Virus record (IMG/VR): IMGVR_UViG_3300042867_001289
Coordinates: 1 to 64,000 of that record
Strand: one strand, 5' to 3'
DNA: 64,000 nucleotides
DNA from: a virus
Both the position numbers and the translations under genes were made by a program. Shown here in pieces: positions 1-64,000 of this stretch (position 1 is the stretch's first letter; each line of letters starts with the position of its first letter). The notes below the pieces were generated by a model that was not told the DNA's origin, made no database searches, and saw only the letters and a program-made list of their open reading frames with translations.

Positions 1-1315
1 TACCCGTCGGCTTGCCATCCTCGTCAAGACCGAGACGCTCACGCTCCTCTTTCAGCCGACGAGCACGACGCTCTTGAGGTGTCTCCCCAACTGGAGGCTC
101 AGGAGTTCCCTCAGGAGTAGCATCACCCTGCTCAGAAGTACCCTCAGCCTCACCCGGCTTCGCACCCTCAGGCTTACCCTTATCTGGATCAGAAGCACCT
201 TCAGGAGTAGCATCACCCTGCTCAGAAGTACCCTCAGCCTCACCCGGCTTCGCACCCTCAGGCTTACCCTTATCTGGATCAGAAGCACCTTCAGGAGTAG
301 CATCACCCTGCTCAGAAGTACCCTCAGCCTCACCCGGCTTCGCACCCTCAGGTGGAGCTTCCGGCCCACCTGGCTCAGGAGTACCCTCAGGCGCATCCTC
401 AGGCGCATCCTCAGGTGGCTCTTCAGTCTCACCTGGCTCAGGGGTTCCCTCAGGAGGATAAAGGTTTTGTGGTTCAGGGGTTGAAGACGACTCATCCCAA
501 GGATCTTCCCTATCCTTACGCTCCTGCTCCCGTTTCTTCTGCGCCTCTGCTCTTTTCTTATCTTTCTCTCTCTCTTTCTTGGGTCTAGGATCAGGGAATC
601 TGGAATCATCAGGTTCAAAATAAAAAGCAGGATATTCCCTGTCAAGATAATTCAATATCCGATCTAGCTCTTCAGGGCTAAAAGGACCCTCATCACCAGG
701 ATTCTTAAGACGATCTAACCACTCATCAAGAGTTTCTATCTTCCAATCTTCATCCAGCTGACCTGGACCAATAAATTTCTTTTCTTGAATTTTCCTTGCC
801 CGCTTAATGAGGTCCTCAACCTCACGTTCCTTCTCCTTATCCCTTACAACAGGCTCACCCCCACCCGTTTCAGGAGTCCCAGGCTTTGGAGTACCTTCAG
901 ACCCACCAGGCTTAGTAGTACCACCATTGGTACCACCAGGCTTGCTAGTACCACCGCCATTGCTACCACCGCCATTGGTGCCACCAGGCTTATTAGTACC
1001 ACCGCCCCCAGGAGTAGCAGGCCGCTCCCACGGACTATCATCATCAACCAGCCCATCGCCATCACCATCCTCGGCATTAGGATTAGGCCCATCGGCATCC
1101 GTACCTTTAGGAGGCTTCCCAACACCACCAGCATCACCACCATCACGCCTAAAAGCCTCACCAATAGCCTCAGCTAAACTCCCACCGCCACCGCCACCAC
1201 GACCACCCCCACCAATACGGCGAAGAATACCCATACCAAACATCTTCGCGTCAATATCATCCCCAGACGAATCAAGCGAAGCGTTAATCCGATCCTCAAT
1301 TGGGATATCACCCAT
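1..1315 (-). CDS. Large Gly/Pro/acidic low-complexity protein with DGDGDG..PWERP motif (runs off the window edge); putative virion protein
   Basis: Not in the ORF track. ATG at 1315, directly after the stop of 1318..1521, reads MGDIPIEDRINASLDSSGDDIDAKMFGMGILRRIGGGG...NAEDGDGDGLVDDDSPWERP; appears open to the edge. Confidence 0.8.
   Translation of the reverse strand, partial: MGDIPIEDRINASLDSSGDDIDAKMFGMGILRRIGGGGRGGGGGGSLAEAIGEAFRRDGGDAGGVGKPPKGTDADGPNPNAEDGDGDGLVDDDSPWERPATPGGGGTNKPGGTNGGGSNGGGTSKPGGTNGGTTKPGGSEGTPKPGTPETGGGEPVVRDKEKEREVEDLIKRARKIQEKKFIGPGQLDEDWKIETLDEWLDRLKNPGDEGPFSPEELDRILNYLDREYPAFYFEPDDSRFPDPRPKKEREKDKKRAEAQKKREQERKDREDPWDESSSTPEPQNLYPPEGTPEPGETEEPPEDAPEDAPEGTPEPGGPEAPPEGAKPGEAEGTSEQGDATPEGASDPDKGKPEGAKPGEAEGTSEQGDATPEGASDPDKGKPEGAKPGEAEGTSEQGDATPEGTPEPPVGETPQERRARRLKEERERLGLDEDGKPTG
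111..352. repeat. 90-bp tandem repeat x2.7 inside CDS
   Basis: 111-200 = 201-290, partial third copy to 352; 30-aa unit PEGAKPGEAEGTSEQGDATPEGASDPDKGK on minus strand. Confidence 0.95.
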
Positions 1316-1317
1316 AA

Positions 1318-1521
1318 CTAACCCTCATCAACAGAATCAGAATCTAAAGTAGCTGGCATGTCCAGAATAGCCTGAATCTCAAGCTGAACCTTAGGGTCCT
1401 CCAAAATGTCCTGCTGAGAATAACGATGAGGAATCATGGAAAGCTTCGCAACACGCTCCCAATTCGTATTTTTATTCAAACCTGAAAACGAAGTCACAAA
1501 ACAACTTTCACATAGTCGCAA
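1318..1521 (-). CDS. Small hypothetical protein
   Basis: Fills the gap between two large same-strand genes; start uncertain. Confidence 0.5.
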   Translation of the reverse strand: MRLCESCFVTSFSGLNKNTNWERVAKLSMIPHRYSQQDILEDPKVQLEIQAILDMPATLDSDSVDEG

Positions 1522-1539
1522 AGCACAAACAAGACAAAT

Positions 1540-4500
1540 TTAAGCATATTGATCATTCTCAAACATCTTCAAAAGATCATCTGGATCAATATCCGTAACC
1601 TCTTTAAGTCTAGACGCAAGACCATCCGTCAGCCTAGAAAGTTCATAATTAGCATCAAATCTAGCAGCGCCTATTATTCGCCCAATAGCCTCATTTATTT
1701 CCAAAGCAGAATCGGCCTCTCTAAGAGAAGCTTGCGCCGCACGAATAGCAACCAAAATATCAGCCCTACTCAAACTGTCCGAAACACCAGACCGCTCATT
1801 AGCCAAAACCTGCTTAACACGATCCAACATCTCCCTAGTGCCAGATATCATCCCACCCGTTAAACCACCCATCCAATCAGGCTTAACAATCGTATCCCTA
1901 TATTCCATATTGCTCTTGCCGTGATCAATTGGAACAAACCACGCCATATCGCCACTAGGGGTTTCCCCCGTAAAGAAATTACCGCCATGCCGATCCCCAT
2001 TTTGAATAATCAAATCCAAAAGCAAACCAGAAATAAGAGAATCAGCAGAAGCCTCGCTTGGATACCCCGAATCACCACCATGTTCTAAACTTAAAGCATC
2101 AGCAGGATCACCCGAAAGATTCGCATAATTATGCAAAAGCTCAAAAACTATTGGCCTAGCACCCGGATCGTAACCCCTCGGAGGAAAAGCATCAACTGGT
2201 GGAGGTCCGCCCCAACGCATAGACCCGTAAGCAAAACCTAGCCGTTCAGCAACGTGAGCAGCTAAAACCTCGTTAACGTCTTCATTTGGAAAATACGAGG
2301 TACGCTTACCTGCAGCAGTACCATACTTAATGCCGATACGCTGCTGGCTAACACGATCATAAAACATGGCAATACCGTTAAGACCATCACCTTCAATCTC
2401 ATTCAGGGCAATAAACCGACCAGGGATTTCGCCCCCGGACCGTCGTTCAGTACGCATAAGATTAGTTAAAAAATCTTGCAGCTGATCATCTGCTGGTGCA
2501 AACTCAAAATCTGTTAATTCAATAGGGTCACCCGGATATCCCATTAACTGATGTGCCCGATTAATCTCAGCTTGCAAATCATCTTTAATAAGAGCGTTTC
2601 CAAAAATTGCTTGAGCAAGAAAATCGTCAGGAACTTCAGACAAAGCACCGCCACCAGCTAAATGCTCAACTGCCCCATCTGCATCCATGCCACCATCAAC
2701 AACAGGAATTTCAACAGGCAAATGAAAACCCTCAGGGCTCCTAAGACCCAAAACACGGTCTACGCCTTTCACAACGCTACGCCTAGGCATCAAACCCTGA
2801 CGGGCAGGCCTAAGATCCCCACTTGCAGCAACTGACTCCTCGCGAGAAGGACCATCATATTTTGCCACTTTAGGTAAAGTCTTATTAATTTCATCAACAA
2901 GCCCTGCAAGCATTGCTTCATCATCTCTGGAAATATCAGGAATCTGTTCAGCAACCGCCTTCTCACCCTGTTTATAATGATCAACTATTCTTTTTAAACG
3001 CTTATCATCAACATCTTTCATGTACCGTTCCGTGTCATCCATTTTTGATTGGATAATATTCACAACCTCTTGTTCCCGATCCCTGGTACCCACAAATTCG
3101 GCATCGGTCATTAAAGGATTTTCGAATTTAAGAGCAATAGAATCAAGTTCTTTAAAAAGTTCCTGCATACTGGAATCATTTGCAAAAAATCCTGCGTCTG
3201 GGTCCCAGAGCCAGTCTTCACTTTTTTCTCTAAGCGTGCGAAAGAATCTCTGAGCCTCTTTTTCTGTTTCAGTTAAAACAGGCTCAGGATTCTCGGATTG
3301 CCAGATACCTCTAAGAAGTGCCTGGTTTTCATCCCCCCTATCATGAAGATGAGTTTGTATGATCCTCCCAAGTTCTTTCAAAGATTCAATGTCGGAAACA
3401 AGCCCAGACTTCCTAACCTTTCCTATACGCTTGTTATAATCTTCGAGTAAACGGTCAGCCAAACTCTTGTTGCGTTCTTCTTCAGCCTTAACAAATTCGT
3501 CAATTCTATCAAGAATAATTTTAAGCGTGTATTCGTTCTCACCCGGGTTAGTCTCGCCTGCAGAAATATTAGGGATCTGCTCCGTAACGGCTTCATTTCG
3601 TTGATCAAGCCAATCATAGTAAGCATCTCGATTTCGACCCCTAATAGCTATATTAGCTACATCAACGCTCTCCATTTCCTCACCAAAAGTCTTATCTATT
3701 TTTTTAATTTGCGAAATCAGCAAATCGTATTGACGCTCAAGATCTGTCTTTCTTCCTTTTCGGCCAACACGAGTCCCAGCCTTTGAATCTTTTTTCTTTG
3801 CAGCCTTTAAAGCGTCCGCTGCCATAGTGACAAGTCTGGCCCTTTTCTTATTCAGTTCATCAAACTTAGGATCGGTAGCAGAAAATTCTTGCTCCGGCAA
3901 ATCAACAGGTTTAGGATTCTTAGATTCCCAATCAGCTTCAAGAGCTAGCCTATTTTCAGGTTTATTATCATCAAAATAGGCTTGTATAACACTTCTGAAT
4001 TCCTTTAAAGATTCAAGATCAGCAGCTGACCCAGACTCCTCAATTTTTTTTCTTAGCTTGTAATATTCTTCAAGTGACCTATCACCCAAACTTGTGGCTT
4101 TACGAACCCTTGGCTTAGCAGGAACAGGTTTACTAGGGGGAGGGAACTCGCGCTCGCTTATCGGAACAGCAGGAACGTTAAGGTATGGGAACTTCCTTCT
4201 ATCCCCAATGTCTCTGCTCTCCGATATGTACCTTCTGCGAACAGGGCGCTCCCTCTCGCGAGAAATGCCAGGGGTAAGCGGAGAGCGGACCCTACGCGCG
4301 TTTCTCATAACATCAGACCTCCTAGGCGTAGGAGGAACGTCAGGAGTTGGTTCGATAACCGAAAGAGCAGGAGGTACACTGGAGAACCCTTTACGAGGAG
4401 AAAACCTCTCCGAAATCCGCTCCGAAACTAAACCACCATCACCAGGCTCAGAAACCTTATCCGCACTAAAACTAGAAACCTCAGCCACACGAGGCCTATC

Positions 4501-6468
4501 AACAACTCTCCGCATAAAATCAACAAGCGCCTGCCCAGAATCAGAAAGCCCCTCAGTATCAGCATCCAACATCACAGCAGTGAAAGTCTCAGCAAAAGCC
4601 TCTAATTTATTCGTAAGAGAATATTGTGATATCTGTTGATTGACAGGAACATTCATCTGCCTAACAGCCTCAATGAGCCGTTCAGCAGTCGCTTCAGCTT
4701 CCTCGTCAAGGAAACCAGCTTCCCTCTTACGGTCGACCTCTAACCGCATTTGCTTTAGGTTCAACCAGCTTTTTTCAGAATAAGATTCGTCCCAAACCCA
4801 CTGCTCTTGAAGAGCGTCCAACTCTTCAGCGTTTTCACTTTGATAAAAATCCCATTCACCTAAAATGTCTTCCATTTCAGAAAAATAGTTACCTGCCAGC
4901 TGATCCCATTCCCTACTAAGATCAGTAACTGAAACCATAGGCGTAACATTATTATTAATGGCTTCGTGGAATGCATGGCCCATCTCATGAGCAACAGTAG
5001 CTACATGGTCATCTGGTCCACCTTTAACGAGCCAGTCGCCTATGGCCCTTTCAGTGTCCTTAGGTTCTGAGATTAAGGTATAGACACCAGTTTTTGGTTC
5101 AAAGTCATCGACTACCCCAACGGTGATAAAACCCTCGCCATATTGCCCAGAGACACCACCCGCCCAGTGGGAACCAGCATGCGATGCCAAAACCACTGCA
5201 GGAGTAGGATTGTCAAACTTCTCAAAGAGTTGTCCAATTGGAGAATCAGGACCAAATTTGCTTTCAAAAACACTTTGCAGACTCTCGACAAGAGCAATTC
5301 CTTCTGGGGAAGATAATGCTGCTACCGCATTTTCATGACCATACATTTCCCGATGCCGGGCTTCCCAAAAGACATCTAAATCTTTATCTGTTTTTAAATC
5401 AGCATTAGGGGCAACTAAATCTCTTGATTCTCTTTCCTCGTAACCTCGTAAAAATTCATAAAAATTATCAGGATCATCATCCAGGGCTTGTTCAAGAAGT
5501 AACCCATCATAATCCTTATATGTAGAATCTATATAATCACCAATATCATTTAAATCTAATTTACCAGAATCCGATATAGGGGGATTTGAAACCACATCCT
5601 GCCAGGGGATATCTGGATCTAGATCATCAGAAAAAACTATTTCATCAACCTCTCTCGAACCATACCTTTCGAAAGCTGATTGCAATGCTAAACCCTTAAA
5701 ATAATCTACTGCCCAATCAGGTTCATCAACTGTTAATAGATTATATAAAAGCTCTTCAAATTCCCTATCAGGCAACTCATTAAAATGTGAATGCTGCAAG
5801 AGCAATCGATCTCTCATAACTTGCAATCTGCCCATCGCTGCTTCACGAGGCGAAACAGCAAGCCTGGAACGATCCCATATATCTTGATCTTCAGCAAATG
5901 CAGTAGCAATGGCTTGTAGACTTTCACGCGCTAGTTCGACGTCTTGACTAGTTTCCCAGTCTTCATTACCAGATCTGAATTTGGCGTTGAGTCGATCAAG
6001 CCTAGCCTGTACCTCTAATGCCTCAGCTTTAGCTTGCTCTTGCGCCTTTAATTTATCCTCTTCTTCCACTCTAAGGATTTCGTCGAAGTCGGGTTTAGCA
6101 GATCCCTTTTTACGCTTAGCAGGTTTTTTGGGCTTATCAGGCTTTTTGGCTAAAGAAACAAGCTCACGGGCAGGACTATTCTGATCAAGCGGGTTACTCG
6201 AAAGTACACTCCCAGGAACTTCAAGCTTCGGAGTAACAGCATGCTCCTGATTAGTCCCTTCCTGAGCCCTCCCATCATTATCACGGTCCTTGGCATTTGG
6301 ATCGTACACAGCACGACGCAAAAACCTTTTTAACGGATTCCCACTCCCAGCATTACCACCCCGCCTACCAATACGACTACCGCGAAGACCCCTACCCAAA
6401 ATTTTTGATTCAACATCAACAAACAAATCATCGGCTTTTATGTCATCAATGTCAGTACGTTCAAACAT
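1540..6468 (-). CDS. Polyvalent protein: zincin metallopeptidase plus C-terminal HipA/PI3-4-kinase-like domain
   Basis: HEMGH plus YSLTNKLEAFAETF; LLLDLIIQNGDRHGGN...VPIDHG; N-terminal DPNAKDRDNDGRAQEGT; ATG 6468 abuts the upstream stop. Confidence 0.85.
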   Translation of the reverse strand: MFERTDIDDIKADDLFVDVESKILGRGLRGSRIGRRGGNAGSGNPLKRFLRRAVYDPNAKDRDNDGRAQEGTNQEHAVTPKLEVPGSVLSSNPLDQNSPARELVSLAKKPDKPKKPAKRKKGSAKPDFDEILRVEEEDKLKAQEQAKAEALEVQARLDRLNAKFRSGNEDWETSQDVELARESLQAIATAFAEDQDIWDRSRLAVSPREAAMGRLQVMRDRLLLQHSHFNELPDREFEELLYNLLTVDEPDWAVDYFKGLALQSAFERYGSREVDEIVFSDDLDPDIPWQDVVSNPPISDSGKLDLNDIGDYIDSTYKDYDGLLLEQALDDDPDNFYEFLRGYEERESRDLVAPNADLKTDKDLDVFWEARHREMYGHENAVAALSSPEGIALVESLQSVFESKFGPDSPIGQLFEKFDNPTPAVVLASHAGSHWAGGVSGQYGEGFITVGVVDDFEPKTGVYTLISEPKDTERAIGDWLVKGGPDDHVATVAHEMGHAFHEAINNNVTPMVSVTDLSREWDQLAGNYFSEMEDILGEWDFYQSENAEELDALQEQWVWDESYSEKSWLNLKQMRLEVDRKREAGFLDEEAEATAERLIEAVRQMNVPVNQQISQYSLTNKLEAFAETFTAVMLDADTEGLSDSGQALVDFMRRVVDRPRVAEVSSFSADKVSEPGDGGLVSERISERFSPRKGFSSVPPALSVIEPTPDVPPTPRRSDVMRNARRVRSPLTPGISRERERPVRRRYISESRDIGDRRKFPYLNVPAVPISEREFPPPSKPVPAKPRVRKATSLGDRSLEEYYKLRKKIEESGSAADLESLKEFRSVIQAYFDDNKPENRLALEADWESKNPKPVDLPEQEFSATDPKFDELNKKRARLVTMAADALKAAKKKDSKAGTRVGRKGRKTDLERQYDLLISQIKKIDKTFGEEMESVDVANIAIRGRNRDAYYDWLDQRNEAVTEQIPNISAGETNPGENEYTLKIILDRIDEFVKAEEERNKSLADRLLEDYNKRIGKVRKSGLVSDIESLKELGRIIQTHLHDRGDENQALLRGIWQSENPEPVLTETEKEAQRFFRTLREKSEDWLWDPDAGFFANDSSMQELFKELDSIALKFENPLMTDAEFVGTRDREQEVVNIIQSKMDDTERYMKDVDDKRLKRIVDHYKQGEKAVAEQIPDISRDDEAMLAGLVDEINKTLPKVAKYDGPSREESVAASGDLRPARQGLMPRRSVVKGVDRVLGLRSPEGFHLPVEIPVVDGGMDADGAVEHLAGGGALSEVPDDFLAQAIFGNALIKDDLQAEINRAHQLMGYPGDPIELTDFEFAPADDQLQDFLTNLMRTERRSGGEIPGRFIALNEIEGDGLNGIAMFYDRVSQQRIGIKYGTAAGKRTSYFPNEDVNEVLAAHVAERLGFAYGSMRWGGPPPVDAFPPRGYDPGARPIVFELLHNYANLSGDPADALSLEHGGDSGYPSEASADSLISGLLLDLIIQNGDRHGGNFFTGETPSGDMAWFVPIDHGKSNMEYRDTIVKPDWMGGLTGGMISGTREMLDRVKQVLANERSGVSDSLSRADILVAIRAAQASLREADSALEINEAIGRIIGAARFDANYELSRLTDGLASRLKEVTDIDPDDLLKMFENDQYA

Positions 6469-6469
6469 T

Positions 6470-6796
6470 TTACAAACCTGGTTCCCAAGACTTAACAACA
6501 GCTTTATCCATAGGCGGATTCATCCTTGATAGCAAAGATAAGATCTGCTCATCGGTAACATTTTTGAAAATAAAAAACTTTGCATCGCTCTGAGAAGAAG
6601 GCTGATTAAGGTAAAACGCCTCTTCAGGATCATCAAAACTGTCATCCTTGTAACTAAAAGCTTTACCGTTCCAGTACTCTTCATAGCGGCCAGGCTCACG
6701 GCAAATACAGGTAAGGTATATTCCATCATCAGGACTCTTATAAAAATATGCAATAGGATACAAAGCGTTATTTTCTTTCATAACTATCCAATCCAC
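6470..6796 (-). CDS. Hypothetical protein (candidate immunity/partner)
   Basis: 108 aa, overlaps the end of the upstream kinase gene. Confidence 0.7.
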   Translation of the reverse strand: MDWIVMKENNALYPIAYFYKSPDDGIYLTCICREPGRYEEYWNGKAFSYKDDSFDDPEEAFYLNQPSSQSDAKFFIFKNVTDEQILSLLSRMNPPMDKAVVKSWEPGL

Positions 6797-8721
6797 TTTA
6801 ACAAAGTATCTAGAATCTGGCGTGAACCATCCCGTTGCAGAATAGCTAACCTTGCTTCAGCAATTGTCCGAACAGCATCAAGGTGTTGCAACTCTTCAGG
6901 AGTCAAAATTTTTCCTTTAGAAGAAATCCTATCAGCTGAAACAATTTTACCTAAATCTTCTTCGAGCCGTTCAATAGCCCGATCAGCTGCTTGCTGAAAC
7001 TTTCGACGACGAACCTGAGCTGCACTTGAAGTACCTTTTAAGCCAACACTTAAATGTCTAAAAGGCTTCCTGCATGTTGATGACTCGTAATATTGTTTAA
7101 ACGATTTTGTGCTAGCAGCAGCAAGACCCGAAGAAATGGCGCTCTCCAACCCACGACCACCATATAAAAGACCATGATCGATAAGGCCTAACCTAATCCG
7201 ACCGTCGCTATCCATTCGTGCCATATAATTCCCACCGTGCCGATCAGAATTATCAAAGATGTAATCCAACAAAAGCATCCTAGCCATATCTGAAGGATCA
7301 AGTTTTGTATGATCAGTGAACCCGGCCCGATTCCATTCTTTCCACTTGCCTTCTCGCCCTGCAGCAGGCGTATGATCAAATTCCCACTCTTCTATAGATT
7401 TAACCATCATCCACCGATAAGGCGTAGCGGTCCCTTGCCGTTGAACGTTTTGACCAACCCTAAAATTCTTTTCACTATTACCAAAACCAAGAACCTCAGC
7501 AGCTTTACTCCCAATATTTTCAAGCAAAGAATCATGGTTCCCGAAAGTAGAAACTTTCACATACCAAACACCACCATTTAAGGTATCCGTAACTTGCATT
7601 ACTCTCCAGGGAACATCACGACCTCCAGCCTCATCTTTAATAATCTCAAATTTAAATCTCTGATTCTTAAAACTCACCCCATCACGGAGAAGACCGCCTT
7701 GGCCACTAGCCGTAACAAGATCCTCCTTCGTCAACGTATAACCAGCCAGAGGTCTTCCCAAAATTTCTAAATTTTCGTCAAATAAAACATCAATAATATG
7801 CTCATCAGCAATATCGGTTATATCCCCATCTTTTTCATAAACATGCTTAAGCCCCTTTTCATAATCTTGGATTCCCCATTTCTTAGTACGTCGCGTTTCT
7901 CCGATTTCACCTGGATCAATCCGTCCTGCAAGACGCTCTAATGCCGAAGCAAAGATACGGCGACCAGGGGCATCAGGAGTCTGCACGGCGGGCGGAGCAG
8001 GAGCAGCAGGAGGGGGAGGAGGTGGGTTAGGGGCAGCACGCGAAGCACTAGGAGCAGGAGCAGCACGGCGAGCACGGCGAGCACGGCGAGCAGGAGCAGC
8101 AGGAGCAGCACCCTGGGTCGAACTATCACTACCAGAAACATCAATAGCATTAGCTAGGCGATCAAGTATCCCCACTCTTCTACGAGCAGGTTCGCCACCC
8201 GTGGGAGTAGTCGCCCTGCCAGCAGTTCTAGGACCCATACGGCGACGCACAGCAGCGGCTACGCCACGAGCTCCAGCAGGCCGTTCCCACGGCGTACCAT
8301 CTTGAACCGTATTGTCACTCCCAGGATCACCATTTACAGCATTAGCATCATAACGATCAGCACTACGCCGAATCCTGCCAAAACCCAAAACCTTCTCTTC
8401 AAATCCGTTTAAACGAAAATCAATTGAAGAAATAATTTTCTCGTTATAAAAATCCGACTTACTATCAACAGAATAGTTTTGGTAACTAAGTTTCTGAAAA
8501 TCAGCCCACACCAAATCATCCAAAGGCTCAGGCCCAATAACAACCAACGAAGGATTACTGATCGCCGACTTAATACCCTCTAAAGACGAAGATTCCGACT
8601 CCGACCAAACAGCAAAATCTTTTAACGTACCAGAACCCGCTGCCAAAATATCAAAAGCATGTTCAATCACAATAGCTTTTGAACCAGAAAACGGATCAAC
8701 AATAGTAATAGCATTAGTCAT
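6784..8721 (-). CDS. HipA/PI3-4-kinase-like domain protein
   Basis: WYVK, LLLDYIFDNSDRHGGNY, GLIDHG; N-region DANAVNGD..TVQDGTPWERP; Pro/Ala/Arg linker. Confidence 0.85.
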   Translation of the reverse strand: MTNAITIVDPFSGSKAIVIEHAFDILAAGSGTLKDFAVWSESESSSLEGIKSAISNPSLVVIGPEPLDDLVWADFQKLSYQNYSVDSKSDFYNEKIISSIDFRLNGFEEKVLGFGRIRRSADRYDANAVNGDPGSDNTVQDGTPWERPAGARGVAAAVRRRMGPRTAGRATTPTGGEPARRRVGILDRLANAIDVSGSDSSTQGAAPAAPARRARRARRAAPAPSASRAAPNPPPPPPAAPAPPAVQTPDAPGRRIFASALERLAGRIDPGEIGETRRTKKWGIQDYEKGLKHVYEKDGDITDIADEHIIDVLFDENLEILGRPLAGYTLTKEDLVTASGQGGLLRDGVSFKNQRFKFEIIKDEAGGRDVPWRVMQVTDTLNGGVWYVKVSTFGNHDSLLENIGSKAAEVLGFGNSEKNFRVGQNVQRQGTATPYRWMMVKSIEEWEFDHTPAAGREGKWKEWNRAGFTDHTKLDPSDMARMLLLDYIFDNSDRHGGNYMARMDSDGRIRLGLIDHGLLYGGRGLESAISSGLAAASTKSFKQYYESSTCRKPFRHLSVGLKGTSSAAQVRRRKFQQAADRAIERLEEDLGKIVSADRISSKGKILTPEELQHLDAVRTIAEARLAILQRDGSRQILDTLLKWIG

Positions 8722-9686
8722 TCGGCACTCACAATACTGTTAGCCTTAATCAGCCGAGTTTCTAAAAACTCTAACATTTTGGCCTCATCCATCACTAAGC
8801 CCAACGTAACCAACGAAGCATTTTCATCAGATTCTAAAAGATCTAACCGCTGATTGTATGTAGCACGAATCGTTTTAAAATAAGCTTTTTCCGAATCAGA
8901 CAGAACCCCATCAAACCCATAACCCTGCTGATACTCATCCCAGTCAAAACTTTTGGCACGTTCCAACAAAGCTTTATACAAAGATAGAAGAGACTTACGT
9001 TGAGTTTGCGAAAGGCCCGTAAACAGGGTTTTAAACCCTTCCCAGCCCATATAGCCTTCGCCCAGCACCAGACTGCCTCTGTCTTCCAATTCGTCGCTAG
9101 GTAATCCGGCACCTAAAGAGCACTGGTCAGGGACAACAAAAAGGTTTATTTTTTTACCGTTCATAACAGGTATCAAAGATGACGGATTTCTCCGTCTTTG
9201 ATCAAGCAGATAGTCAGAAATTGCTAATCGCAAAAACTGGTCATCATCAACGTGATGCAACCTAAGACGCTTTGAGCGAACAATTCGAGGCATCGACTCG
9301 GGTGTAGAAAACAGCAGCTTGCGAGAAGAACCAGAGTTCAGATACCTGACTTTGCAAAGAGGTAACCCAAGCCACTCCCGGATGTCGGAAGATACCTTTA
9401 TGGACATACCGGCTAATTCACTGCTATGACTTAAGCGATAATAAGATTCATTTTTGCGTCCAGATAAAAGATCTGCCCCAGTTCCCAAACTGGTAATCTC
9501 AAAAGCGTCAGACAGCCGAATAGCATCATTGAGAAACTTATCGGGAATCGGATCTATTGAACCGCCATCTAAAAGAAACGTTACAGCTTGCTCAACGTTT
9601 TTGATTTTATCAGAGATCGGCGAATCCGAAACTTTCGTAAAAAAGATTGGATTTATAGCGTTTTCGGCGTTAGGCCCAGTCCGCAT
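8718..9686 (-). CDS. Degenerate HipA-like kinase (pseudokinase)
   Basis: ISDYLLDQRRRNPSS and VVPDQC align with D.....DRHGGN and IDHG of neighbours; shares the GGSIDPIPDKFL segment. Confidence 0.65.
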   Translation of the reverse strand: MRTGPNAENAINPIFFTKVSDSPISDKIKNVEQAVTFLLDGGSIDPIPDKFLNDAIRLSDAFEITSLGTGADLLSGRKNESYYRLSHSSELAGMSIKVSSDIREWLGLPLCKVRYLNSGSSRKLLFSTPESMPRIVRSKRLRLHHVDDDQFLRLAISDYLLDQRRRNPSSLIPVMNGKKINLFVVPDQCSLGAGLPSDELEDRGSLVLGEGYMGWEGFKTLFTGLSQTQRKSLLSLYKALLERAKSFDWDEYQQGYGFDGVLSDSEKAYFKTIRATYNQRLDLLESDENASLVTLGLVMDEAKMLEFLETRLIKANSIVSAE

Positions 9687-9689
9687 TTT

Positions 9690-10853
9690 TCACGACTCGT
9701 TGATTTCAGTTTCCACTTCAATCACTTCAAACTCCATCAAAGAAGCCAAAAACTCGGGATCATCGCTAGCCTTGATTTCAACCTCTGGAGCAGCCTTTGA
9801 TTCAAGCTCTGCCTCAACCGCCGAATCCACGATCTCACCATCAGTAGCCACGATCACAGTGTGATCTTCGCCGTCATCAGTCTTGATCTCAACCATATAA
9901 ACTTCACGGTTATCAACCGCACCAGAACTGATCTCAGTGACCTTGCCGCCAACAGACTTCACAGCAATATCTGCTGCAGCGTCAAACCCGACAACAACAA
10001 CAGGTGCGACTCCAGCTGACTTCTCACTCATCGGACCGACGTTGAGACGCTTCCAAGAAACACACTCAGCAGTATCACCCTCATAGATGACTTCGACGAT
10101 ACGACCGTCCTTCTGCATGACGTCAACCAGAAACATGTCAGCGGTATCTGAATAACCAGAATCAAGGACCTTGACGCCAGCGTGCTCTTCCAAAGCCAAA
10201 CCTTCAACCTCAACAAGGTTAGGCAAATTGCCTTCAGGGGCACAACCGCCGACACACCCGGCGCAAGGGGTTGAGCCACCAGTCAGAACCTTCTTCTGAA
10301 GGCCACAGATGTAAGCAGCGTCATCCTCAATGCCTTCAGCGGTCTTCATGCCACCCATCATCGCAAGACGGCGAGCACGAGCATCACGGCGGCGCTTCAT
10401 AGCCATCTCAGGGTCCTCGGCTACGGCACTTTCATCAACGTCAGAGATGTCATCAACCTCAGACTCATTAGGGTCAACCGAGGCAGCAGGGTCTTCCATG
10501 TCCGCAAGATTTTCGCCACGCTTACGACCAGGCTTAGCTACAGCAGAACGAGCAGGGATCTCGGCATCAGGAACTTCGTCCATGCCAGGAATGCCAGGCA
10601 TTGACATAGCGCCCTTCTTATCGACCTCGTCCATAAGGGTCTCATCAAGTTTCTTGTCAACCTCGTCCATAAGGGTCTCATCTTCTTCGGAGTTTTCCTC
10701 ATCACCAGACTTTTTTTGCACCGACATAGCTCCGCACTTACCACAGACCTTGCCGCCCTTATAGCCGCAATCCCCTGGATCGCCCATAGGGCAGGAAGTC
10801 ACATTTCCTTCAGTGCCGATCTCTACGACTGCTTTTTCATCCATTTTGACCAT
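9690..10853 (-). CDS. Acidic head-associated protein with Cys clusters and PepSY-like domains
   Basis: AADIAVKSVGGKVTEI...VYMVEIKTDDG...VIVATDGEIV; Cys clusters; DETLMDEVDKK duplication. Confidence 0.65.
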   Translation of the reverse strand: MVKMDEKAVVEIGTEGNVTSCPMGDPGDCGYKGGKVCGKCGAMSVQKKSGDEENSEEDETLMDEVDKKLDETLMDEVDKKGAMSMPGIPGMDEVPDAEIPARSAVAKPGRKRGENLADMEDPAASVDPNESEVDDISDVDESAVAEDPEMAMKRRRDARARRLAMMGGMKTAEGIEDDAAYICGLQKKVLTGGSTPCAGCVGGCAPEGNLPNLVEVEGLALEEHAGVKVLDSGYSDTADMFLVDVMQKDGRIVEVIYEGDTAECVSWKRLNVGPMSEKSAGVAPVVVVGFDAAADIAVKSVGGKVTEISSGAVDNREVYMVEIKTDDGEDHTVIVATDGEIVDSAVEAELESKAAPEVEIKASDDPEFLASLMEFEVIEVETEINES

Positions 10854-10920
10854 TCTCCTTATTCAACTTAAAGATTTTGCATGCATCCGAGATGAATACA
10901 CACTATACGAATATCAGACC

Positions 10921-13011
10921 TTACAATATTGTAGAGTCCAATGAATTAATTGCACGGTCCAAAGCCCTACGATGATCTTCGGATTTGATTTCAAAAGTCA
11001 TCAAATTTCCAAAATTCGTGTCAATGAAGACTTCCGATTTGTAATATTCACTAATTGGATCAATGTGTTGCTTAACTTTAAAAAGATTTTCTGGTTCAAC
11101 ATGCAGATACCAAAGACCCTTTTCTTCCACCGCTTCAGGAAGGGCAAGCGATTTAAGAATTTCATCAATCAGCTCAGCAGCGAGACGCAAACGCTTCTCA
11201 TTACCCCCATTGATCGAACGCCCAACTTTCATCTGAAGAACATTTTGAGGAATCTCAACCTCTCTGCCAACCCGACGAGGCTCATCTTCTTCATCTTCCC
11301 CATCCAACCTTATGACGACAGCCCTCGCAGGGCCACCCTCTCTACGCTCGCCTCGCCCTCCACACTTATCACACCCACAGGACTTAGACCAACGATCCCA
11401 CTCATCATCATCAATATCAGCCTCTTCACCATCATCGCCATCGCTATCAGCCCAATTGTCCTTATCGGACACATAGCGCATAAAATCTTCTTCTTCATTA
11501 ATAAACTGGCCCATGACTTTCATGGCGTATTCCATGTCTTCGTCAGTGATAACGTCTTCTTCGTCATCACGCTCAACAGCACCAAAATTGTCAGGAGTGC
11601 CTTCAGGGCTAGCAGAATAAAGATCCTTGCCATCAGGCTTATTATCGAAACGAGCGTTGAACTTATCATCAGAAATGATGCTGCCATTCACCACGCCACG
11701 CAATTTGCGGCGACAATTTTTCATGCCAGGATGATGACAACCCTCGTTCGGCCAAAGACCCGTAGTCTCATGATGCAACCAGGCGCACAAAGGCTTCAAA
11801 GGATACAACTCAGGGTGATCCGCAAGTATTGCCAGACACCGCCTAAACCCACCCGGTTTACGCATAATTGGACGCCAATACCGCAACAGGCGCTCAAGCC
11901 CGCCACGACGAGGACCGTAACCACGAAGAACATCTCCGGTGATCCGTTCCTGAGGGATAGCATCAGGGGGAGCAGCTTTTTCAGACAACGGGAAATCAGT
12001 GCTACCAGAACCCCACACGACACGAACAGCCTTAAACCCAAGCTCGTAACTAGGCTTAGTCGGCAATACTGACATTTTGTACCCAGCAGTTATATGAGGC
12101 TGAAAAGCATCCTCAGCGTCCATTGTGTCTGGACCCGTTTCATCATCAATCATACGAGACAGACGGTCTCTCTTAGAGGCGAGACCCGGAACGTTCATAT
12201 AGTAAACAGATGCATCATCAGGGCCCATGATCCCGACACCACTACAAGCACCTTTCATGTGCTCGCCGCCACAGCTCTTAGTCCAAATATCGACCATTCC
12301 TTGGACTTTATCTCGATCAGCCATTGACCAATTTTCAGAGCGGCCAAGCTTCTTAAGAGTGAGAGTCAGATTCTCTTGAGGTTTACCACCTTCGACAGCC
12401 ATTGCCCTAGCGGTCTTGTCATCTGGAACCAATGAAATACGCGCATCCCCCATGTCGGGAATCGGACTAGTCATATCATCTGACTTAATCGACAAGGTAC
12501 CCACAAGCTGATTAGCGCCATGTAAAACTGGTGAAACTTCGTAAAGTTCAAGCTCTTTTAAAAGATTTGCTTGATACCGTGGATCAAAATCATTCTTAAG
12601 CGTCTTATAGCCAATTGACCATTCCTGCTCTTCACCAAAGAAAACTACGTTTGAGAAGGCTTCCCGCCCACGCTCGCTCTTAAGGTTAAATTGCACTCGG
12701 GCATAGAGTCCGCCAACTCCAGCATTTTTCATCTTGGATGAGAGTCGCGAATCACCAGGACTGACTTCGAAGATTTCTAATACCTTGCCGATTGGCTCAT
12801 TCCAGTTATGACCCCAGACAACTCTAGGCTTACGCCTTCTCAAAGATGCTTCAAAGGCCCCAGGAACGATGATGTCATTTACTGAATCCTTATTGCCGAT
12901 CGCAGCGACAAAACACTCTACGATGCCTTGTGCTTCATCGATGTTAACTGGATTAGTTGTAGCTTTGAATTCAACATCTTGGGGGACCTGAGTTAGGGTC
13001 TGCATAGCCAC
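10921..13011 (-). CDS. HK97-family prohead maturation protease with extra C-terminal domains (degenerate 2H phosphoesterase)
   Basis: GNKDSVNDIIVPGAF..VVWGHNW..PIGK..WSIGY..LYEVSPVLHGAN; later FQPHITAGY. Confidence 0.9.
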   Translation of the reverse strand: MAMQTLTQVPQDVEFKATTNPVNIDEAQGIVECFVAAIGNKDSVNDIIVPGAFEASLRRRKPRVVWGHNWNEPIGKVLEIFEVSPGDSRLSSKMKNAGVGGLYARVQFNLKSERGREAFSNVVFFGEEQEWSIGYKTLKNDFDPRYQANLLKELELYEVSPVLHGANQLVGTLSIKSDDMTSPIPDMGDARISLVPDDKTARAMAVEGGKPQENLTLTLKKLGRSENWSMADRDKVQGMVDIWTKSCGGEHMKGACSGVGIMGPDDASVYYMNVPGLASKRDRLSRMIDDETGPDTMDAEDAFQPHITAGYKMSVLPTKPSYELGFKAVRVVWGSGSTDFPLSEKAAPPDAIPQERITGDVLRGYGPRRGGLERLLRYWRPIMRKPGGFRRCLAILADHPELYPLKPLCAWLHHETTGLWPNEGCHHPGMKNCRRKLRGVVNGSIISDDKFNARFDNKPDGKDLYSASPEGTPDNFGAVERDDEEDVITDEDMEYAMKVMGQFINEEEDFMRYVSDKDNWADSDGDDGEEADIDDDEWDRWSKSCGCDKCGGRGERREGGPARAVVIRLDGEDEEDEPRRVGREVEIPQNVLQMKVGRSINGGNEKRLRLAAELIDEILKSLALPEAVEEKGLWYLHVEPENLFKVKQHIDPISEYYKSEVFIDTNFGNLMTFEIKSEDHRRALDRAINSLDSTIL

Positions 13012-13108
13012 CTCGTGTAGTCGACTTGTTCATCATAGATGATAACTACCCAGCGTAGGAGCACATTGATGTCAATTCAAAATAATTGATGTCAATGTGC
13101 TATTGGTA

Positions 13109-15433
13109 CTATTTCCCAGGCGTAAACCGAAGCTTACACCTACAATTGATAGTCAAAGCAGCTGGAGCTAGCGGATCTCCAGGGAATCTGATTTTCACAC
13201 CACCGACATTGAAAGCGTCACCAATACTCACAACGTCATTATCCAATTCCCGATGCGCAGGGCGGACACTCTCATCACTCTTTGAAACCCAAACCTTACG
13301 GCCAGGAGAGCCTGACTTAAGCGCAGACAAGAAAACTCCGGCATTAATAGCAGTCTGCGCTTCCGTCTCAGCAATAACTTTACGCCGAGAGCCCATCAGA
13401 TCCGCAAAAACCGCAGCAAGGCCAACCTTTAGAGTGCCTAAGCGATCTTCGCTTTCCTTCATAGCCTTCACCGTGATGATAACGCCTTCAATAGCTTTCT
13501 TGGTATTCGAGTTCACAAGAAGAATACGTTCCATCTGCTGATCTAAAAGCTCTTTGACTTCTGAAAGCTTAGGCAAAGCCTTTGTATCAACACCAGAAAG
13601 TTCAGACCCATCAGAAAGAATCGCAGAGAGTAGCGGCTGCACATCTTCAAGCAACTGCTTATTCCAAATATCTAGATCGAAGATTTGATCAATTGAGATC
13701 GAATTAGCACCTAAAGATCTCCTAGATTTAGCACCCAAAGCCTTTTCGGTAACAACTCTTTCTTGCCTGTCAAAAAATCTTTCCAAATTCTGGCTTAGGA
13801 TCTCTGTCCAACGATCAGAAACTTGAGCCGCCTTAGCATTCCAATCATCGTGTTCCTCACCACTCAAAGAATCTTCAGAAATTTCAACTTCAAGTGTTTT
13901 AGATTCAGGATCTCCAAGTGCAGCTTTTCTTGACAATACCGTCTTCGGAGCCGGAGCTTCTAGGTCCACACCGCCATTACGGCCCTCGGCATCAAAACCC
14001 GTACCGGGCTGTTCAGGTAGTTCAGTAGCAGCAATTTGAGCTGCAAGCTCTTCAGGCGTAGGAACAGGCGGAGCCTCTGGTGCGCCTGGAACTGGTGCCC
14101 CAGGCACTGGAGCTCCCGGAACTGGTGCACCTGGTGCTCCTGGCGCTCCAAGAGGTGCTGGAGCCTCAAAAGGCTTCTCCGTATTGCCAATAGGCGTCAA
14201 GTTCGGATTTGCCAACAATGAATCTGCAAGATCAGAGTCAACCTTCTTGCGACCAGTACCCTCACGGTATTCGTTAAAACTAATAGCCCCATTAGTAAGC
14301 TCTTCCTTCAAAAACCGATCTTTTTCTTGCTTCACGGCAATCATCGTCGGAAGTTGAGCTGTATCAAAATCAACATAATGAAGATCGTCAAGCTCATCCA
14401 TAGCACGAGCCATAATCTCAAGATGCGGCTGCATCGTCTCAATCCAAAAAACACGGACCTCTTCAGCAGCATTGGAAAAAGTTCGACCAGAAGCATTACC
14501 GATAACCGACTCAGGAACACCAAAAGCAGCTAAAATCTCTTCCTTAGTGATCTGGCGCATTTCCTGATACGAAGCGTCACGAGGACTCGCCCCAGTATCA
14601 ATATAATCGACACCATCAGCAGAAGAGATAACAGACGTACCCCCAACCTTGTTCAGATTGCCACGAAACCGTGAACGAAGTTCGTCCTTATCATCATCAT
14701 CCATCTCTGACTTGACAACAAGCAAGCCACCAGGACGACCGTCATTTAGCAAAAAGTTACGGTTATAAACCTTTGCAAGATTCTCAATCTCGATAGCCAT
14801 ACCAGCTGACTCCATCGGAGTCATAGAAAGGTAAGGGTTCAGAGGATGAGGCCTCCGCATCCAAACAACCTTATCTGGAGAAAGAATCTTTGGACCCTGA
14901 CCAGGCAAGGCCACTTCATAACCCTCAACAAACTTTTTCGCTGAAGGAATTGGAGAGGTATAATCGGGTGGCAATAACTGAAGAGCGATAACATCGCCCG
15001 CTCTACTACGGATGATTTCAATAAAAACTCCCCTGCTACTCATCAGCATCTGAGCAGAAAGGCGATATCGGAAAACGAAACTATTTTCGCCTTCATTAGA
15101 TTTTGTGTTAAGGATAGACAACAAGGGGTGATCGCCCCTTCGGACAATTTCACCTTCAGGCGAGTTTCCCTTACGCAGCATTACAGGCAAACGGGCCTGA
15201 TTACCAGAAATTGCATCGATGCACCTGAAAACCCAAGTGGCCTTCTGCATGCCCTCGCGATGAGCTTTTTGGATATCCCAAGCATCACGATAACCACGGC
15301 CAACATAGCCCTGCATCGTCGAAACCGGCGCACCCACACCGATCCCAGCCTTAGCCTCAGGGGCAGAGTTGAACTCCCCCCTAGGAACCTCTATAGACTT
15401 TGATGAAAAACGGTTCCAACCCATACTATTCAC
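13109..15433 (-). CDS. HK97-type portal protein fused to MuF/SPP1 gp7 head morphogenesis domain
   Basis: WVFRCIDAISGN, NFLLNDGRPGGLL, ILAAFGVPESVIG; C-terminal KVWVS..DESVRPAH..INCRC. Confidence 0.92.
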   Translation of the reverse strand: MNSMGWNRFSSKSIEVPRGEFNSAPEAKAGIGVGAPVSTMQGYVGRGYRDAWDIQKAHREGMQKATWVFRCIDAISGNQARLPVMLRKGNSPEGEIVRRGDHPLLSILNTKSNEGENSFVFRYRLSAQMLMSSRGVFIEIIRSRAGDVIALQLLPPDYTSPIPSAKKFVEGYEVALPGQGPKILSPDKVVWMRRPHPLNPYLSMTPMESAGMAIEIENLAKVYNRNFLLNDGRPGGLLVVKSEMDDDDKDELRSRFRGNLNKVGGTSVISSADGVDYIDTGASPRDASYQEMRQITKEEILAAFGVPESVIGNASGRTFSNAAEEVRVFWIETMQPHLEIMARAMDELDDLHYVDFDTAQLPTMIAVKQEKDRFLKEELTNGAISFNEYREGTGRKKVDSDLADSLLANPNLTPIGNTEKPFEAPAPLGAPGAPGAPVPGAPVPGAPVPGAPEAPPVPTPEELAAQIAATELPEQPGTGFDAEGRNGGVDLEAPAPKTVLSRKAALGDPESKTLEVEISEDSLSGEEHDDWNAKAAQVSDRWTEILSQNLERFFDRQERVVTEKALGAKSRRSLGANSISIDQIFDLDIWNKQLLEDVQPLLSAILSDGSELSGVDTKALPKLSEVKELLDQQMERILLVNSNTKKAIEGVIITVKAMKESEDRLGTLKVGLAAVFADLMGSRRKVIAETEAQTAINAGVFLSALKSGSPGRKVWVSKSDESVRPAHRELDNDVVSIGDAFNVGGVKIRFPGDPLAPAALTINCRCKLRFTPGK

Positions 15434-15647
15434 TTCCTAATAGGTATCCGTAAATGCCCGACGTCACACCAAGCGTTATGAACCCTGCAGGAAAATAGAT
15501 CAATGCAGCGCCCAAAGATGTACATATAACAAAAAAAAGCATTAAGATATAAGCGAGCATTGCTCGCGCTTCAGAATCCGAATCTTCAAAAATCGTCTTT
15601 TTGTTGATTTCAGAAACTTTATCGTCTTTATTCTCTTCAGCTGGCAC
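15426..15647 (-). CDS. Small membrane protein
   Basis: Two hydrophobic segments, overlaps portal start. Confidence 0.7.
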   Translation of the reverse strand: MPAEENKDDKVSEINKKTIFEDSDSEARAMLAYILMLFFVICTSLGAALIYFPAGFITLGVTSGIYGYLLGSE

Positions 15648-15722
15648 ACATACACCTTAACATTGACAATAGGTTTAATAATGATAGCTTAACAAGTCTA
15701 CTCACCTTCGGAGCATAACAAG

Positions 15723-17042
15723 ATGTCAGTACCAGATAAAGTCGATTGGACAAAAGTTCTAGATTATCTAGAACCAAAGCCGCCACTTTACTCGCCTGAA
15801 GAAGCTTCACTTACCCAAAAAGTCTTTTTACGAACATATGCTCGCGAAGCGCTCTTCGGGGGTGCCGCAGGCGGAGGAAAATCCTCAGCGCTCCTAATGG
15901 CAGCATTGCAGTACGTCGACGTTCCAAACTACTCCGCTATCCTCTTTCGCCGCACATACGCAGACCTTGCGCTCCCCGGAGCTTTGATGGACCGTTTTCG
16001 CGACTGGACAGCAGGGGTAGATGACATCCACTGGAATTCAAATAGCTATGTAGCGACCTTCCCCTCAGGGGCAAGAATCAGTTTCGGGTACCTAAACAAC
16101 AAAGACGACTACCTTCGATACAAGGGAGCAGAGTTCCAATTTATCGGAATGGACGAAGTCACCGAAATTCGAGAAGTTGATTACCGTTACATGTTCTCAC
16201 GCCTACGTCGCCCCAAAACAGGCCCACTAAGCAAAGTCCCACTCAGAATGAGATGCGCCACAAACCCGGCACCCAATTGGGTTCGTCAACGATTCATCGT
16301 AGAAGGCAAAAGCAAAGAACGCATATTCGTGCCCTCCCTATTGACCGACAATCCTGGTGTTGACCACGATTCGTACAGGGCGATGCTTTCAGAACTCGAT
16401 CCCGTAACCAGAGCCCAACTTGAAATGGGCGACTGGTGGGTCACCTCATTGGGTTCAATGTTCCAAAGGGAAAACTTTGAAGTAATAGACCGTGGCGATC
16501 TTCCCATGTTTTCGCGAGATACAAGACTTGTCCGCTTTTGGGATCTTGCCGCAACTAAACCTTCAAATTCAAATCCTGACCCAGATTACTCTGTCGGAAC
16601 GTTAATGGCTTTCGATCAGGGTAGGGCATACATCTTGGATGTAATCAGATTTAGAGACCGTGCTGAAGTTGTAGAACAAAAAATTGCGAATACCGCATAT
16701 GCCGACGGTCCAGAAGTAGCTATCCGAATAGAGCAAGAGCCAGGATCTTCCGGGAAAGGTTACATTGACCACTTTGCCAGAAACGTTGTGTCAGGTTACG
16801 ATTTCTCAGGTGAACGCCCAACTGGAGATAAAATAACAAGAGCGCGCCCGTTTGCTGCAGCAGCCGCTAATGGAAACGTCAGACTAGTGAGCGGCCCATG
16901 GATTAGCGATTGGCTAGACGAGCTTTCTTCTTTCCCCGAGGCTTCCCCACACGATGATCAGCTTGACTCTTCTGTAGGGGCATTTTCGTTCCTCACAGGC
17001 TTAGGTGGACATACGAGTAGGAAAGCTGCTATAATTATCTAA
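15723..17042 (+). CDS. terL: Terminase large subunit
   Basis: Walker A GGAAGGGKS, Walker B FIGMDE, ATNP coupling motif, nuclease WDLA..DYS..HDDQLD. Confidence 0.95.
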   Translation: MSVPDKVDWTKVLDYLEPKPPLYSPEEASLTQKVFLRTYAREALFGGAAGGGKSSALLMAALQYVDVPNYSAILFRRTYADLALPGALMDRFRDWTAGVDDIHWNSNSYVATFPSGARISFGYLNNKDDYLRYKGAEFQFIGMDEVTEIREVDYRYMFSRLRRPKTGPLSKVPLRMRCATNPAPNWVRQRFIVEGKSKERIFVPSLLTDNPGVDHDSYRAMLSELDPVTRAQLEMGDWWVTSLGSMFQRENFEVIDRGDLPMFSRDTRLVRFWDLAATKPSNSNPDPDYSVGTLMAFDQGRAYILDVIRFRDRAEVVEQKIANTAYADGPEVAIRIEQEPGSSGKGYIDHFARNVVSGYDFSGERPTGDKITRARPFAAAAANGNVRLVSGPWISDWLDELSSFPEASPHDDQLDSSVGAFSFLTGLGGHTSRKAAIII

Positions 17043-17066
17043 TCTACTAAAGAATGGTTACCTATA

Positions 17067-17624
17067 ATGCCTAACGAAGAACTAGACAAACCTTTAAACT
17101 TATATCTAAAACCAGATCAGATGGCTTCTGAACCAGATTTCGTTTATCAGCTAAGAGATCGACTTTGCCTTTTCGATGCTGACATAGCCAGATACCTGGA
17201 AGATCAACCAGAAATATCAGAGATGATTGAAGCAGCGACAGCTATCGCTCTAATCGTTGACGATGCTAAAACCATTTACGAAACGCTTCTAGCGCACCTC
17301 AAAGACAAAATGCTTGAAGAGGGAACCGAAGAAGCTGTCGCCACAAACGGGCAACAAGTCGAAATATCTTTCTCTAAAACCCGTCGGGCTTGGCAGCATC
17401 GTGAACTGGCATCAATCGTAGCTGGAAGAATTTTCCAATCTGCGACAGATCCAGATACTGGGGAAATCCTTTTATCCACTCAAGAAATGATTGAGTCAAT
17501 GCTCGATTACGTTCAACCAAGCGGTTGGAAAATTAAAGCACTTGAAAGTATCGGCCTCAATGCCGACAAATACTGTGACGCTGGAGATTCCAGTAGCAGA
17601 ATCTATATTAGAAAGGCAAAATAA
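17067..17624 (+). CDS. Hypothetical phage protein
   Basis: 185-aa ORF coupled to the next gene (TAATG). Confidence 0.8.
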   Translation: MPNEELDKPLNLYLKPDQMASEPDFVYQLRDRLCLFDADIARYLEDQPEISEMIEAATAIALIVDDAKTIYETLLAHLKDKMLEEGTEEAVATNGQQVEISFSKTRRAWQHRELASIVAGRIFQSATDPDTGEILLSTQEMIESMLDYVQPSGWKIKALESIGLNADKYCDAGDSSSRIYIRKAK

Positions 17625-18337
17625 TGTCTACAAACGAACAGGTATCAGACCTAGTAGCAGCAGAGACAGTACGAAGCGAACTGGCAAAGGATTTCCCTGA
17701 CCAGTCGTTACGCCAGCTTGTAAAACAAGGGACATCGCTAACATATGTTCCTATTGCCGAAGTAATCAACAGAATGAACCGTGTTGTCGGTATCAACAAC
17801 TGGTCTACTGAAATCGTTAAAGTTGAGCGAGACGCTCTAAACCCTGAATGGGTTATTGCCTGGGTCCGAGTAAACATCCGCATCGGGGATCGTGTTGTTT
17901 CCAAAGATGGTGTTGGAGGGCAGCAGGTAAAGATGAAGCGAGACAAATCTGGCCCAGTTGACCTAGGCGACGAATTCAAGGGCGCTGTTAGCGATGCAAC
18001 CAAGAAAGCCATCCAACAACTAGGTGTCGCCCTATACCTTGCTCGCGATGAGCAATCAGCGGCATTGGATGAAACCGAATACGCTTCGGAAACAGATAAA
18101 AAGCGTGACGAAATGTGGAAAATGTTTGAGGAACACGCTTCTTCGATGACTAACGAAGAAAAAGTCCAAGTCAAAACATGGTGGCAAGAGACTTACAAAA
18201 CTGCCGACGGGGACGCTCGCCCAATGAAACGCACAGAAGTTTCACTTGAAGAAACTGAAGCGCTGCTCGTCCATGTTGCAGCAGTTCGTTTTGATGCCCA
18301 ACTCACGGAAATTTCAAACCCTGTAGAAAGCGAATGA
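17624..18337 (+). CDS. Rad52/Rad22 (Sak-like) single-strand annealing protein
   Basis: LTYVPIAEVINRMNRVVGINNWS..K.AVSDATKKA..LGVALYL. Confidence 0.85.
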   Translation: MSTNEQVSDLVAAETVRSELAKDFPDQSLRQLVKQGTSLTYVPIAEVINRMNRVVGINNWSTEIVKVERDALNPEWVIAWVRVNIRIGDRVVSKDGVGGQQVKMKRDKSGPVDLGDEFKGAVSDATKKAIQQLGVALYLARDEQSAALDETEYASETDKKRDEMWKMFEEHASSMTNEEKVQVKTWWQETYKTADGDARPMKRTEVSLEETEALLVHVAAVRFDAQLTEISNPVESE

Positions 18338-19119
18338 GCCTTCAAGAGGTGGTGGCAGGGAGCACTCTGCCACCATACCTATCCCCAAGCTCAATCGCTA
18401 CTTTCAGGCAATGCCCGCTACTCTACAAACTGACGCGCATTGATGGCCTTTCTGACGGCGAAACAACAGACATGCTTCGAGGAACATTTGTTCATGAGGT
18501 TCTAGAAAACCTATTCATGCTTGAACCCGAATATCGCACTCCAGAACAATCCAAAGCAATAATGCGCGATCTTTGGGAAAAGCAATGGAATGAAAAGATG
18601 GGAACCCATTTTGGCGATGACCCCAAAGCGATACGTCAATTCCGGTGGGAGTCATGGTGGAGGATGGAAAACTATTTCTCTATTGAAGATCCGACATCAG
18701 TATTTCCAGAAGGGCTAGAAACAGCTATCAAAGGCGAAGTTGGTGGAGTTCTTGTCAGAGGTTTCATTGACCGCTGGAGCAAAGAAAATGGGCGTCTAGT
18801 CGTCACTGATTACAAAACAGGCAAAACCCCCCAGGCAAGATTTAGAAGCGACAAATTTACCCAATTAATGATTTACGCTGACTTTTTAGCAGAACAAGAA
18901 TCTTGTGAAATTGAAAGAGTAGAACTTCTTTTTCTAAAAGACGGTGGCCGCATCACAAGTCCTGCAACTGAACCTCAATTAAAAAAAATGCGAGAAGTTG
19001 TTCAAGAAACCCGTGTGGGTATTGACTTGCGTTTTGAGTCCGCTATTTTTGAACCCAAGACTTCCAAACTTTGTGATTGGTGTAATTTCAAAAACGAATG
19101 TCCTGCATACAAAAAATAA
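18334..19119 (+). CDS. RecB-family/Cas4-like PD-(D/E)XK exonuclease
   Basis: LSPSS..QCP, RGFIDR..VTDYKTG, QLMIY, CDWCNFKNEC. Confidence 0.9.
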   Translation: MSLQEVVAGSTLPPYLSPSSIATFRQCPLLYKLTRIDGLSDGETTDMLRGTFVHEVLENLFMLEPEYRTPEQSKAIMRDLWEKQWNEKMGTHFGDDPKAIRQFRWESWWRMENYFSIEDPTSVFPEGLETAIKGEVGGVLVRGFIDRWSKENGRLVVTDYKTGKTPQARFRSDKFTQLMIYADFLAEQESCEIERVELLFLKDGGRITSPATEPQLKKMREVVQETRVGIDLRFESAIFEPKTSKLCDWCNFKNECPAYKK

Positions 19120-19138
19120 ACTATTTTAAGGAAATTAG

Positions 19139-19642
19139 ATGAATGATGACATTTTTGCCCGTTTAGTGGCAGAAGAAGTTAAAAACCGTATCAGCCCGGA
19201 CCAGTTAGACACTTTGATGCTTCCTGAGAATTGGGGACGCTGGGAAAGAGCTCTAATTGCTTTGACCGAAAATCTTAACCAACAGCTAATAGACATCACT
19301 CAACAAGAGAACAAAGCCAAAGAAACATATGGCGACTCTGGTGCTGAAGGGCTAAGAATTTTAGCTGAGCTATACGACAATAACGAAATCCGCAGACGCA
19401 AAATTGGTCGGTTCCTTTTCCATGTTGAATCACGATTAAATGAAGTTGCCCGACGTATCGCTATCGGAAGTTCCGATGACAGCAGCGAAGATTCAACCGC
19501 AGATTTTTTACGCAAAGCAATAGAACGACATCAAGAACTTATCAATGGTAACGAACTCATTGATGAAGAATTGATCGACGAAGCCCTATGGTCGGCACTT
19601 GATGGATACTGGAAGTTCCCTACCACCTCATCGGCGTCGTGA
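19139..19642 (+). CDS. Hypothetical coiled-coil protein
   Basis: RBS AAGGA, overlaps next gene. Confidence 0.75.
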   Translation: MNDDIFARLVAEEVKNRISPDQLDTLMLPENWGRWERALIALTENLNQQLIDITQQENKAKETYGDSGAEGLRILAELYDNNEIRRRKIGRFLFHVESRLNEVARRIAIGSSDDSSEDSTADFLRKAIERHQELINGNELIDEELIDEALWSALDGYWKFPTTSSAS

Positions 19643-20706
19643 AAGTTGCGTTTGCTTCTTCTGACTGGTCGGGAAGCGTTTTTGACGATAACGGTCACCC
19701 CGTTTGGGGAGGTGCCGGATTTATCAGGCTAGGCCAATACGTCAACAACCTTGAAGCAGAAGTAGTTTGTGGTGTTCTAGCTCACCAAAACGGTATTTTT
19801 GGTGTAAGAGACTGGGCCCACCAATTTCATTGGGATTGCGACGTTATCGTTATGCAGCGTGTAATGTTTGAAGATATCCCCGACAAGATGGATGAAGCTA
19901 AAGCCTCAGGCCAGATCATCATAAATGACCTTGATGACTGGTACTGGGGTCTCTCCCCGCTCAATGGCGCATTCAAAGCTTCTCACCCTAAATACAACAA
20001 GGTTGAGAACGTAAACCATTACCGAAATGTGATGGCACGATCAAGCCTTGTCACTACCTCGACACCTTACCTAAAGCAGCGTCTTGCTCAATGGGTAAAT
20101 TGTCCGATCATCGAATTACCTAATTGCGTGGAAGTAAAACGATTCATACGCCATGAGGACTCCGGCAGCGAGGTTCCTCTGGTCGGTTGGGTCGGGTCAA
20201 CCTCGCACAGGTCAGGGGACCTTGAAATACTGAGGGGGATTCTTGAACCGCTAGTGAAGCGGGGTAAAATCCGGTTGCATCACTCTGGGCATCACAGCCA
20301 GGCTAAGACTTTTGCTGAAGGGGTTAATGTCGACCCTAAGTATGTGACTACTATGCCGATGGCTTCACCGCAGTACTACCCAACTTTGTTGTGTTTTGAT
20401 ATTGGGATTGTCCCACTGTCAGATCTGCCTTTCAATAGGGCTAAATCGGCGATTAAAGGCATTGAGTACGCTTCTGCGGGCATACCGTTCATTGCATCCG
20501 ATTTAGACGCATACAAGGACCTACACGCCACTTATGCGTTAGGTAGGCTTGCGTCGAAACCTTCCAAATGGATTCAGCATATCGAAAAGCTTTGCGATCC
20601 TGAAGTTAGGCAAGCCGAAGGCGAATTAGGGTTAAAAAATGTTGATAAATGTGATATCCGTTTCGGTATAAGACGGTGGAATGCTTTACTAGCTTCCCTA
20701 AAGTGA
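19639..20706 (+). CDS. GT-B (GT4-like) glycosyltransferase
   Basis: DLDDW, VGWVGS, DIGIVPL..FNRAKSAIKGIEYASAGIPFIAS. Confidence 0.88.
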   Translation: MKVAFASSDWSGSVFDDNGHPVWGGAGFIRLGQYVNNLEAEVVCGVLAHQNGIFGVRDWAHQFHWDCDVIVMQRVMFEDIPDKMDEAKASGQIIINDLDDWYWGLSPLNGAFKASHPKYNKVENVNHYRNVMARSSLVTTSTPYLKQRLAQWVNCPIIELPNCVEVKRFIRHEDSGSEVPLVGWVGSTSHRSGDLEILRGILEPLVKRGKIRLHHSGHHSQAKTFAEGVNVDPKYVTTMPMASPQYYPTLLCFDIGIVPLSDLPFNRAKSAIKGIEYASAGIPFIASDLDAYKDLHATYALGRLASKPSKWIQHIEKLCDPEVRQAEGELGLKNVDKCDIRFGIRRWNALLASLK

Positions 20707-20781
20707 TCCCCTAAGCCGCATATAACCGTTCTAAGATACCTAGATGTTTAAAGAACAAATTTTTGCCGGAATTTACGCATA

Positions 20782-22089
20782 ATGTCTTTTACCATCTGGA
20801 CTCAAACAAAATCCACAGCCATAAACTCGTATCAGATACCTGAAGCAGTAAAAGAAAACGCCCGAGTAGGGTTAGAACTAAGAAAAAAGTTTGGCAGAGG
20901 AGGCACCTCAGTCGGCGAAAACACCGCAAGAACCCTAGCCGCAGGCGGAACCATCGGAATCACCAAAGTCCGGCACATCGCCAAATACTTCCCACGGCAC
21001 GCAGGTGACAACCTAGACGACAAAACATCAAACGGATGGATCGCCTGGCAGCTCTGGGGAGGGCACGCCGCAAGATCCTGGGCCGAAACCATAGTAGCCA
21101 GAGCCGAAAAAGAAACCCAAAAAAGCCTCCAACCCATCCAAACAAAAACGATGATCGACGGAGACAACGACGGGCGCTGCGAAGAAGCCGAAACAGAAGG
21201 CGGAATCCCCTGCATACCAGGAATGCCGCCACGCGCAGTAGACAAACTATGGGGCAGAACCGAAGCAAAACGGTTCGAAAAGCGAAGAGACGCCATCAAA
21301 AGGGCACGCATCCGCAGGCAAACAAAACCCCAACCAAAAATGACAGTACAAGAACTAATCGAAGCCGGAAAACAAGGACAAACCCAACAACTAGAAGAAG
21401 AAATAAAAAAGATTTTTGAAATCACAGACCTCGGACGCATGCGAGCCAAAACCGAAGCCGACTTCATCCACGCAGTAGGGCCCGACATGCCAATCAACGA
21501 ACACAACCCCCTAAACATAAATAAAAAAACCGAATGGCCAGACAACGGCATCATCATCGGAGGAAAAATCTACGACCAAAACGGCAACCCAATAGGAAAA
21601 TTCGACCGACAAATAATGATATCCGAAACCGGAAAACCAGAAATCTACCACGAACAACTCATAATCGACGAAGCACACAAAGGACAAGGAATCGGCGGAG
21701 ACTTCATCGCAGACACACAACACGACTACATCAAAATAGGAATACAACAAATCCATGTATTCGCAGGACTAGAAGACGGCGCATACAACTGGGCCGTATC
21801 AGGCTTCGACTGGGCAGAAGAATACGACAGAAAACAATTCCTCAGCTACATCCAAGAAGCCATAGACGAATACCAACAAACCAAAAACACCGAACTATTC
21901 AACACAAACGAAGAAGCAGCAGCAGTACAAGCACTAATCAGACAAGCACAACAAGAACGATTCAACGCCCCCCAAAGACTCACCCCATACGCATTCACCC
22001 TCTTCACAGGAGCAAGAAAAGCACTCAGCGACAAAGAAGGAGCCGAAGACACCAGAGTCTGGTCCGGCATCAAAAAACTCACCACTTGA
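20782..22089 (+). CDS. Multidomain protein with DGDNDG motif and C-terminal GNAT-like acetyltransferase
   Basis: N-terminal GRGGT..IAWQLWGG phage domain; IDEAHKGQGIG acetyl-CoA loop; GAYNWAVSGF. Confidence 0.75.
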   Translation: MSFTIWTQTKSTAINSYQIPEAVKENARVGLELRKKFGRGGTSVGENTARTLAAGGTIGITKVRHIAKYFPRHAGDNLDDKTSNGWIAWQLWGGHAARSWAETIVARAEKETQKSLQPIQTKTMIDGDNDGRCEEAETEGGIPCIPGMPPRAVDKLWGRTEAKRFEKRRDAIKRARIRRQTKPQPKMTVQELIEAGKQGQTQQLEEEIKKIFEITDLGRMRAKTEADFIHAVGPDMPINEHNPLNINKKTEWPDNGIIIGGKIYDQNGNPIGKFDRQIMISETGKPEIYHEQLIIDEAHKGQGIGGDFIADTQHDYIKIGIQQIHVFAGLEDGAYNWAVSGFDWAEEYDRKQFLSYIQEAIDEYQQTKNTELFNTNEEAAAVQALIRQAQQERFNAPQRLTPYAFTLFTGARKALSDKEGAEDTRVWSGIKKLTT

Positions 22090-22122
22090 CAAAAAACCCA
22101 ACACACAACTAACCTCCCCACC

Positions 22123-22314
22123 ATGAACCAAACCCAATACCAACAAGCAATACAACAAAAAATACAAACAGCAACACCCGAACAAATCACAACAATCGCC
22201 ACACTCGTCGAAATCCTCTGCCACGACGAAACAGACCAAGCAAAACTAGAAACCGCATACGCCTACTACACCGGCAAAGCCAACTGGCAAACCGACGCAC
22301 AACAACTCCTATGA
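22123..22314 (+). CDS. Small hypothetical protein
   Basis: 63 aa directly after the GNAT gene. Confidence 0.6.
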   Translation: MNQTQYQQAIQQKIQTATPEQITTIATLVEILCHDETDQAKLETAYAYYTGKANWQTDAQQLL

Positions 22315-22484
22315 ACACAAACGAATTCCACGACGCAATCCTCAAAGCCCTCCAACAAATAGACCAAACCATCCAACAACTCAAACAAAACCAAACCCCC
22401 AACCCATACAACTGGACACAAACCCAAAACAAAGAAACCCAAACCCAAAACAAAGAAACACCCAACACACCCCCCACAGTTTAA
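22311..22484 (+). CDS. Small hypothetical protein
   Basis: ATGA overlap; MNTNEFHDAILKALQQIDQ...; 21-bp internal repeat. Confidence 0.45.
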   Translation: MNTNEFHDAILKALQQIDQTIQQLKQNQTPNPYNWTQTQNKETQTQNKETPNTPPTV

Positions 22485-22595
22485 TCTAAATACAATAAGG
22501 CAAAAAAATCCCACATAGCTACACACTGGGTCTGGGGATGTTTGACAGGCCGGAGGGTTGTGTGTTTTTGGTGGTTGGTGGCTCACAGAGTTACC

Positions 22596-22631
22596 TACCC
22601 CCTACCCCCCTACCCCCCCCTACCCCCCCCC
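22596..22631. repeat. (TA-Cn)4 tract, G-quadruplex-capable on minus strand
   Basis: C runs of 5, 6, 8 and 9 separated by TA. Confidence 0.8.
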
Positions 22632-22773
22632 TGCTACCTCCTGGCTTGTTTCTTTCTTTTACTATCAATTCAATTCAATTCAATGTGTATGTGGTCAGGT
22701 TCAACCTAAACGCTTTGCTTGTATCCCATACCGGATACCTCTCAAGTCATGACCCATTAGCAGATCACTCAAG

Positions 22774-22802
22774 TTGACTTGACAACTACAATCAACTACA
22801 AT
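22774..22802 (+). promoter_or_regulatory. Sigma-70-type promoter overlapping CAACTACAAT direct repeats
   Basis: TTGACT-17-TACAAT upstream of the HTH gene. Confidence 0.6.
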
Positions 22803-22880
22803 CAGCTGTCAGACATGGCACACACACGCATACAACGCGATACACAAACTACTAACCAACATACATAGAAAGCACTACTC

Positions 22881-23099
22881 ATGAAACAAACCAAAGACTT
22901 CTTCTTCATAGCACCAGGACGTCTCATCACAACAGATCAGACAGCAGAACGTTTCAACGTTCACAGAGCAACCATCACACGATGGGTCAAATCAGGACAC
23001 ATCAAACCCTCATACAGAACCAACAAAGGTCTCTTTCTCTTTGATCGGATCTACGTTGACGATCTCATCAAGAAGAACAAGGTCTCATCAGATGTATAA
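22881..23099 (+). CDS. MerR/excisionase-like HTH protein
   Basis: LITTDQTAERFNVHRATITRWVKSG. Confidence 0.85.
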   Translation: MKQTKDFFFIAPGRLITTDQTAERFNVHRATITRWVKSGHIKPSYRTNKGLFLFDRIYVDDLIKKNKVSSDV

Positions 23100-23228
23100 G
23101 GCATCTCTTGTCAAACGAACCATGACTTATAAGCTTTGCATTGTGACTGTGCTCTCACCTGTTGCGGTTGGGTGTGGGTCCACTAGTCTGACAACACAAC
23201 AAGTCGAATCACTTAAGGAGTAGTTGAC

Positions 23229-23609
23229 ATGTCAGGCATTCAAGAAGATGCAGGCTACACAATCATTGCTTGCACCGTGAAAAGTGTATACGGCAAGAAA
23301 CCATATGACATAGAGGTCAAGCATAACCTTGACGGGTTGTACGCTTCTACTATCGCAAGGCGTATAGCCAAGGTTGATTGCATGGCACGCAACACCCTGT
23401 TGCATTCTGATGGCAACACCCTTCTATCCATTGAAGGTATCAAGGTATCCCCAGTTCAAGATACCTCTCATATCGTATTGTCTATAATCGATGACAGGGA
23501 AGACTCAATCTCTTACGGTTCTTATACAACCAAATGGATTGACGGAGACACTGATGACACCGATGACACAGGCACGTTGTACCAGTTCATCCTGATAGAG
23601 AAGGTCTGA
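23229..23609 (+). CDS. Hypothetical protein
   Basis: RBS AAGGAG. Confidence 0.7.
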   Translation: MSGIQEDAGYTIIACTVKSVYGKKPYDIEVKHNLDGLYASTIARRIAKVDCMARNTLLHSDGNTLLSIEGIKVSPVQDTSHIVLSIIDDREDSISYGSYTTKWIDGDTDDTDDTGTLYQFILIEKV

Positions 23610-23614
23610 GCCTT

Positions 23615-23794
23615 ATGCCCATCTATGAGGTCACCCTTATTCGTGACAACGTCACCCCTGAAATTGTCTTAGTGGAAGCTTCTTCACCAAAGATTGCCAA
23701 GAGGAAAGCACAGCACTACCTGTCACCCAACAGCACTGCCGTTTGGGTTCCCATCTCAATCAAACGTCAACCTGATGAGACTCAGCTGACATGA
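23615..23794 (+). CDS. Small hypothetical protein
   Basis: MPIYEVTLIRD..., ATGA overlap with next gene; not in track. Confidence 0.6.
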   Translation: MPIYEVTLIRDNVTPEIVLVEASSPKIAKRKAQHYLSPNSTAVWVPISIKRQPDETQLT

Positions 23795-24003
23795 ATGATC
23801 GTTCCATCCAAGCCGCTTTGATCTCTCAGAACATCACCCTTGCCTCCATGGCAGTAGGTTGCCTGATCACCGATCCTGAAGTATGGAACACCCTCTCTCT
23901 CAGAGCCCTTGAACGACACCAACAGCGTATCCGTGAGATACAAGAAGAGTTGTCTGCCATCTCTATGACTATCGCAGACAGGGTCGACTGGTACACAGAA
24001 TGA
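23791..24003 (+). CDS. Hypothetical protein
   Basis: ATGA overlaps at both ends. Confidence 0.7.
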   Translation: MNDRSIQAALISQNITLASMAVGCLITDPEVWNTLSLRALERHQQRIREIQEELSAISMTIADRVDWYTE

Positions 24004-24413
24004 AACATCGGTCTGCCAAGGCGATGGCACAGTACAAGCTGAGACGTCCACTTGTAGCCAAGCTGATAGAAGAACGCCCTTGGTGTGAAGCTTGCGCTGT
24101 GTTCGCAGGGTTCGACAGGTGTGAGGGTGATGATACTTCCATCTATGTTCAAGCCAGGTCGATGGATGCCCATGAGTTGGTACGACGTTCTCGTGGTGGT
24201 TCAATACTGGACGAGACCAATATCCTCATGGTATGCCGCCCTTGTCATACACGGATAGGGAACAGGCCTCGTACTGCTGACAAGGTTGGCTTGGAGCTTC
24301 CTTCGTGGGCTTCTCCTGAGATGTTTGATGAGGCTAAGGAGTTGCGTCAGTCTTGGTCTTCTGGGATTCCTCGTATCCCCTCTTGGAGAGCTGAGGAGAT
24401 TGATGAAGGTTGA
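24000..24413 (+). CDS. HNH endonuclease
   Basis: CEAC..DAHE..RSRGG..NILMVCRPCH. Confidence 0.85.
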   Translation: MKHRSAKAMAQYKLRRPLVAKLIEERPWCEACAVFAGFDRCEGDDTSIYVQARSMDAHELVRRSRGGSILDETNILMVCRPCHTRIGNRPRTADKVGLELPSWASPEMFDEAKELRQSWSSGIPRIPSWRAEEIDEG

Positions 24414-24924
24414 GGTTGTTGGCCTTGACCTGTCGTTGACTTCGACTGGGGTTGCCTTTGGTGAGGACTTCACTCAGGCGATCTCTACTGCGCACAAGGG
24501 TCCTAAGCGTCTTGCTGTGATGAGAGACCTTGTGATGACTGCCGTTTCTACTGTGAGTGCCCCTTATGTTGTCATTGAGGGCTACTCGTTTGGTTCTAGG
24601 AACTCTCAGGCGCATTCGATTGGTGAGCTTGGTGGGGTCATTCGTGTCGCCTTGTGGGAACGGGCTATCCCATACGTTGAGATAGCTCCGACGGCTAGAG
24701 CCAAGTTCGCTACTGGCAGGGGTAACGCTTCTAAGAATGAGGTGGTATCAGCGATCTCTGCTAGGACTGGGGTTGTGTGGTCAGGCAAGGGTGGGGATGA
24801 CCGGTGTGATGCTTGGATACTGCAGGAGATGGGTCTCGCCCATTTCGGTCAGGCACGATTCGATTGGCCTGTTTTGAATATGATGTCCTTAGATAAGGTC
24901 GATTGGTCATCCTTTAGTAAGTAG
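24403..24924 (+). CDS. ruvC: RuvC-like Holliday junction resolvase
   Basis: VGLDLSLTSTG, VVIEG, KFATGRGNASK, DDRCDA. Confidence 0.85.
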   Translation: MKVEVVGLDLSLTSTGVAFGEDFTQAISTAHKGPKRLAVMRDLVMTAVSTVSAPYVVIEGYSFGSRNSQAHSIGELGGVIRVALWERAIPYVEIAPTARAKFATGRGNASKNEVVSAISARTGVVWSGKGGDDRCDAWILQEMGLAHFGQARFDWPVLNMMSLDKVDWSSFSK

Positions 24925-24936
24925 AATGGAGTTCTT

Positions 24937-25311
24937 ATGGTTGATAGTAGAGAACAGACTAGACGGCGTCGTGATCGGCCCATCAGTCAAGTTGAGATTG
25001 AGGAAGAGATCCTGCGACTCGTTGAGCTCTTGGAGCATTCGACTGAGGACTTTGCTGAGCTCGCTCAGAATGCGGCTCAGTACGAATCTGACTACAAGCG
25101 GGCATGGGCAGGCCAGTACCTGTCGGCTTCTGGTGCTGTGAAGGAACGAGAGGCATGGGCAGACTTCAGAACCCAGGACGAGTTCCAGAAGTACAAGATC
25201 AGTGAGGCCCTTGTGCGTTCCAGGCGTGAGATGCTCAACGCCACACGGACGTCTATTGACGCCTTGAGGACATTAGCGGCTAATGTACGGTCCATGGTAA
25301 CCGGATCATGA
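24937..25311 (+). CDS. Hypothetical helical protein
   Basis: RBS GGAG, coupled to next gene. Confidence 0.75.
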   Translation: MVDSREQTRRRRDRPISQVEIEEEILRLVELLEHSTEDFAELAQNAAQYESDYKRAWAGQYLSASGAVKEREAWADFRTQDEFQKYKISEALVRSRREMLNATRTSIDALRTLAANVRSMVTGS

Positions 25312-26093
25312 CTCACAACATTCACCCCAACCTAGAATCACTGGCATTGCCTATCGACAAGCTAGTGCTGCTTCCCACGAACCCTCGGCGTGGCGATGTG
25401 GATGCCATTGCTGCTTCGTTGGCTGAGTTCGGACAACTCAAAGCGGTTGTTGTACGACCCAATGATGATGACACCTACACGGTGGTGGCTGGCAATCATA
25501 CGGTTCAGGCTGCCCAGGCTAATGGGTGGACTGAGATTGCTGCCGTCCAGTTCGAAGCTGATGATGATCGTTCGATTGCGTTTGCTTTGACTGACAACCG
25601 CACTTCTGAGCTGGGTCATACTGATTCGATTGAACTTGATGAGCTGCTTGGTGACATGCTTGGCGATTACAGCATCCTCATGGAGGACCTGGGGTGGGAT
25701 GATTTTGAGCTTGCAGCGTTGAACGAGACTGCTCAAAGGAACACTCGTACCCAGGAATCGGTGGGTGGCTACACGGCACCTGAGCTGATTTTGCCTGATG
25801 AGGATGAGTTGGCGATGCTTGATAGCGCACCCTTGCCTGCACCTTCAGACGATGTGCGCATTGTTGCCCCTCAGGACACCAACGTCAAGGATGCGATTGT
25901 GCATGGTGCTACGGCTACTGCTGCCGGTGCGGGCGCTAAGGGCATGGTGCAGTACAACCTGGTCTTTGATAGTACTGAGCAGCAGCGCAGGTGGCACGAG
26001 TTTCTGCGTTGGTTGAAGACTGACGCTGAGGTTGATGGGGATACAACAGCCGAACGGCTACTTAGTTTCCTGGAACCTCGCGCCGATTTCTAG
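25308..26093 (+). CDS. ParB/Srx-like N-terminal domain protein
   Basis: NPRRGDVDAIAASLAEFGQ..VVAGNH..ALTDNRTSELG. Confidence 0.85.
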   Translation: MTHNIHPNLESLALPIDKLVLLPTNPRRGDVDAIAASLAEFGQLKAVVVRPNDDDTYTVVAGNHTVQAAQANGWTEIAAVQFEADDDRSIAFALTDNRTSELGHTDSIELDELLGDMLGDYSILMEDLGWDDFELAALNETAQRNTRTQESVGGYTAPELILPDEDELAMLDSAPLPAPSDDVRIVAPQDTNVKDAIVHGATATAAGAGAKGMVQYNLVFDSTEQQRRWHEFLRWLKTDAEVDGDTTAERLLSFLEPRADF

Positions 26094-26332
26094 TCTCGGC
26101 TGAGCATCCCGAGGATGCTGGCGAGTACAACGAATATGAGCAGGCATGAGGTGCCTAGTACTGGTATCCATTCGGTTACGTCTGTCCACTGGGATGCGAT
26201 AGCTACGAATAGTTCGCCTAGTAAGAAGACCAGTCCGATGGTTAGCCAACCACAGAAGGTGGTTATGCGGTTGAGTTTCTTGGTTTGGCTGCCGGTTTTA
26301 CGGTTACCTGAGATGACTTTTTGATTATGCAT
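26090..26332 (-). CDS. Small membrane protein
   Basis: Two TM segments; start MHNQK after GGAG. Confidence 0.6.
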   Translation of the reverse strand: MHNQKVISGNRKTGSQTKKLNRITTFCGWLTIGLVFLLGELFVAIASQWTDVTEWIPVLGTSCLLIFVVLASILGMLSRD

Positions 26333-26510
26333 TGTTGTCTCCATTCTTAAGCGCATCCAGTACCTTAGGGTCAACCAGCTTGTTGAACGTGCATACCTGC
26401 ACTGCGGTCCCCAGGTTCTTGCGAGTTAGGTACCTGCTTGCGTTCCCTGACTTCAGACGAAAAATGTTCGCTGCTTCAAGGATTGCTTTGCGTGCTTCTT
26501 CTTTTTCCAT
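26325..26510 (-). CDS. Small hypothetical protein
   Basis: Operon packing. Confidence 0.6.
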   Translation of the reverse strand: MEKEEARKAILEAANIFRLKSGNASRYLTRKNLGTAVQVCTFNKLVDPKVLDALKNGDNNA

Positions 26511-26518
26511 TACATGTC

Positions 26519-26995
26519 CTAACTAATAGGTCGGCTCACACCAATAGGCGCAACGCCTGATTTCACTAAGAACAGCTCTGTCTTTAGATAGGTATCGTAA
26601 CTGTTGTCTGCCCAAAATACGACTTGTTTAATACCGGAAGACGCAATGAGTTTGGCACACCCAAAACATGGGGCCCCATTCACCACAAGCGTGCCCTGCT
26701 GTCGAAGCCCATTGTCAGACCAGAGCAGCGCTCCTGCCTCAGCATGCTGCGCAATACAAGTATCGTAGGTAGTGCCACTCTTGTGCTTGTCGTCAGCGTG
26801 TGGGCAGCCTCCGTCGTTACAGTGGATGAACCCTGGCGGGCCACCGTTATACCCTACACCAGCAACCCGTTTGTTTGGGCTGAGAACAACAGCAAAGAAC
26901 TGTCGCCTTGAGCAGGTACTGAACAGCGGTGCCATTAGATCTGTGGCGAGCAGCCAATTCTGCAGGTATCTAGGCATGCTTTCAAATTCTCTCAA
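26519..26995 (-). CDS. dCMP deaminase
   Basis: GYNG, HAE, PCFGC. Confidence 0.9.
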   Translation of the reverse strand: MREFESMPRYLQNWLLATDLMAPLFSTCSRRQFFAVVLSPNKRVAGVGYNGGPPGFIHCNDGGCPHADDKHKSGTTYDTCIAQHAEAGALLWSDNGLRQQGTLVVNGAPCFGCAKLIASSGIKQVVFWADNSYDTYLKTELFLVKSGVAPIGVSRPIS

Positions 26996-27276
26996 TTCTT
27001 AGCGCCTTTTCGCATTGTGCTCGTGACAATACCTCGTTCAGATCGGACTCGCCGACGTTCACGTTCGCTCATCCCACCCCAAACCCCATAGTGCTCATGC
27101 TGAAGCGCATGCTCTGCACAGTCTTTAACCACTGGGCAACCAGCACAAATCTTCTTTGCTTCTTTTAGCCGAAGCCGAGGATTCTTTTGACCGTTTTCAA
27201 GTGCAAAGAAAAGCCCTGAAGAAACCGGCACATTACGGCAGGCAGCTTCACGCTGCCAGTTGGCCTTAGTAGACAT
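26992..27276 (-). CDS. whiB: WhiB-family transcription factor
   Basis: WQREAAC..AKKICAGCPVVKDC..GVWGG. Confidence 0.92.
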   Translation of the reverse strand: MSTKANWQREAACRNVPVSSGLFFALENGQKNPRLRLKEAKKICAGCPVVKDCAEHALQHEHYGVWGGMSERERRRVRSERGIVTSTMRKGAKN

Positions 27277-27279
27277 TAG

Positions 27280-27603
27280 TTATACTCCCGGTTTATCAAT
27301 AGGGTACTTTGCTCGCACTGTAGAAACGTATTGGGCATAAATGTCTGCCTCGCAGTTAATTATAACTAGGTATGCGTATGTTCCCGCACAGTCACAAAGC
27401 CATTGCTTTGTGCACAACACAACAGCATTGAAGCCTTTTTCACTAACCCAGGTGTCAAGAACAGCATGCAGCGCCCCAGGCGCTATCAAGCTCAGATCCA
27501 TGGCTACTAGGCCACAGCGACCACTGGTGCTATCAAACTCAGCAAGTTTTAAAATGTTCTTTGTTGTAAAATATTCAAAGTTCATGTGAACAACTCCAGC
27601 CAA
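27280..27603 (-). CDS. Hypothetical protein
   Basis: Operon packing; start uncertain. Confidence 0.55.
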   Translation of the reverse strand: MAGVVHMNFEYFTTKNILKLAEFDSTSGRCGLVAMDLSLIAPGALHAVLDTWVSEKGFNAVVLCTKQWLCDCAGTYAYLVIINCEADIYAQYVSTVRAKYPIDKPGV

Positions 27604-27659
27604 TTGATTACAATGCTGAATCTATATGCAAAACCATAACAAGTGGTGTTTCTGTACTG

Positions 27660-28064
27660 TCAGACATCAACACCGCTCAACCTAAGGGTAGCTTCATGGT
27701 CCAACCATATGACCGCATGGCCAATCTCCGCACCGTTGACCACCACACTCACTTGTTCCATGTCAATCTTAAGGCGGGCGGCTAAACCTGCTTGTATGCG
27801 GCCAGCTACACCATCTACCCACGCTAGTTCTGCTTGGAAATCGTGGGTATAACCGAGGTCCAAGTCTATTAGAGGGATGGGTTTTGGCACGTTTGGTTCA
27901 CGAGCTATCTCGCAAAGAGTGCACCCAATTTCTGCAGCTTTGGCAGGCCTTTTACGGTCATCCGTGTGCCCACACTCCATGCGGTGCCGGTAAACGATTT
28001 CCCCCCAGTTGCCTATTTTTGTTATTTCAACAACTTTGCGGCGAGGTGCCGACCTTAAACTCAC
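27660..28064 (-). CDS. Hypothetical protein with putative Zn site
   Basis: CGH..CTLC. Confidence 0.7.
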   Translation of the reverse strand: MSLRSAPRRKVVEITKIGNWGEIVYRHRMECGHTDDRKRPAKAAEIGCTLCEIAREPNVPKPIPLIDLDLGYTHDFQAELAWVDGVAGRIQAGLAARLKIDMEQVSVVVNGAEIGHAVIWLDHEATLRLSGVDV

Positions 28065-28441
28065 CGATAGATCTTTGGTTCAGCGTGTTCCCAGGCTTCA
28101 GCGCTTTCGACAGCTTCGCCTAGACGGGCAGCCCATGGGAAAAGAAGGACTTTAGCCCACCATTGCACCGACCATGTTGGGATGCTTGAATTGCCCCCAA
28201 TGATTTCATTGTGGCTAGGCAATGGCCATGAACGCTGCAACTTGTCCATAATGGCATTTGCACGTTCTTGCCAATCAAGTTGTTGAGGCAACCACCATTC
28301 AAAAAACTTTTGATCCCAATTCCCATTGGAAACAAAGTTAACTAACTCAAGAGGTGAATGAGCCTGCGGTTCGAATTCCTCCGCAGACACAATCACCACC
28401 TTGTCAACATCTTCTAGAATCAAATCGGATGGTTCCATCAC
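28061..28441 (-). CDS. Hypothetical protein
   Basis: 4-bp overlaps both sides. Confidence 0.7.
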   Translation of the reverse strand: MMEPSDLILEDVDKVVIVSAEEFEPQAHSPLELVNFVSNGNWDQKFFEWWLPQQLDWQERANAIMDKLQRSWPLPSHNEIIGGNSSIPTWSVQWWAKVLLFPWAARLGEAVESAEAWEHAEPKIYR

Positions 28442-29391
28442 AGATCTCGCATCATGTTCCAGGTTGTTTTGTCAATCTCGCCAGTAACGGGCAGTCCAAA
28501 GAAAGCTTGGATTGCTTCAGTCTTTTCAATCGAAGCACCATTGTGTACGCCTGTTACAGGCACACCAACAGCTTCCTGCCAGCTTGCCACTGCCTTAGCT
28601 TTAGATCCGGCTTTCAAGGCGTTAGAACCACGGAAAACAGGCAAAGGTGCAAGCAAGGTGGGCGCTGCCACAAGGGGGTCAGCGGATACCGGCTCGTCTG
28701 GCAAGAAAACGTTTGCCAACTCTTCCATACCCGTATTGGCCTTAGTCAAAACCTCTACCGGCACTTCGTAAACCGTTGCTTCTGGTTCCTCTAAAACAAC
28801 TTCTATTGGATCTTCGACTAACCCCTCAGCATTCAACACACCAAGATTTTTGAGCAATTTAGCAAAAGCGTCGAAGTTGAAACGCCCTGGGTCCCAACGC
28901 GTAAGCCCTGGAACGTGTTGCATCCCGCAGATACCGTTAAAGGTTTCCCACTCATCCACACGGATACGTTGCGGGGAGTTAGCATCAGCGATCATCCCTG
29001 CTTCCATCCCAACAAAAGTGGGGGCATAAGCCCGAATGTCAAACTCTAGGCAGATTGGGGCTAGAACCTCAGCCATCCACCCGATATCGTCATCGGTCAA
29101 GTTCATAATCTCGGAAGCTCTAGCTTCTAAAGTGACCGAGATGCAAGCAGCGCCAACAATCCCAAAATTACCTTGGGTTGTTTTAGCAATATTTGCGCCT
29201 ACGTTAAAAGGAAGGGCTTGTTTTACTGAACGCTCCTGGAAGTTGAGGTACAAGTGTGTGATACCACGGCTTTCAGTGTCAAAAAACTCTGATGTAGTCA
29301 GAATGATTCGAGAGGGTCCTCCCTTTGTAAGCCTATTTTGCTTTCGGGTTGGAAAGGAAATTTTTTGTGCAAGCAAATGCCAGTTTTTCAT
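28438..29391 (-). CDS. Degenerate amidase-like protein with peptidoglycan-binding C-terminus
   Basis: GICGMQHVPG..WDPG; C-terminal WQEAVGVPVTG / QAFFGLPVTGEIDKTTW. Confidence 0.65.
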   Translation of the reverse strand: MKNWHLLAQKISFPTRKQNRLTKGGPSRIILTTSEFFDTESRGITHLYLNFQERSVKQALPFNVGANIAKTTQGNFGIVGAACISVTLEARASEIMNLTDDDIGWMAEVLAPICLEFDIRAYAPTFVGMEAGMIADANSPQRIRVDEWETFNGICGMQHVPGLTRWDPGRFNFDAFAKLLKNLGVLNAEGLVEDPIEVVLEEPEATVYEVPVEVLTKANTGMEELANVFLPDEPVSADPLVAAPTLLAPLPVFRGSNALKAGSKAKAVASWQEAVGVPVTGVHNGASIEKTEAIQAFFGLPVTGEIDKTTWNMMRDL

Positions 29392-29442
29392 GAAACCAAT
29401 CTTTTCTAGTTGTGTATGTGTTTGTTGCTTTGATCAGGGGAG

Positions 29443-29862
29443 TTAGAAAGGTTCTTCATCCTGTGCAAATGCTGCTACTGGAGCCTTTGGGGCTGGGGCA
29501 GCTCCGTTGGCCTGAAACTGGCGGCGAGTAATTGACTCTAGGCCGATAACGTGTGCACCGATTTCGTCGACAACAAGTTCAACCTTAGAGCGCTTTTGAC
29601 CGCTGTCCTTGTCTTCCCATGAGCGCTGCTCAAGGCGGCCAGTAACAACAACCTTGGTACCCTTGGTGAGGATCTCACATGCCTGTTCGCCAAGCTTCCC
29701 CCAGATGACACAGTCAAAGAAGGAAGTGATTTCTTCTTCAGAATCGCGAGGCTTGCGTGACACTGCAACTGAAATGTTTGCAACAGCAAGACCGGTCTTC
29801 GTAAACTTTAGCTCTGGATCTCGTGTGAGGTTTCCAGAAAGATGTGTAGATGCAATAGCCAT
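29443..29862 (-). CDS. ssb: Single-stranded DNA-binding protein
   Basis: GNLTRDPELKFT..GRLEQRSWE..DEEPF tail. Confidence 0.95.
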   Translation of the reverse strand: MAIASTHLSGNLTRDPELKFTKTGLAVANISVAVSRKPRDSEEEITSFFDCVIWGKLGEQACEILTKGTKVVVTGRLEQRSWEDKDSGQKRSKVELVVDEIGAHVIGLESITRRQFQANGAAPAPKAPVAAFAQDEEPF

Positions 29863-29935
29863 ATTTATTTACTCCTATTAGGTATTTGATGTTTTATGAA
29901 ATGACATTCTTACACTAGTAGTATACACTTGTCAA

Positions 29936-30172
29936 ATGATCTCTATCGAAGAAGCCCAACTACAGGTGTGGGAATCTATCCAAGCAGTTCTTGTCGACCT
30001 TGCTATTGATGAAGACATTAGCGAAGAAGAACTCCAAGAGCTTGAAGATTCGCTTGGCAACGCTGCCGATCTTATTATTGAAGCTTTAGAGCTAAGGATT
30101 ACAAGCGTCGGTGACGGCACTACAGGAACTGCAGAACTAAACATTTCACCATTGCTCGACATGGAAGCCTAA
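29936..30172 (+). CDS. Small acidic protein
   Basis: Lone plus-strand ORF, very Asp/Glu-rich. Confidence 0.6.
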   Translation: MISIEEAQLQVWESIQAVLVDLAIDEDISEEELQELEDSLGNAADLIIEALELRITSVGDGTTGTAELNISPLLDMEA

Positions 30173-30537
30173 GAGACTAACGTCTTTTTACGGCTCTTAG
30201 CTCTTTGAGCCCGCCGCCTAATCACATAGCATTCTTCAGAACAAATAAACTGATTCCGCTTTACACGAGTGAAGCCCTTACCGCACTGAGCGCAATGCAA
30301 GTTCAGCTGTTTTTCTTCTCTTAGCTTTCTGCGCTCACGGCCTGATGTGCCGCCGTAGATGCCAGCAAATTCTTCTATATTTTCTTCTAAGCAAATATCT
30401 TTAACTGGGCATTCCGCACAGATAGACATTGCCAAATCGGAAGACTCGCCAACACCAGGAAAAAATATGTCTGGTGGGAAATTGCGGCATGCAGCATGAT
30501 TTCTCCATTGATTTTTTTCTTCTACATTTTGAATCAT
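30169..30537 (-). CDS. whiB: WhiB-family transcription factor with extra C-terminal Zn finger
   Basis: WRNHAAC..ICAECPVKDIC..GIYGG; CAQC..CSEEC. Confidence 0.9.
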   Translation of the reverse strand: MIQNVEEKNQWRNHAACRNFPPDIFFPGVGESSDLAMSICAECPVKDICLEENIEEFAGIYGGTSGRERRKLREEKQLNLHCAQCGKGFTRVKRNQFICSEECYVIRRRAQRAKSRKKTLVS

Positions 30538-30791
30538 TCATTTTCCTTATATAGATTTTCTACAGTGTGAACAGAAACAAGTGGCCGCAGGGTGCCGCTA
30601 AGACCGGCTTGCCACTCTACAAGTCCATGTTTTTTAAGATGAACTAAAGATGCATGCGCCGAGGCCACCGAACAACCTGATAGTTCTGCCGCTTTACGAA
30701 TAGTCACCCGACGCTCCTTGCCGTAAATGTGTATTACAGCAATGAGCACGCGAATAGAAATGTCAGACAGGTAGGTTCGACTTAGCGTCAA
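30534..30791 (-). CDS. LexA-like winged-helix DNA-binding protein
   Basis: TIRKAAELSGCSVASAHASLVHLKKHGLVEW. Confidence 0.75.
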   Translation of the reverse strand: MTLSRTYLSDISIRVLIAVIHIYGKERRVTIRKAAELSGCSVASAHASLVHLKKHGLVEWQAGLSGTLRPLVSVHTVENLYKENE

Positions 30792-31708
30792 GCCATCTCG
30801 CTAACTTTTGACCACGCTTCCACGGTCAGTAGGTGCAGGTTTACAAGCCCGTCCCAGGATAGGCCTTGATCGACAATAACACCGTTATACCATCGCGGCT
30901 GAGACAAGTACCCACCAGCAAGCGCAAAGATGCCCTGTCGCCCCTGCATAAATTCTACGACTAACCTCTCACGCTCGGCGAGCATCTCGTAGGTTATGCC
31001 TTCGTCGTATGGGTCCATGCCAGCGTTGTAGATAACAAAATCCCAGTCACGATCGCAGTATGACAAAGCGCTATTGATATCGTCTAGGTATTTGAATCGG
31101 TCAGAAATAACCAATCTGTTATCAGAGGTATCACGCTTATCGTCCCAGACGTCAAAGGGTGTGACTGTTACGTCGCATTGGACAACGCCCTTCCAGTTAT
31201 CGCCTTGGGAGTTCATGATGTCCATTGTTCCGCCACCAGCGTGGGCATCAAAATCAAGGACAAGGATTCGCTCTGCGCCATGTCGGCGTGCAGCAAAGAC
31301 TGAGGCCGCTAACCCGTTGAACGTGCAGTATCCTGCTCCCCTTGAGTAGGAAGCGTGATGCAACCCTGAGGACAGTGAGCCTGCCCATTGTCCACCGGAT
31401 TCAAGAACGTGCGCAGTAGCGTCAACTAGCCCCCTGGAATGGGCAACGGCCATCGTGTAGATGCCATCATCCCATGTAAATCCAGATGATTCGGAAAGAC
31501 TTCTTGGTGTGCCACTTTGAATTGCTTCAATGTAGCCAAGATCATGAATTTGCGCCAAGCATCGTTCGACGCTGATATCTGAAGGAGCAATAAGCTCTGC
31601 TTCAGGGCAGCGACCATCCATAATGGCTTTAGCTACCTTTGCTGATTTGCGGGTTGTGTCAAATGAGTATTCGCACGCGTTGTATCGTTCATCGTAATAA
31701 ACATGCAT
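30788..31708 (-). CDS. Zn-dependent deacetylase (HDAC/AcuC family)
   Basis: GLHHA..GYCTFN..LDFDAHAGGG..YNAGMD..AGGY. Confidence 0.9.
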   Translation of the reverse strand: MHVYYDERYNACEYSFDTTRKSAKVAKAIMDGRCPEAELIAPSDISVERCLAQIHDLGYIEAIQSGTPRSLSESSGFTWDDGIYTMAVAHSRGLVDATAHVLESGGQWAGSLSSGLHHASYSRGAGYCTFNGLAASVFAARRHGAERILVLDFDAHAGGGTMDIMNSQGDNWKGVVQCDVTVTPFDVWDDKRDTSDNRLVISDRFKYLDDINSALSYCDRDWDFVIYNAGMDPYDEGITYEMLAERERLVVEFMQGRQGIFALAGGYLSQPRWYNGVIVDQGLSWDGLVNLHLLTVEAWSKVSEMA

Positions 31709-32238
31709 TAGAACGAACCTCCGATGCCGTATGAGGCACCTTCAGGTGCACGGTCAAAGTTGAGTGCAAAATTAGCAAGCGAGCCTGACTTGAGACCGAA
31801 ATGGGTTTCAATGTGGCCAAGCACAAGACCGTTAGGGCAGAACCATTGATCTGCTGGGTGGATCTCAGCAAGCTTTTCAATAGCCTCTTTGGGGGCTACT
31901 CCACGGGCGATTGAGACGCCGATGGCTGTTGCCGTTGAGCGTGAAATCCCTGCATGGCAGTGGATCAAGATGGGCTCGTTGGTCTTTGCACCGAACTTAA
32001 CCAGCTTTTTGACTTGGCTGAAAGTGGGTGCCCAGATGCTTGATACGTCTTCTGTGTCACCAAACTTTTCGATGCAATGGTTGGGGTGCTCCCAACGGAC
32101 TTCGCTGGGTGAAGGGCCTGCAGTGATTACTGCAGGGAAGTATGGGGCGAGCAGTGCTGCATCCTGAATACCTCTGACTGTCGGCATTGCAATGCCTTTG
32201 TAAATTGTTGTGCTTTGGGTTTCTTTAGTATTGTTCAT
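31708..32238 (-). CDS. Protein tyrosine/dual-specificity phosphatase
   Basis: IHCHAGISRS (CX5R); TTGACA..TACAAT just upstream. Confidence 0.9.
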   Translation of the reverse strand: MNNTKETQSTTIYKGIAMPTVRGIQDAALLAPYFPAVITAGPSPSEVRWEHPNHCIEKFGDTEDVSSIWAPTFSQVKKLVKFGAKTNEPILIHCHAGISRSTATAIGVSIARGVAPKEAIEKLAEIHPADQWFCPNGLVLGHIETHFGLKSGSLANFALNFDRAPEGASYGIGGSF

Positions 32239-32336
32239 AGTTAGTATTGTAAACCATCCTAGTTAGTTTGTCAAGTTAATATTTTCTTGTGGGTAAAAAG
32301 TGGGCACCCCGCCCCACCGAAGGGTGCCCACAAACC

Positions 32337-33359
32337 TTACGCCAGAGCCAACACCGCTTGCTGAGTCGCAACCTTGCGCTTAGAGACCCAAGAGTTCTGG
32401 TCCATGCTCAGAATTGCCATACGATCAACATCGCCCTCACGGCCATGATCAAGGAACTCTACAACAGCATTGTATAGCGTCCAACCATTATGCCCAGCCT
32501 TGCCAGCGTTGCGTGGGTTGTCCCAAATAGCCTTGACATGGGCGATGTTGTCATCCCTGTTGCGACGGGAAACATCTGTCCCATCCTCATTGACCGGGAA
32601 AGCAACCTTCAACACACGATCAACACTGTTGCTACCTGGCACGCAGGTAGTTGCCAGCATCTTCTCAGCAGTATCAGTAAATGCGTCAGCCCAAGCCGTG
32701 GACATCCCAAGCGCCGTCTGAGCATCCTGTAGGACGCTTTCCACGTTTGAGGTGTGCTTAGCCTTGAATGTGGAGCGTGCCGTGCTAAGGCCCATTCTCA
32801 CGGTGTTTTGGCAAACCGCACGAACATTCGTGTTCGCATAGGTAATAGCAGTCTCACCGTCATGCCCAGTAAAAACGAGCAAGTTGCGGGCAATGCTATC
32901 GTTCGCTCCAAGCGGATCGATAATGAGCGAGCCCAGATCCAGCGAAGCGAAGAACTTGCGGCCCTCGTCTAGTACGCCGCAGGTATCGACAACAGCGCCA
33001 CCTTTAGACGATCCGACAATAGCTAAGGCCCTAGTGAGAACCTCGCTGTTTTGTACGGGCATGTACCGCTTCCCAACGATAGCGAGCGCATTTCGGTCGC
33101 CGTCGACATCGTCACGGATAGTTGCCCGAGCGCTTTCGACAACCAGTGGCTGACCTGCTTCGTCGAGGATCAAATTGCCGTCGTCGTCGATTGCAGCAAC
33201 ACGAGTTGTGCGAACGGTGTAGTCGGCCATTGCCGCCTTAAGCATTTCCTCAGCGGTCTGCAATCCCTGCATTGGTACACCTAGTTGGTGCCAAGGGCTT
33301 GTGTGGTTTGCGTAGGCAAATCGGGTGCGATCGCCGTTGATTTCTAGATTATGTGCCAT
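32337..33359 (-). CDS. DUF932 phage/plasmid-like protein
   Basis: MAHNLE..PWHQLG..RYMPVQN..HDG..VRAVCQNT..WTLYNAVVEFLDH. Confidence 0.88.
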   Translation of the reverse strand: MAHNLEINGDRTRFAYANHTSPWHQLGVPMQGLQTAEEMLKAAMADYTVRTTRVAAIDDDGNLILDEAGQPLVVESARATIRDDVDGDRNALAIVGKRYMPVQNSEVLTRALAIVGSSKGGAVVDTCGVLDEGRKFFASLDLGSLIIDPLGANDSIARNLLVFTGHDGETAITYANTNVRAVCQNTVRMGLSTARSTFKAKHTSNVESVLQDAQTALGMSTAWADAFTDTAEKMLATTCVPGSNSVDRVLKVAFPVNEDGTDVSRRNRDDNIAHVKAIWDNPRNAGKAGHNGWTLYNAVVEFLDHGREGDVDRMAILSMDQNSWVSKRKVATQQAVLALA

Positions 33360-33421
33360 GTGTTTACTGCTCCTGTTAGTAGTTAGATCTAACTATACAT
33401 GCTATTGAGGCACCTGTCAAG

Positions 33422-33495
33422 TGGGGGCAATGGGACTCGAACCCATGACCGGCGCATTATGAGTGCGCTGCTCTAACCAACTGAGCTATACCCCC
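33422..33495 (-). tRNA. tRNA with CAT anticodon (probably Ile2; Met not excluded)
   Basis: GGGGGTA-TAGCTCAGTTGGTTAGAGC-A-GCGCA-CTCATAA-TGCGC..GGTTCGAGTCC..TGCCCCC-A cloverleaf. Confidence 0.92.
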
Positions 33496-33776
33496 TCGTG
33501 ATTTTTCCATTCCAAATACGACTCATAAGATATGTCATCCCAAAATGTCACAGCATCACATCTAACGCAAACCATTCCATCAGCACTCTTAGCATCCCAA
33601 GTCCTTTGCCAGCATGGGCCCAGGATGCCAAGAGCATTCAATGTCGATTTACGGGTAACAAGTTCACTTACAACAATTTCAACATCCGACTCAGCCTTTT
33701 TTACTAAAATCCACCTGTGATTACCACCAAAAAATCTAACCACCTTACACCAGAGGACATTGCAAATGATACGCAT
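33486..33776 (-). CDS. Hypothetical protein
   Basis: RBS AAGGAG; stop overlaps tRNA 5' end by 10 nt. Confidence 0.6.
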   Translation of the reverse strand: MRIICNVLWCKVVRFFGGNHRWILVKKAESDVEIVVSELVTRKSTLNALGILGPCWQRTWDAKSADGMVCVRCDAVTFWDDISYESYLEWKNHEGV

Positions 33777-33785
33777 AGGATCTCC

Positions 33786-34388
33786 TTAACCTGTAAAGCT
33801 AATTTGGGCAGGCGCTAGTTGTACTTCCACTTGAGTTTCCACCTGAATGGCAGCTGGGATAGTTGTAGTAGTTCTGGGGATAGTGGTCGTCGGAACAGCC
33901 GTACTTGTTGTTGTGGTCCTTGGAATTGTTGTACTTGTGGTAGTCGTGGTAGGTGCTGTCGTGCTAGTTGTTGTACTTGTGGTAGTCGTGGTCGTCGGAA
34001 CAGTCGTGCTCGTTGTGCTTGACGTACTCGTTGACGTAGTCGTAGTCGGGTTTACCGGCTTACAGCCATTCCCCCAAATCGCTTGACCCTCCGCGTCCCA
34101 ATTCAGGCCACTATGAATTCCAGCAATCGGCGGAATAATATCATCGGGGTGATTCAAATAGTGATCGCCCTGACCGCTGTCGTTCCCTGCGTCGCCATCA
34201 ACGGAATCCTGCGCCACGGTGAGACTGACAAACGGATTCGACTCCGAGCTCGTCGCATGACAGATATCCACCTTCTCACGATCAGGCGTAGCCGAAACAG
34301 CCCCAGTTAGGCTAAGCAGAACAAAGCCAACAGCGAAGACGGTTATAACAACCAAAGAAAGCTTTTTCATTAATATTTTTCCTTCCAA
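33786..34388 (-). CDS. Secreted protein with Thr-rich stalk
   Basis: Signal peptide, KVDICHATSSESNPF domain, poly-Thr, ends SFTG. Confidence 0.8.
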   Translation of the reverse strand: MEGKILMKKLSLVVITVFAVGFVLLSLTGAVSATPDREKVDICHATSSESNPFVSLTVAQDSVDGDAGNDSGQGDHYLNHPDDIIPPIAGIHSGLNWDAEGQAIWGNGCKPVNPTTTTSTSTSSTTSTTVPTTTTTTSTTTSTTAPTTTTTSTTIPRTTTTSTAVPTTTIPRTTTTIPAAIQVETQVEVQLAPAQISFTG

Positions 34389-34482
34389 AAAGAGACGTAG
34401 GGCAAGCGCCTAAGCGCCTGCCCTACAATATCAAAATGGATTGACGGTACTGTCAAACTTTCTCAATTAGAGTCTTTAGACC

Positions 34483-34896
34483 CTAACAAGGCTTTGGCGG
34501 ATAATGCCAAGGGCTGCGACCGATATTCTCCAAAGTCCAGATAGCTACAGCGTCCTGCACATGAGGAGGAGCTGAACGCGCCGTCGCATAACCTCTATGT
34601 CCTGCGCGAGCCGACAGATTCCGCCAACTGCTGTCAAGGAATTGATACGCTCCAGATGCCGTGCTCGAAGGATTCTTCGCCGAATAATTATTGCCCGACT
34701 CCCGATTCCGAACACACGCCAAAAACCCCCCAGGAGGACTATGAACAGGCTTATTAGACGCCACAAGATGCTGACGAACAGCTTCCTGCTCAACCGTATT
34801 CATCGTGTGGTAAAGAGCTACTTCCTCAGGCGTGCAGGCCGCTACAGATCCAACAACCAATACCGAAAAAACTACAACTCTCATAAATTTGAACAT
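34483..34896 (-). CDS. Rpf-like lytic transglycosylase lipoprotein
   Basis: Lipobox VAAC; CVRNRESGNNY..ASGAYQFLDSSW..QDAVA..PW. Confidence 0.85.
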   Translation of the reverse strand: MFKFMRVVVFSVLVVGSVAACTPEEVALYHTMNTVEQEAVRQHLVASNKPVHSPPGGFLACVRNRESGNNYSAKNPSSTASGAYQFLDSSWRNLSARAGHRGYATARSAPPHVQDAVAIWTLENIGRSPWHYPPKPC

Positions 34897-35026
34897 AACA
34901 ATGTTAACCTTTCATAGAAGGCTCCGGGGAGTGGCTATTCAACCCAGAGCTGCGAGGTCACTACTGTAGCACACATATTACAGAAGTGTTACAACTTTCC
35001 AATTTGGCACAAAAGAAAGACACCAA

Positions 35027-35359
35027 ATGACCGAAATATACAGAAACCTACACAGAAAAGACTGGTCAATAAGAAACAAAGGCATCGTCACACAACACAC
35101 AAAAACAACAGCAATCAGCCCAGCCAAATTCGTAGTACAACCAGCCGGACGAAAAAAAGTCCTCAAAGAACAACGCAAAAACGTCCACGCATTCATTAGA
35201 GGCCAAGTCACCGACATCCCACCAAACTGGCAAACCTGGAAACAAGTAAAATACAACCCATACCTATTCGACCACTTCTACGACGTAGACACACTCAAAC
35301 GCATCGACACAGCTACCGTTGTCGTGCTTGCCGAAGACGGCAGCGCCTACTACCAATAG
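35027..35359 (+). CDS. Conserved phage hypothetical protein
   Basis: YRNLH..WSIR..RKNVHAF..YNPY. Confidence 0.75.
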   Translation: MTEIYRNLHRKDWSIRNKGIVTQHTKTTAISPAKFVVQPAGRKKVLKEQRKNVHAFIRGQVTDIPPNWQTWKQVKYNPYLFDHFYDVDTLKRIDTATVVVLAEDGSAYYQ

Positions 35360-35583
35360 CACAAGCCCCGCCCCCAGTCTTACCCCTAAAATCTGACCCC
35401 TTTTGGTGGTTGGTGTGGTGGTTTGAAAGCCCCGTTCACCCCTGTCTGCCCCCTAAACTTTGACCCCTTTTGGTGGTGGTGGGAGCCCCGCCCCCTCTGT
35501 CCGCCCCCAAAATGTGTCCCCTTTTTGGTGGTTGTCGGGGCTGTGGGGTTGGGGAGGCCGTAGCCTCCCTTTCCCCTTTCGGG

Positions 35584-35697
35584 CTAGCGCCGCTCTTTCG
35601 ATTGGCGTGAGGCTTGGCCTCGGCGGTAGCCTCCGTCCCTGACCCCGTTGGGGGCCTCCCGTGCGGCTCGTGCCTCTTTGGCTTGTGCTTTCGTCAT
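35584..35697 (-). CDS. 37-aa basic peptide
   Basis: MTKAQAKEAR..GGYRRGQASRQSKERR; promoter, RBS, hairpin; paralog of 39550..39657. Confidence 0.75.
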   Translation of the reverse strand: MTKAQAKEARAAREAPNGVRDGGYRRGQASRQSKERR

Positions 35698-35749
35698 GCT
35701 GGCTCCTCTGCTAGGTGATGTACTCAATCTAGCCGATGGGCCATACCCT

Positions 35750-35921
35750 TGTCAAGTCAATACGACAAGTTTCTGTGATGCGATTCTAGGCCTGCAATCT
35801 CTTGACGGGTACGAGTACCGCCGACAACCGAGAACGCGCCTAGAACGCTCTTGTGGACGCTCTAGAGCGAACATCCGCCGACTGATTAGCCTCACAAACA
35901 ATCTGCAACAATGACTTGACA
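35750..35921. promoter_or_regulatory. Long-type divergent promoter spacer (copies at ~36626, 37615, 38512, 40174)
   Basis: TGTCAA..ACAAGTTTCTGTGATGCGATTCTAGGC..GAACGCGCC..GACTTGACA conserved in five copies. Confidence 0.85.
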
Positions 35922-35973
35922 AGGATATGGCCACCATGTAGTCTAAGTACATCACCTAGCGAAGGAGTACGAA

Positions 35974-36129
35974 GTGCACAACAGCCAATTTGACCGGGTC
36001 ATGCCGGGCGGAGGGTCCGACTGGGTCCACGCCGCCAACATGGCGGACGACCTAGCCGATGTCGATCACGACGACGACTACGACGACGACGACTACGACG
36101 AATGGCCGCCACGCCGAGAGGACTGGTGA
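35974..36129 (+). CDS. 51-aa very acidic peptide
   Basis: GTG after AAGGAG; ..DDDYDDDDYDEW..; hairpin follows. Confidence 0.75.
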   Translation: MHNSQFDRVMPGGGSDWVHAANMADDLADVDHDDDYDDDDYDEWPPRREDW

Positions 36130-36136
36130 GCCACCG

Positions 36137-36153
36137 GGGGCCGAAAGGCCCCC
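36137..36153 (+). terminator. GC hairpin terminator (representative of many copies)
   Basis: GGGGCC-GAAA-GGCCCC just after a stop; near-identical hairpins at ~37156, 38946, 39665, 40602, 42426, 44285, 47924. Confidence 0.75.
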
Positions 36154-36395
36154 ACCTTCCCCTTTTTTCCTTTGCGTCCCGCACACCCCAAACCCCCACC
36201 ACCCCAACGGGACCCCCAAACACACCACCCACACCCCTGGAAGCTATCCGAAAAGCACAAGCCCCGGCCCCCAGCCCTTCCCCCCAAACTTGTACCCCTT
36301 TTTGATGATTGGTCGGGGCTGTCGAATCAACGTGAGGTTTGCACTAGCGGGGCCGCGAGGCAAGGGTGGAAGGCTTGCGCCCCCCCCTTGCGGGC

Positions 36396-36572
36396 TTAGC
36401 CCCACAGCCCCCCTTCGTCCTCAGCGCGACCGACATGCTCGGAAACAGCCTCGTCGCAGCAGTCCTCGCAGAGCAGCTCCGGCCCTGCGACGGTGATGTG
36501 CGTCCAAGTGGCGTCTGCGCCGCAGACTTCGCACTCGTGCCACACATCTAGTAGGTGAGTAAAAACGGCCAT
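36396..36572 (-). CDS. Small acidic CxxC protein
   Basis: CEVC..CEDC; own promoter and RBS. Confidence 0.75.
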   Translation of the reverse strand: MAVFTHLLDVWHECEVCGADATWTHITVAGPELLCEDCCDEAVSEHVGRAEDEGGLWG

Positions 36573-36859
36573 TGTTGGCCCCTTTCGGTTGGTGAAACAC
36601 TGACAATACACCCTGCCGCCGAGGCTGTCAAGCCAATACGACAAGTTTCTGTGATGCGATTCTAGGCGTGCAATCTCTTGACGGGTACGGATGCACCCGA
36701 GAACCGAGAACGCGCCGGAAACGTCCTTGTGAGCGTCCTGAGAGCAATATCCCCTAGGCGCTCGCAGTCGGTACCCCTGAAATCGGCATGCAGTAATGAC
36801 TTGACAAGGGGACCGGCACCGTGTACAGTCAATGTTTCACCAACCGAAAGGGGCCGCAC

Positions 36860-37150
36860 ATGTGGCTAATAACTGATCCGTGGAAAGACCTGAACAAAGA
36901 GGGTCTGACCGCTTGGCAAGCGGCCCTGTCAAAGGACGCTTTCGAGAGAGTCGAAAGCGCTTTTAGGCAGGCGGACGGTCTCGGAATTCGCATCTACCGC
37001 GAACATGACGCGACAGACCGGCCAACGTACTATACGGGCCGCGGCAGTTACGAATATTTTGCGGAATTCGACAATTGCTGGATGAGAATCGAACCAGAGC
37101 GTGACGGCCTAGAGTTTAGGCAGAATATCTACGTCCACATGAAAGGTTGA
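36860..37150 (+). CDS. Hypothetical protein
   Basis: Own promoter, RBS, hairpin. Confidence 0.75.
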   Translation: MWLITDPWKDLNKEGLTAWQAALSKDAFERVESAFRQADGLGIRIYREHDATDRPTYYTGRGSYEYFAEFDNCWMRIEPERDGLEFRQNIYVHMKG

Positions 37151-37416
37151 GCGAAGGGGGCCGCAAGGCCCCCACACTCGCGCACCCTCGCATGCGTCCC
37201 GCTATGGGAACCAGGCACCTGGAACCAAAGAAACACAAGCCCCGCCCCCCAAACTCACCCCGAACCCTGACCCCCCCCTTCAGGAAAGGCAAGCCCCGTT
37301 CCCCCGAATCTTTCCCCCCAAAGTTTGTCCCCTTTTCTCAATTTCGGGGCTGCCGTGTTGAACGTGGAATCAAGTAGCGGGACGCCCTGAAGGGGGAGCC
37401 TTTCGGCCCCCCTAGC

Positions 37417-37563
37417 TCAGTCCTCCCATCCAAAGCGGGCGAGCCATTCCTCACGCTCACATTGGATCTCAGCTTGGTCATCAAGCTCAGCTTGGATTTC
37501 AGCTGCAAACTCGGTGTCAACCCAGTCTTGCCACTGTTGGGATAGGTTAGCTTCGATGGCCAT
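37417..37563 (-). CDS. 48-aa acidic peptide
   Basis: MAIEANLSQQWQDWVDTEF..GWED; not in track. Confidence 0.7.
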   Translation of the reverse strand: MAIEANLSQQWQDWVDTEFAAEIQAELDDQAEIQCEREEWLARFGWED

Positions 37564-37864
37564 TTCGGCCCCTTTCGTTGGTGAAACACTCAACCTACTG
37601 CATGGCGGTCACCCTGTCAAGTCATTAGAACAAATATCTCTGAGGCCGTTCTAGGCCGTTCTAGGCGGTCGATTGTCGGCCCGCTACCGATACCGCCAGA
37701 ATCGACGAACGCGCTCAGAACGCGCTCACAGTGGCCCTAGAACGAATATCCCCTAGACAGTCGGCAGTCGACAGAAAGAATTGAGATATCCCGTCTAATG
37801 GCTTGACAGACATTCTCCCATAGAGTATCGTCAGTGTTTCACCACAAAGAAAGGGGCCAACAAC

Positions 37865-38056
37865 ATGGCTTCAGAAGATATGGGATGGGCTGTCTGTGAA
37901 GTCTGCGAAAGCGGCACTACAGACTCGGTAGTCATCGACACCGGCGAGGACCTTGCAATAGCGTGCCGGTCATGCTGGTGGGACTACATCGATGTCGAAT
38001 TCATCGATGGAGACCTCGATGCGGAGCGGGAATACCTGCAAGGCAGAGGGTTCTAG
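37865..38056 (+). CDS. Small acidic CxxC protein
   Basis: CEVC..CRSC. Confidence 0.75.
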   Translation: MASEDMGWAVCEVCESGTTDSVVIDTGEDLAIACRSCWWDYIDVEFIDGDLDAEREYLQGRGF

Positions 38057-38323
38057 GACCAAAGGGGAGTGGGGCGCAAGCCTCACTCCCCAAAGTCGCG
38101 CCCACACTTCTCCGCCCCGCTACGAGAACCCCTGGAACCAAAGAAAAGCAAAGCCCCGGCCCCCCAATCCGCCCCCCAAAGCTGCACCCCTTTGGAAGCC
38201 CCGGCCCCAATCTTCCCCCCAAAAATTTGCACCCCTTTTTGGTGAGTATCGGGGCTTGTGGGTTTTTTGTAGCTGCCCCTTTCGGGACTGCTGGGGTTGG
38301 GGAGGCTTGCGCCCCCCCTTCCC

Positions 38324-38455
38324 TCAGTTCCACGGTGCGTTGCGTTCCGCAACCTCCTCGGCGCTCATCTCGTCCGAGATGTGTTGGTTCTTGACCAACT
38401 CCCACTCGGCCATCAGGATGGCATGAAACCTTGCGTCAACCTCTTCGTCAGACAC
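38324..38455 (-). CDS. 43-aa acidic peptide
   Basis: GTG start, MSDEEVDARF..APWN; not in track. Confidence 0.7.
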   Translation of the reverse strand: MSDEEVDARFHAILMAEWELVKNQHISDEMSAEEVAERNAPWN

Positions 38456-38740
38456 TTAGTGTCCCCTCTCTTTGTGGTGAGTACCTATTATGCACACACC
38501 TTGCCCCATCCTGTCAAGTCAATAGAACAAGTTTCTTTGAGGCCGTTCTAGGCGTGCAATCGGGAACCCGCTACAAGTACCGCCGAGAACCGAGAACGCG
38601 CCGGAAACGCGCTTGTGAGCGTTCTGGGCGCAATATCCCCTAGACACTTAGCCTCACAAATAAACCTGCAATAAAGACTTGACAAGGTAGGGGAAGGTGT
38701 GCGCATAATAGTGTCTCACCAAGCGACAAGGAGTTGCGCA

Positions 38741-38941
38741 ATGCATAACAACATAACCGCTCTAGCGTTGGCACTGAATCAGTGTGACCGCTGCGAAGAG
38801 TGGGTCCTAGAATCGCTCACTAGCGATTACAGCGGGGACGGGGAAGTGTGCGAGCTTTGCTACGACCAAAGCGTTGAGGACTCGCACGAATGGCAAGCAT
38901 TCTGCGACGACCACAGAAGGGGAGGCTGGACCACGGGATGA
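38741..38941 (+). CDS. Small acidic CxxC protein
   Basis: CDRC..CELC..DHRRGG; paralog of 44100..44279. Confidence 0.8.
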   Translation: MHNNITALALALNQCDRCEEWVLESLTSDYSGDGEVCELCYDQSVEDSHEWQAFCDDHRRGGWTTG

Positions 38942-39147
38942 GCAAAGGGGGCCGAAAGGCCCCCAAACCCGCGCACCGCCTTATGCGTCCCGCACCCAGA
39001 CTTCCACCAAAATAATCTCGGGGCTCACAAATATCAAACCCCTGGCGACCCGCTCATCACCAAAGCCCCGGCCCCCCGAAACCGATTTCTGAGACCTCCT
39101 CGGTTTCGGGACTGCGAAACCGGTGGAGGGCCGAAGCCCCCCCTTGC

Positions 39148-39378
39148 TCAGTTCCACGGTGCGGCAGCCTCAGCGGGCGGCAGCATCGCATCGCTAACGT
39201 GCGCACGCCTGCGTCGGGCAAGCTCAGCGGCAAGCTCAGCCGCTTCGACCTGACGAGTGGTCTCGGCAGCCTCAGCCGCCTCAAGCTCGGCAGCCTTGCG
39301 TAGCAAGGCCCTGACCATCACTGCAAGCCCTGCGAAGGCCACTGACCATTGCAGGATGAACGGTATCCAGTCTCTCAT
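39148..39378 (-). CDS. Small membrane-anchored protein
   Basis: N-terminal TM, Ala/Glu helix, ends APWN like 38324..38455. Confidence 0.7.
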   Translation of the reverse strand: MRDWIPFILQWSVAFAGLAVMVRALLRKAAELEAAEAAETTRQVEAAELAAELARRRRAHVSDAMLPPAEAAAPWN

Positions 39379-39430
39379 GGTAACTCCTGTCCGTTGGTGA
39401 AACCTCAAAGCTACAGCATGGCCGATACCC

Positions 39431-39494
39431 TGTCAAGTCAATGCTACGGGCAGCCTGAGAACGGTCTCAGCTTCAGCAGTCAACCGATTTGACA
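39431..39494. promoter_or_regulatory. Bidirectional promoter core with central CTGAG-N6-CTCAG palindrome (representative)
   Basis: TGTCAA-18-CTGAGAACGGTCTCAG-18-TTGACA; similar at 41258, 42153, 43098, 44009, 44835, 45905, 46769, 48784, 49982, 50836, 51689. Confidence 0.9.
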
Positions 39495-39549
39495 GGCCCC
39501 ATTGCATGGTGTAAGGTATACATATCACCAAGAGCAAGGGAGCCAAGCA

Positions 39550-39657
39550 ATGACAAAGTCAGAACGTCGGGAAGCCCGCCACCGCGACCAATCAGTTCGC
39601 TGGGGAGGTGGCTACCGGCGAGATCAAAAGTCTCGCCAGTCGAAAGAACGCCGATAG
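39550..39657 (+). CDS. 35-aa basic peptide
   Basis: MTKSERREAR..GGYRRDQKSRQSKERR. Confidence 0.75.
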   Translation: MTKSERREARHRDQSVRWGGGYRRDQKSRQSKERR

Positions 39658-39927
39658 CGGCGAGGGGGCCGAAAGGCCCCCACCTTCGCGTACCGCTTTA
39701 CCAGTCCCGCACCCAAACTCGCCCCCAGACCCACCCCCCCCTTTTTTTGTAACCTCGGGGCTCACCTGGCTATCAAAAGAGGGACAAGCCCCGACCCCCA
39801 AACTTTGCCCCCAAAATCTGCGCCCCCTTTTTTGCGAGGTGATCGGTTTCGGGGCTGCAAAATCAACGTGGAGTTGGACCAGCGGGGCCAACGGGAAGGG
39901 GGAGGCCGAAGCCCCCCCCTTTTCCGG

Positions 39928-40119
39928 CTACCACCATTTGGTGGGGTCGGTACCCAGTGGGTACCATGTGACCTCCGCAAACGGGATGGTGCCGCTAGAA
40001 CCGTCATCCGACCACACAACCGGTACTCCGATTGTTGGGTCGTCCAGATTGGTGATGAAGGCCGTAAGGCCGATCCTTCCCGACCTGTCGGCTACCTCTG
40101 TGTCGTTTCGGATGTGCAT
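39928..40119 (-). CDS. Small hypothetical protein
   Basis: Own promoter, RBS GAGGAG. Confidence 0.7.
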   Translation of the reverse strand: MHIRNDTEVADRSGRIGLTAFITNLDDPTIGVPVVWSDDGSSGTIPFAEVTWYPLGTDPTKWW

Positions 40120-40411
40120 GACTAACTCCTCATTGCTTGGTGAAACACTGAACTTACACCCTAGGGCCGAGGCTGTCAAGTCAATACAACAAGTTTCTGT
40201 GATGCGATTCTAGGCGTACAACCCCTTGACGGGTGCTAGCACCGCCAGAATCCGTAAACGTGCCTAGAACGCGCTCACAATGGCCCTAGCGGCAATACCC
40301 CCTAGACACTCGGCATCCTAGGCGGTCGGCAGTCGGCATGAAATAAAGACTTGACAAGGGTATGGGCAGGGTGTAAGGTAAGTACATCACCAAGCAGAGA
40401 GGGACCCGCAC

Positions 40412-40594
40412 ATGTGGGAAGTAATCAAGCACGCCCGTATCGAATGCCACGACTGTCAGTGCATGACAACCGTTGCCGATATGGGAACCATCTACCTAGG
40501 CTACACCTTCGAACTCGGCGGAGAGGAAATACAAGCCACCGCCTTCGCATGCAAGTCATGCCAATGGGACCGCTGGGAAGTGGAGTACGACTGA
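40412..40594 (+). CDS. Small CxxC protein
   Basis: CHDC..CKSC. Confidence 0.75.
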   Translation: MWEVIKHARIECHDCQCMTTVADMGTIYLGYTFELGGEEIQATAFACKSCQWDRWEVEYD

Positions 40595-40783
40595 GACAAC
40601 GGGGGCCGAAAGGCCCCCACAGTCGCGCCCGCACTCGCATGCGTCCCGCACCCTGGAACCAGGAACAAAACAAACAACAGCCCCGCCCCCCAGTCTCACC
40701 CCAAAACCCTGGCCCCTTTTCAGAAATCTCGGGGCTCACAAACATTGTCATTCCACGCCCCAGCGGGACCCGGAAGGGGAGGG

Positions 40784-40876
40784 TCAGTCCTTCCACTTCC
40801 TGACCCACCGCTCGTTCCAGAGTGCCAGCGCACCCATACTCACTGCCCATCCTGTAGCTATTGCTAGGTATGTCAT
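40784..40876 (-). CDS. 30-aa membrane peptide
   Basis: Own promoter and RBS; single TM. Confidence 0.6.
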   Translation of the reverse strand: MTYLAIATGWAVSMGALALWNERWVRKWKD

Positions 40877-40973
40877 TGCTTGGCTCCTGTTCCTTGGTGA
40901 AACACTATTGTACCATACACCTTGCACCTTGTCAAGTCGAAAGGCGAGTGACCGTAGCCACCCGCCTAACAAC

Positions 40974-41183
40974 TCACTCAGCTAACGCCGGTTCTCCCGA
41001 CATTTTTCGCATAACCGCTGTCAGCCGCTCGTATGCGTCGATCAACTCTAGCCCCTGCTCCGGGCTGTAGTTCACGTTGCTCCCGTCCTGTAGCTGCACT
41101 GCCATAAGCTCAGTCGCTTCGATAATAAGCTCCGAAGCTCTGAAGCACTTCTGGAGTGCCGTCCAGTCTTTCTTCTGGTCCAT
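40974..41183 (-). CDS. Small hypothetical protein
   Basis: Own promoter and leader. Confidence 0.7.
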   Translation of the reverse strand: MDQKKDWTALQKCFRASELIIEATELMAVQLQDGSNVNYSPEQGLELIDAYERLTAVMRKMSGEPALAE

Positions 41184-41349
41184 GATGACCTTTCTTTGTA
41201 GGTGAAACACTATTCTTGCACACTGCAGGGCACAATGCAAATCGTGCTACAGGCAACCTGAGAGGCCCCTCAGACAACCCGCACGGTGGAATTGACAAAC
41301 TGCACCCTACATGCAATACTAGTGTTTCACCAACCAGCAAGGAGCCACA

Positions 41350-41469
41350 ATGGACAACGACAATTCAGACAATGACGACCTCACCACCTCAGAGATCGAA
41401 GAGATGTTACTCGTCATTGAAATGTTCAAAGAAATCGAAGCGGGAACCCCACCCGCACGAACCGAGTAA
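41350..41469 (+). CDS. 39-aa acidic peptide
   Basis: MDNDNSDNDDLTTSEIEEML..; hairpin GGGCCACCC-GCAA-GGGTGGCCC. Confidence 0.7.
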   Translation: MDNDNSDNDDLTTSEIEEMLLVIEMFKEIEAGTPPARTE

Positions 41470-41518
41470 CAGAAAGGGCCACCCGCAAGGGTGGCCCTTC
41501 TGCCCATCCACGGGACTA

Positions 41519-41779
41519 TCAGATAGTAACAACATTCCCAGGCGGGACTAACGCAACACGATGAGTCTCAACCCAACGCTCACCAGTCCCGGCAACAGGA
41601 GTCACCAACAGGTCAAGATGCCCGAAGCGAAGCCGTGCCTCGACAACGTTGACAGAAATCTGCAGGTCTTCCATCTTCATGACGCCTGACATGCCCCGCA
41701 AGGCTGCGATGTCTTCGGCGGTGATCTTCTTGTTATCGCCGTGTTCGTCCCGGGTTGAAAAGATTGTTCTTGTTGACAT
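41519..41779 (-). CDS. Small hypothetical protein
   Basis: Own promoter, RBS AGGAG. Confidence 0.7.
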   Translation of the reverse strand: MSTRTIFSTRDEHGDNKKITAEDIAALRGMSGVMKMEDLQISVNVVEARLRFGHLDLLVTPVAGTGERWVETHRVALVPPGNVVTI

Positions 41780-41909
41780 TTGTTCTCCTAATAGTTGGTA
41801 GGTCTGTACCTTACAGGGTGTTGGTGGCTGTGTCAAATCGGTGGTATCGAACTTGGGATCAGCTGTCGGGACTGCGGAGAGAGGGAGGGCTTTCGCCCCC
41901 CCCTCAGGG

Positions 41910-42074
41910 TCACTCTGAGCGGAACCCCTCTTCTTGCGAGATTTCACATCGCCAGTCCCAGATCAGGCGCTCTTTCTCAAGCTTGGCGGCTCTCGTCATC
42001 TCGTCGATGCGATCCTGCCACTCTTGGTATCCTCCCTGAACCCACAGGGCCGACAGTTCTAGTTCGTTTAGCAT
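41910..42074 (-). CDS. 54-aa hypothetical protein
   Basis: MLNELELSALWVQGG..; not in track. Confidence 0.65.
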   Translation of the reverse strand: MLNELELSALWVQGGYQEWQDRIDEMTRAAKLEKERLIWDWRCEISQEEGFRSE

Positions 42075-42243
42075 TTCGTCCTCCTCGGACTTGTTGGTGA
42101 AACACTATTATTGCACACTGTACGGCGCAATGCAAATCGGATCATCGGCAACCTGAGAACAGTCTCAGGGAACCCATACGGTAAGCTTGACAGACTGCAC
42201 CCTGTATGGCATACTGGAGTCTCACCAACGAACAGGAGCAGTT

Positions 42244-42414
42244 ATGAATGACCTAGATATGATGATGGCGCTATGCGGCCAGCCAACAGCCGCAGAGACC
42301 GCACAAGAAGCACTGAGCTTCCTGCTCGTGGCTTGCGCAGTCGCAGGGCCAGCAAACAACGAGGAGCTAATCCTCGCAGCAAACATGCTCGCTGACGCAA
42401 TCAACAACCTCTAA
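42244..42414 (+). CDS. Small helical protein
   Basis: Own promoter, RBS, hairpin. Confidence 0.7.
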   Translation: MNDLDMMMALCGQPTAAETAQEALSFLLVACAVAGPANNEELILAANMLADAINNL

Positions 42415-42476
42415 GCGACAAGGGGGGGGGCCGCAAGGCCTCCCCCTTTTGCGCGCACCCACTTCTGCGTCCCGCC

Positions 42477-42707
42477 CTAGAAAAGCGTTTCCGTTTGCGG
42501 CGGGGCCTTCAACTTCTTCAACATCATACAAGTCTTACACATCCACCCCATCGGGGCTGTCGGCAAAGCCACAGCGTGAGCGCCACCGCCCTTACGGTTC
42601 TCAACCCAGCCAGTCACCTTCTTCCAGGTGCCCCGCTCTTTGGGGTTGATTTCCATTCCGCATTCTTCGCAAGTAAATAGTGGTGGGAGTCCCGATGTGT
42701 TTTTCAT
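42477..42707 (-). CDS. Small basic CxxC protein, probably leaderless
   Basis: CEEC..CKTC; TTGACT..TACAAT just upstream. Confidence 0.7.
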   Translation of the reverse strand: MKNTSGLPPLFTCEECGMEINPKERGTWKKVTGWVENRKGGGAHAVALPTAPMGWMCKTCMMLKKLKAPPQTETLF

Positions 42708-42802
42708 ACTTGGAATTGTACCAGCCCCAAACCCGTAAGTCAAGGATATATTTGAGCGTGGCGGGACGCATGAGAGGGGGGAGGGTCTCGCCCTCCCCTG
42801 TC

Positions 42803-43021
42803 TCACTCCGCGGTGTAAACCTCGATCACTCGCCCGCCGAATGGCAAGAGCCATACGGTGCCGAGGAAGGTCTCTACCCCGTCCGTCTCTAGGGCCGCCG
42901 TGGGGTCCCCATGAGAGTCACGCTTGCTAGGTATACCCACCGTGTAGGTAGCCTCACCCCTAGCGTCCTCCCAAAGGATGACCCTTTGAGCGTCTTGTTG
43001 CCAATCATTCAATGTTTGCAT
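42803..43021 (-). CDS. Small hypothetical protein
   Basis: Own promoter and leader. Confidence 0.7.
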   Translation of the reverse strand: MQTLNDWQQDAQRVILWEDARGEATYTVGIPSKRDSHGDPTAALETDGVETFLGTVWLLPFGGRVIEVYTAE

Positions 43022-43188
43022 TGCACTGCCTTTCATTAGGTGATGACACTAGTATGGCATACACCTTACACCTTGTCAAATGCTAGCTGAGAACATCCTG
43101 AGAACGCCCTCAGACAAACCATACGGTGCATTTGACAGATTGCACCCTACATGGCATACTAGTGTTTCACCAAACGACAGGAGTTACA

Positions 43189-43401
43189 GTGACAAACAGA
43201 AACGACATAGTAGGAATGTGGCGGGCAGCCTGCCAAGCTGACCCAAGCTTTGACGAGCCGCTAGAAGAGTGGCTAGACCAATGGGAATGGCAACAGCAAG
43301 CCGTTCGCAAAGTGCAGGACGCATGGGGAGTGCAGGATAGTGATATCCCACCCGCATGGTTCGATCCCACGCTCTGTGGTGAGAGCTGGGATGGCGAATG
43401 A
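43189..43401 (+). CDS. Small acidic Trp-rich protein
   Basis: GTG after AGGAG. Confidence 0.7.
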   Translation: MTNRNDIVGMWRAACQADPSFDEPLEEWLDQWEWQQQAVRKVQDAWGVQDSDIPPAWFDPTLCGESWDGE

Positions 43402-43653
43402 GTTGAGGGGGGCTACGGCCCCCCACCTCTTCGCGCCCGCACTTATGCGCCCCGCTACGAGAAGCTGCGCTAAGAACAACCAGGAGCCCCGCTAAATCAC
43501 TTCACCAAGCAGTGAAGATCACAGCCCCGCCCCCAATTTCCCCCCAAAGCCTGACCCCTTTCTAAATTTCGGGGCTTTGGGACAACATGGGCACACACCC
43601 CTATCGGGACTGCGGAGGCGGGGGAAGGGCCGTAGCCCTTCCCCCCTTTTCCG

Positions 43654-43932
43654 TTAGCCGATTTCGCTGGCCATGATGGTCAGCTTTGCTGCCAACAGCT
43701 TGAGAGCCTCAGCCTGATCAGCTAGAGAGCCTTTCAGGAAGATGTTTGTGAAGGTTTTCTCTGCCGGGAAAGAGATTGACACAAACGGCTCAACGCGATC
43801 CCCCTTCACGAGGGTAATTGTTGCGTCTCTGACGGCTTCACGATCAACCCCGTGGATGTTGACGCTACCGTCAACATTGATGGACTTGATTTGGTCGCCT
43901 ACTGTCATGTAGGCGGTTGCGGATGTACTCAT
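43654..43932 (-). CDS. Hypothetical protein
   Basis: Own promoter and RBS. Confidence 0.7.
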   Translation of the reverse strand: MSTSATAYMTVGDQIKSINVDGSVNIHGVDREAVRDATITLVKGDRVEPFVSISFPAEKTFTNIFLKGSLADQAEALKLLAAKLTIMASEIG

Positions 43933-44099
43933 GCTCTCTCCTTGTTGGTTGGTGTACTGCAACTGTACTCTATAGGGTGTACCCCGTCAAATCGTAGCTA
44001 CAGCGAACCTGAGACCGCTCTCAGCTGCCGCTCATACTCGATTTGCATTGTGCTTTGTACTGTGCAATAATAGTGTTTCACCAACAGGAAAGAGCAGAC

Positions 44100-44279
44100 A
44101 TGCCAAACACACTCAACCGCTGCGATCAGTGTGAGGAACTCGTGCCAGAGGAACTCACAGAGGATGTCTACGGAAACGGGTTCTACTACTGCGATGAGTG
44201 CCACTACATCGACGTAGATGACGCTAGCGAGTGGGCGCAATTCGTCCACGACCACCGCCGAGGAGGTTACCTCGGCTAA
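44100..44279 (+). CDS. Small acidic CxxC protein
   Basis: CDQC..CDEC..DHRRGG. Confidence 0.8.
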   Translation: MPNTLNRCDQCEELVPEELTEDVYGNGFYYCDECHYIDVDDASEWAQFVHDHRRGGYLG

Positions 44280-44426
44280 GCGAAGGGGGGCCGCAAGGCC
44301 TCCCGCATTCGCGTTCCCACGGGGCTCCCACATACACGGCCACCCCAGGCGTCCCGCACCAAAAACTTGCACTCCACGCTATCGGGGCTGCGGGGAAGGT
44401 CCCACCCTTTCAGGTGGGACCCGCTC

Positions 44427-44759
44427 TCAGCCCCAGACCACATCCGTTTCGAGAACGTCCGCGAGCCTTGCGACTGCGATGACTTCCTTGACTCGCATTG
44501 CTGCCACGTTGATGAGTTGGCCGCCCGGAAATTGCACCGGAGGACACTCCGAAGCCTTAGAGAGAGCCTCGTCGGCATTGTCGAGCAGTACTGACGGAGC
44601 GCATTCGCCTTCTGCTTCGTCTCCGGGCATTGCACAGAGGCCGAAGAAGGCCATTGTGGTTACCCATGAGCTATAGCCCATTGAGGCTGGCTCAAAGCCT
44701 TCTGATGCGAGAGCATCGTACTGGCTTCTGGTTACTGATGGTTGGATTTGGACTCCCAT
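44427..44759 (-). CDS. Hypothetical protein
   Basis: Own promoter and hairpin. Confidence 0.7.
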   Translation of the reverse strand: MGVQIQPSVTRSQYDALASEGFEPASMGYSSWVTTMAFFGLCAMPGDEAEGECAPSVLLDNADEALSKASECPPVQFPGGQLINVAAMRVKEVIAVARLADVLETDVVWG

Positions 44760-44924
44760 TGGTAGGGCCTTTCGTTAGGTGAGATACCATTATGGCATGT
44801 ACCCTGCACCTTGTCAAGTGTTGTCTGTGAGCGACTGAGGATTATCTCAGGTTGCCATGGCATGGGCTTGACAGACTGCACCCTATAGGGCATAATAGTG
44901 TTTCACCAACAAGAAAGGCCCACC

Positions 44925-45086
44925 ATGGAAACCTACTACGAATACGAAGAGGATCAGTACCTCGCCGAACATGTCGACTGGATGGACGACTACGAAAGCG
45001 AAACACGCGACGAAGATGACTACGAAGAGTGGTGCTACGACTACTGCGAACAACGGGAGCCGGATGGCGACTGGGAATGCGACTGA
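44925..45086 (+). CDS. 53-aa extremely acidic, aromatic-rich peptide
   Basis: METYYEYEEDQYLAEHVDWMDDYESE.. Confidence 0.75.
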   Translation: METYYEYEEDQYLAEHVDWMDDYESETRDEDDYEEWCYDYCEQREPDGDWECD

Positions 45087-45423
45087 GTCAACGGGGGGAC
45101 TTCGGTCCCCCCAACCCAACCAAAGGAGGAAACGTAAAAAACGCCGCCGACTGGCGGAGAACAGACTGCGAGTCCACACCGGAAATTGACCTACCGGGGC
45201 TTCACGCCGAAACGGGGATGTGGCGCACAATGGAGTTCAACCAGTCACCAGGGGGCCGCAAGGCCCCCACTTTTCTATTCCCCAGCCCCGCTGAATCTTT
45301 CACACAAATCTGTTCACGGGGCTAAATAGCAAAAGCCTTTCGGCCCCCTGCACCGGTCACCACCAGTGCAGGGGAAGGGACTCGCTTCACAACAGCGGGT
45401 GAAGCAGAGCCCCGCCTGACCCC

Positions 45424-45639
45424 TTAGCTCTTGGCTAAGAGGTCACGGATATGGTCAGAGTTCGCAGGTGGAACTTCGTTGAACCCGTTCCCCTCTGTCT
45501 GATACAGGATGCGAGTAATTTCGTGGTGAAGGTAATCTGCGATTACTTGCGCAGCCTTTGGGTTATCTGGCAGTAGAGACTCTATGGCCTCATTGCCTAG
45601 GGTTACTAGGTTGATTATGTTTCGGGCTGGAGTTGCCAT
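45424..45639 (-). CDS. Small hypothetical protein
   Basis: Own promoter and leader. Confidence 0.7.
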   Translation of the reverse strand: MATPARNIINLVTLGNEAIESLLPDNPKAAQVIADYLHHEITRILYQTEGNGFNEVPPANSDHIRDLLAKS

Positions 45640-45996
45640 GTTTGTTCTTTCTGTTAGGTGATGAGTGTAAGTGTACACCCTAGGTGATGTCTTGTCAAGT
45701 TGTTGCGGGTCGCGCCCCTATGCCTAGGAACACAACCCGCCTACCGTACCGTCAAGCCCTGCAAATAGGCTCAAGAGGCTATAAAGCAATATAGACTCGA
45801 TTAGTACGAACCCCTCACTATTGCTTTGCACACAAACGGTGAGGTAACAACGAACACTATTATTGCACACTATAGGCCACAACGCAAATCACGCTACAAG
45901 CAACCTGAGAGAGTTCTTAGACAACTCACGCAGTGGAGTTGACAGACTGCAAGGTGTATGGCATACTAGTGTTTCACCAACGAACAGGAGAAACAA

Positions 45997-46233
45997 ATGA
46001 TAGACATCAAAATTTGCTCAGACTGCGCAATGTGGGTAGCCAACCTCGATGACTCAGCAGTCGACAATGACGACAGAGGCAACGAGTACCGCCAACGCCG
46101 TGACGAAGGCCTAGAGTCCTTCAGCGGCTGCGTTGTGGTCAATATGGACGACGACGGCTACGGCTTCACTCATAACGGCTGCGACATATGCGGCCAGACT
46201 GGTCACCACGGCATCAGCGCCACAGTGTTCTGA
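45997..46233 (+). CDS. Small acidic CxxC protein
   Basis: CSDC..CDIC. Confidence 0.75.
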   Translation: MIDIKICSDCAMWVANLDDSAVDNDDRGNEYRQRRDEGLESFSGCVVVNMDDDGYGFTHNGCDICGQTGHHGISATVF

Positions 46234-46403
46234 GAGAACGGGAGAGGGGCGAAAGCCTCCCTCCCACTTTCTCGCGCCCACGGGACCCCCGCCACCCCCG
46301 ACAACCGGCACGCCCCGCACACAACAAAAGTCAAGTCCACTCAACAAAAGTCAAGCAACGGGGCCAGCAAGCTGGGGAAGGCCGTAGCCCTCCCCTTGCT
46401 CAC

Positions 46404-46691
46404 TCACCAGCCTCTCACGACTATCGAACCGTCACCGACTTCGACGACCGTTGTGTTGTGTCCTAGTTCTTCTAGGCTGTCGATCTCGTGGCCGGTGTCT
46501 TCAACGTACTCCTCAAAAGAGTCGTAGACGGCATAATCGCAGCGAAAACCAATGGGATCTAGTTCGATCCCTGGCTCATCAGCGAAGGTGTCTTCTAGGT
46601 AGTTGAAGAAGGCCACCGCTGCGTTGTAGGGCCAGTCAGCGAATTGCCGCATGGCTTGAGCGAAGTCTGATTCTGAAACTGTCTGATACAT
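46404..46691 (-). CDS. Acidic MYQ-family protein (paralog 1)
   Basis: MYQTVSESDFAQ..IELDPIGFRC. Confidence 0.8.
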   Translation of the reverse strand: MYQTVSESDFAQAMRQFADWPYNAAVAFFNYLEDTFADEPGIELDPIGFRCDYAVYDSFEEYVEDTGHEIDSLEELGHNTTVVEVGDGSIVVRGW

Positions 46692-46858
46692 GTTGACTCT
46701 TTCTGTTAGGTGATAGGTACAACTATATAGGCTAGGTTGCTTGCCGTCAAATTGACTATAAGAGTTTCCTGAGAGCCGACTCAGCCTCACTCTAGCTACC
46801 GCTTGACAAGGTGCAACCTACATGGCATAATAGAGTTTCACCAACAAGGGAGCCACCA

Positions 46859-46978
46859 ATGAATGCAAATTTGATCAACATCGACTGGGTAAACCAGTTC
46901 AGCGCAGTTCAACAGTTCGGAGCAGGACTAATCATAGCGTCCACAATCCTCTCAATCGACTGGCTAAGAAAGCGGTAA
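46859..46978 (+). CDS. 39-aa membrane peptide
   Basis: Own promoter, RBS, hairpin; not in track. Confidence 0.6.
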   Translation: MNANLINIDWVNQFSAVQQFGAGLIIASTILSIDWLRKR

Positions 46979-47170
46979 CCGGAAGGGGGCGCAAGCCCTC
47001 TGTTCCCGCACGCCCCGCCACCCCAAACCCCTGGTCTCAGCAACGGGGCTCACCCACATCTTCCAGATAGCCACCTCACACATTTCAGGTAGCTACGTCC
47101 CGCCCGGATTGTTTGAACCTGGGCTATCGGGGCTGACGAAGCGGGAGAGGCCGAAGCCCCTCCCAGTCGC

Positions 47171-47479
47171 TCACCATTCTTGGACGACGATTGAACCGTC
47201 TCCAACCTCTAGAACTAGGGTGTGTTCTGCTAGTTCTTCGATGTTGGCGACGTTGTCGTGGCCGTAGTCGCTCTTGTAAGCGTCGAAACTAGCGTGGACA
47301 CTGTAGGCACACCGGAAGGCGATGGGGTCTAGTTCGACCCCTGTGTCACCTTGACCGTAGCCAACTTCCCCGGCTACCTCTTCGATGTAGTCGAAGAGTA
47401 CAACCGAGGCGCTATAGGGCCAGTCTGCGAATTCTCGCATGACTTGGGCAAAGTCTGATTCTGTTACGTTCTGGTACAT
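47171..47479 (-). CDS. Acidic MYQ-family protein (paralog 2)
   Basis: MYQNVTESDFAQ..VELDPIAFRC. Confidence 0.8.
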   Translation of the reverse strand: MYQNVTESDFAQVMREFADWPYSASVVLFDYIEEVAGEVGYGQGDTGVELDPIAFRCAYSVHASFDAYKSDYGHDNVANIEELAEHTLVLEVGDGSIVVQEW

Positions 47480-47702
47480 GTTGGCTCTTTCTGTTAGGTG
47501 ATAAGTGCAACTATACTTGACAGGTGCCACCCTGTCAAATTTAGGTGCATGAAACCTGAAGCCTTTCTCAGTTTGTTCTCTGTTCGTGACCTCCGAAACA
47601 GAGAACAGATTAGCTAAGAGCGTTCTCAGCTAGCCGACACGAAGACTTGACGCCTTGCACCCTATAAGCTACAATGATGTTTCACCTAACGAAAGGCAAA
47701 CA

Positions 47703-47918
47703 ATGAACCTAGACAAAGAAATATGGGAAGGGTGGACAGTCGCCGACTACGTCGGAGAACTTGAACCACTATTTGACATGATCATGAGCAACGGATCATG
47801 GCAGAAACCCTTCACCTCAAAGGCGCAAGTCAAAGAATGGTGCATGGACAACCAGCCCGGATACAAAAAGAACATCCCAGACGTCGTCAACTACCTCTGG
47901 GGGAAAACCTGCAACTAG
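47703..47918 (+). CDS. Small hypothetical protein
   Basis: IWEGWTV..WCMDNQPGYKK. Confidence 0.75.
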   Translation: MNLDKEIWEGWTVADYVGELEPLFDMIMSNGSWQKPFTSKAQVKEWCMDNQPGYKKNIPDVVNYLWGKTCN

Positions 47919-48149
47919 CAGGCGGGGGCCGCAAGGCCCCCACCTTCTTACGCCCACGGGACTCACACCCCAAGCGACAAACACGACAGCCCCGCCGAAA
48001 CATTCGGACAGGGCTTACTGCGGGACTCATGGTGAAATGAGGGAGCAGGTGGGGAGGCTCACCACAACCGTCCCCACCGCTTCACCTCGTTAGCAGGCTA
48101 TCACCTCGAAGAGGTCTTGTGTGACTTCTCCTGGTAGCCCCGCTAAGGC

Positions 48150-48422
48150 TTAGATGTTATTCTCTTCCTCGCAAAGGGTTACTAAAATGGCATCTTCGTC
48201 TGCCTTTTCGTAGTATCCCATAATGTCTATGCCACCTGAGTCGATGAATCCTGTTTCCTCGATCCATGCAGGTGCTTCATATCTAAGACTTTCCCAGCGA
48301 TAACCGGTGCTGCGGGCTGCCTCTTCGATCCAAAGGACCATCTGGGAAACAGCATCTTCTGGGTTGGCTGCATCAAACTTACATGACACGCTTACTGTGT
48401 ATTCTTCAAGTTCTTCGTTCAT
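48150..48422 (-). CDS. Small acidic protein
   Basis: Own promoter and RBS. Confidence 0.7.
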   Translation of the reverse strand: MNEELEEYTVSVSCKFDAANPEDAVSQMVLWIEEAARSTGYRWESLRYEAPAWIEETGFIDSGGIDIMGYYEKADEDAILVTLCEEENNI

Positions 48423-48499
48423 CGTGTGGCTCCTTGTGTTGGTTGGTGTGTAATCATTGTAGCAGGCACCTGACAGCTTGTCAAGTACCTGCTACGGAA

Positions 48500-48706
48500 T
48501 TACTTCCTTCTCTCAGCAAGCTCGTCACGAACGGCTGCCCAATTTTCCTGAGCTTCACGAACGGCTGCACGCTCAGCATCGACGATGTCCTGAGCGTTCC
48601 TGATACGAACGTAGGACGCTTCGATACGACGCTCTAAAACGCCTTCAGTGTATTCCAGCTCATCGGTTGTAGAATCTGCAATTCTACTCTCAAAGAATGT
48701 ACTCAT
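48500..48706 (-). CDS. Small coiled-coil protein
   Basis: Own promoter. Confidence 0.7.
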   Translation of the reverse strand: MSTFFESRIADSTTDELEYTEGVLERRIEASYVRIRNAQDIVDAERAAVREAQENWAAVRDELAERRK

Positions 48707-48874
48707 TGTTTCTTCTCTCTGCTAGGTGGTAGGTGTAACTATACACGGCACCCGCCTACCAGTCAAATCGACGTACTCGCATCCTGAGAAATCGCTCAGA
48801 TTCTCAAGCAGTGGAGTTGACAGCTTGCACATTGCATGGCATACTAGTGTTTCACCTAGCAGAGAGAAGAAACA

Positions 48875-49165
48875 ATGTACCAACTAGTTGGAGAATCCGA
48901 CTTCGCACAATCCATGAGAACCTACGCAGGCTGGTCATACTCAGCCTCATGCGCGTTCTTCTGGTTCATGGAAGATAACGACAGCACAATCGACGGCTTC
49001 GGGATCGAACTTGATCCCATCGGCCTACGATGCGAGTTCAGCGTCTACGCAGACTTTGACGCTTACGCAGAGTGCTATCCATCTATGGCCACGCTGGACG
49101 ACCTGAGGGAGAGCACCCTAGTCATCGAAGCAGATGACGGCTCTCTGGTCGTGCAAGACATCTAA
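48875..49165 (+). CDS. Acidic MYQ-family protein (paralog 3)
   Basis: MYQLVGESDFAQ..IELDPIGLRC. Confidence 0.8.
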   Translation: MYQLVGESDFAQSMRTYAGWSYSASCAFFWFMEDNDSTIDGFGIELDPIGLRCEFSVYADFDAYAECYPSMATLDDLRESTLVIEADDGSLVVQDI

Positions 49166-49274
49166 GCGATTAGGGGACAGGCTCCGGCTTGTCCCCTTTT
49201 CTGCTGTAAAGACTTGACAAGCAGTGTACAACCATGTACAATAAGAACCATCACCTAGCAGAAAGAAGCAAACA

Positions 49275-49553
49275 ATGGCAATCACCATTAGCAGTAACGG
49301 ATACAGTGTCGGCGACCAAGTCGGCGACTCCCTAGCCTTCCTAGAACAATTCTGGCCAGCACTAGCAAAGCCAATCCTACTCAACCTGCCAGCATACGAC
49401 CCCGAACTACCGGGCTACGATGACGAAGCACTTGACTGGATCATCGCAGACATCGAAGCGACCGACAAGGTTCGCTGGATCGAAGGCGAACCATGGGGAG
49501 TAATCCCAGCCGGGAACCTCGAATACCGACTCTGGAACTGGGAAGAGGAGTGA
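49275..49553 (+). CDS. Small acidic protein
   Basis: TTGACA..TACAAT promoter. Confidence 0.7.
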   Translation: MAITISSNGYSVGDQVGDSLAFLEQFWPALAKPILLNLPAYDPELPGYDDEALDWIIADIEATDKVRWIEGEPWGVIPAGNLEYRLWNWEEE

Positions 49554-49691
49554 GGTGAGGGGCTCCGGCCCTTCCCCCAGTCCCGCTACCCGTTTTCCTG
49601 AACAACCAGGGCGGGGCTAAGCACGCTTTTGCACGCTTTTTGTGGGTACATATGCAGAACCGTGCCCAAATAGGCACGGTTCTGCTACCGA

Positions 49692-49904
49692 TTAGCTGTC
49701 GGCGATAGGTGCCGGTGTAGTGCTAATTGTCTGGTACTTGGATGGGGCGACGCGAACGTCGTTAGCTACGGATAGGACATCCCAGCCAAGTTGCTCGTCT
49801 AGCGTCTCAGCAGCGATCTTGATGGCTACAGCATCGTCGTCGCAGGTTGCCCAAGTCTCAAGGATGAAGTCATCCCCGTAGAAGGTTACTGTCTTGTTTT
49901 CCAT
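49692..49904 (-). CDS. Small acidic protein
   Basis: Own promoter. Confidence 0.7.
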   Translation of the reverse strand: MENKTVTFYGDDFILETWATCDDDAVAIKIAAETLDEQLGWDVLSVANDVRVAPSKYQTISTTPAPIADS

Positions 49905-50072
49905 GTTGGCTCTTTCCTGTTAGGTGGTAGTTGTAACTATACTAGCTAGGCAACCTGCTGTCAACCTTTACTACAGACAAGCTGTGAGCGTTCTCAGCAT
50001 TCATGACGCAAGACTTGACACTGTGGCCTGCAGGGTATAAGGTAGTGTTTCACCAACCAATAAGGAGCCACG

Positions 50073-50258
50073 ATGGCAAAGCAGAAGAAAACCAAACAAT
50101 CCACACGAACAGCCGAGATCGTTCTCGCAATCCGCACCCAAGCACATGAGCAGTACGTCGACGCACTTCGCGACGGTCGCCGCCAACGTGCCGCAACCTA
50201 CCCAGACCGCCGCAAGGTGGCAAACAAGAAGGCTTGTCGCAGGTCAGCATACAGCTGA
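50073..50258 (+). CDS. Small basic protein
   Basis: Lys/Arg-rich; own promoter and RBS. Confidence 0.7.
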   Translation: MAKQKKTKQSTRTAEIVLAIRTQAHEQYVDALRDGRRQRAATYPDRRKVANKKACRRSAYS

Positions 50259-50426
50259 CCTAGCGGCTAAGCCGCTTGCACCAGTCCCGCCTGGGCCACC
50301 AGGGATCTAGGCTGCCGGGGCTAAAAGCTTTTTGCTTCTCTGACCATCGGGGCTAAGGAGCAATTTTTGGTCCCTGGCTATCGGGGCTAAAGGCGCAGGA
50401 GGGGCCGAAGCCCCCCCCACAACCTG

Positions 50427-50756
50427 TTAGCCATATACCACCTCAGTGAAGCAGGCCACCTGAACAATCAGGTCTGCAAGGTCTGCGTCGATGTCGCCAG
50501 CCTCGTTCTCACGAACAGCAACAGCGATCTTATTGACGACCACGGGGTGGATGCCGCTAGTGTCTCCACCGATAATCTGCTCAATCGCTTCCTGCACGTC
50601 CGTTGGCGTGATTGGGTAGCGTTGGCCATCTTCCATGTCGTGGAAAGTGGCGTGAGTGTTCTCATCGGCGTGCGAGTAATCGTCCACTTCCGCCCAGTAG
50701 TTACTGCCACCTTCGGCGGCTGTGACGATGATGTCGGATAGGAATTGTGTGTCCAT
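50427..50756 (-). CDS. Acidic conserved phage protein
   Basis: AAEGGSNYWA..DIDADLADLIVQVACFTEVVYG. Confidence 0.8.
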   Translation of the reverse strand: MDTQFLSDIIVTAAEGGSNYWAEVDDYSHADENTHATFHDMEDGQRYPITPTDVQEAIEQIIGGDTSGIHPVVVNKIAVAVRENEAGDIDADLADLIVQVACFTEVVYG

Positions 50757-50926
50757 TGCTTGGCTCCTTGTGTTGGTTGGTATGTAGTCATTGTAGGGTA
50801 TAGAACGTATCCTGTCAAGCCTTGTCACAGGAAGCCTGATAACGCTCTCAGAATGCCTGACACATATACTTGACAAGATGCTTTAGGTAAAGTACTATGA
50901 GTACACATCAACGAACAAGGAGCCAC

Positions 50927-51253
50927 ATGAGATCCCTACAAGACCTACTAAAATTGTTACGAGGCCTACCAGAGGTCGCAAACCTGCAAGATGCATTCAC
51001 GTTGCTAGACCGTTCTATCGTAACGATAACGGAATACGAACAGCTTGAAAGCGAATGTAGACGCAGAGCCAGAGAACTCAAGTTCTGTCTTGACTCCCTC
51101 GGAATCAAATACGAATCCGCCTGGGGAGAACATCACTCTTGGTCAGTCTACCTAGCCACCAACGACTGCACCGTGAAAGGTGCACCCCTAACAGGACCAG
51201 TCATCGCAGACTGCCGAGCATCCCAGCTAATGACAAGCTTCAGTCGAATCTAG
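50927..51253 (+). CDS. Hypothetical protein
   Basis: Own promoter and RBS. Confidence 0.7.
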   Translation: MRSLQDLLKLLRGLPEVANLQDAFTLLDRSIVTITEYEQLESECRRRARELKFCLDSLGIKYESAWGEHHSWSVYLATNDCTVKGAPLTGPVIADCRASQLMTSFSRI

Positions 51254-51397
51254 CGAGGGTCCGTCCGAAAGGGCGGGCTCTTCACCAGCCCCGGACGCCC
51301 AATGCTGTAGCGGGACTATCGTATGCCCTGGTCGCACGATGAGGCTGGCAGGCCCCGCTTCGGGCGGGGAGGCTTGGGGGCCGAAGCCCCCGTTGCC

Positions 51398-51610
51398 TTA
51401 CCAGCCGACACCTTGTCGCCCTGCCGCTATGCGATCCTCGTAGATCTCGTGGATGCTCATGATCCAGTCAAACGCTTCTGCGATGTCACGAGCGTCTTTG
51501 CAGTGTTCCCAGACTTGTTCGTCTTCCCAGCACTCGTCGATGACTGAGCAGCTTCCGCTGCCGATGATCTGGTTTCCTCGGATGAATTTGATTAGCTCTT
51601 GCTTGTCCAT
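51398..51610 (-). CDS. Small hypothetical protein
   Basis: GSGSCSVIDECWEDE. Confidence 0.75.
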   Translation of the reverse strand: MDKQELIKFIRGNQIIGSGSCSVIDECWEDEQVWEHCKDARDIAEAFDWIMSIHEIYEDRIAAGRQGVGW

Positions 51611-51780
51611 TGCTTTCCTCTTTCTTGTAGGTGATAGGTGTAACTGTACATGGTAACGGCCTGCCAGTCAAATCGTTGCACAAGAACCCTGTGGACGCTA
51701 TCAGGTTTCCGAGCAGTGGGGTTGACACAGTGTAGCTTGTATGGCATAATAAATAGACATCAACCAACAGGAGCTAAACA

Positions 51781-52143
51781 ATGAGAATCAACGACACATG
51801 GCGAGACGTAAACTCGGGAACGGTAATCGACCGCATTGCCGAACTGGGAGCGATCAGTCTTGCCGACGCAGATGAGAACGACTCAATCGAACTGGCAGAA
51901 CTACAGAATCTCGATCAACAAGGACGCGAGATTGTGGGCTGGGCCGAAGGCTACGTCATGCTAATCAAGGACGGCTACATGGAAGACCACGCTCAAGAGC
52001 GAGCAGAAGAAGAGGGCAAAATTAGCTTCAACGAGTGGCCAGCAACGGCCATTGACTGGCATCAAGCAGCAGAAGAACTCAAGTTCTCCTACGGCTACAT
52101 CCCAGTCGACTTTTTCAACAGCACCTACTGGGTCGTCAAGTAA
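51781..52143 (+). CDS. Acidic protein resembling the ArdA antirestriction C-terminal region
   Basis: EDHAQERAEE.G..WP..AIDWHQAAEEL..Y. Confidence 0.55.
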   Translation: MRINDTWRDVNSGTVIDRIAELGAISLADADENDSIELAELQNLDQQGREIVGWAEGYVMLIKDGYMEDHAQERAEEEGKISFNEWPATAIDWHQAAEELKFSYGYIPVDFFNSTYWVVK

Positions 52144-52223
52144 GAAACCTCTCAGCGCCCCCTTGACAAACCGTCATGGGGGCGCTACAATGTACACATA
52201 CCACCTAACAGAAGGAGCCAAAC

Positions 52224-52736
52224 ATGCCAAACTGGTGTGAGAACACATTACAAATCAAAGGACCAATCACAGACCTAGAAGACATGGTCAACAAACTTGA
52301 CCAAGTCGAAGCCAACGCACTACTAGAGGTCTTCGCCCCAATCGGCGACTGGGACTACGACAAAGCCACCAAATCCTGGGGCACCAAATGGGACGTAGAA
52401 TACAACGTCTCTGACGCAATGGACGCAGAAGACGGCCAAGCCATCCTCGTCATGGGCTTCGCCTCCGCATGGGGGCCACCCGTCGAAGGAATCCAAACGT
52501 GGTCAAAGTTGTACCCAGATACGATGTTCCGCATCGCATACTCAGAATCAGGAATGTGCTTCTGGGGAGTTGAAATCATCCAAGATGGTGAAATCATCTC
52601 AAGCAACACTGGTGACATCCCAGACTTCCTCCCATTTGAGAGGCAGGGCGGCCCCACCGACGACGACTACCAGAAAGCATGGGACCTACAAGAAGCATGG
52701 GTAGATACAACCCTCCAACAAGGGGCGTTCACATGA
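52224..52736 (+). CDS. YubB/DUF1281 ferredoxin-like protein
   Basis: MPNWCENTL..WGTKWD..FASAWGPP..YSESGMCFWG. Confidence 0.8.
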   Translation: MPNWCENTLQIKGPITDLEDMVNKLDQVEANALLEVFAPIGDWDYDKATKSWGTKWDVEYNVSDAMDAEDGQAILVMGFASAWGPPVEGIQTWSKLYPDTMFRIAYSESGMCFWGVEIIQDGEIISSNTGDIPDFLPFERQGGPTDDDYQKAWDLQEAWVDTTLQQGAFT

Positions 52737-52891
52737 GCGGACGCCAATGGCTTCTAGCCGAAAACTTCGCGCTAGAAGCCAAAATCCAGAAGGTAGATCC
52801 CGTACTACTCATCCAAGCAATAGCTGACCTAAACGGACTCCTGTTAGGAGTAGCTAAACCCAAGCAAAGCAAAGAACAAATTACTCCTTGA
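52733..52891 (+). CDS. Small hypothetical protein
   Basis: ATGA overlap. Confidence 0.5.
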   Translation: MSGRQWLLAENFALEAKIQKVDPVLLIQAIADLNGLLLGVAKPKQSKEQITP

Positions 52892-53411
52892 GAGAGGAAG
52901 CGAGTTTCAAGCCTGAGACCTATGCCCACCACCACCAAAAAGGTGGAGAAGGGGCATAGGTCAATCACTCCCATCGGAGTCGCTTCGTCACGAAGCCATC
53001 GAAATACGGTGTCGGGTATTATCCGATCACATTACCGGCATATGTTTGCGGGGCTTGGCGCTAATATATTTATGCGCACGAAAGCATTCGTTCGGCTCGG
53101 GCATCCTTTATCCGACTGCCCGCAAACGCGAGATTTGCAGACGTCCCGCTTAATGGGAACGTCTGCGGCATGCCCCTCTAACGGGCGACTGTACCGACGG
53201 CTAACCGGCCCCCCAGGTTTAAGACTCGGGGCTGTCTGTGTTTGCTTCACGTTTTGTGTAGCGGCAGGGACTGTAGCACCGTGTTTTGTCGCGTGTTGGA
53301 TACTTTGATTAATATGTTTTTCCTCAGTTTGCTCAGACGGTCAATTTGACGTATTGCCTTAACTGGTGTAGAGTGATACCACTACCTACTACAGCAATGA
53401 AGGAGCCAAAC

Positions 53412-53912
53412 ATGACTTACATCGATCAAGCGTTTGCAAAAATGATTGAAGCCGGACTTGAAGAAGTGGAAAGAACCACCGAGAAAGTCTCAGTGCCGGA
53501 CGGCATCTGGGCACCGAACTCCCGATGGGAATACGGTGACGACGAGGGACCAGAATGGCCTTTCTCGAAGTTTGAGGAGATCTACGTCGTCACAGCCTCT
53601 GGCTACAGGTATGAGATCACTCCAGTGATCCTGCCGGACTACTGGCGCATCGCGATCCTCGTCCTGTCGCCCGACGTAGGTGATGTACTTAACCTAGGCC
53701 TTCCAGCAGGTAACGACATGGATCTGGCCGTTGAGATTAAGGATGACGAGGTTGAGTTTGCCATGGATCTGGCGGTGGCCGTAGCTGTCGAAGAAATCTC
53801 GACTCAGCTTCATAAGGCATTGGAGACGGACGTTGTTCGTCAGGCGAATGCTTTGGTTGCCAAGTTTCGGGAGTCGGCCAATCAACATTTTGATGCAAGC
53901 TGGCGGAAGTAG
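53412..53912 (+). CDS. Acidic hypothetical protein
   Basis: Own promoter, RBS AAGGAG. Confidence 0.75.
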   Translation: MTYIDQAFAKMIEAGLEEVERTTEKVSVPDGIWAPNSRWEYGDDEGPEWPFSKFEEIYVVTASGYRYEITPVILPDYWRIAILVLSPDVGDVLNLGLPAGNDMDLAVEIKDDEVEFAMDLAVAVAVEEISTQLHKALETDVVRQANALVAKFRESANQHFDASWRK

Positions 53913-53985
53913 TCGAATAAATCCCTTGACAGCCTGATCTAAACAAGCTACAATAAGAACCTAACTACCACACGAAAGAGCCAAA

Positions 53986-54513
53986 ATGCACACACCACAA
54001 GGTACAAGATCAATCTCCGTATGGGGAGCAAGAGGAGGCATGGGCTGCACCACGACAGCACTCCTACTAGCCAAAACAGGGCTAACCGCCATCGTCTACG
54101 ACCAGATACACAACGGTGGGTTCGACATCCCCACCAAAGAAAGCAAATGGTCAGAAACCCCAGGGCCATGGGAACTCGAAATCAGTGACCGTGGACCAAT
54201 CTCCGAAGAAAGCCGATGGGACCTTGCAGACCTAAACTACATCGTCCTACGCGGCCCATCCTTCCTCGGACTTGCAAGCATCGTCGAACTAGCCGAGTAC
54301 TGGATACCATCAGCACACACCATCAGTGTCATCGTCCTAGAAGACGAACATTCAATTCTGACTGTCGAAGAAGTATCAGCAGTGCTTCACAACGTCAAAG
54401 TCACCTCAATGCCACTAACCCCAGCTATCGCAAGGCTTAGCGACAGAGGCATGATCTGCGACATCCCCACGATGGCAGACGAACCACAACTAGTCGAAAT
54501 GCTAATCAAGTAA
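53986..54513 (+). CDS. Degenerate MinD/ParA/CpaE-like P-loop protein
   Basis: ISVWGARGGMGCTTTA deviant Walker A without Lys. Confidence 0.6.
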   Translation: MHTPQGTRSISVWGARGGMGCTTTALLLAKTGLTAIVYDQIHNGGFDIPTKESKWSETPGPWELEISDRGPISEESRWDLADLNYIVLRGPSFLGLASIVELAEYWIPSAHTISVIVLEDEHSILTVEEVSAVLHNVKVTSMPLTPAIARLSDRGMICDIPTMADEPQLVEMLIK

Positions 54514-54581
54514 TCCGGCTGGGGCTTCGGCCCCAGCCACACCAAATCGCCTACAATGGTGACACCCGACAAGGAGTCCCG

Positions 54582-54944
54582 ATGCCCGACATTCCCCCAA
54601 ACAGCTCTCAACTATTCGTCTCCGACTGGCTTGGTACAAACTACAAGGCATGGGAAATCACAGACGCCCTAAGAGAGCTAGCCTCAGAATTTGGTTTAGA
54701 TGCCGACGATGTTGTCGGGACTGGTATACGGGTTGTTAAACTCCAGGCTTCGAAAAGCCTTGAAACTGATGACGACAAATTTTGGTATGAAAGCAGCAAC
54801 GACACATATGCGTCCCGGGATATCTGGGCTGTTGTAGAAGGAAGTCCCGTTAACGCTGTGATTCTTTACCTTGATATAGAAGCTAATGAATTGAAGGCTA
54901 ATGCTTGGGCTGAGAGGGAAAGGTTCAGGCGACTGAACCCTTAA
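54582..54944 (+). CDS. Hypothetical protein
   Basis: RBS AAGGAG. Confidence 0.7.
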   Translation: MPDIPPNSSQLFVSDWLGTNYKAWEITDALRELASEFGLDADDVVGTGIRVVKLQASKSLETDDDKFWYESSNDTYASRDIWAVVEGSPVNAVILYLDIEANELKANAWAERERFRRLNP

Positions 54945-54956
54945 GGAGTCCCGTAT

Positions 54957-55322
54957 ATGGTTCTAGATCCGTTCACGTTTTTTTTAGTAAGCCTTGCCGT
55001 TTATCGTGTTGTTAGGTTTTGCCTGTACGACAGTTTGATAGCCCCGCTCAGGGATCGCCTGTTTGAGGGTTTGTCTTTTGATCGTGAGTATGACGACGGG
55101 ACTGTTGAGTTGTTTGGTCGTCCTGGGTTGCGGGGCTGGTTTTTTTCTTTGTTGTCTTGTTATTGGTGTTTTGGGGTTTGGGTTGCGGGGCTGTTTAGTT
55201 TGGTTTGGGTTGTGTGGGGTGGTTTGGGTTGCGGGGCTGGTGTTGTGGTTTGGTTGGCTTTGTCTGTTGTCGGGGCTTGGTTGCGTATGTTTGAGCTTTT
55301 GGTTGTGGGTTTTATTGACTGA
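54957..55322 (+). CDS. DUF1360-like membrane protein
   Basis: LAVYRVVR..D..PLR..LSCYWCFGVWVA. Confidence 0.75.
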   Translation: MVLDPFTFFLVSLAVYRVVRFCLYDSLIAPLRDRLFEGLSFDREYDDGTVELFGRPGLRGWFFSLLSCYWCFGVWVAGLFSLVWVVWGGLGCGAGVVVWLALSVVGAWLRMFELLVVGFID

Positions 55323-55411
55323 GAGTTTTGTCAGGTTTCTGGGCAGACGATTTGACGTATCCTTGCTTGCAGTGTACAGTGGGTACACATCAACCAACAA
55401 GGAGCCATACA

Positions 55412-55891
55412 ATGTCATACATTTACAACACACTTACACTCTCTGGTAGCAACGACACAATCACAAAGTTCGTCCTTGCTATCAACGACAACAAGAACAC
55501 ACTGCGCAACACATGGTCTGTTCTTGGAACACACCTACCAGAGTGGCATCACCCTGATGAGGCTAACGACCCATTCTATGTGGAAGACGGTCACGCCTAT
55601 ATCAACACTTGCACCACGTTTATGGCCCCTACGGGCGCTCTACAGAAGGTGTCGGTCAACTTCCCTAACTTGACCTTCTCTAATTACTTTACGGAAGAGT
55701 CAGATGCCTTTGCTGGTTACGCTGTAATCAAGGACGGTGTGGTCTTGGATGTCTACGATGAGGATCAGCCTGATTTTGAGTGGGACGATAATCCTGATTC
55801 CGATAATGAGGATTTTTATGACCAGATCAGCGAATGGCAACGTGGCATCGAGGATCGCTGTTACAACAGTGCCGAGAACGTAAAGTCCTAA
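55412..55891 (+). CDS. Divergent YubB-like protein
   Basis: NTLTLSG..TFMAP..FPNLTF..EESDAFAG. Confidence 0.65.
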   Translation: MSYIYNTLTLSGSNDTITKFVLAINDNKNTLRNTWSVLGTHLPEWHHPDEANDPFYVEDGHAYINTCTTFMAPTGALQKVSVNFPNLTFSNYFTEESDAFAGYAVIKDGVVLDVYDEDQPDFEWDDNPDSDNEDFYDQISEWQRGIEDRCYNSAENVKS

Positions 55892-55973
55892 TAAGAACCT
55901 TCACAGCACCCCTTTGACAGACCGTCAGGGGGGTGCTACAGTGTACACATACCAACTACTAAGGAGCTAAACA

Positions 55974-56186
55974 ATGCCTACAACCTACATGACACTAGTA
56001 CTATCCGACGACACCGAATTTTGTAAGCCTTTCATTGGAAGAGCACGCCCTGACGAGGTAATCGTGGTCGGTGGCATCGATCAGCAAGTCAACGTCAACA
56101 TTCATGCCACAAAGGATCAGTGGGCGGCATTAGCAGTCTATTGCCTACAGTGTGTAGAAGCACTAGTGCTGGATGAAGCAAAATGA
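55974..56186 (+). CDS. Small hypothetical protein
   Basis: Own promoter and RBS. Confidence 0.7.
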   Translation: MPTTYMTLVLSDDTEFCKPFIGRARPDEVIVVGGIDQQVNVNIHATKDQWAALAVYCLQCVEALVLDEAK

Positions 56187-56596
56187 ACACAGACATCTAC
56201 GGAAACCAAATCACTACACACTCGCTAAACATCGACTGGAACTTGCTAGCTAAGCAAAAGAAGCTAGTTCTAGACTTTCTAAATAGTGAGAGTCCAACAC
56301 AATTTGCCGACGTATGGAACAACAGCGACGGCCAGGATCTGATGGATGGACTCTTAAACGTCCTTGACAGCTTGCAAGATCAAGCCGCAGAAGAGCTTGG
56401 CGAAGAAGCCGTATTTGGGCCATGGTGGAATTACCGAACGCCTACCCATAAAATTGTCTGGTCAGAAGGACATGGCTTTGTCGAAGATGAACAATTTTTT
56501 ACAAACATTATGGATGCGAAGAATTACAAGGCCGAACACCCATTGGGCAAGTTTGCGTCTGTGGTTCCCATACCTGACGGAAGCGGCTTAATCTGA
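56183..56596 (+). CDS. Hypothetical protein
   Basis: ATGA overlap. Confidence 0.7.
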   Translation: MNTDIYGNQITTHSLNIDWNLLAKQKKLVLDFLNSESPTQFADVWNNSDGQDLMDGLLNVLDSLQDQAAEELGEEAVFGPWWNYRTPTHKIVWSEGHGFVEDEQFFTNIMDAKNYKAEHPLGKFASVVPIPDGSGLI

Positions 56597-56683
56597 GAGG
56601 ATCCTCAGGTTCAGCCGCTTGCGATTTGCGCCAACATGCATTGCCATGTACGATGTACACATACCAACCAACAAGGAGCCACA

Positions 56684-57556
56684 ATGCTAAAGCCACAACA
56701 ACTAGAACAGCACCTATCCCAACTAACAGAACTAGCAGAATCTGACCTAATGAGCGCTAAAGAGGCAAACAGCTTCTACGCACAAGTGAGGGTCCTATTC
56801 GGTTTCAAGCCACTAGCAGGGTTTTTTCTTTCAACAGAGAAAGATATCGCCAAGCTAGACGTGGGAACGGGCCGCCACCTAATCGGCCTATCTCTCCCAC
56901 CGGCCACATCCTCTGGTCTTGCCAACACTTGCGCATTCGAAGACGACTGTCTGACAAAGTGCGTAGGCGTAGGCGGTTCGAATCGCTTCAGTAGCGCTTC
57001 TAACGGCAAGGCGGCCAGACTGCAATTGTTTATCGACAATCCCCAGGCCGCGCTAGCGTTGCTAGTAGGCGGGATCGATAAGGCAGTAGCTAACCATGGT
57101 GCCGAGAATGTAGCCGTTCGATTGAATATCTATTCGGATCTTAGGTGGGAACGCATTCTGCCAAATTGGTTCTGGACACGCTTTGCAAACGTAGTCTTCT
57201 ACGATTACACAAAGCATCCTCTGGCCAGTCGACCAGTAGCAACTATTCCAGCTAATTACAAGCTGACATACTCTGTTAGCAAGCGGTCGACGGTATGGCA
57301 AGTGTCTAACCAGCGTAACGCAGGACGGCCAGTAGCGGTCGTTATCGATACCCGTGGCGGTAAGGTCAAGGGGACCGATAAGTACCGTGATTTGCCGCTT
57401 GAGGCAGACGGTGTGACCATCGTCGACGGTGACGCTAGTGATCGTCGCTATGAAGATCCTGCTGGCGCTTTAGTTCTTCTACGTCGGAAGAATGGTCTGC
57501 CCGCATCTGATCCTCTGGTTCGGAATGCGGAGCAATTGGAAGCAATGCTTTCCTAA
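56684..57556 (+). CDS. GP88-like phage protein
   Basis: LSLPPA..NTC..C..C; VRLNIYSDL; FYDYTK; NYKLTYS; VDGDASDRR. Confidence 0.7.
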   Translation: MLKPQQLEQHLSQLTELAESDLMSAKEANSFYAQVRVLFGFKPLAGFFLSTEKDIAKLDVGTGRHLIGLSLPPATSSGLANTCAFEDDCLTKCVGVGGSNRFSSASNGKAARLQLFIDNPQAALALLVGGIDKAVANHGAENVAVRLNIYSDLRWERILPNWFWTRFANVVFYDYTKHPLASRPVATIPANYKLTYSVSKRSTVWQVSNQRNAGRPVAVVIDTRGGKVKGTDKYRDLPLEADGVTIVDGDASDRRYEDPAGALVLLRRKNGLPASDPLVRNAEQLEAMLS

Positions 57557-57644
57557 GAACCTTCACAGGTGGCGGGTGGAATCACTTGACGAGAGTGGTT
57601 TCACCCGCTATCATGTACACATACCAACTACTAAGGAGCTAGCA

Positions 57645-58133
57645 ATGAGACCACAAAAAACACTAAGAGAACTAGTCGGAATCATAATGGTTCCATCTCA
57701 CGAGCTTGAAGAGCTCATCTTGGACGCTTACGCCGACGAAATTGAGAAGGCCGTACAAACAGCAATCTCTGACCAGATCAGCGAAGAAGTTCGAGATGCG
57801 GGGCTCTACGAGATCACAGATCAAAACATTCTGTGTAGTGACCATAGCGAGCCTTTCACTTGGCACGCTGTTGTTAGTTACGATGAGCCACTTGACCCCG
57901 AGTCTGAGTCTGTGAACGACTTTTACATGCCGACCCAGGAGGGTGATATGGCCGTGGAAGCTGCTGTGCGCAAGGTTCTGGGATCTAAGTCGATTGAAGG
58001 CGCAATGTATTATGTCCAGCTAGAAGTAGCTGAACAGGGGTTTGATCAGTGCAATGCCGTTTATGGCATAGATGTTGCTATGAGGATTCGTGCCGTCTTG
58101 AATGGGACTCAGCGCCTGTACGTCGCAATGTAA
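57645..58133 (+). CDS. Acidic hypothetical protein
   Basis: Own promoter and RBS. Confidence 0.7.
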   Translation: MRPQKTLRELVGIIMVPSHELEELILDAYADEIEKAVQTAISDQISEEVRDAGLYEITDQNILCSDHSEPFTWHAVVSYDEPLDPESESVNDFYMPTQEGDMAVEAAVRKVLGSKSIEGAMYYVQLEVAEQGFDQCNAVYGIDVAMRIRAVLNGTQRLYVAM

Positions 58134-58227
58134 AGCTGAGTGGCCTCACAGCTAGTGGGGCCACTCACTTGACCATCTATTATCTATCTGTTACCATGTA
58201 CACATGACAAACAACGAGGAGCCAACA

Positions 58228-58488
58228 ATGATTGACGAAGAGACAGACCTACCAATCGACACAACCGAACCAAGGTTCCCAGAAGTAGAACTTACGGTTG
58301 ACATCTTTGGAACAGAAGGAAACGCCTTCTTTCTTATCAGCAAGGTGCGTAGGGAGCTGGCATATCACGATGCGAGCGAAGAGGAAGTCGAAGAGTTTGA
58401 TAAGGAAGCCAAGTCTGGCGATTACCAGAATGTGCTTGACACAATTGGTAGGTGGATTACCTTTACTTACTTTCCAGAGCCTTTCTAA
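58228..58488 (+). CDS. Small conserved phage protein
   Basis: GTEGNAF..EAKSGDYQNVL. Confidence 0.75.
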   Translation: MIDEETDLPIDTTEPRFPEVELTVDIFGTEGNAFFLISKVRRELAYHDASEEEVEEFDKEAKSGDYQNVLDTIGRWITFTYFPEPF

Positions 58489-58569
58489 GAACCTTCTCAG
58501 TGTCCCCCTTGACAAGCAGTCGGGGGGACACTACAATGTACACATACCAACCAACAAGGAGCCAAAACA

Positions 58570-59022
58570 ATGGAAATACGATTCGAACTATGGCAAGCAT
58601 TCGACGATGAAGACTTCTTCTCCCGTCGCACACCCTGCCCAATGCGCCCACAATACTCAGGAATGATCGAATTCAATGCCGGACCAGACGGCAAGCTGCC
58701 AGTCTACCCAACACTCGACAAGCTGTTCGAGATGTTCAACATCAACCACCCCCACGACTTCACCGGACACTCATTGAGCGTTCACGACATCGTCGTCCTA
58801 GGTGAAACGTCTTACCAGTGCATGCCAATCGGATGGGAAATCTGCTCAGCACCTTCAATCAAAGGGCCAGCAGACGTTGTTGAACTGCCCTTCATGGACC
58901 CTCGGGCCACAGTCTGTGGACACTGCAGACGAGGATGGGACGACACCGTAGCCACAGGCTGGACACCCGTACCATCCGGCAGGTGCCCATTCGAGTACGA
59001 GCATGAGTACGAGGATGACTAA
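58570..59022 (+). CDS. YodL-like domain protein with C-terminal Cys motif
   Basis: LFEMFNINHPHDFTGHSLSVHDIVVL; CGHC..RCP. Confidence 0.75.
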   Translation: MEIRFELWQAFDDEDFFSRRTPCPMRPQYSGMIEFNAGPDGKLPVYPTLDKLFEMFNINHPHDFTGHSLSVHDIVVLGETSYQCMPIGWEICSAPSIKGPADVVELPFMDPRATVCGHCRRGWDDTVATGWTPVPSGRCPFEYEHEYEDD

Positions 59023-59217
59023 TCCTGGGCACGTCCGGGGCTGGTCGCATTATCGACACTAGCCCCCGACGGCCTGCACTGGGCGAGCCACACGCCCGCC
59101 ATTAGGGTAGCCGACAAAATGCCCCCTGAGCGAATACTTATTAACTTTGTTCAACAAATTGACTAAAGTCCTACATTTTGCTATCATGTACACATACCAA
59201 CTACTAAGGAGCTAACA

Positions 59218-59817
59218 ATGCTTTATAACAACTACACAGTAATGCCCTCACATTCTTCCAATTTGGAAAACGTCGAATTTATCAACGTTGACTCAGGCCT
59301 AAATGAGAGCACCGGCTATACCGCCACGATCACATTCACCGACCTGCCAGACAACCTACTGACGGGATTCGAGGTCCAACGAGCCATCTCTCAGGCCCTC
59401 CAAAATGACGAATACCATCTGATGGTAACTTGCTTCGGGCCAGAGGCTCCGCTGAGCGACGAAATCTTCGGTCAGATCTTCGAGGGTTACCTCACAGCAG
59501 CCGCATGGCTATCCGTTGACGACACTGGGGCTGGAACTTTCATGCAGTCCGGCAACTTCGACGAGCGAGCAAGAACGCATGCTCTGGGCGAGCTACAGGA
59601 TTTCCTGGGCCTAGCCTCTGTCGATGTTAGGGAATACCTTTCAACGAATCAGCCAGAGCAACTAGGGCACGATTTCTTCCTAACTCGGAATCGTCACGGT
59701 GCCGGATTCTGGGATCGTGGACTAGGTGACCTTGGTCAACGTCTTACCGAGGCTTCCCATACTTATGGTGAGACCAATTACTACGTTGACGAGACCGGTA
59801 ACATTACGTCTTACTGA
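59218..59817 (+). CDS. Conserved phage protein
   Basis: QLGHDFFLTRNRHGAGFWDR. Confidence 0.75.
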   Translation: MLYNNYTVMPSHSSNLENVEFINVDSGLNESTGYTATITFTDLPDNLLTGFEVQRAISQALQNDEYHLMVTCFGPEAPLSDEIFGQIFEGYLTAAAWLSVDDTGAGTFMQSGNFDERARTHALGELQDFLGLASVDVREYLSTNQPEQLGHDFFLTRNRHGAGFWDRGLGDLGQRLTEASHTYGETNYYVDETGNITSY

Positions 59818-59964
59818 GAATTCTGTCAGGTTGCATCACATCCTGTGCTCTGCTTCAGCCCCTGACAGCTAGGGTCAGATCGGCTCCCCGCTGGTCTGGC
59901 CCGACTTGACAAAGCAAATACTACCTGCTATTATGTACACATACCAACCAACAAGGAGCCAGCA

Positions 59965-60225
59965 ATGAACGAAGTAATCGCAGTATTCAGCCAGAGTGAG
60001 CTTACTAGACTCAAATTGGCCGTCATGGACAGAAGAGACAAGCTAAGAGAATGCGCAGACCCAAGGTCTTCAGACATGGAAGAGCTTGGAGAGAAGCTGA
60101 ATCAAATAGAAAGTCGAAATGACATGCGGGATCGGGCAGATCAATGGGATCTACTTGAGGCTATAGAGAAGTCCGATTACTTCGCCATCAAAGCAGAGGC
60201 TAGAGCCCAGTCAATGCCAATTTGA
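59965..60225 (+). CDS. Hypothetical protein
   Basis: Own promoter and RBS. Confidence 0.7.
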   Translation: MNEVIAVFSQSELTRLKLAVMDRRDKLRECADPRSSDMEELGEKLNQIESRNDMRDRADQWDLLEAIEKSDYFAIKAEARAQSMPI

Positions 60226-60282
60226 CAAAGTGGCTAGTAGCTGCTACACTGTACACATACCAACAAACACAAGGAGCCAGTA

Positions 60283-60462
60283 ATGAACGTAAACGAATTT
60301 TTAGAAGCAGTAATGACACCGCAATACCATGCGGCCATCCAAGAAGTCTTCGAGACAATCCTGCCCGAGATGTACGACGGCACACTGCCCGACACGATTC
60401 TGGCAGCCATGCAAGACATCAGCTGGGAATTTGGAATCGAATTCAACGGGGAGATGCTGTAA
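60283..60462 (+). CDS. Small acidic protein
   Basis: MNVNEFLEAV..; promoter and RBS; not in track. Confidence 0.7.
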   Translation: MNVNEFLEAVMTPQYHAAIQEVFETILPEMYDGTLPDTILAAMQDISWEFGIEFNGEML

Positions 60463-60725
60463 TGTCTAACAAATATGAAGTATCAGTACATACGCCACAC
60501 CCAAGCATGGAAAATCGCCTTGCACCGGGCTACTGGCGAGCAAACCAAGAGAATGTTGACCAAATGTTCGATGCAGGAGCAACAGAAATAGGTCTTTATG
60601 TTGTTCTAGATGGCGGCAACCGCAGATTTGTGAAGCGGATTTCTGAAGCTTCACGATTTGCTGACGCTCTACGCTTTGCGTACAAGCGGTACGCTCCTTC
60701 TAGTTCTAGAAGAGCATTTTCTTAA
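60462..60725 (+). CDS. Hypothetical protein
   Basis: TAATG coupling. Confidence 0.6.
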   Translation: MSNKYEVSVHTPHPSMENRLAPGYWRANQENVDQMFDAGATEIGLYVVLDGGNRRFVKRISEASRFADALRFAYKRYAPSSSRRAFS

Positions 60726-60843
60726 GAACGTTCCTGATCCCTATACCCGATCAGGAGCTAGTCCTCGGCACCACTGGCCTCCTCTCTCTCAGAGGTGCCG
60801 GGGCTATTTTTAAAAGAGCTTGACCCCGCCCTAGCGTACCGTC

Positions 60844-61260
60844 CTACGCTACGGTGGTGCGGTCAGCATCAGCAACGCGGGGGGAAGTCGATGGCTCCTC
60901 TTCCCTCCGCCTTGCTATTTCCAGAATCTGATGAACCCGTTGGCGTGATAGACCATAGGTCTCCCCAATGACTTGCAAGGTCACACCACTTGACCGCATC
61001 GCCACAATCTCAGTGTTACGGCCTGACTTAGACTTAGGACCAGGCTGAAGAACCCAAGCCCAATCTGCGCGGCCTTCAAGAGCAATGATCATGTCTTGCT
61101 GTAGCTCGCCTAGGCGGTAGTATGTGCGAATCGAGGATACCCACCGCCCTAGTGGTACAGTGCCCTCCATGTGCTTCACAGGGACTCTAGCGGTGCCTTC
61201 TCGGTCGATATAGGTATCAAGTGCTTCTAGGTACTTTGTTGCTTTGTTTAGTGATTTCAT
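60844..61260 (-). CDS. Helicase-associated (HA) domain plus sigma-70 region 4 HTH protein
   Basis: G..RVP..H.E..LGRWV..R; TLQVIGETYGLSRQRVHQI. Confidence 0.8.
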   Translation of the reverse strand: MKSLNKATKYLEALDTYIDREGTARVPVKHMEGTVPLGRWVSSIRTYYRLGELQQDMIIALEGRADWAWVLQPGPKSKSGRNTEIVAMRSSGVTLQVIGETYGLSRQRVHQILEIARRREEEPSTSPRVADADRTTVA

Positions 61261-61372
61261 ACTGCCATGTTACATCATCTAGATGACTTTGTAAAGCCAT
61301 ACCGCAGCATCAACTTGACAACCCCTGTTTCAACATATACAATACCCACCTACAACAAACGAAAAGAGCCAA

Positions 61373-61702
61373 ATGGAATTCATCCTAGCTGAACTAAACA
61401 ACGAAGAAACGCAATCATCAGCACTCGTAGTCGCCGCACCAAAAGCAGAAGACTCCAGACAAAAAATGATTGCCTACCCCACACCCCTAACCCCAGACTA
61501 CGAAATGCGATTCATCATCGCCATCGACGACAACATCGTCAACGAAGTAATCGAACGAGACGCAGAAAACGGTGACACACAATCATGGGATCGCATGATG
61601 GAAGCAGCCTGCTCCCTCGCCCAACACAACACCGAAACCCAACTCAAAGCAAAACAATGGTCCATCCACGAACAGGACAACAAAAATGACTACAACGAAT
61701 AA
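61373..61702 (+). CDS. Hypothetical protein
   Basis: TTGACA..TACAAT promoter. Confidence 0.7.
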   Translation: MEFILAELNNEETQSSALVVAAPKAEDSRQKMIAYPTPLTPDYEMRFIIAIDDNIVNEVIERDAENGDTQSWDRMMEAACSLAQHNTETQLKAKQWSIHEQDNKNDYNE

Positions 61703-62018
61703 AGAAACACAAGAAACACAAGACACCAACCAACACGTCGCAACCGTATTCGAATACTGGGTATCCAAAACATGGACAGGCCGCGGTGTCTACCCCGTAC
61801 TCTCAGAAAAGCGACGCAAACTAATCCAACGCTGCATCAAAACCTACGGATTCGAAGCAGCCCTAGCAGTAGTAGACGGAGCCATAGCCTCAGACTGGCA
61901 CACAGGGTCAAACCCAAGTGGCAAACGCTACCTCTCCATCGAACTACTCTACCGAGACGCAGAACACATCGAGTCATTCGTCGAAAACGCAGAAGAAGCC
62001 AACGGAGAACCCTTCTAA
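61686..62018 (+). CDS. Phage replication initiator-like C-terminal domain protein
   Basis: VFEYW..LSEKRRKLI..WHTGSN..YLSIELL.R. Confidence 0.65.
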   Translation: MTTTNKETQETQDTNQHVATVFEYWVSKTWTGRGVYPVLSEKRRKLIQRCIKTYGFEAALAVVDGAIASDWHTGSNPSGKRYLSIELLYRDAEHIESFVENAEEANGEPF

Positions 62019-62461
62019 TGAACAAAGAAGAAACAGTCGCAATCGTCGAACGCGTCTGGGCATCATGGGGGTCCCGACCCGAAAACCCAGAAGAACGCAA
62101 ACAAACCTACGCCGCATGGTTCGAAATCCTCAGCGACATCGAACGGGACCTCGTAGCACAAACTGTCAACGACCTCATCACGGCAGACGGCTACAAGCCC
62201 CGACCAGGGACAGTGCGCCGCAAAGTGCTCCTCAAAGGCAGAGAAGCCCCGACAAAGGCCGAAGCATGGAACGAAGCGCAGAAGCTTCGCCAGTCGCTCC
62301 TCACCGGAAACAACGCCCCGGCAGTCCACCCACTTACCCTAGCTACAATAAACAAGATTGGGTCCGTCGCCGATCTCAACACCGGGGCTGACAGAGAGTT
62401 CTTCCTCAACACCTACACCGAAACCGTCAACGCCTGGGAAGCAGAGATAACGGGACTATGA
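62018..62461 (+). CDS. Replicative helicase loader/inhibitor-like protein
   Basis: MNKEETVAIV..AWFEILSD..P.PG.VR..AEAW; precedes primase-helicase. Confidence 0.6.
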   Translation: MNKEETVAIVERVWASWGSRPENPEERKQTYAAWFEILSDIERDLVAQTVNDLITADGYKPRPGTVRRKVLLKGREAPTKAEAWNEAQKLRQSLLTGNNAPAVHPLTLATINKIGSVADLNTGADREFFLNTYTETVNAWEAEITGL

Positions 62462-64000
62462 ACCCAATAGACACAGTACTAACTAGCCTCCAAGGAGTGA
62501 AAAAAGTTGGAGAATCAGCATGGTCAGCAAAATGCCCGTGCCGTAACGACGACGACAACCCCAGCCTTTCCATCGGAATAGGCCGAGACAACAGGGTTCT
62601 ACTTAACTGCCACCGCGGTAACGGCGGCTGCGACACCAACCAAATCTGCGACTCAATAGGACTAACCATGACAGACCTCTACGAAAAGAAATCAGAGCCA
62701 CGAGAAACCCTCACGCTCACCAACACCTACCTGTACACCAACGAAGAAGGCGAAGTCCTTTTCCGCAAACTCCGATTCAAAGACAGTGCAGGTAAAAAAA
62801 CTTTCCGGCAGCAACACCCAGAAGGAAACGAATGGGTCTCAGGGCGCGCCGGGGCTGACCCCGTCCTCTACCGTCTACCCGCAGTCAAACAAGCCATCTC
62901 CGACCGTGCCGACATCTGGGTATGCGAAGGCGAAAAAGATGTCGACGCAGTAACCGAAGCGGGACGGTGCGGAACAACAATGCCCGACGGGGCTGGCAAA
63001 TGGAAACCAATCCACACAGCCCAAATTGCCGGGGCTCGCAGGGTAGTTATCGTCGCAGATAACGACCCCATCGGGACTGAGCACGCATGGGCCGTACACG
63101 ACGCCATCGTCGGGGCTGTCGAGAAAGTCATTGTCGTCTCAGCCCCGCAAGGCAAAGATGCTTACGATTTTATTCACGTTCACCGGGGCGACCTAGCCGA
63201 CATGGCACCGCTTGCCCGTCCCGGAGAAACCCAAATTGAAATCCCCACCGGGACTGACGAGTTCAGTGAGATCGCCAGGGGGATCGCAGACCTCGTAAAG
63301 TCCGACGCCCCGCTCACATCCAAATTGATGAGAGCCAGGAACCTGATTGATCGTGCCGAGGTAGATGGCATTCAGCAGGATGGCAGGCTTGTCACCTGGA
63401 CTGACTTCGTAAACGAAATTGAAGACGACAAATATGATTGGGTTATCCCAGGGGTTCTCGAACGGCAAGAACGAGTGATCGTCGTCGCCGCCGAAGGTGT
63501 AGGTAAAACAACTCTTGCCCGTCAAATTGCGATTTGTACCGCAGCAGGGATACAGCCATTCACCCGATCAGGGATGGCCCCCATCAGAACACTGTTCGTC
63601 GACCTCGAAAACCCTGAAAGAATTATCAGGAGAATGTCCAGGAAGATTGTTGCAGCAGCAGAACACTACCGGCCCCACAAAGGAGCCCCAATCAACGCAC
63701 ACCTCCTCATGAAACCCGACGGGATGAATCTCCTCGAAGCAGCAGACCGCATCCTCCTAGAAGAAACCATCGAACGAACCCAACCAGACCTGCTAGTCCT
63801 GGGGCCCCTGTACAAATCGTTTATCGATCCAGGCGGCAAAACATCCGAATCGGTCGCAGTCGCAGTAGCCAAATATCTTGACTACATCAGGTGGACATAC
63901 GACTGTGCACTCTGGTTAGAACACCACGCCCCGCTAGGCGGTTCCGGTGGCAGAGACATGCGCCCCTTCGGTTCCGCTGTGTGGTCCCGCTGGCCCGAAT
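62458..64000 (+). CDS. DNA primase-helicase (Zn domain, TOPRIM, AAA_25/RepA), truncated by the window
   Basis: Not in track: AKCPC..PSLS..NCH; CEGEKD..VADND; AAEGVGKTT; VDLEN. Confidence 0.9.
   Translation, partial: MNPIDTVLTSLQGVKKVGESAWSAKCPCRNDDDNPSLSIGIGRDNRVLLNCHRGNGGCDTNQICDSIGLTMTDLYEKKSEPRETLTLTNTYLYTNEEGEVLFRKLRFKDSAGKKTFRQQHPEGNEWVSGRAGADPVLYRLPAVKQAISDRADIWVCEGEKDVDAVTEAGRCGTTMPDGAGKWKPIHTAQIAGARRVVIVADNDPIGTEHAWAVHDAIVGAVEKVIVVSAPQGKDAYDFIHVHRGDLADMAPLARPGETQIEIPTGTDEFSEIARGIADLVKSDAPLTSKLMRARNLIDRAEVDGIQQDGRLVTWTDFVNEIEDDKYDWVIPGVLERQERVIVVAAEGVGKTTLARQIAICTAAGIQPFTRSGMAPIRTLFVDLENPERIIRRMSRKIVAAAEHYRPHKGAPINAHLLMKPDGMNLLEAADRILLEETIERTQPDLLVLGPLYKSFIDPGGKTSESVAVAVAKYLDYIRWTYDCALWLEHHAPLGGSGGRDMRPFGSAVWSRWPE

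Follow-up and report, generated by a model that had tools for sequence, protein, structure and literature searches.

The array at 35,360-52,205 of the window (the whole stretch of 64,000 nucleotides analysed, part of a 128,048-bp record of an uncultured lake phage) raises the question of whether its small cargo genes are exchanged or inverted by recombination between scaffold repeats, as the initial annotation had proposed, or whether a regulatory region assembled from standard parts is sufficient to account for it. The array contains about 42 promoters, 18 head-to-head pairs, and 41 promoter-led small ORFs, and 51% of it is coding.

Promoters and head-to-head modules

The promoters, about 42 at 35.4-52.2 kb, are near-identical and of the sigma-70/SigA type, with −10 boxes of the TANNNT type. 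The pattern TTGACN-N15-19-NANNNT-N3-10-[TC]CACC has 32 matches in the 128,048-bp record, of which 32/32 lie inside 35,714-52,205 and 0 elsewhere, and all of them are followed by a ribosome binding site (RBS) and a start codon 16-21 nt past the CACC box. When 34.5-53 kb was scanned for generic sigma-70 promoters, 41 sites were obtained, compared to 8.6 ± 3.5 in 50 shuffles. The curated list (n = 42) comprises the strict matches and 10 promoters from the generic scan and inverted repeats; these 10 of 42 and all ORFs come from our own heuristics rather than from a trained gene caller. The activity of the promoters and the early timing of the array are predicted from the sequence.

Promoter orientation switches at 35 of 41 steps (permutation mean, 20.95; sd, 3.18), a count of at least 35 being reached in 0 of 100,000 permutations, and the first 13 promoters (35,755-40,935) alternate strictly. 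The ~0.9-kb unit is real, since the curated list contains 18 divergent pairs and successive '+' promoters are mostly 801-1071 bp apart. These data bear out the description of about 18 bidirectional two-gene cassettes of this period, strictly alternating at first and nearly so up to 52 kb. The head-to-head modules, given without strand, are as follows.

35698-35973, module 1, long class, −35 boxes (35755, 35916) 160 bp apart
36573-36859, module 2, long class, 169 bp between −35 boxes
37564-37864, module 3, long class, 182 bp between −35 boxes
38456-38740, module 4, long class, 161 bp between −35 boxes
39379-39549, module 5, compact, 52 bp between −35 boxes, palindrome 39455-39470
40120-40411, module 6, long class, 171 bp between −35 boxes
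41184-41349, module 7, compact, palindrome 41258-41273, left −35 TTTGCA
42075-42243, module 8, compact, palindrome 42153-42168
43022-43188, module 9, compact, palindrome 43098-43113
43933-44099, module 10, compact, palindrome 44009-44024
44760-44924, module 11, compact, palindrome 44835-44850
45724-45996, module 12, compact, variant palindrome 45905-45920
46692-46858, module 13, compact, palindrome 46769-46784
47480-47702, module 14, intermediate, 108 bp between −35 boxes
48707-48874, module 15, compact, palindrome 48784-48799, two leaders forming a 25-bp exact inverted repeat
49905-50072, module 16, compact, degenerate palindrome
50757-50926, module 17, compact
51611-51780, module 18, compact

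The compact class (12/18 pairs) has a −35 to −35 gap of 50-52 bp, and in 11/11 modules measured the two start codons are 165-171 bp apart. A central CTGAG-N6-CTCAG-type palindrome is present in 12/12 compact pairs, exact in 8/12 and with one or two mismatches in the remaining ones; the exact form occurs nine times in the genome, eight of them centred in compact modules. This 16-bp palindrome lies exactly midway between the −35 boxes, at a distance of 17-18 bp from both, and the presumed start site of each arm is about 62 bp downstream of it; it is the likely operator. An activator is not expected for near-consensus promoters, and a position near −62 is unusual for a repressor, which counts against the operator reading. 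In Pfam scans of 20 neighbouring ORFs for a palindrome regulator, no DNA-binding domain except ParB_N was matched. No convincing ORF follows the left promoter of module 12 (~45887), which may produce a small RNA.

Tail-to-tail modules and cargo genes

The GGGGGCCGNAAGGCCCCC hairpin occurs in seven copies, all in a single orientation, and most units are closed by other GC hairpins, in agreement with the earlier placement of hairpins at unit ends; many array hairpins lack a U-tract. The tail-to-tail gaps at 35.3-40.8 kb and one at 43.4-43.7 kb combine hairpins with a strictly polar C-tract element capable of forming a G-quadruplex (G4), and the modules, all on the + strand, are predicted to act as insulators.

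35360-35583, +, tail module 0, lying downstream of the L5-gp82-like gene, with a hairpin and three C-tract (G4-capable) elements in tandem
36130-36395, +, 266 bp, + hairpin, GCGTCCCGC box, C-tract/G4 element within AGCCCCG...CGGGGCT stem, − hairpin
37151-37416, +, 266 bp, two C-tract elements
38057-38323, +, 267 bp, two C-tract elements
38942-39147, +, 206 bp, degenerate
39658-39927, +, 270 bp, C-tract element
40595-40783, +, 189 bp, C-tract element
43402-43653, +, 252 bp, the array's last C-tract element

The genome contains 13 stringent four-C-tract motifs; 12 of these fall within 35.3-43.6 kb, all carrying their C on the + strand. The conserved C-rich spacer of the initial annotation is real but limited in extent, and most of 41-52 kb lacks it.

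The promoter-led ORFs (n = 41), one per promoter, encode 30-170 aa (median, 70), and with one possible second gene inside 41519-41909 they match the estimate of about 42 cargo ORFs.

35584-35697, −, c01, 37 aa, basic (pI 11.6), paralogue of c10
35974-36129, +, c02, 51 aa, Asp-rich acidic, N- and C-termini identical in relative G001
36396-36572, −, c03, 58 aa, CxxC...CxxC, acidic
36860-37150, +, c04, 96 aa
37417-37563, −, c05, 48 aa, acidic
37865-38056, +, c06, 63 aa, CxxC...CxxC
38324-38455, −, c07, 43 aa, acidic
38741-38941, +, c08, 66 aa, CxxC, 51% identical to its paralogue c22
39148-39378, −, c09, 76 aa, hydrophobic N-terminus
39550-39657, +, c10, 35 aa, basic, opposite-strand paralogue of c01
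39928-40119, −, c11, 63 aa
40412-40594, +, c12, 60 aa, CxxC
40784-40935, −, c13 and solo promoter (40896-40935), 30 aa, hydrophobic
40974-41183, −, c14, 69 aa
41350-41469, +, c15, 39 aa, acidic, hairpin 41474-41499
41910-42074, −, c16, 54 aa, possible second gene downstream
42244-42414, +, c17, 56 aa
42466-42770, −, c18 (42477-42707) unit, 76 aa, basic, CxxC, own leaderless-type promoter (42743), flanked by an 11-bp perfect inverted repeat
42803-43021, −, c19, 72 aa
43189-43401, +, c20, 70 aa, Trp-rich acidic
43654-43932, −, c21, 92 aa
44100-44279, +, c22, 59 aa, CxxC, paralogue of c08
44427-44759, −, c23, 110 aa
44925-45086, +, c24, 53 aa, very acidic (Asp/Glu/Tyr)
45424-45698, −, c25 and solo promoter (45657-45698), 71 aa
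45997-46233, +, c26, 78 aa, Cys-rich
46404-46691, −, c27, 95 aa, in family phrog_9974, paralogous to c29 and c33
46859-46978, +, c28, 39 aa, hydrophobic
47171-47479, −, c29, 102 aa, 54% identical to its paralogue c27, with weak homologues in phages of Microcystis
47703-47918, +, c30, 71 aa, hairpin 47924-47941
48150-48484, −, c31 and solo promoter (48456-48484), 90 aa
48500-48706, −, c32, 68 aa
48875-49165, +, c33, 96 aa, opposite-strand paralogue of c27 and c29, different leader
49214-49553, +, c34 and solo promoter, 92 aa
49692-49904, −, c35, 70 aa
50073-50258, +, c36, 61 aa, basic (pI 11.0)
50427-50756, −, c37, 109 aa, phrog_2355, with homologues in phages of Streptomyces and Achromobacter
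50927-51253, +, c38, 108 aa
51398-51610, −, c39, 70 aa
51781-52143, +, c40, 120 aa, phrog_25535, weak anti-restriction match (phrog_2059, E 0.0018)
52163-52736, +, c41 and last array-type promoter, 170 aa, Api92-like DUF1281_C domain

The cargo ORFs are coding: GC1/GC2 is 0.59/0.41 versus 0.59/0.42 in large phage genes, a pattern that is gone in the +1 frame; pN/pS of c27 against c29 is 0.24/0.61, which shows constraint between these paralogues; and the c02 termini are kept in G001. Nearly all cargo are orphans with a solid Pfam hit in 1/41, and apart from the weak anti-restriction match no PHROG hit carries a known function; together with a pI below 5 in 30/41 and seven CxxC proteins, this scarcity makes the cargo look like early small proteins. 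The scaffold consists of diverged repeats whose conservation ends exactly at both start codons, near-identical modules front unrelated cargo, and paralogous cargo stands behind different promoter subtypes, so that the reported conserved non-coding scaffold with mostly unrelated cargo is confirmed. Paralogues in both orientations were also found, namely c01(−)/c10(+) and c27(−) and c29(−) versus c33(+).

The host is a freshwater actinobacterium, as shown by the four WhiB genes in the record, a family matched only in Corynebacterium among 14 control genomes. The L5-gp82-like and GP88 families present in the record, the TANNNT −10 boxes, and the hairpins without a U-tract point in the same direction.

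Evidence on cassette exchange and inversion

The anticipated recombination set was found in the window, on the + strand.

17624-19119, +, Rad52-family annealing protein (17624-18337) and PD-(D/E)XK nuclease (18334-19119), the phage's own homologous-recombination pair
24286-24924, +, RuvC-like resolvase

A search for tyrosine and serine recombinases with Pfam Phage_integrase and Resolvase returned 0 matches across the entire record, which extends the earlier statement that no integrase is visible in the window.

Comparative evidence of exchange comes from one close relative reaching the array (G001; ~1.3 kb compared), in which the slot-1 leftward cassette, comprising promoter, cargo, and terminator, is swapped for another. 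This replacement has its breakpoints in the C-tract repeat and the inter-promoter spacer, and the rightward cassette is retained at ~80% identity; the contigs of G001 and a second relative, G002, stop at the beginning of their own arrays. The left and right promoter-module arms are mosaic (PHI 0.65-0.72 observed versus 0.79 permuted; 0/2000 as low, p < 1/2000) in a test of 121 informative sites in 11 modules, a result that alignment error in short diverged sequences can inflate. Cargo homologues are also found in unrelated phages of Microcystis, Streptomyces, and Achromobacter. Cargo GC3 is 0.615, compared to 0.416 in large genes, which likewise speaks for recombination.

Inversion of cargo is not supported, given that four metagenome runs contain no strand-changing joints and that contigs from an independent run (X7) are collinear. 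The sole joints lie in C-tract repeats, in one run and one contig each, with sides of 22-42 nt, a joint class needing caution. The X7 contigs span 2.6-3.5 kb of the array in unchanged order and with 0 differences, and any turnover is therefore slow. The scaffold repeats are 70-88% identical, with longest exact runs of 34 bp (direct) and 26 bp (inverted), and would be a marginal substrate for efficient homologous recombination. Collectively, exchange of cargo through scaffold repeats is partly supported, by the G001 replacement and the mosaic arms among other findings, but there is no sign of active or programmed exchange or inversion.

Proposed reading and comparison with PeSLs

The explanation that we favour, with somewhat better than even confidence, is that the array is the immediate-early (host-takeover/anti-defence) region of a large phage of lytic type, that it is assembled from standard regulatory parts, and that it undergoes slow recombination like that of the promoter cassettes known as PeSLs. 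The ~42 near-consensus promoters would be read by the host SigA RNA polymerase. Each arm of the symmetric back-to-back modules carries its own −35, −10, conserved TCACC-box leader, RBS, and ATG, and could therefore give one monocistronic message and one small, usually acidic protein, and one dimeric regulator at the palindrome may switch both arms, hence the whole set, together. Units would be ended by GC hairpins, and in the first third of the array the ~266-bp tail-to-tail module with its polar C-tract/G-quadruplex element could insulate converging units. The repeated parts may serve as portable homology over evolutionary time, as in T4-type PeSLs; in the proposed pathway, the Rad52-type annealing protein and nuclease of the phage, or a host system, would recombine the repeats, whereby units are duplicated, lost, or replaced. 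Unit turnover is slow genome evolution and not programmed shuffling.

Recombination between repeated promoter/terminator cassettes is known in T4-type phages (PMC2839356, PMC4122927), and the idea of cassette recombination is not new in kind. The array is closest to these PeSLs, not to a new type of gene-shuffling machine. However, PeSLs as described in these sources combine stem-loop and promoter in a single motif, whereas here the hairpin and promoter stand at opposite gene ends, and they are mostly described ahead of co-directional ORFans, whereas the promoters of this array are mostly back to back.

Promoters and modules of the array

The array at 35.4-52.2 kb is recognised by its promoters. 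A strict promoter-leader pattern, in which a -35 TTGACN and a -10 NANNNT are followed by a [TC]CACC box, has 32 matches in 128 kb, all of them within 35,714-52,205, and a generic sigma-70 scan returned 41 sites compared with 8.6 ± 3.5 in shuffles. The curated list of 42 promoters consists of the 32 strict matches and 10 more that have a TTTGCA -35 or do not carry the CACC box; most array promoters have a perfect TTGACA -35 box. A predicted ribosome-binding site and start codon lie 16-21 nt past every strict promoter. The 41 promoter-led ORFs (30-170 aa, median 70), together with one possible second gene, bear out the approximately 42 cargo ORFs of the initial annotation. Its repeating two-gene unit of ~0.9 kb was recovered as 18 back-to-back promoter pairs with '+' promoters mostly 801-1071 bp apart, and the alternating orientation that it described is well founded, since orientation switches at 35 of the 41 steps, a number reached in none of 100,000 permutations, and alternation is strict across the first 13 promoters. 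One array-type promoter of the TTTGCA -35 class at ~45,887 (-) has no convincing ORF behind it (window 45724-45890); its transcript, with a hairpin and a T-rich tail, is thus a candidate small RNA.

In the head-to-head modules, the DNA between divergent start codons, the gap between the -35 hexamers is 50-52 bp in 12 pairs, 108 bp in one, and 160-182 bp in five. The compact class measures 165-171 bp from start codon to start codon in all 11 modules measured, and module similarity drops off precisely at the start codon on either side. Halfway between the arms, 17-18 bp from each -35 box, is a CTGAG-N6-CTCAG-type palindrome. Its exact form is present nine times in the genome, eight copies being centred in compact modules and one lying at 56,593, and the other compact modules carry versions with one or two mismatches. 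In the long class, the conserved spacer is of another kind and contains an imperfect inverted repeat that shows almost no covariation (2 of 19 pairs). A comparison of modules with cargo by global-alignment identity was uninformative, with a shuffled baseline of 0.58. The ninth exact palindrome (56593-56608), outside the array, is found 28 bp upstream of a GP88-like gene (56636-57556), which may be controlled by the same putative palindrome-binding factor.

The tail-to-tail modules, which are the gaps between converging genes, share a common layout at 35.3-40.8 kb and once more at 43.4-43.7 kb, in the order of a '+' hairpin GGGGGCCGNAAGGCCCCC, a GCGTCCCGC box, a C-tract in an AGCCCCG...CGGGGCT stem, and a '-' hairpin. 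Four of the eight tail gaps are 266-270 bp long, and the GGGGGCCGNAAGGCCCCC hairpin has seven copies in a single orientation. Under stringent criteria (four tracts of C4 or longer, loops of at most 12), 13 motifs were found in the genome; the 12 in the tail gaps all have C on the + strand, none G. The C-rich spacer of the initial annotation is therefore real at 35.3-40.8 and 43.4-43.7 kb, but it is missing from two thirds of the array. When the minus-strand transcripts of seven elements were folded by ViennaRNA with G-quadruplex energies on, a G-quadruplex was predicted in the minimum-energy fold of six. Many array hairpins are without a T-tract; terminators of this kind are common in actinobacteria. 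No above-chance match to Rfam was obtained in the array. The only stringent C-tract motif outside the array (22598-22631) is a CCCCC(C)TA repeat run, and the corresponding region has three tandem '+' promoters in the relative G001. In addition, a perfect 11-bp inverted repeat at 42466-42770 encloses c18, a basic CxxC gene, together with a promoter of its own that is without the array leader; one arm of this repeat is the GCGTCCCGC box, which is elsewhere part of the tail-to-tail module.

Cargo genes and their carrier

The cargo proteins, numbered c01-c41 from left to right, are mostly acidic, with a pI below 5 in 30 of 41 and six basic ones, and paired CxxC motifs occur in seven. A solid Pfam domain is present in one of the 41 (DUF1281_C in c41), and the 13 member-family matches to 11 PHROG families are all of unknown function apart from one weak anti-restriction match of c40. 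No meaningful PDB sequence match was obtained for c37, c40, or the c27 family. Cargo GC1 and GC2 match those of the large phage genes, a pattern that is gone in a shifted frame, and non-synonymous change between paralogues is well below synonymous change (e.g. 0.24 vs 0.61). By these measures, the cargo ORFs behave as genes. Their GC3 is 0.615 compared with 0.416 in 15 large window genes, and homologues of c29 and c37 are found in Microcystis phages and in Streptomyces and Achromobacter phages, respectively; owing to this contrast and to homologues in different phages, the cargo is compositionally and phylogenetically heterogeneous. A low-complexity GAC (Asp) run in c02 (36046-36111) attracts unrelated metagenome contigs, reaching a depth of 3627 in one run. 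It accounts for the depth excess at 35.8-36.4 kb in metagenome run X8 and for loose ends at 36,06x and 36,10x, which mimic breakpoints.

The array belongs to a linear IMG/VR virus record of 128,048 bp, for which CheckV gives a completeness of 87% and whose first 64 kb form the window. Large ORFs to the left of the array encode portal, protease/capsid fusion, terminase, Rad52-family, PD-(D/E)XK nuclease, and RuvC-like proteins, and to its right are genes for Api92-like, GP88-like, and primase/helicase proteins. The GC content is 52-59% in the array versus 43-50% in the structural region. A gene like mycobacteriophage L5 gp82 ends at 35,359, directly before the array. Four WhiB-family genes are present in the record; among 14 control genomes, the family was matched in Corynebacterium only:

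Window 27049-27258, minus strand: WhiB-family gene
Window 30322-30507, minus strand: WhiB-family gene
Full record 66100-66288: WhiB-family gene
Full record 111638-111838: WhiB-family gene

WhiB-like proteins bind SigA region 4, and the four phage proteins are possible modifiers of SigA-dependent transcription. The closest cultured portals, at 37-41% identity, are those of Streptomyces, Brevibacterium, and Gordonia phages. Because of the four WhiB genes, the L5 gp82-like gene, and the actinophage-type portals, the host is almost certainly an actinobacterium. Phage DNA is present in 24 listed lake-water metagenome runs, and WhiB-encoding actinophages of fresh water that have several whiB copies have been described as a group (PMC10914622). 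Just left of the array, a histone-deacetylase-domain gene and a dual-specificity phosphatase-like gene lie side by side (together window 30788-32238, minus strand), both being unusual phage auxiliary genes, and a ParB N-terminal-domain protein (window 25308-26093, plus strand) is encoded between RuvC-like and dCMP-deaminase-like genes.

Possible exchange at the scaffold and competing explanations

The 97.5-kb contig G001, whose terminase is 97% identical, is collinear with window 19.5-35.4 kb and stops 1.1 kb into the array. Window 35,424-35,777, comprising two C-tract copies, a hairpin, c01, and the c01 promoter, is replaced there by 525 bp with different repeats, a different hairpin, a CxxC ORF that is unrelated, and a window-36,591-type promoter; the adjoining spacer, rightward promoter, c02, and next tail module are kept at ~80% identity. 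Both breakpoints of the replacement fall inside scaffold repeats, a single case in the one relative reaching the array. Among the 121 informative sites in an alignment of 11 compact modules, neighbours show greater compatibility than after permutation in windows of 5, 10, and 15 (0 of 2000 permutations as low), which fits different histories of the left and right module arms. Four paralogue sets could be recognised, namely c01 (-)/c10 (+), c08/c22, c27 (-)/c29 (-)/c33 (+), and a weak CxxC group. Paralogues are found behind different promoter/leader subtypes, and the initial annotation was right that they occur in both orientations, as seen for c01 against c10 and for c27 and c29 against c33. 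Its contrast of unrelated cargo with a conserved scaffold also stood, as most cargo pairs are dissimilar and the adjoining scaffold is still ~70-85% alike. The recombination set that it had proposed, Rad52-like/RecB-like/RuvC-like, is encoded by the phage in the form of a Rad52-type annealing protein, a PD-(D/E)XK nuclease, and a RuvC-like protein. The scaffold repeats are 70-88% alike, with longest exact runs of 34 bp (direct) and 26 bp (inverted).

The cassette exchange suggested initially is thus favoured by the G001 replacement, the mosaic arms, the placement of the paralogues, the phage recombination genes, and the ends of the G001 and G002 contigs just past a first divergent promoter pair. 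Against it stand the limited likeness of the repeats, the lack of tyrosine or serine recombinase matches in the record, and the contigs of X7, a run not flagged as a possible source of the record, which bridge 39,308-42,648, 43,681-47,162, and 47,573-50,213 in identical order with 0 differences. The companion idea of cargo inversion found no backing, since contigs of four metagenome runs contain no strand-changing joint. Runs X8 and X12 yield further identical array pieces, and at least 92% of sampled words are present in seven runs. Six joints were obtained, all in run X19, in one contig each, with a short side of 22-42 nt and mostly at C-tract repeats; at the likeness setting of 88, these are prone to repeat artefacts and, like the uncovered parts of X19, do not count as rearrangement evidence. 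X19 holds a ~90-99% variant whose piece identity varies along the array, and 71% of its placed sequence continues into unlike DNA. This pattern fits mosaicism, which contigs alone cannot resolve.

The reading that we prefer, and consider fairly probable, is an early region like the promoter-early stem-loop cassettes (PeSLs) of T4-type phages. A static regulon is a possible, if unlikely, alternative, in which a ~0.9-kb unit was tandemly duplicated and the repeats have no special role in gene turnover. The scaffold would then be alike only through selection on promoter, leader, operator, and terminator, and cargo would differ through ordinary divergence, through illegitimate insertion, or because ORFs were born de novo. 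The age of the repeats implied by their 70-88% identity agrees with this explanation, as do the identical order in an independent run, the lack of credible rearrangement joints in the contigs, and the finding that entire bidirectional modules, rather than inverted single promoters, are mutual direct repeats (families D3 and D7). It is, however, at odds with the independent assortment of left and right arms, with both G001 breakpoints inside scaffold repeats, and with dissimilar cargo beside a similar scaffold; moreover, 17-bp promoter spacers and palindrome flanks that have no obvious function are also conserved in subfamilies.

A further reading, speculative and on the whole rather doubtful, is that the array serves this actinophage lineage as a standardised, insulated 'expression breadboard' for capturing and trying out small genes. 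As parts of this joint claim, the 165-171 bp bidirectional modules and ~266-bp polar G-quadruplex/i-motif insulators would be universal slots, into which foreign or newborn microprotein genes would be inserted by Rad52-type annealing at the common parts; cyanophage and Streptomyces phage homologues of some cargo would fit such capture. One palindrome-binding factor, of phage or host, would switch at least two dozen promoters together, and the polar elements would give direction to replication, exonuclease attack, or read-through.

The promoter density is extreme, at ~1 per 400 bp (42 promoters in 16.5 kb), and the coding fraction is 51% over 35,364-52,143 and 39% in its first 5.4 kb; approximately 90% is usual for phage genomes. 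Together with the perfect TTGACA boxes and a strict C-tract polarity suggestive of a directional DNA process, these values would suit an array whose main product is DNA or RNA, either as a SigA sink for host shut-off or as a supercoiling/entry device, the small ORFs being secondary. We hold this to be improbable because a good ribosome-binding site and an ORF follow at fixed spacing behind every promoter, paralogues are under purifying selection, c02 is conserved in G001, and other phages hold homologues of some cargo.

A programmed site-specific cassette system (integron-, shufflon-, or invertase-like), with C-tract elements or palindromes as recombination sites, is highly improbable. The array does resemble an integron as a row of small, unrelated, exchangeable genes between repeated polar structured elements, and inverted repeats bracket these elements at regular intervals; the perfect 11-bp inverted repeat around one gene and its promoter and the paralogues on both strands could be read in the same way. 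In contrast, the profiles of tyrosine and serine recombinases (PF00589 and PF00239) have 0 matches in the 128-kb record (87% complete), so that the earlier remark that no integrase is visible in the window extends to the whole record; PF00589 was matched in 14 of 14 control genomes. In place of promoterless, co-oriented cassettes with attC, each gene has its own promoter and orientation switches at 35 of 41 steps, unlike in integrons, and the polar elements occupy only one third of the array. An invertase or shufflon is likewise at variance with the missing recombinase matches and with the absence of strand-changing joints from the contigs of four runs. An assembly artefact, i.e. a collapsed or chimeric repeat region, deserves almost no credence even though the stretch is repeat-rich and relatives' contigs break at it, because X7 contigs cover three array stretches with 0 differences, X8 and X12 give more identical pieces, and the sampled words recur to at least 92% in seven runs.

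Known early regions, proposed mechanism, and relatives

PeSLs are described in the T4-type myoviruses RB49, phi1, PST, and nt-1 (Arbiol et al. 2010, PMC2839356; Comeau et al. 2014, PMC4122927). The account in PMC2839356 gives 8 PeSLs in ~5 kb for RB49 and genome totals of 52 and 51, places crossovers between the -10, the SD, and the start, and reports mini-circles in ~1 in 10^5 virions. The array shares with PeSLs many copies of a predicted strong sigma-70-like promoter that has an SD and start codon at its end, terminators in the form of GC stem-loops, and small orphan genes concentrated in the region; a hyperplastic region next to ORFans is likewise found, with one solid Pfam domain among 41 cargo proteins and no firm PHROG function. 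Recombination is homologous rather than site-specific in the PeSL account, where close relatives differ by indels or replacements with crossovers inside the motif; the array offers a single candidate case, in G001, which the mosaic arms support. However, the array unit is a bidirectional promoter, symmetric around a central palindrome, and orientation alternates. Its hairpins follow stop codons in the tail gaps, with an opposite-strand gene between hairpin and next promoter, instead of lying within, overlapping, or just upstream of a promoter. Polar G-quadruplex-capable elements are present in part of the array, and the carrier is an unrelated actinophage, its portal and terminase being closest to actinophage proteins and not to those of a T4-type myovirus. 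The array works like PeSLs but is without two of their features, the stem-loop-promoter fusion and the T4-type carrier.

The host-takeover module of Bacillus phage SPO1 has 24 genes (PMC10531801); its operons and promoters are reportedly detailed by Stewart et al. 1998. The array is functionally comparable to it as a dense group of small, presumably early genes without known ancestry that the primary-sigma polymerase of the host would read, several of those in SPO1 acting on polymerase, nucleoid, or division, and as a small-gene cluster with strong primary-sigma promoters, which in the array are predicted from sequence. Array cargo showed no sequence similarity to SPO1 genes and no PHROG or Pfam link to them. 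The SPO1 module (gp37-60) lies in the terminal redundancy, whereas the array record is a linear fragment in which end repeats were not recognised, and what PMC10531801 says of the module does not describe strictly alternating monocistronic units with shared operators. Collectively, the array is best read as a form of early regulatory cassette of a kind already known from phages, and not as an integron or invertase system.

In the mechanism that we propose for this PeSL-like region, host SigA polymerase would fire ~42 promoters at entry, and from each arm a short monocistronic message would start with the standard leader. In this way, ~41 small proteins would appear together. Hairpins, assisted in the first third by the polar C-tract module, would separate converging units. 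At the central palindrome, one dimer would act on both arms of a compact module, whereby the whole set could be switched together, most plausibly as a shut-off at the early-to-middle transition; the four phage WhiB proteins or basic cargo proteins are unproven candidates for this effector. The repeated parts would serve as homologous-recombination linkers, as in the PeSL model, through which units are duplicated, deleted, and replaced over evolutionary time. Nothing points to a programmed device.

If this reading holds, the array is a very clean natural case of modular gene-expression design in a phage, with two fixed-length non-coding modules making up half of 17 kb and framing ~41 microprotein genes, most of them acidic orphans of a type that in many cases prove to inhibit nucleoid proteins, polymerase, or defence of the host. 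The array does not represent a novel type of mobile-element machinery. The idea that repeated regulatory cassettes are recombination linkers would be carried over from T4-type coliphages to freshwater actinophages and to a bidirectional, operator-bearing form. Furthermore, the array would supply a 170-bp bidirectional actinobacterial promoter, a candidate shared operator, and a polar G-quadruplex insulator as parts, and it would point to candidate host-takeover proteins for lake Actinobacteria, which are abundant but hard to culture.

Searches for relatives returned few related loci. Megablast of the array against 50,697 phage records gave no match. In IMG/VR, the promoter-plus-leader pattern gave 55 single hits, all unrelated except the G001 locus, the bidirectional-module pattern gave 0 hits, and the C-tract-element pattern was found in G001 only; a longer promoter-plus-leader pattern gave 5 single hits in JGI metagenome contigs, none related by blastn. 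Related-locus searches found no relatives with the c27 family and the GP88-like gene, and only distant loci of at most 40% identity with c41. The array promoter family is absent from the assembled part of four long terminase relatives (72-75% identity). Within the scope of IMG/VR and JGI, the dozen fixed-geometry bidirectional promoters with a central putative operator, the near-strict alternation of orientation, the ~266-bp polar quadruplex-capable tail module, and the very low coding density are peculiar to this genome and, in part, G001. The absence of matching contigs there is weak evidence because relatives' contigs tend to break at such arrays; those of G001 and G002 (72% terminase) both end just past the first divergent promoter pair.

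Streptomyces phage Gilgamesh, which has the nearest cultured portal (37%), was set aside as a comparator, having ordinary co-directional gene blocks in its first 50 kb. Three of the distant loci returned with c41 (L161, L164, and L166), on IMG/VR contigs of unrelated phages with 32% GC and an Api92-like gene, contain 20-25 consensus extended -10 promoters per 15-20 kb, mostly co-directional and with a GGGTA box ahead. Lastly, a locus on another terminase relative (L175; G003 69000-88775; 74% terminase) has its own promoter-plus-leader family at distances of 1.5-4 kb, whose members combine a TGACACACCC spacer and a TGATAYACT -10 with a conserved leader that closes with AAAGGAGTAAAA ahead of the ATG.
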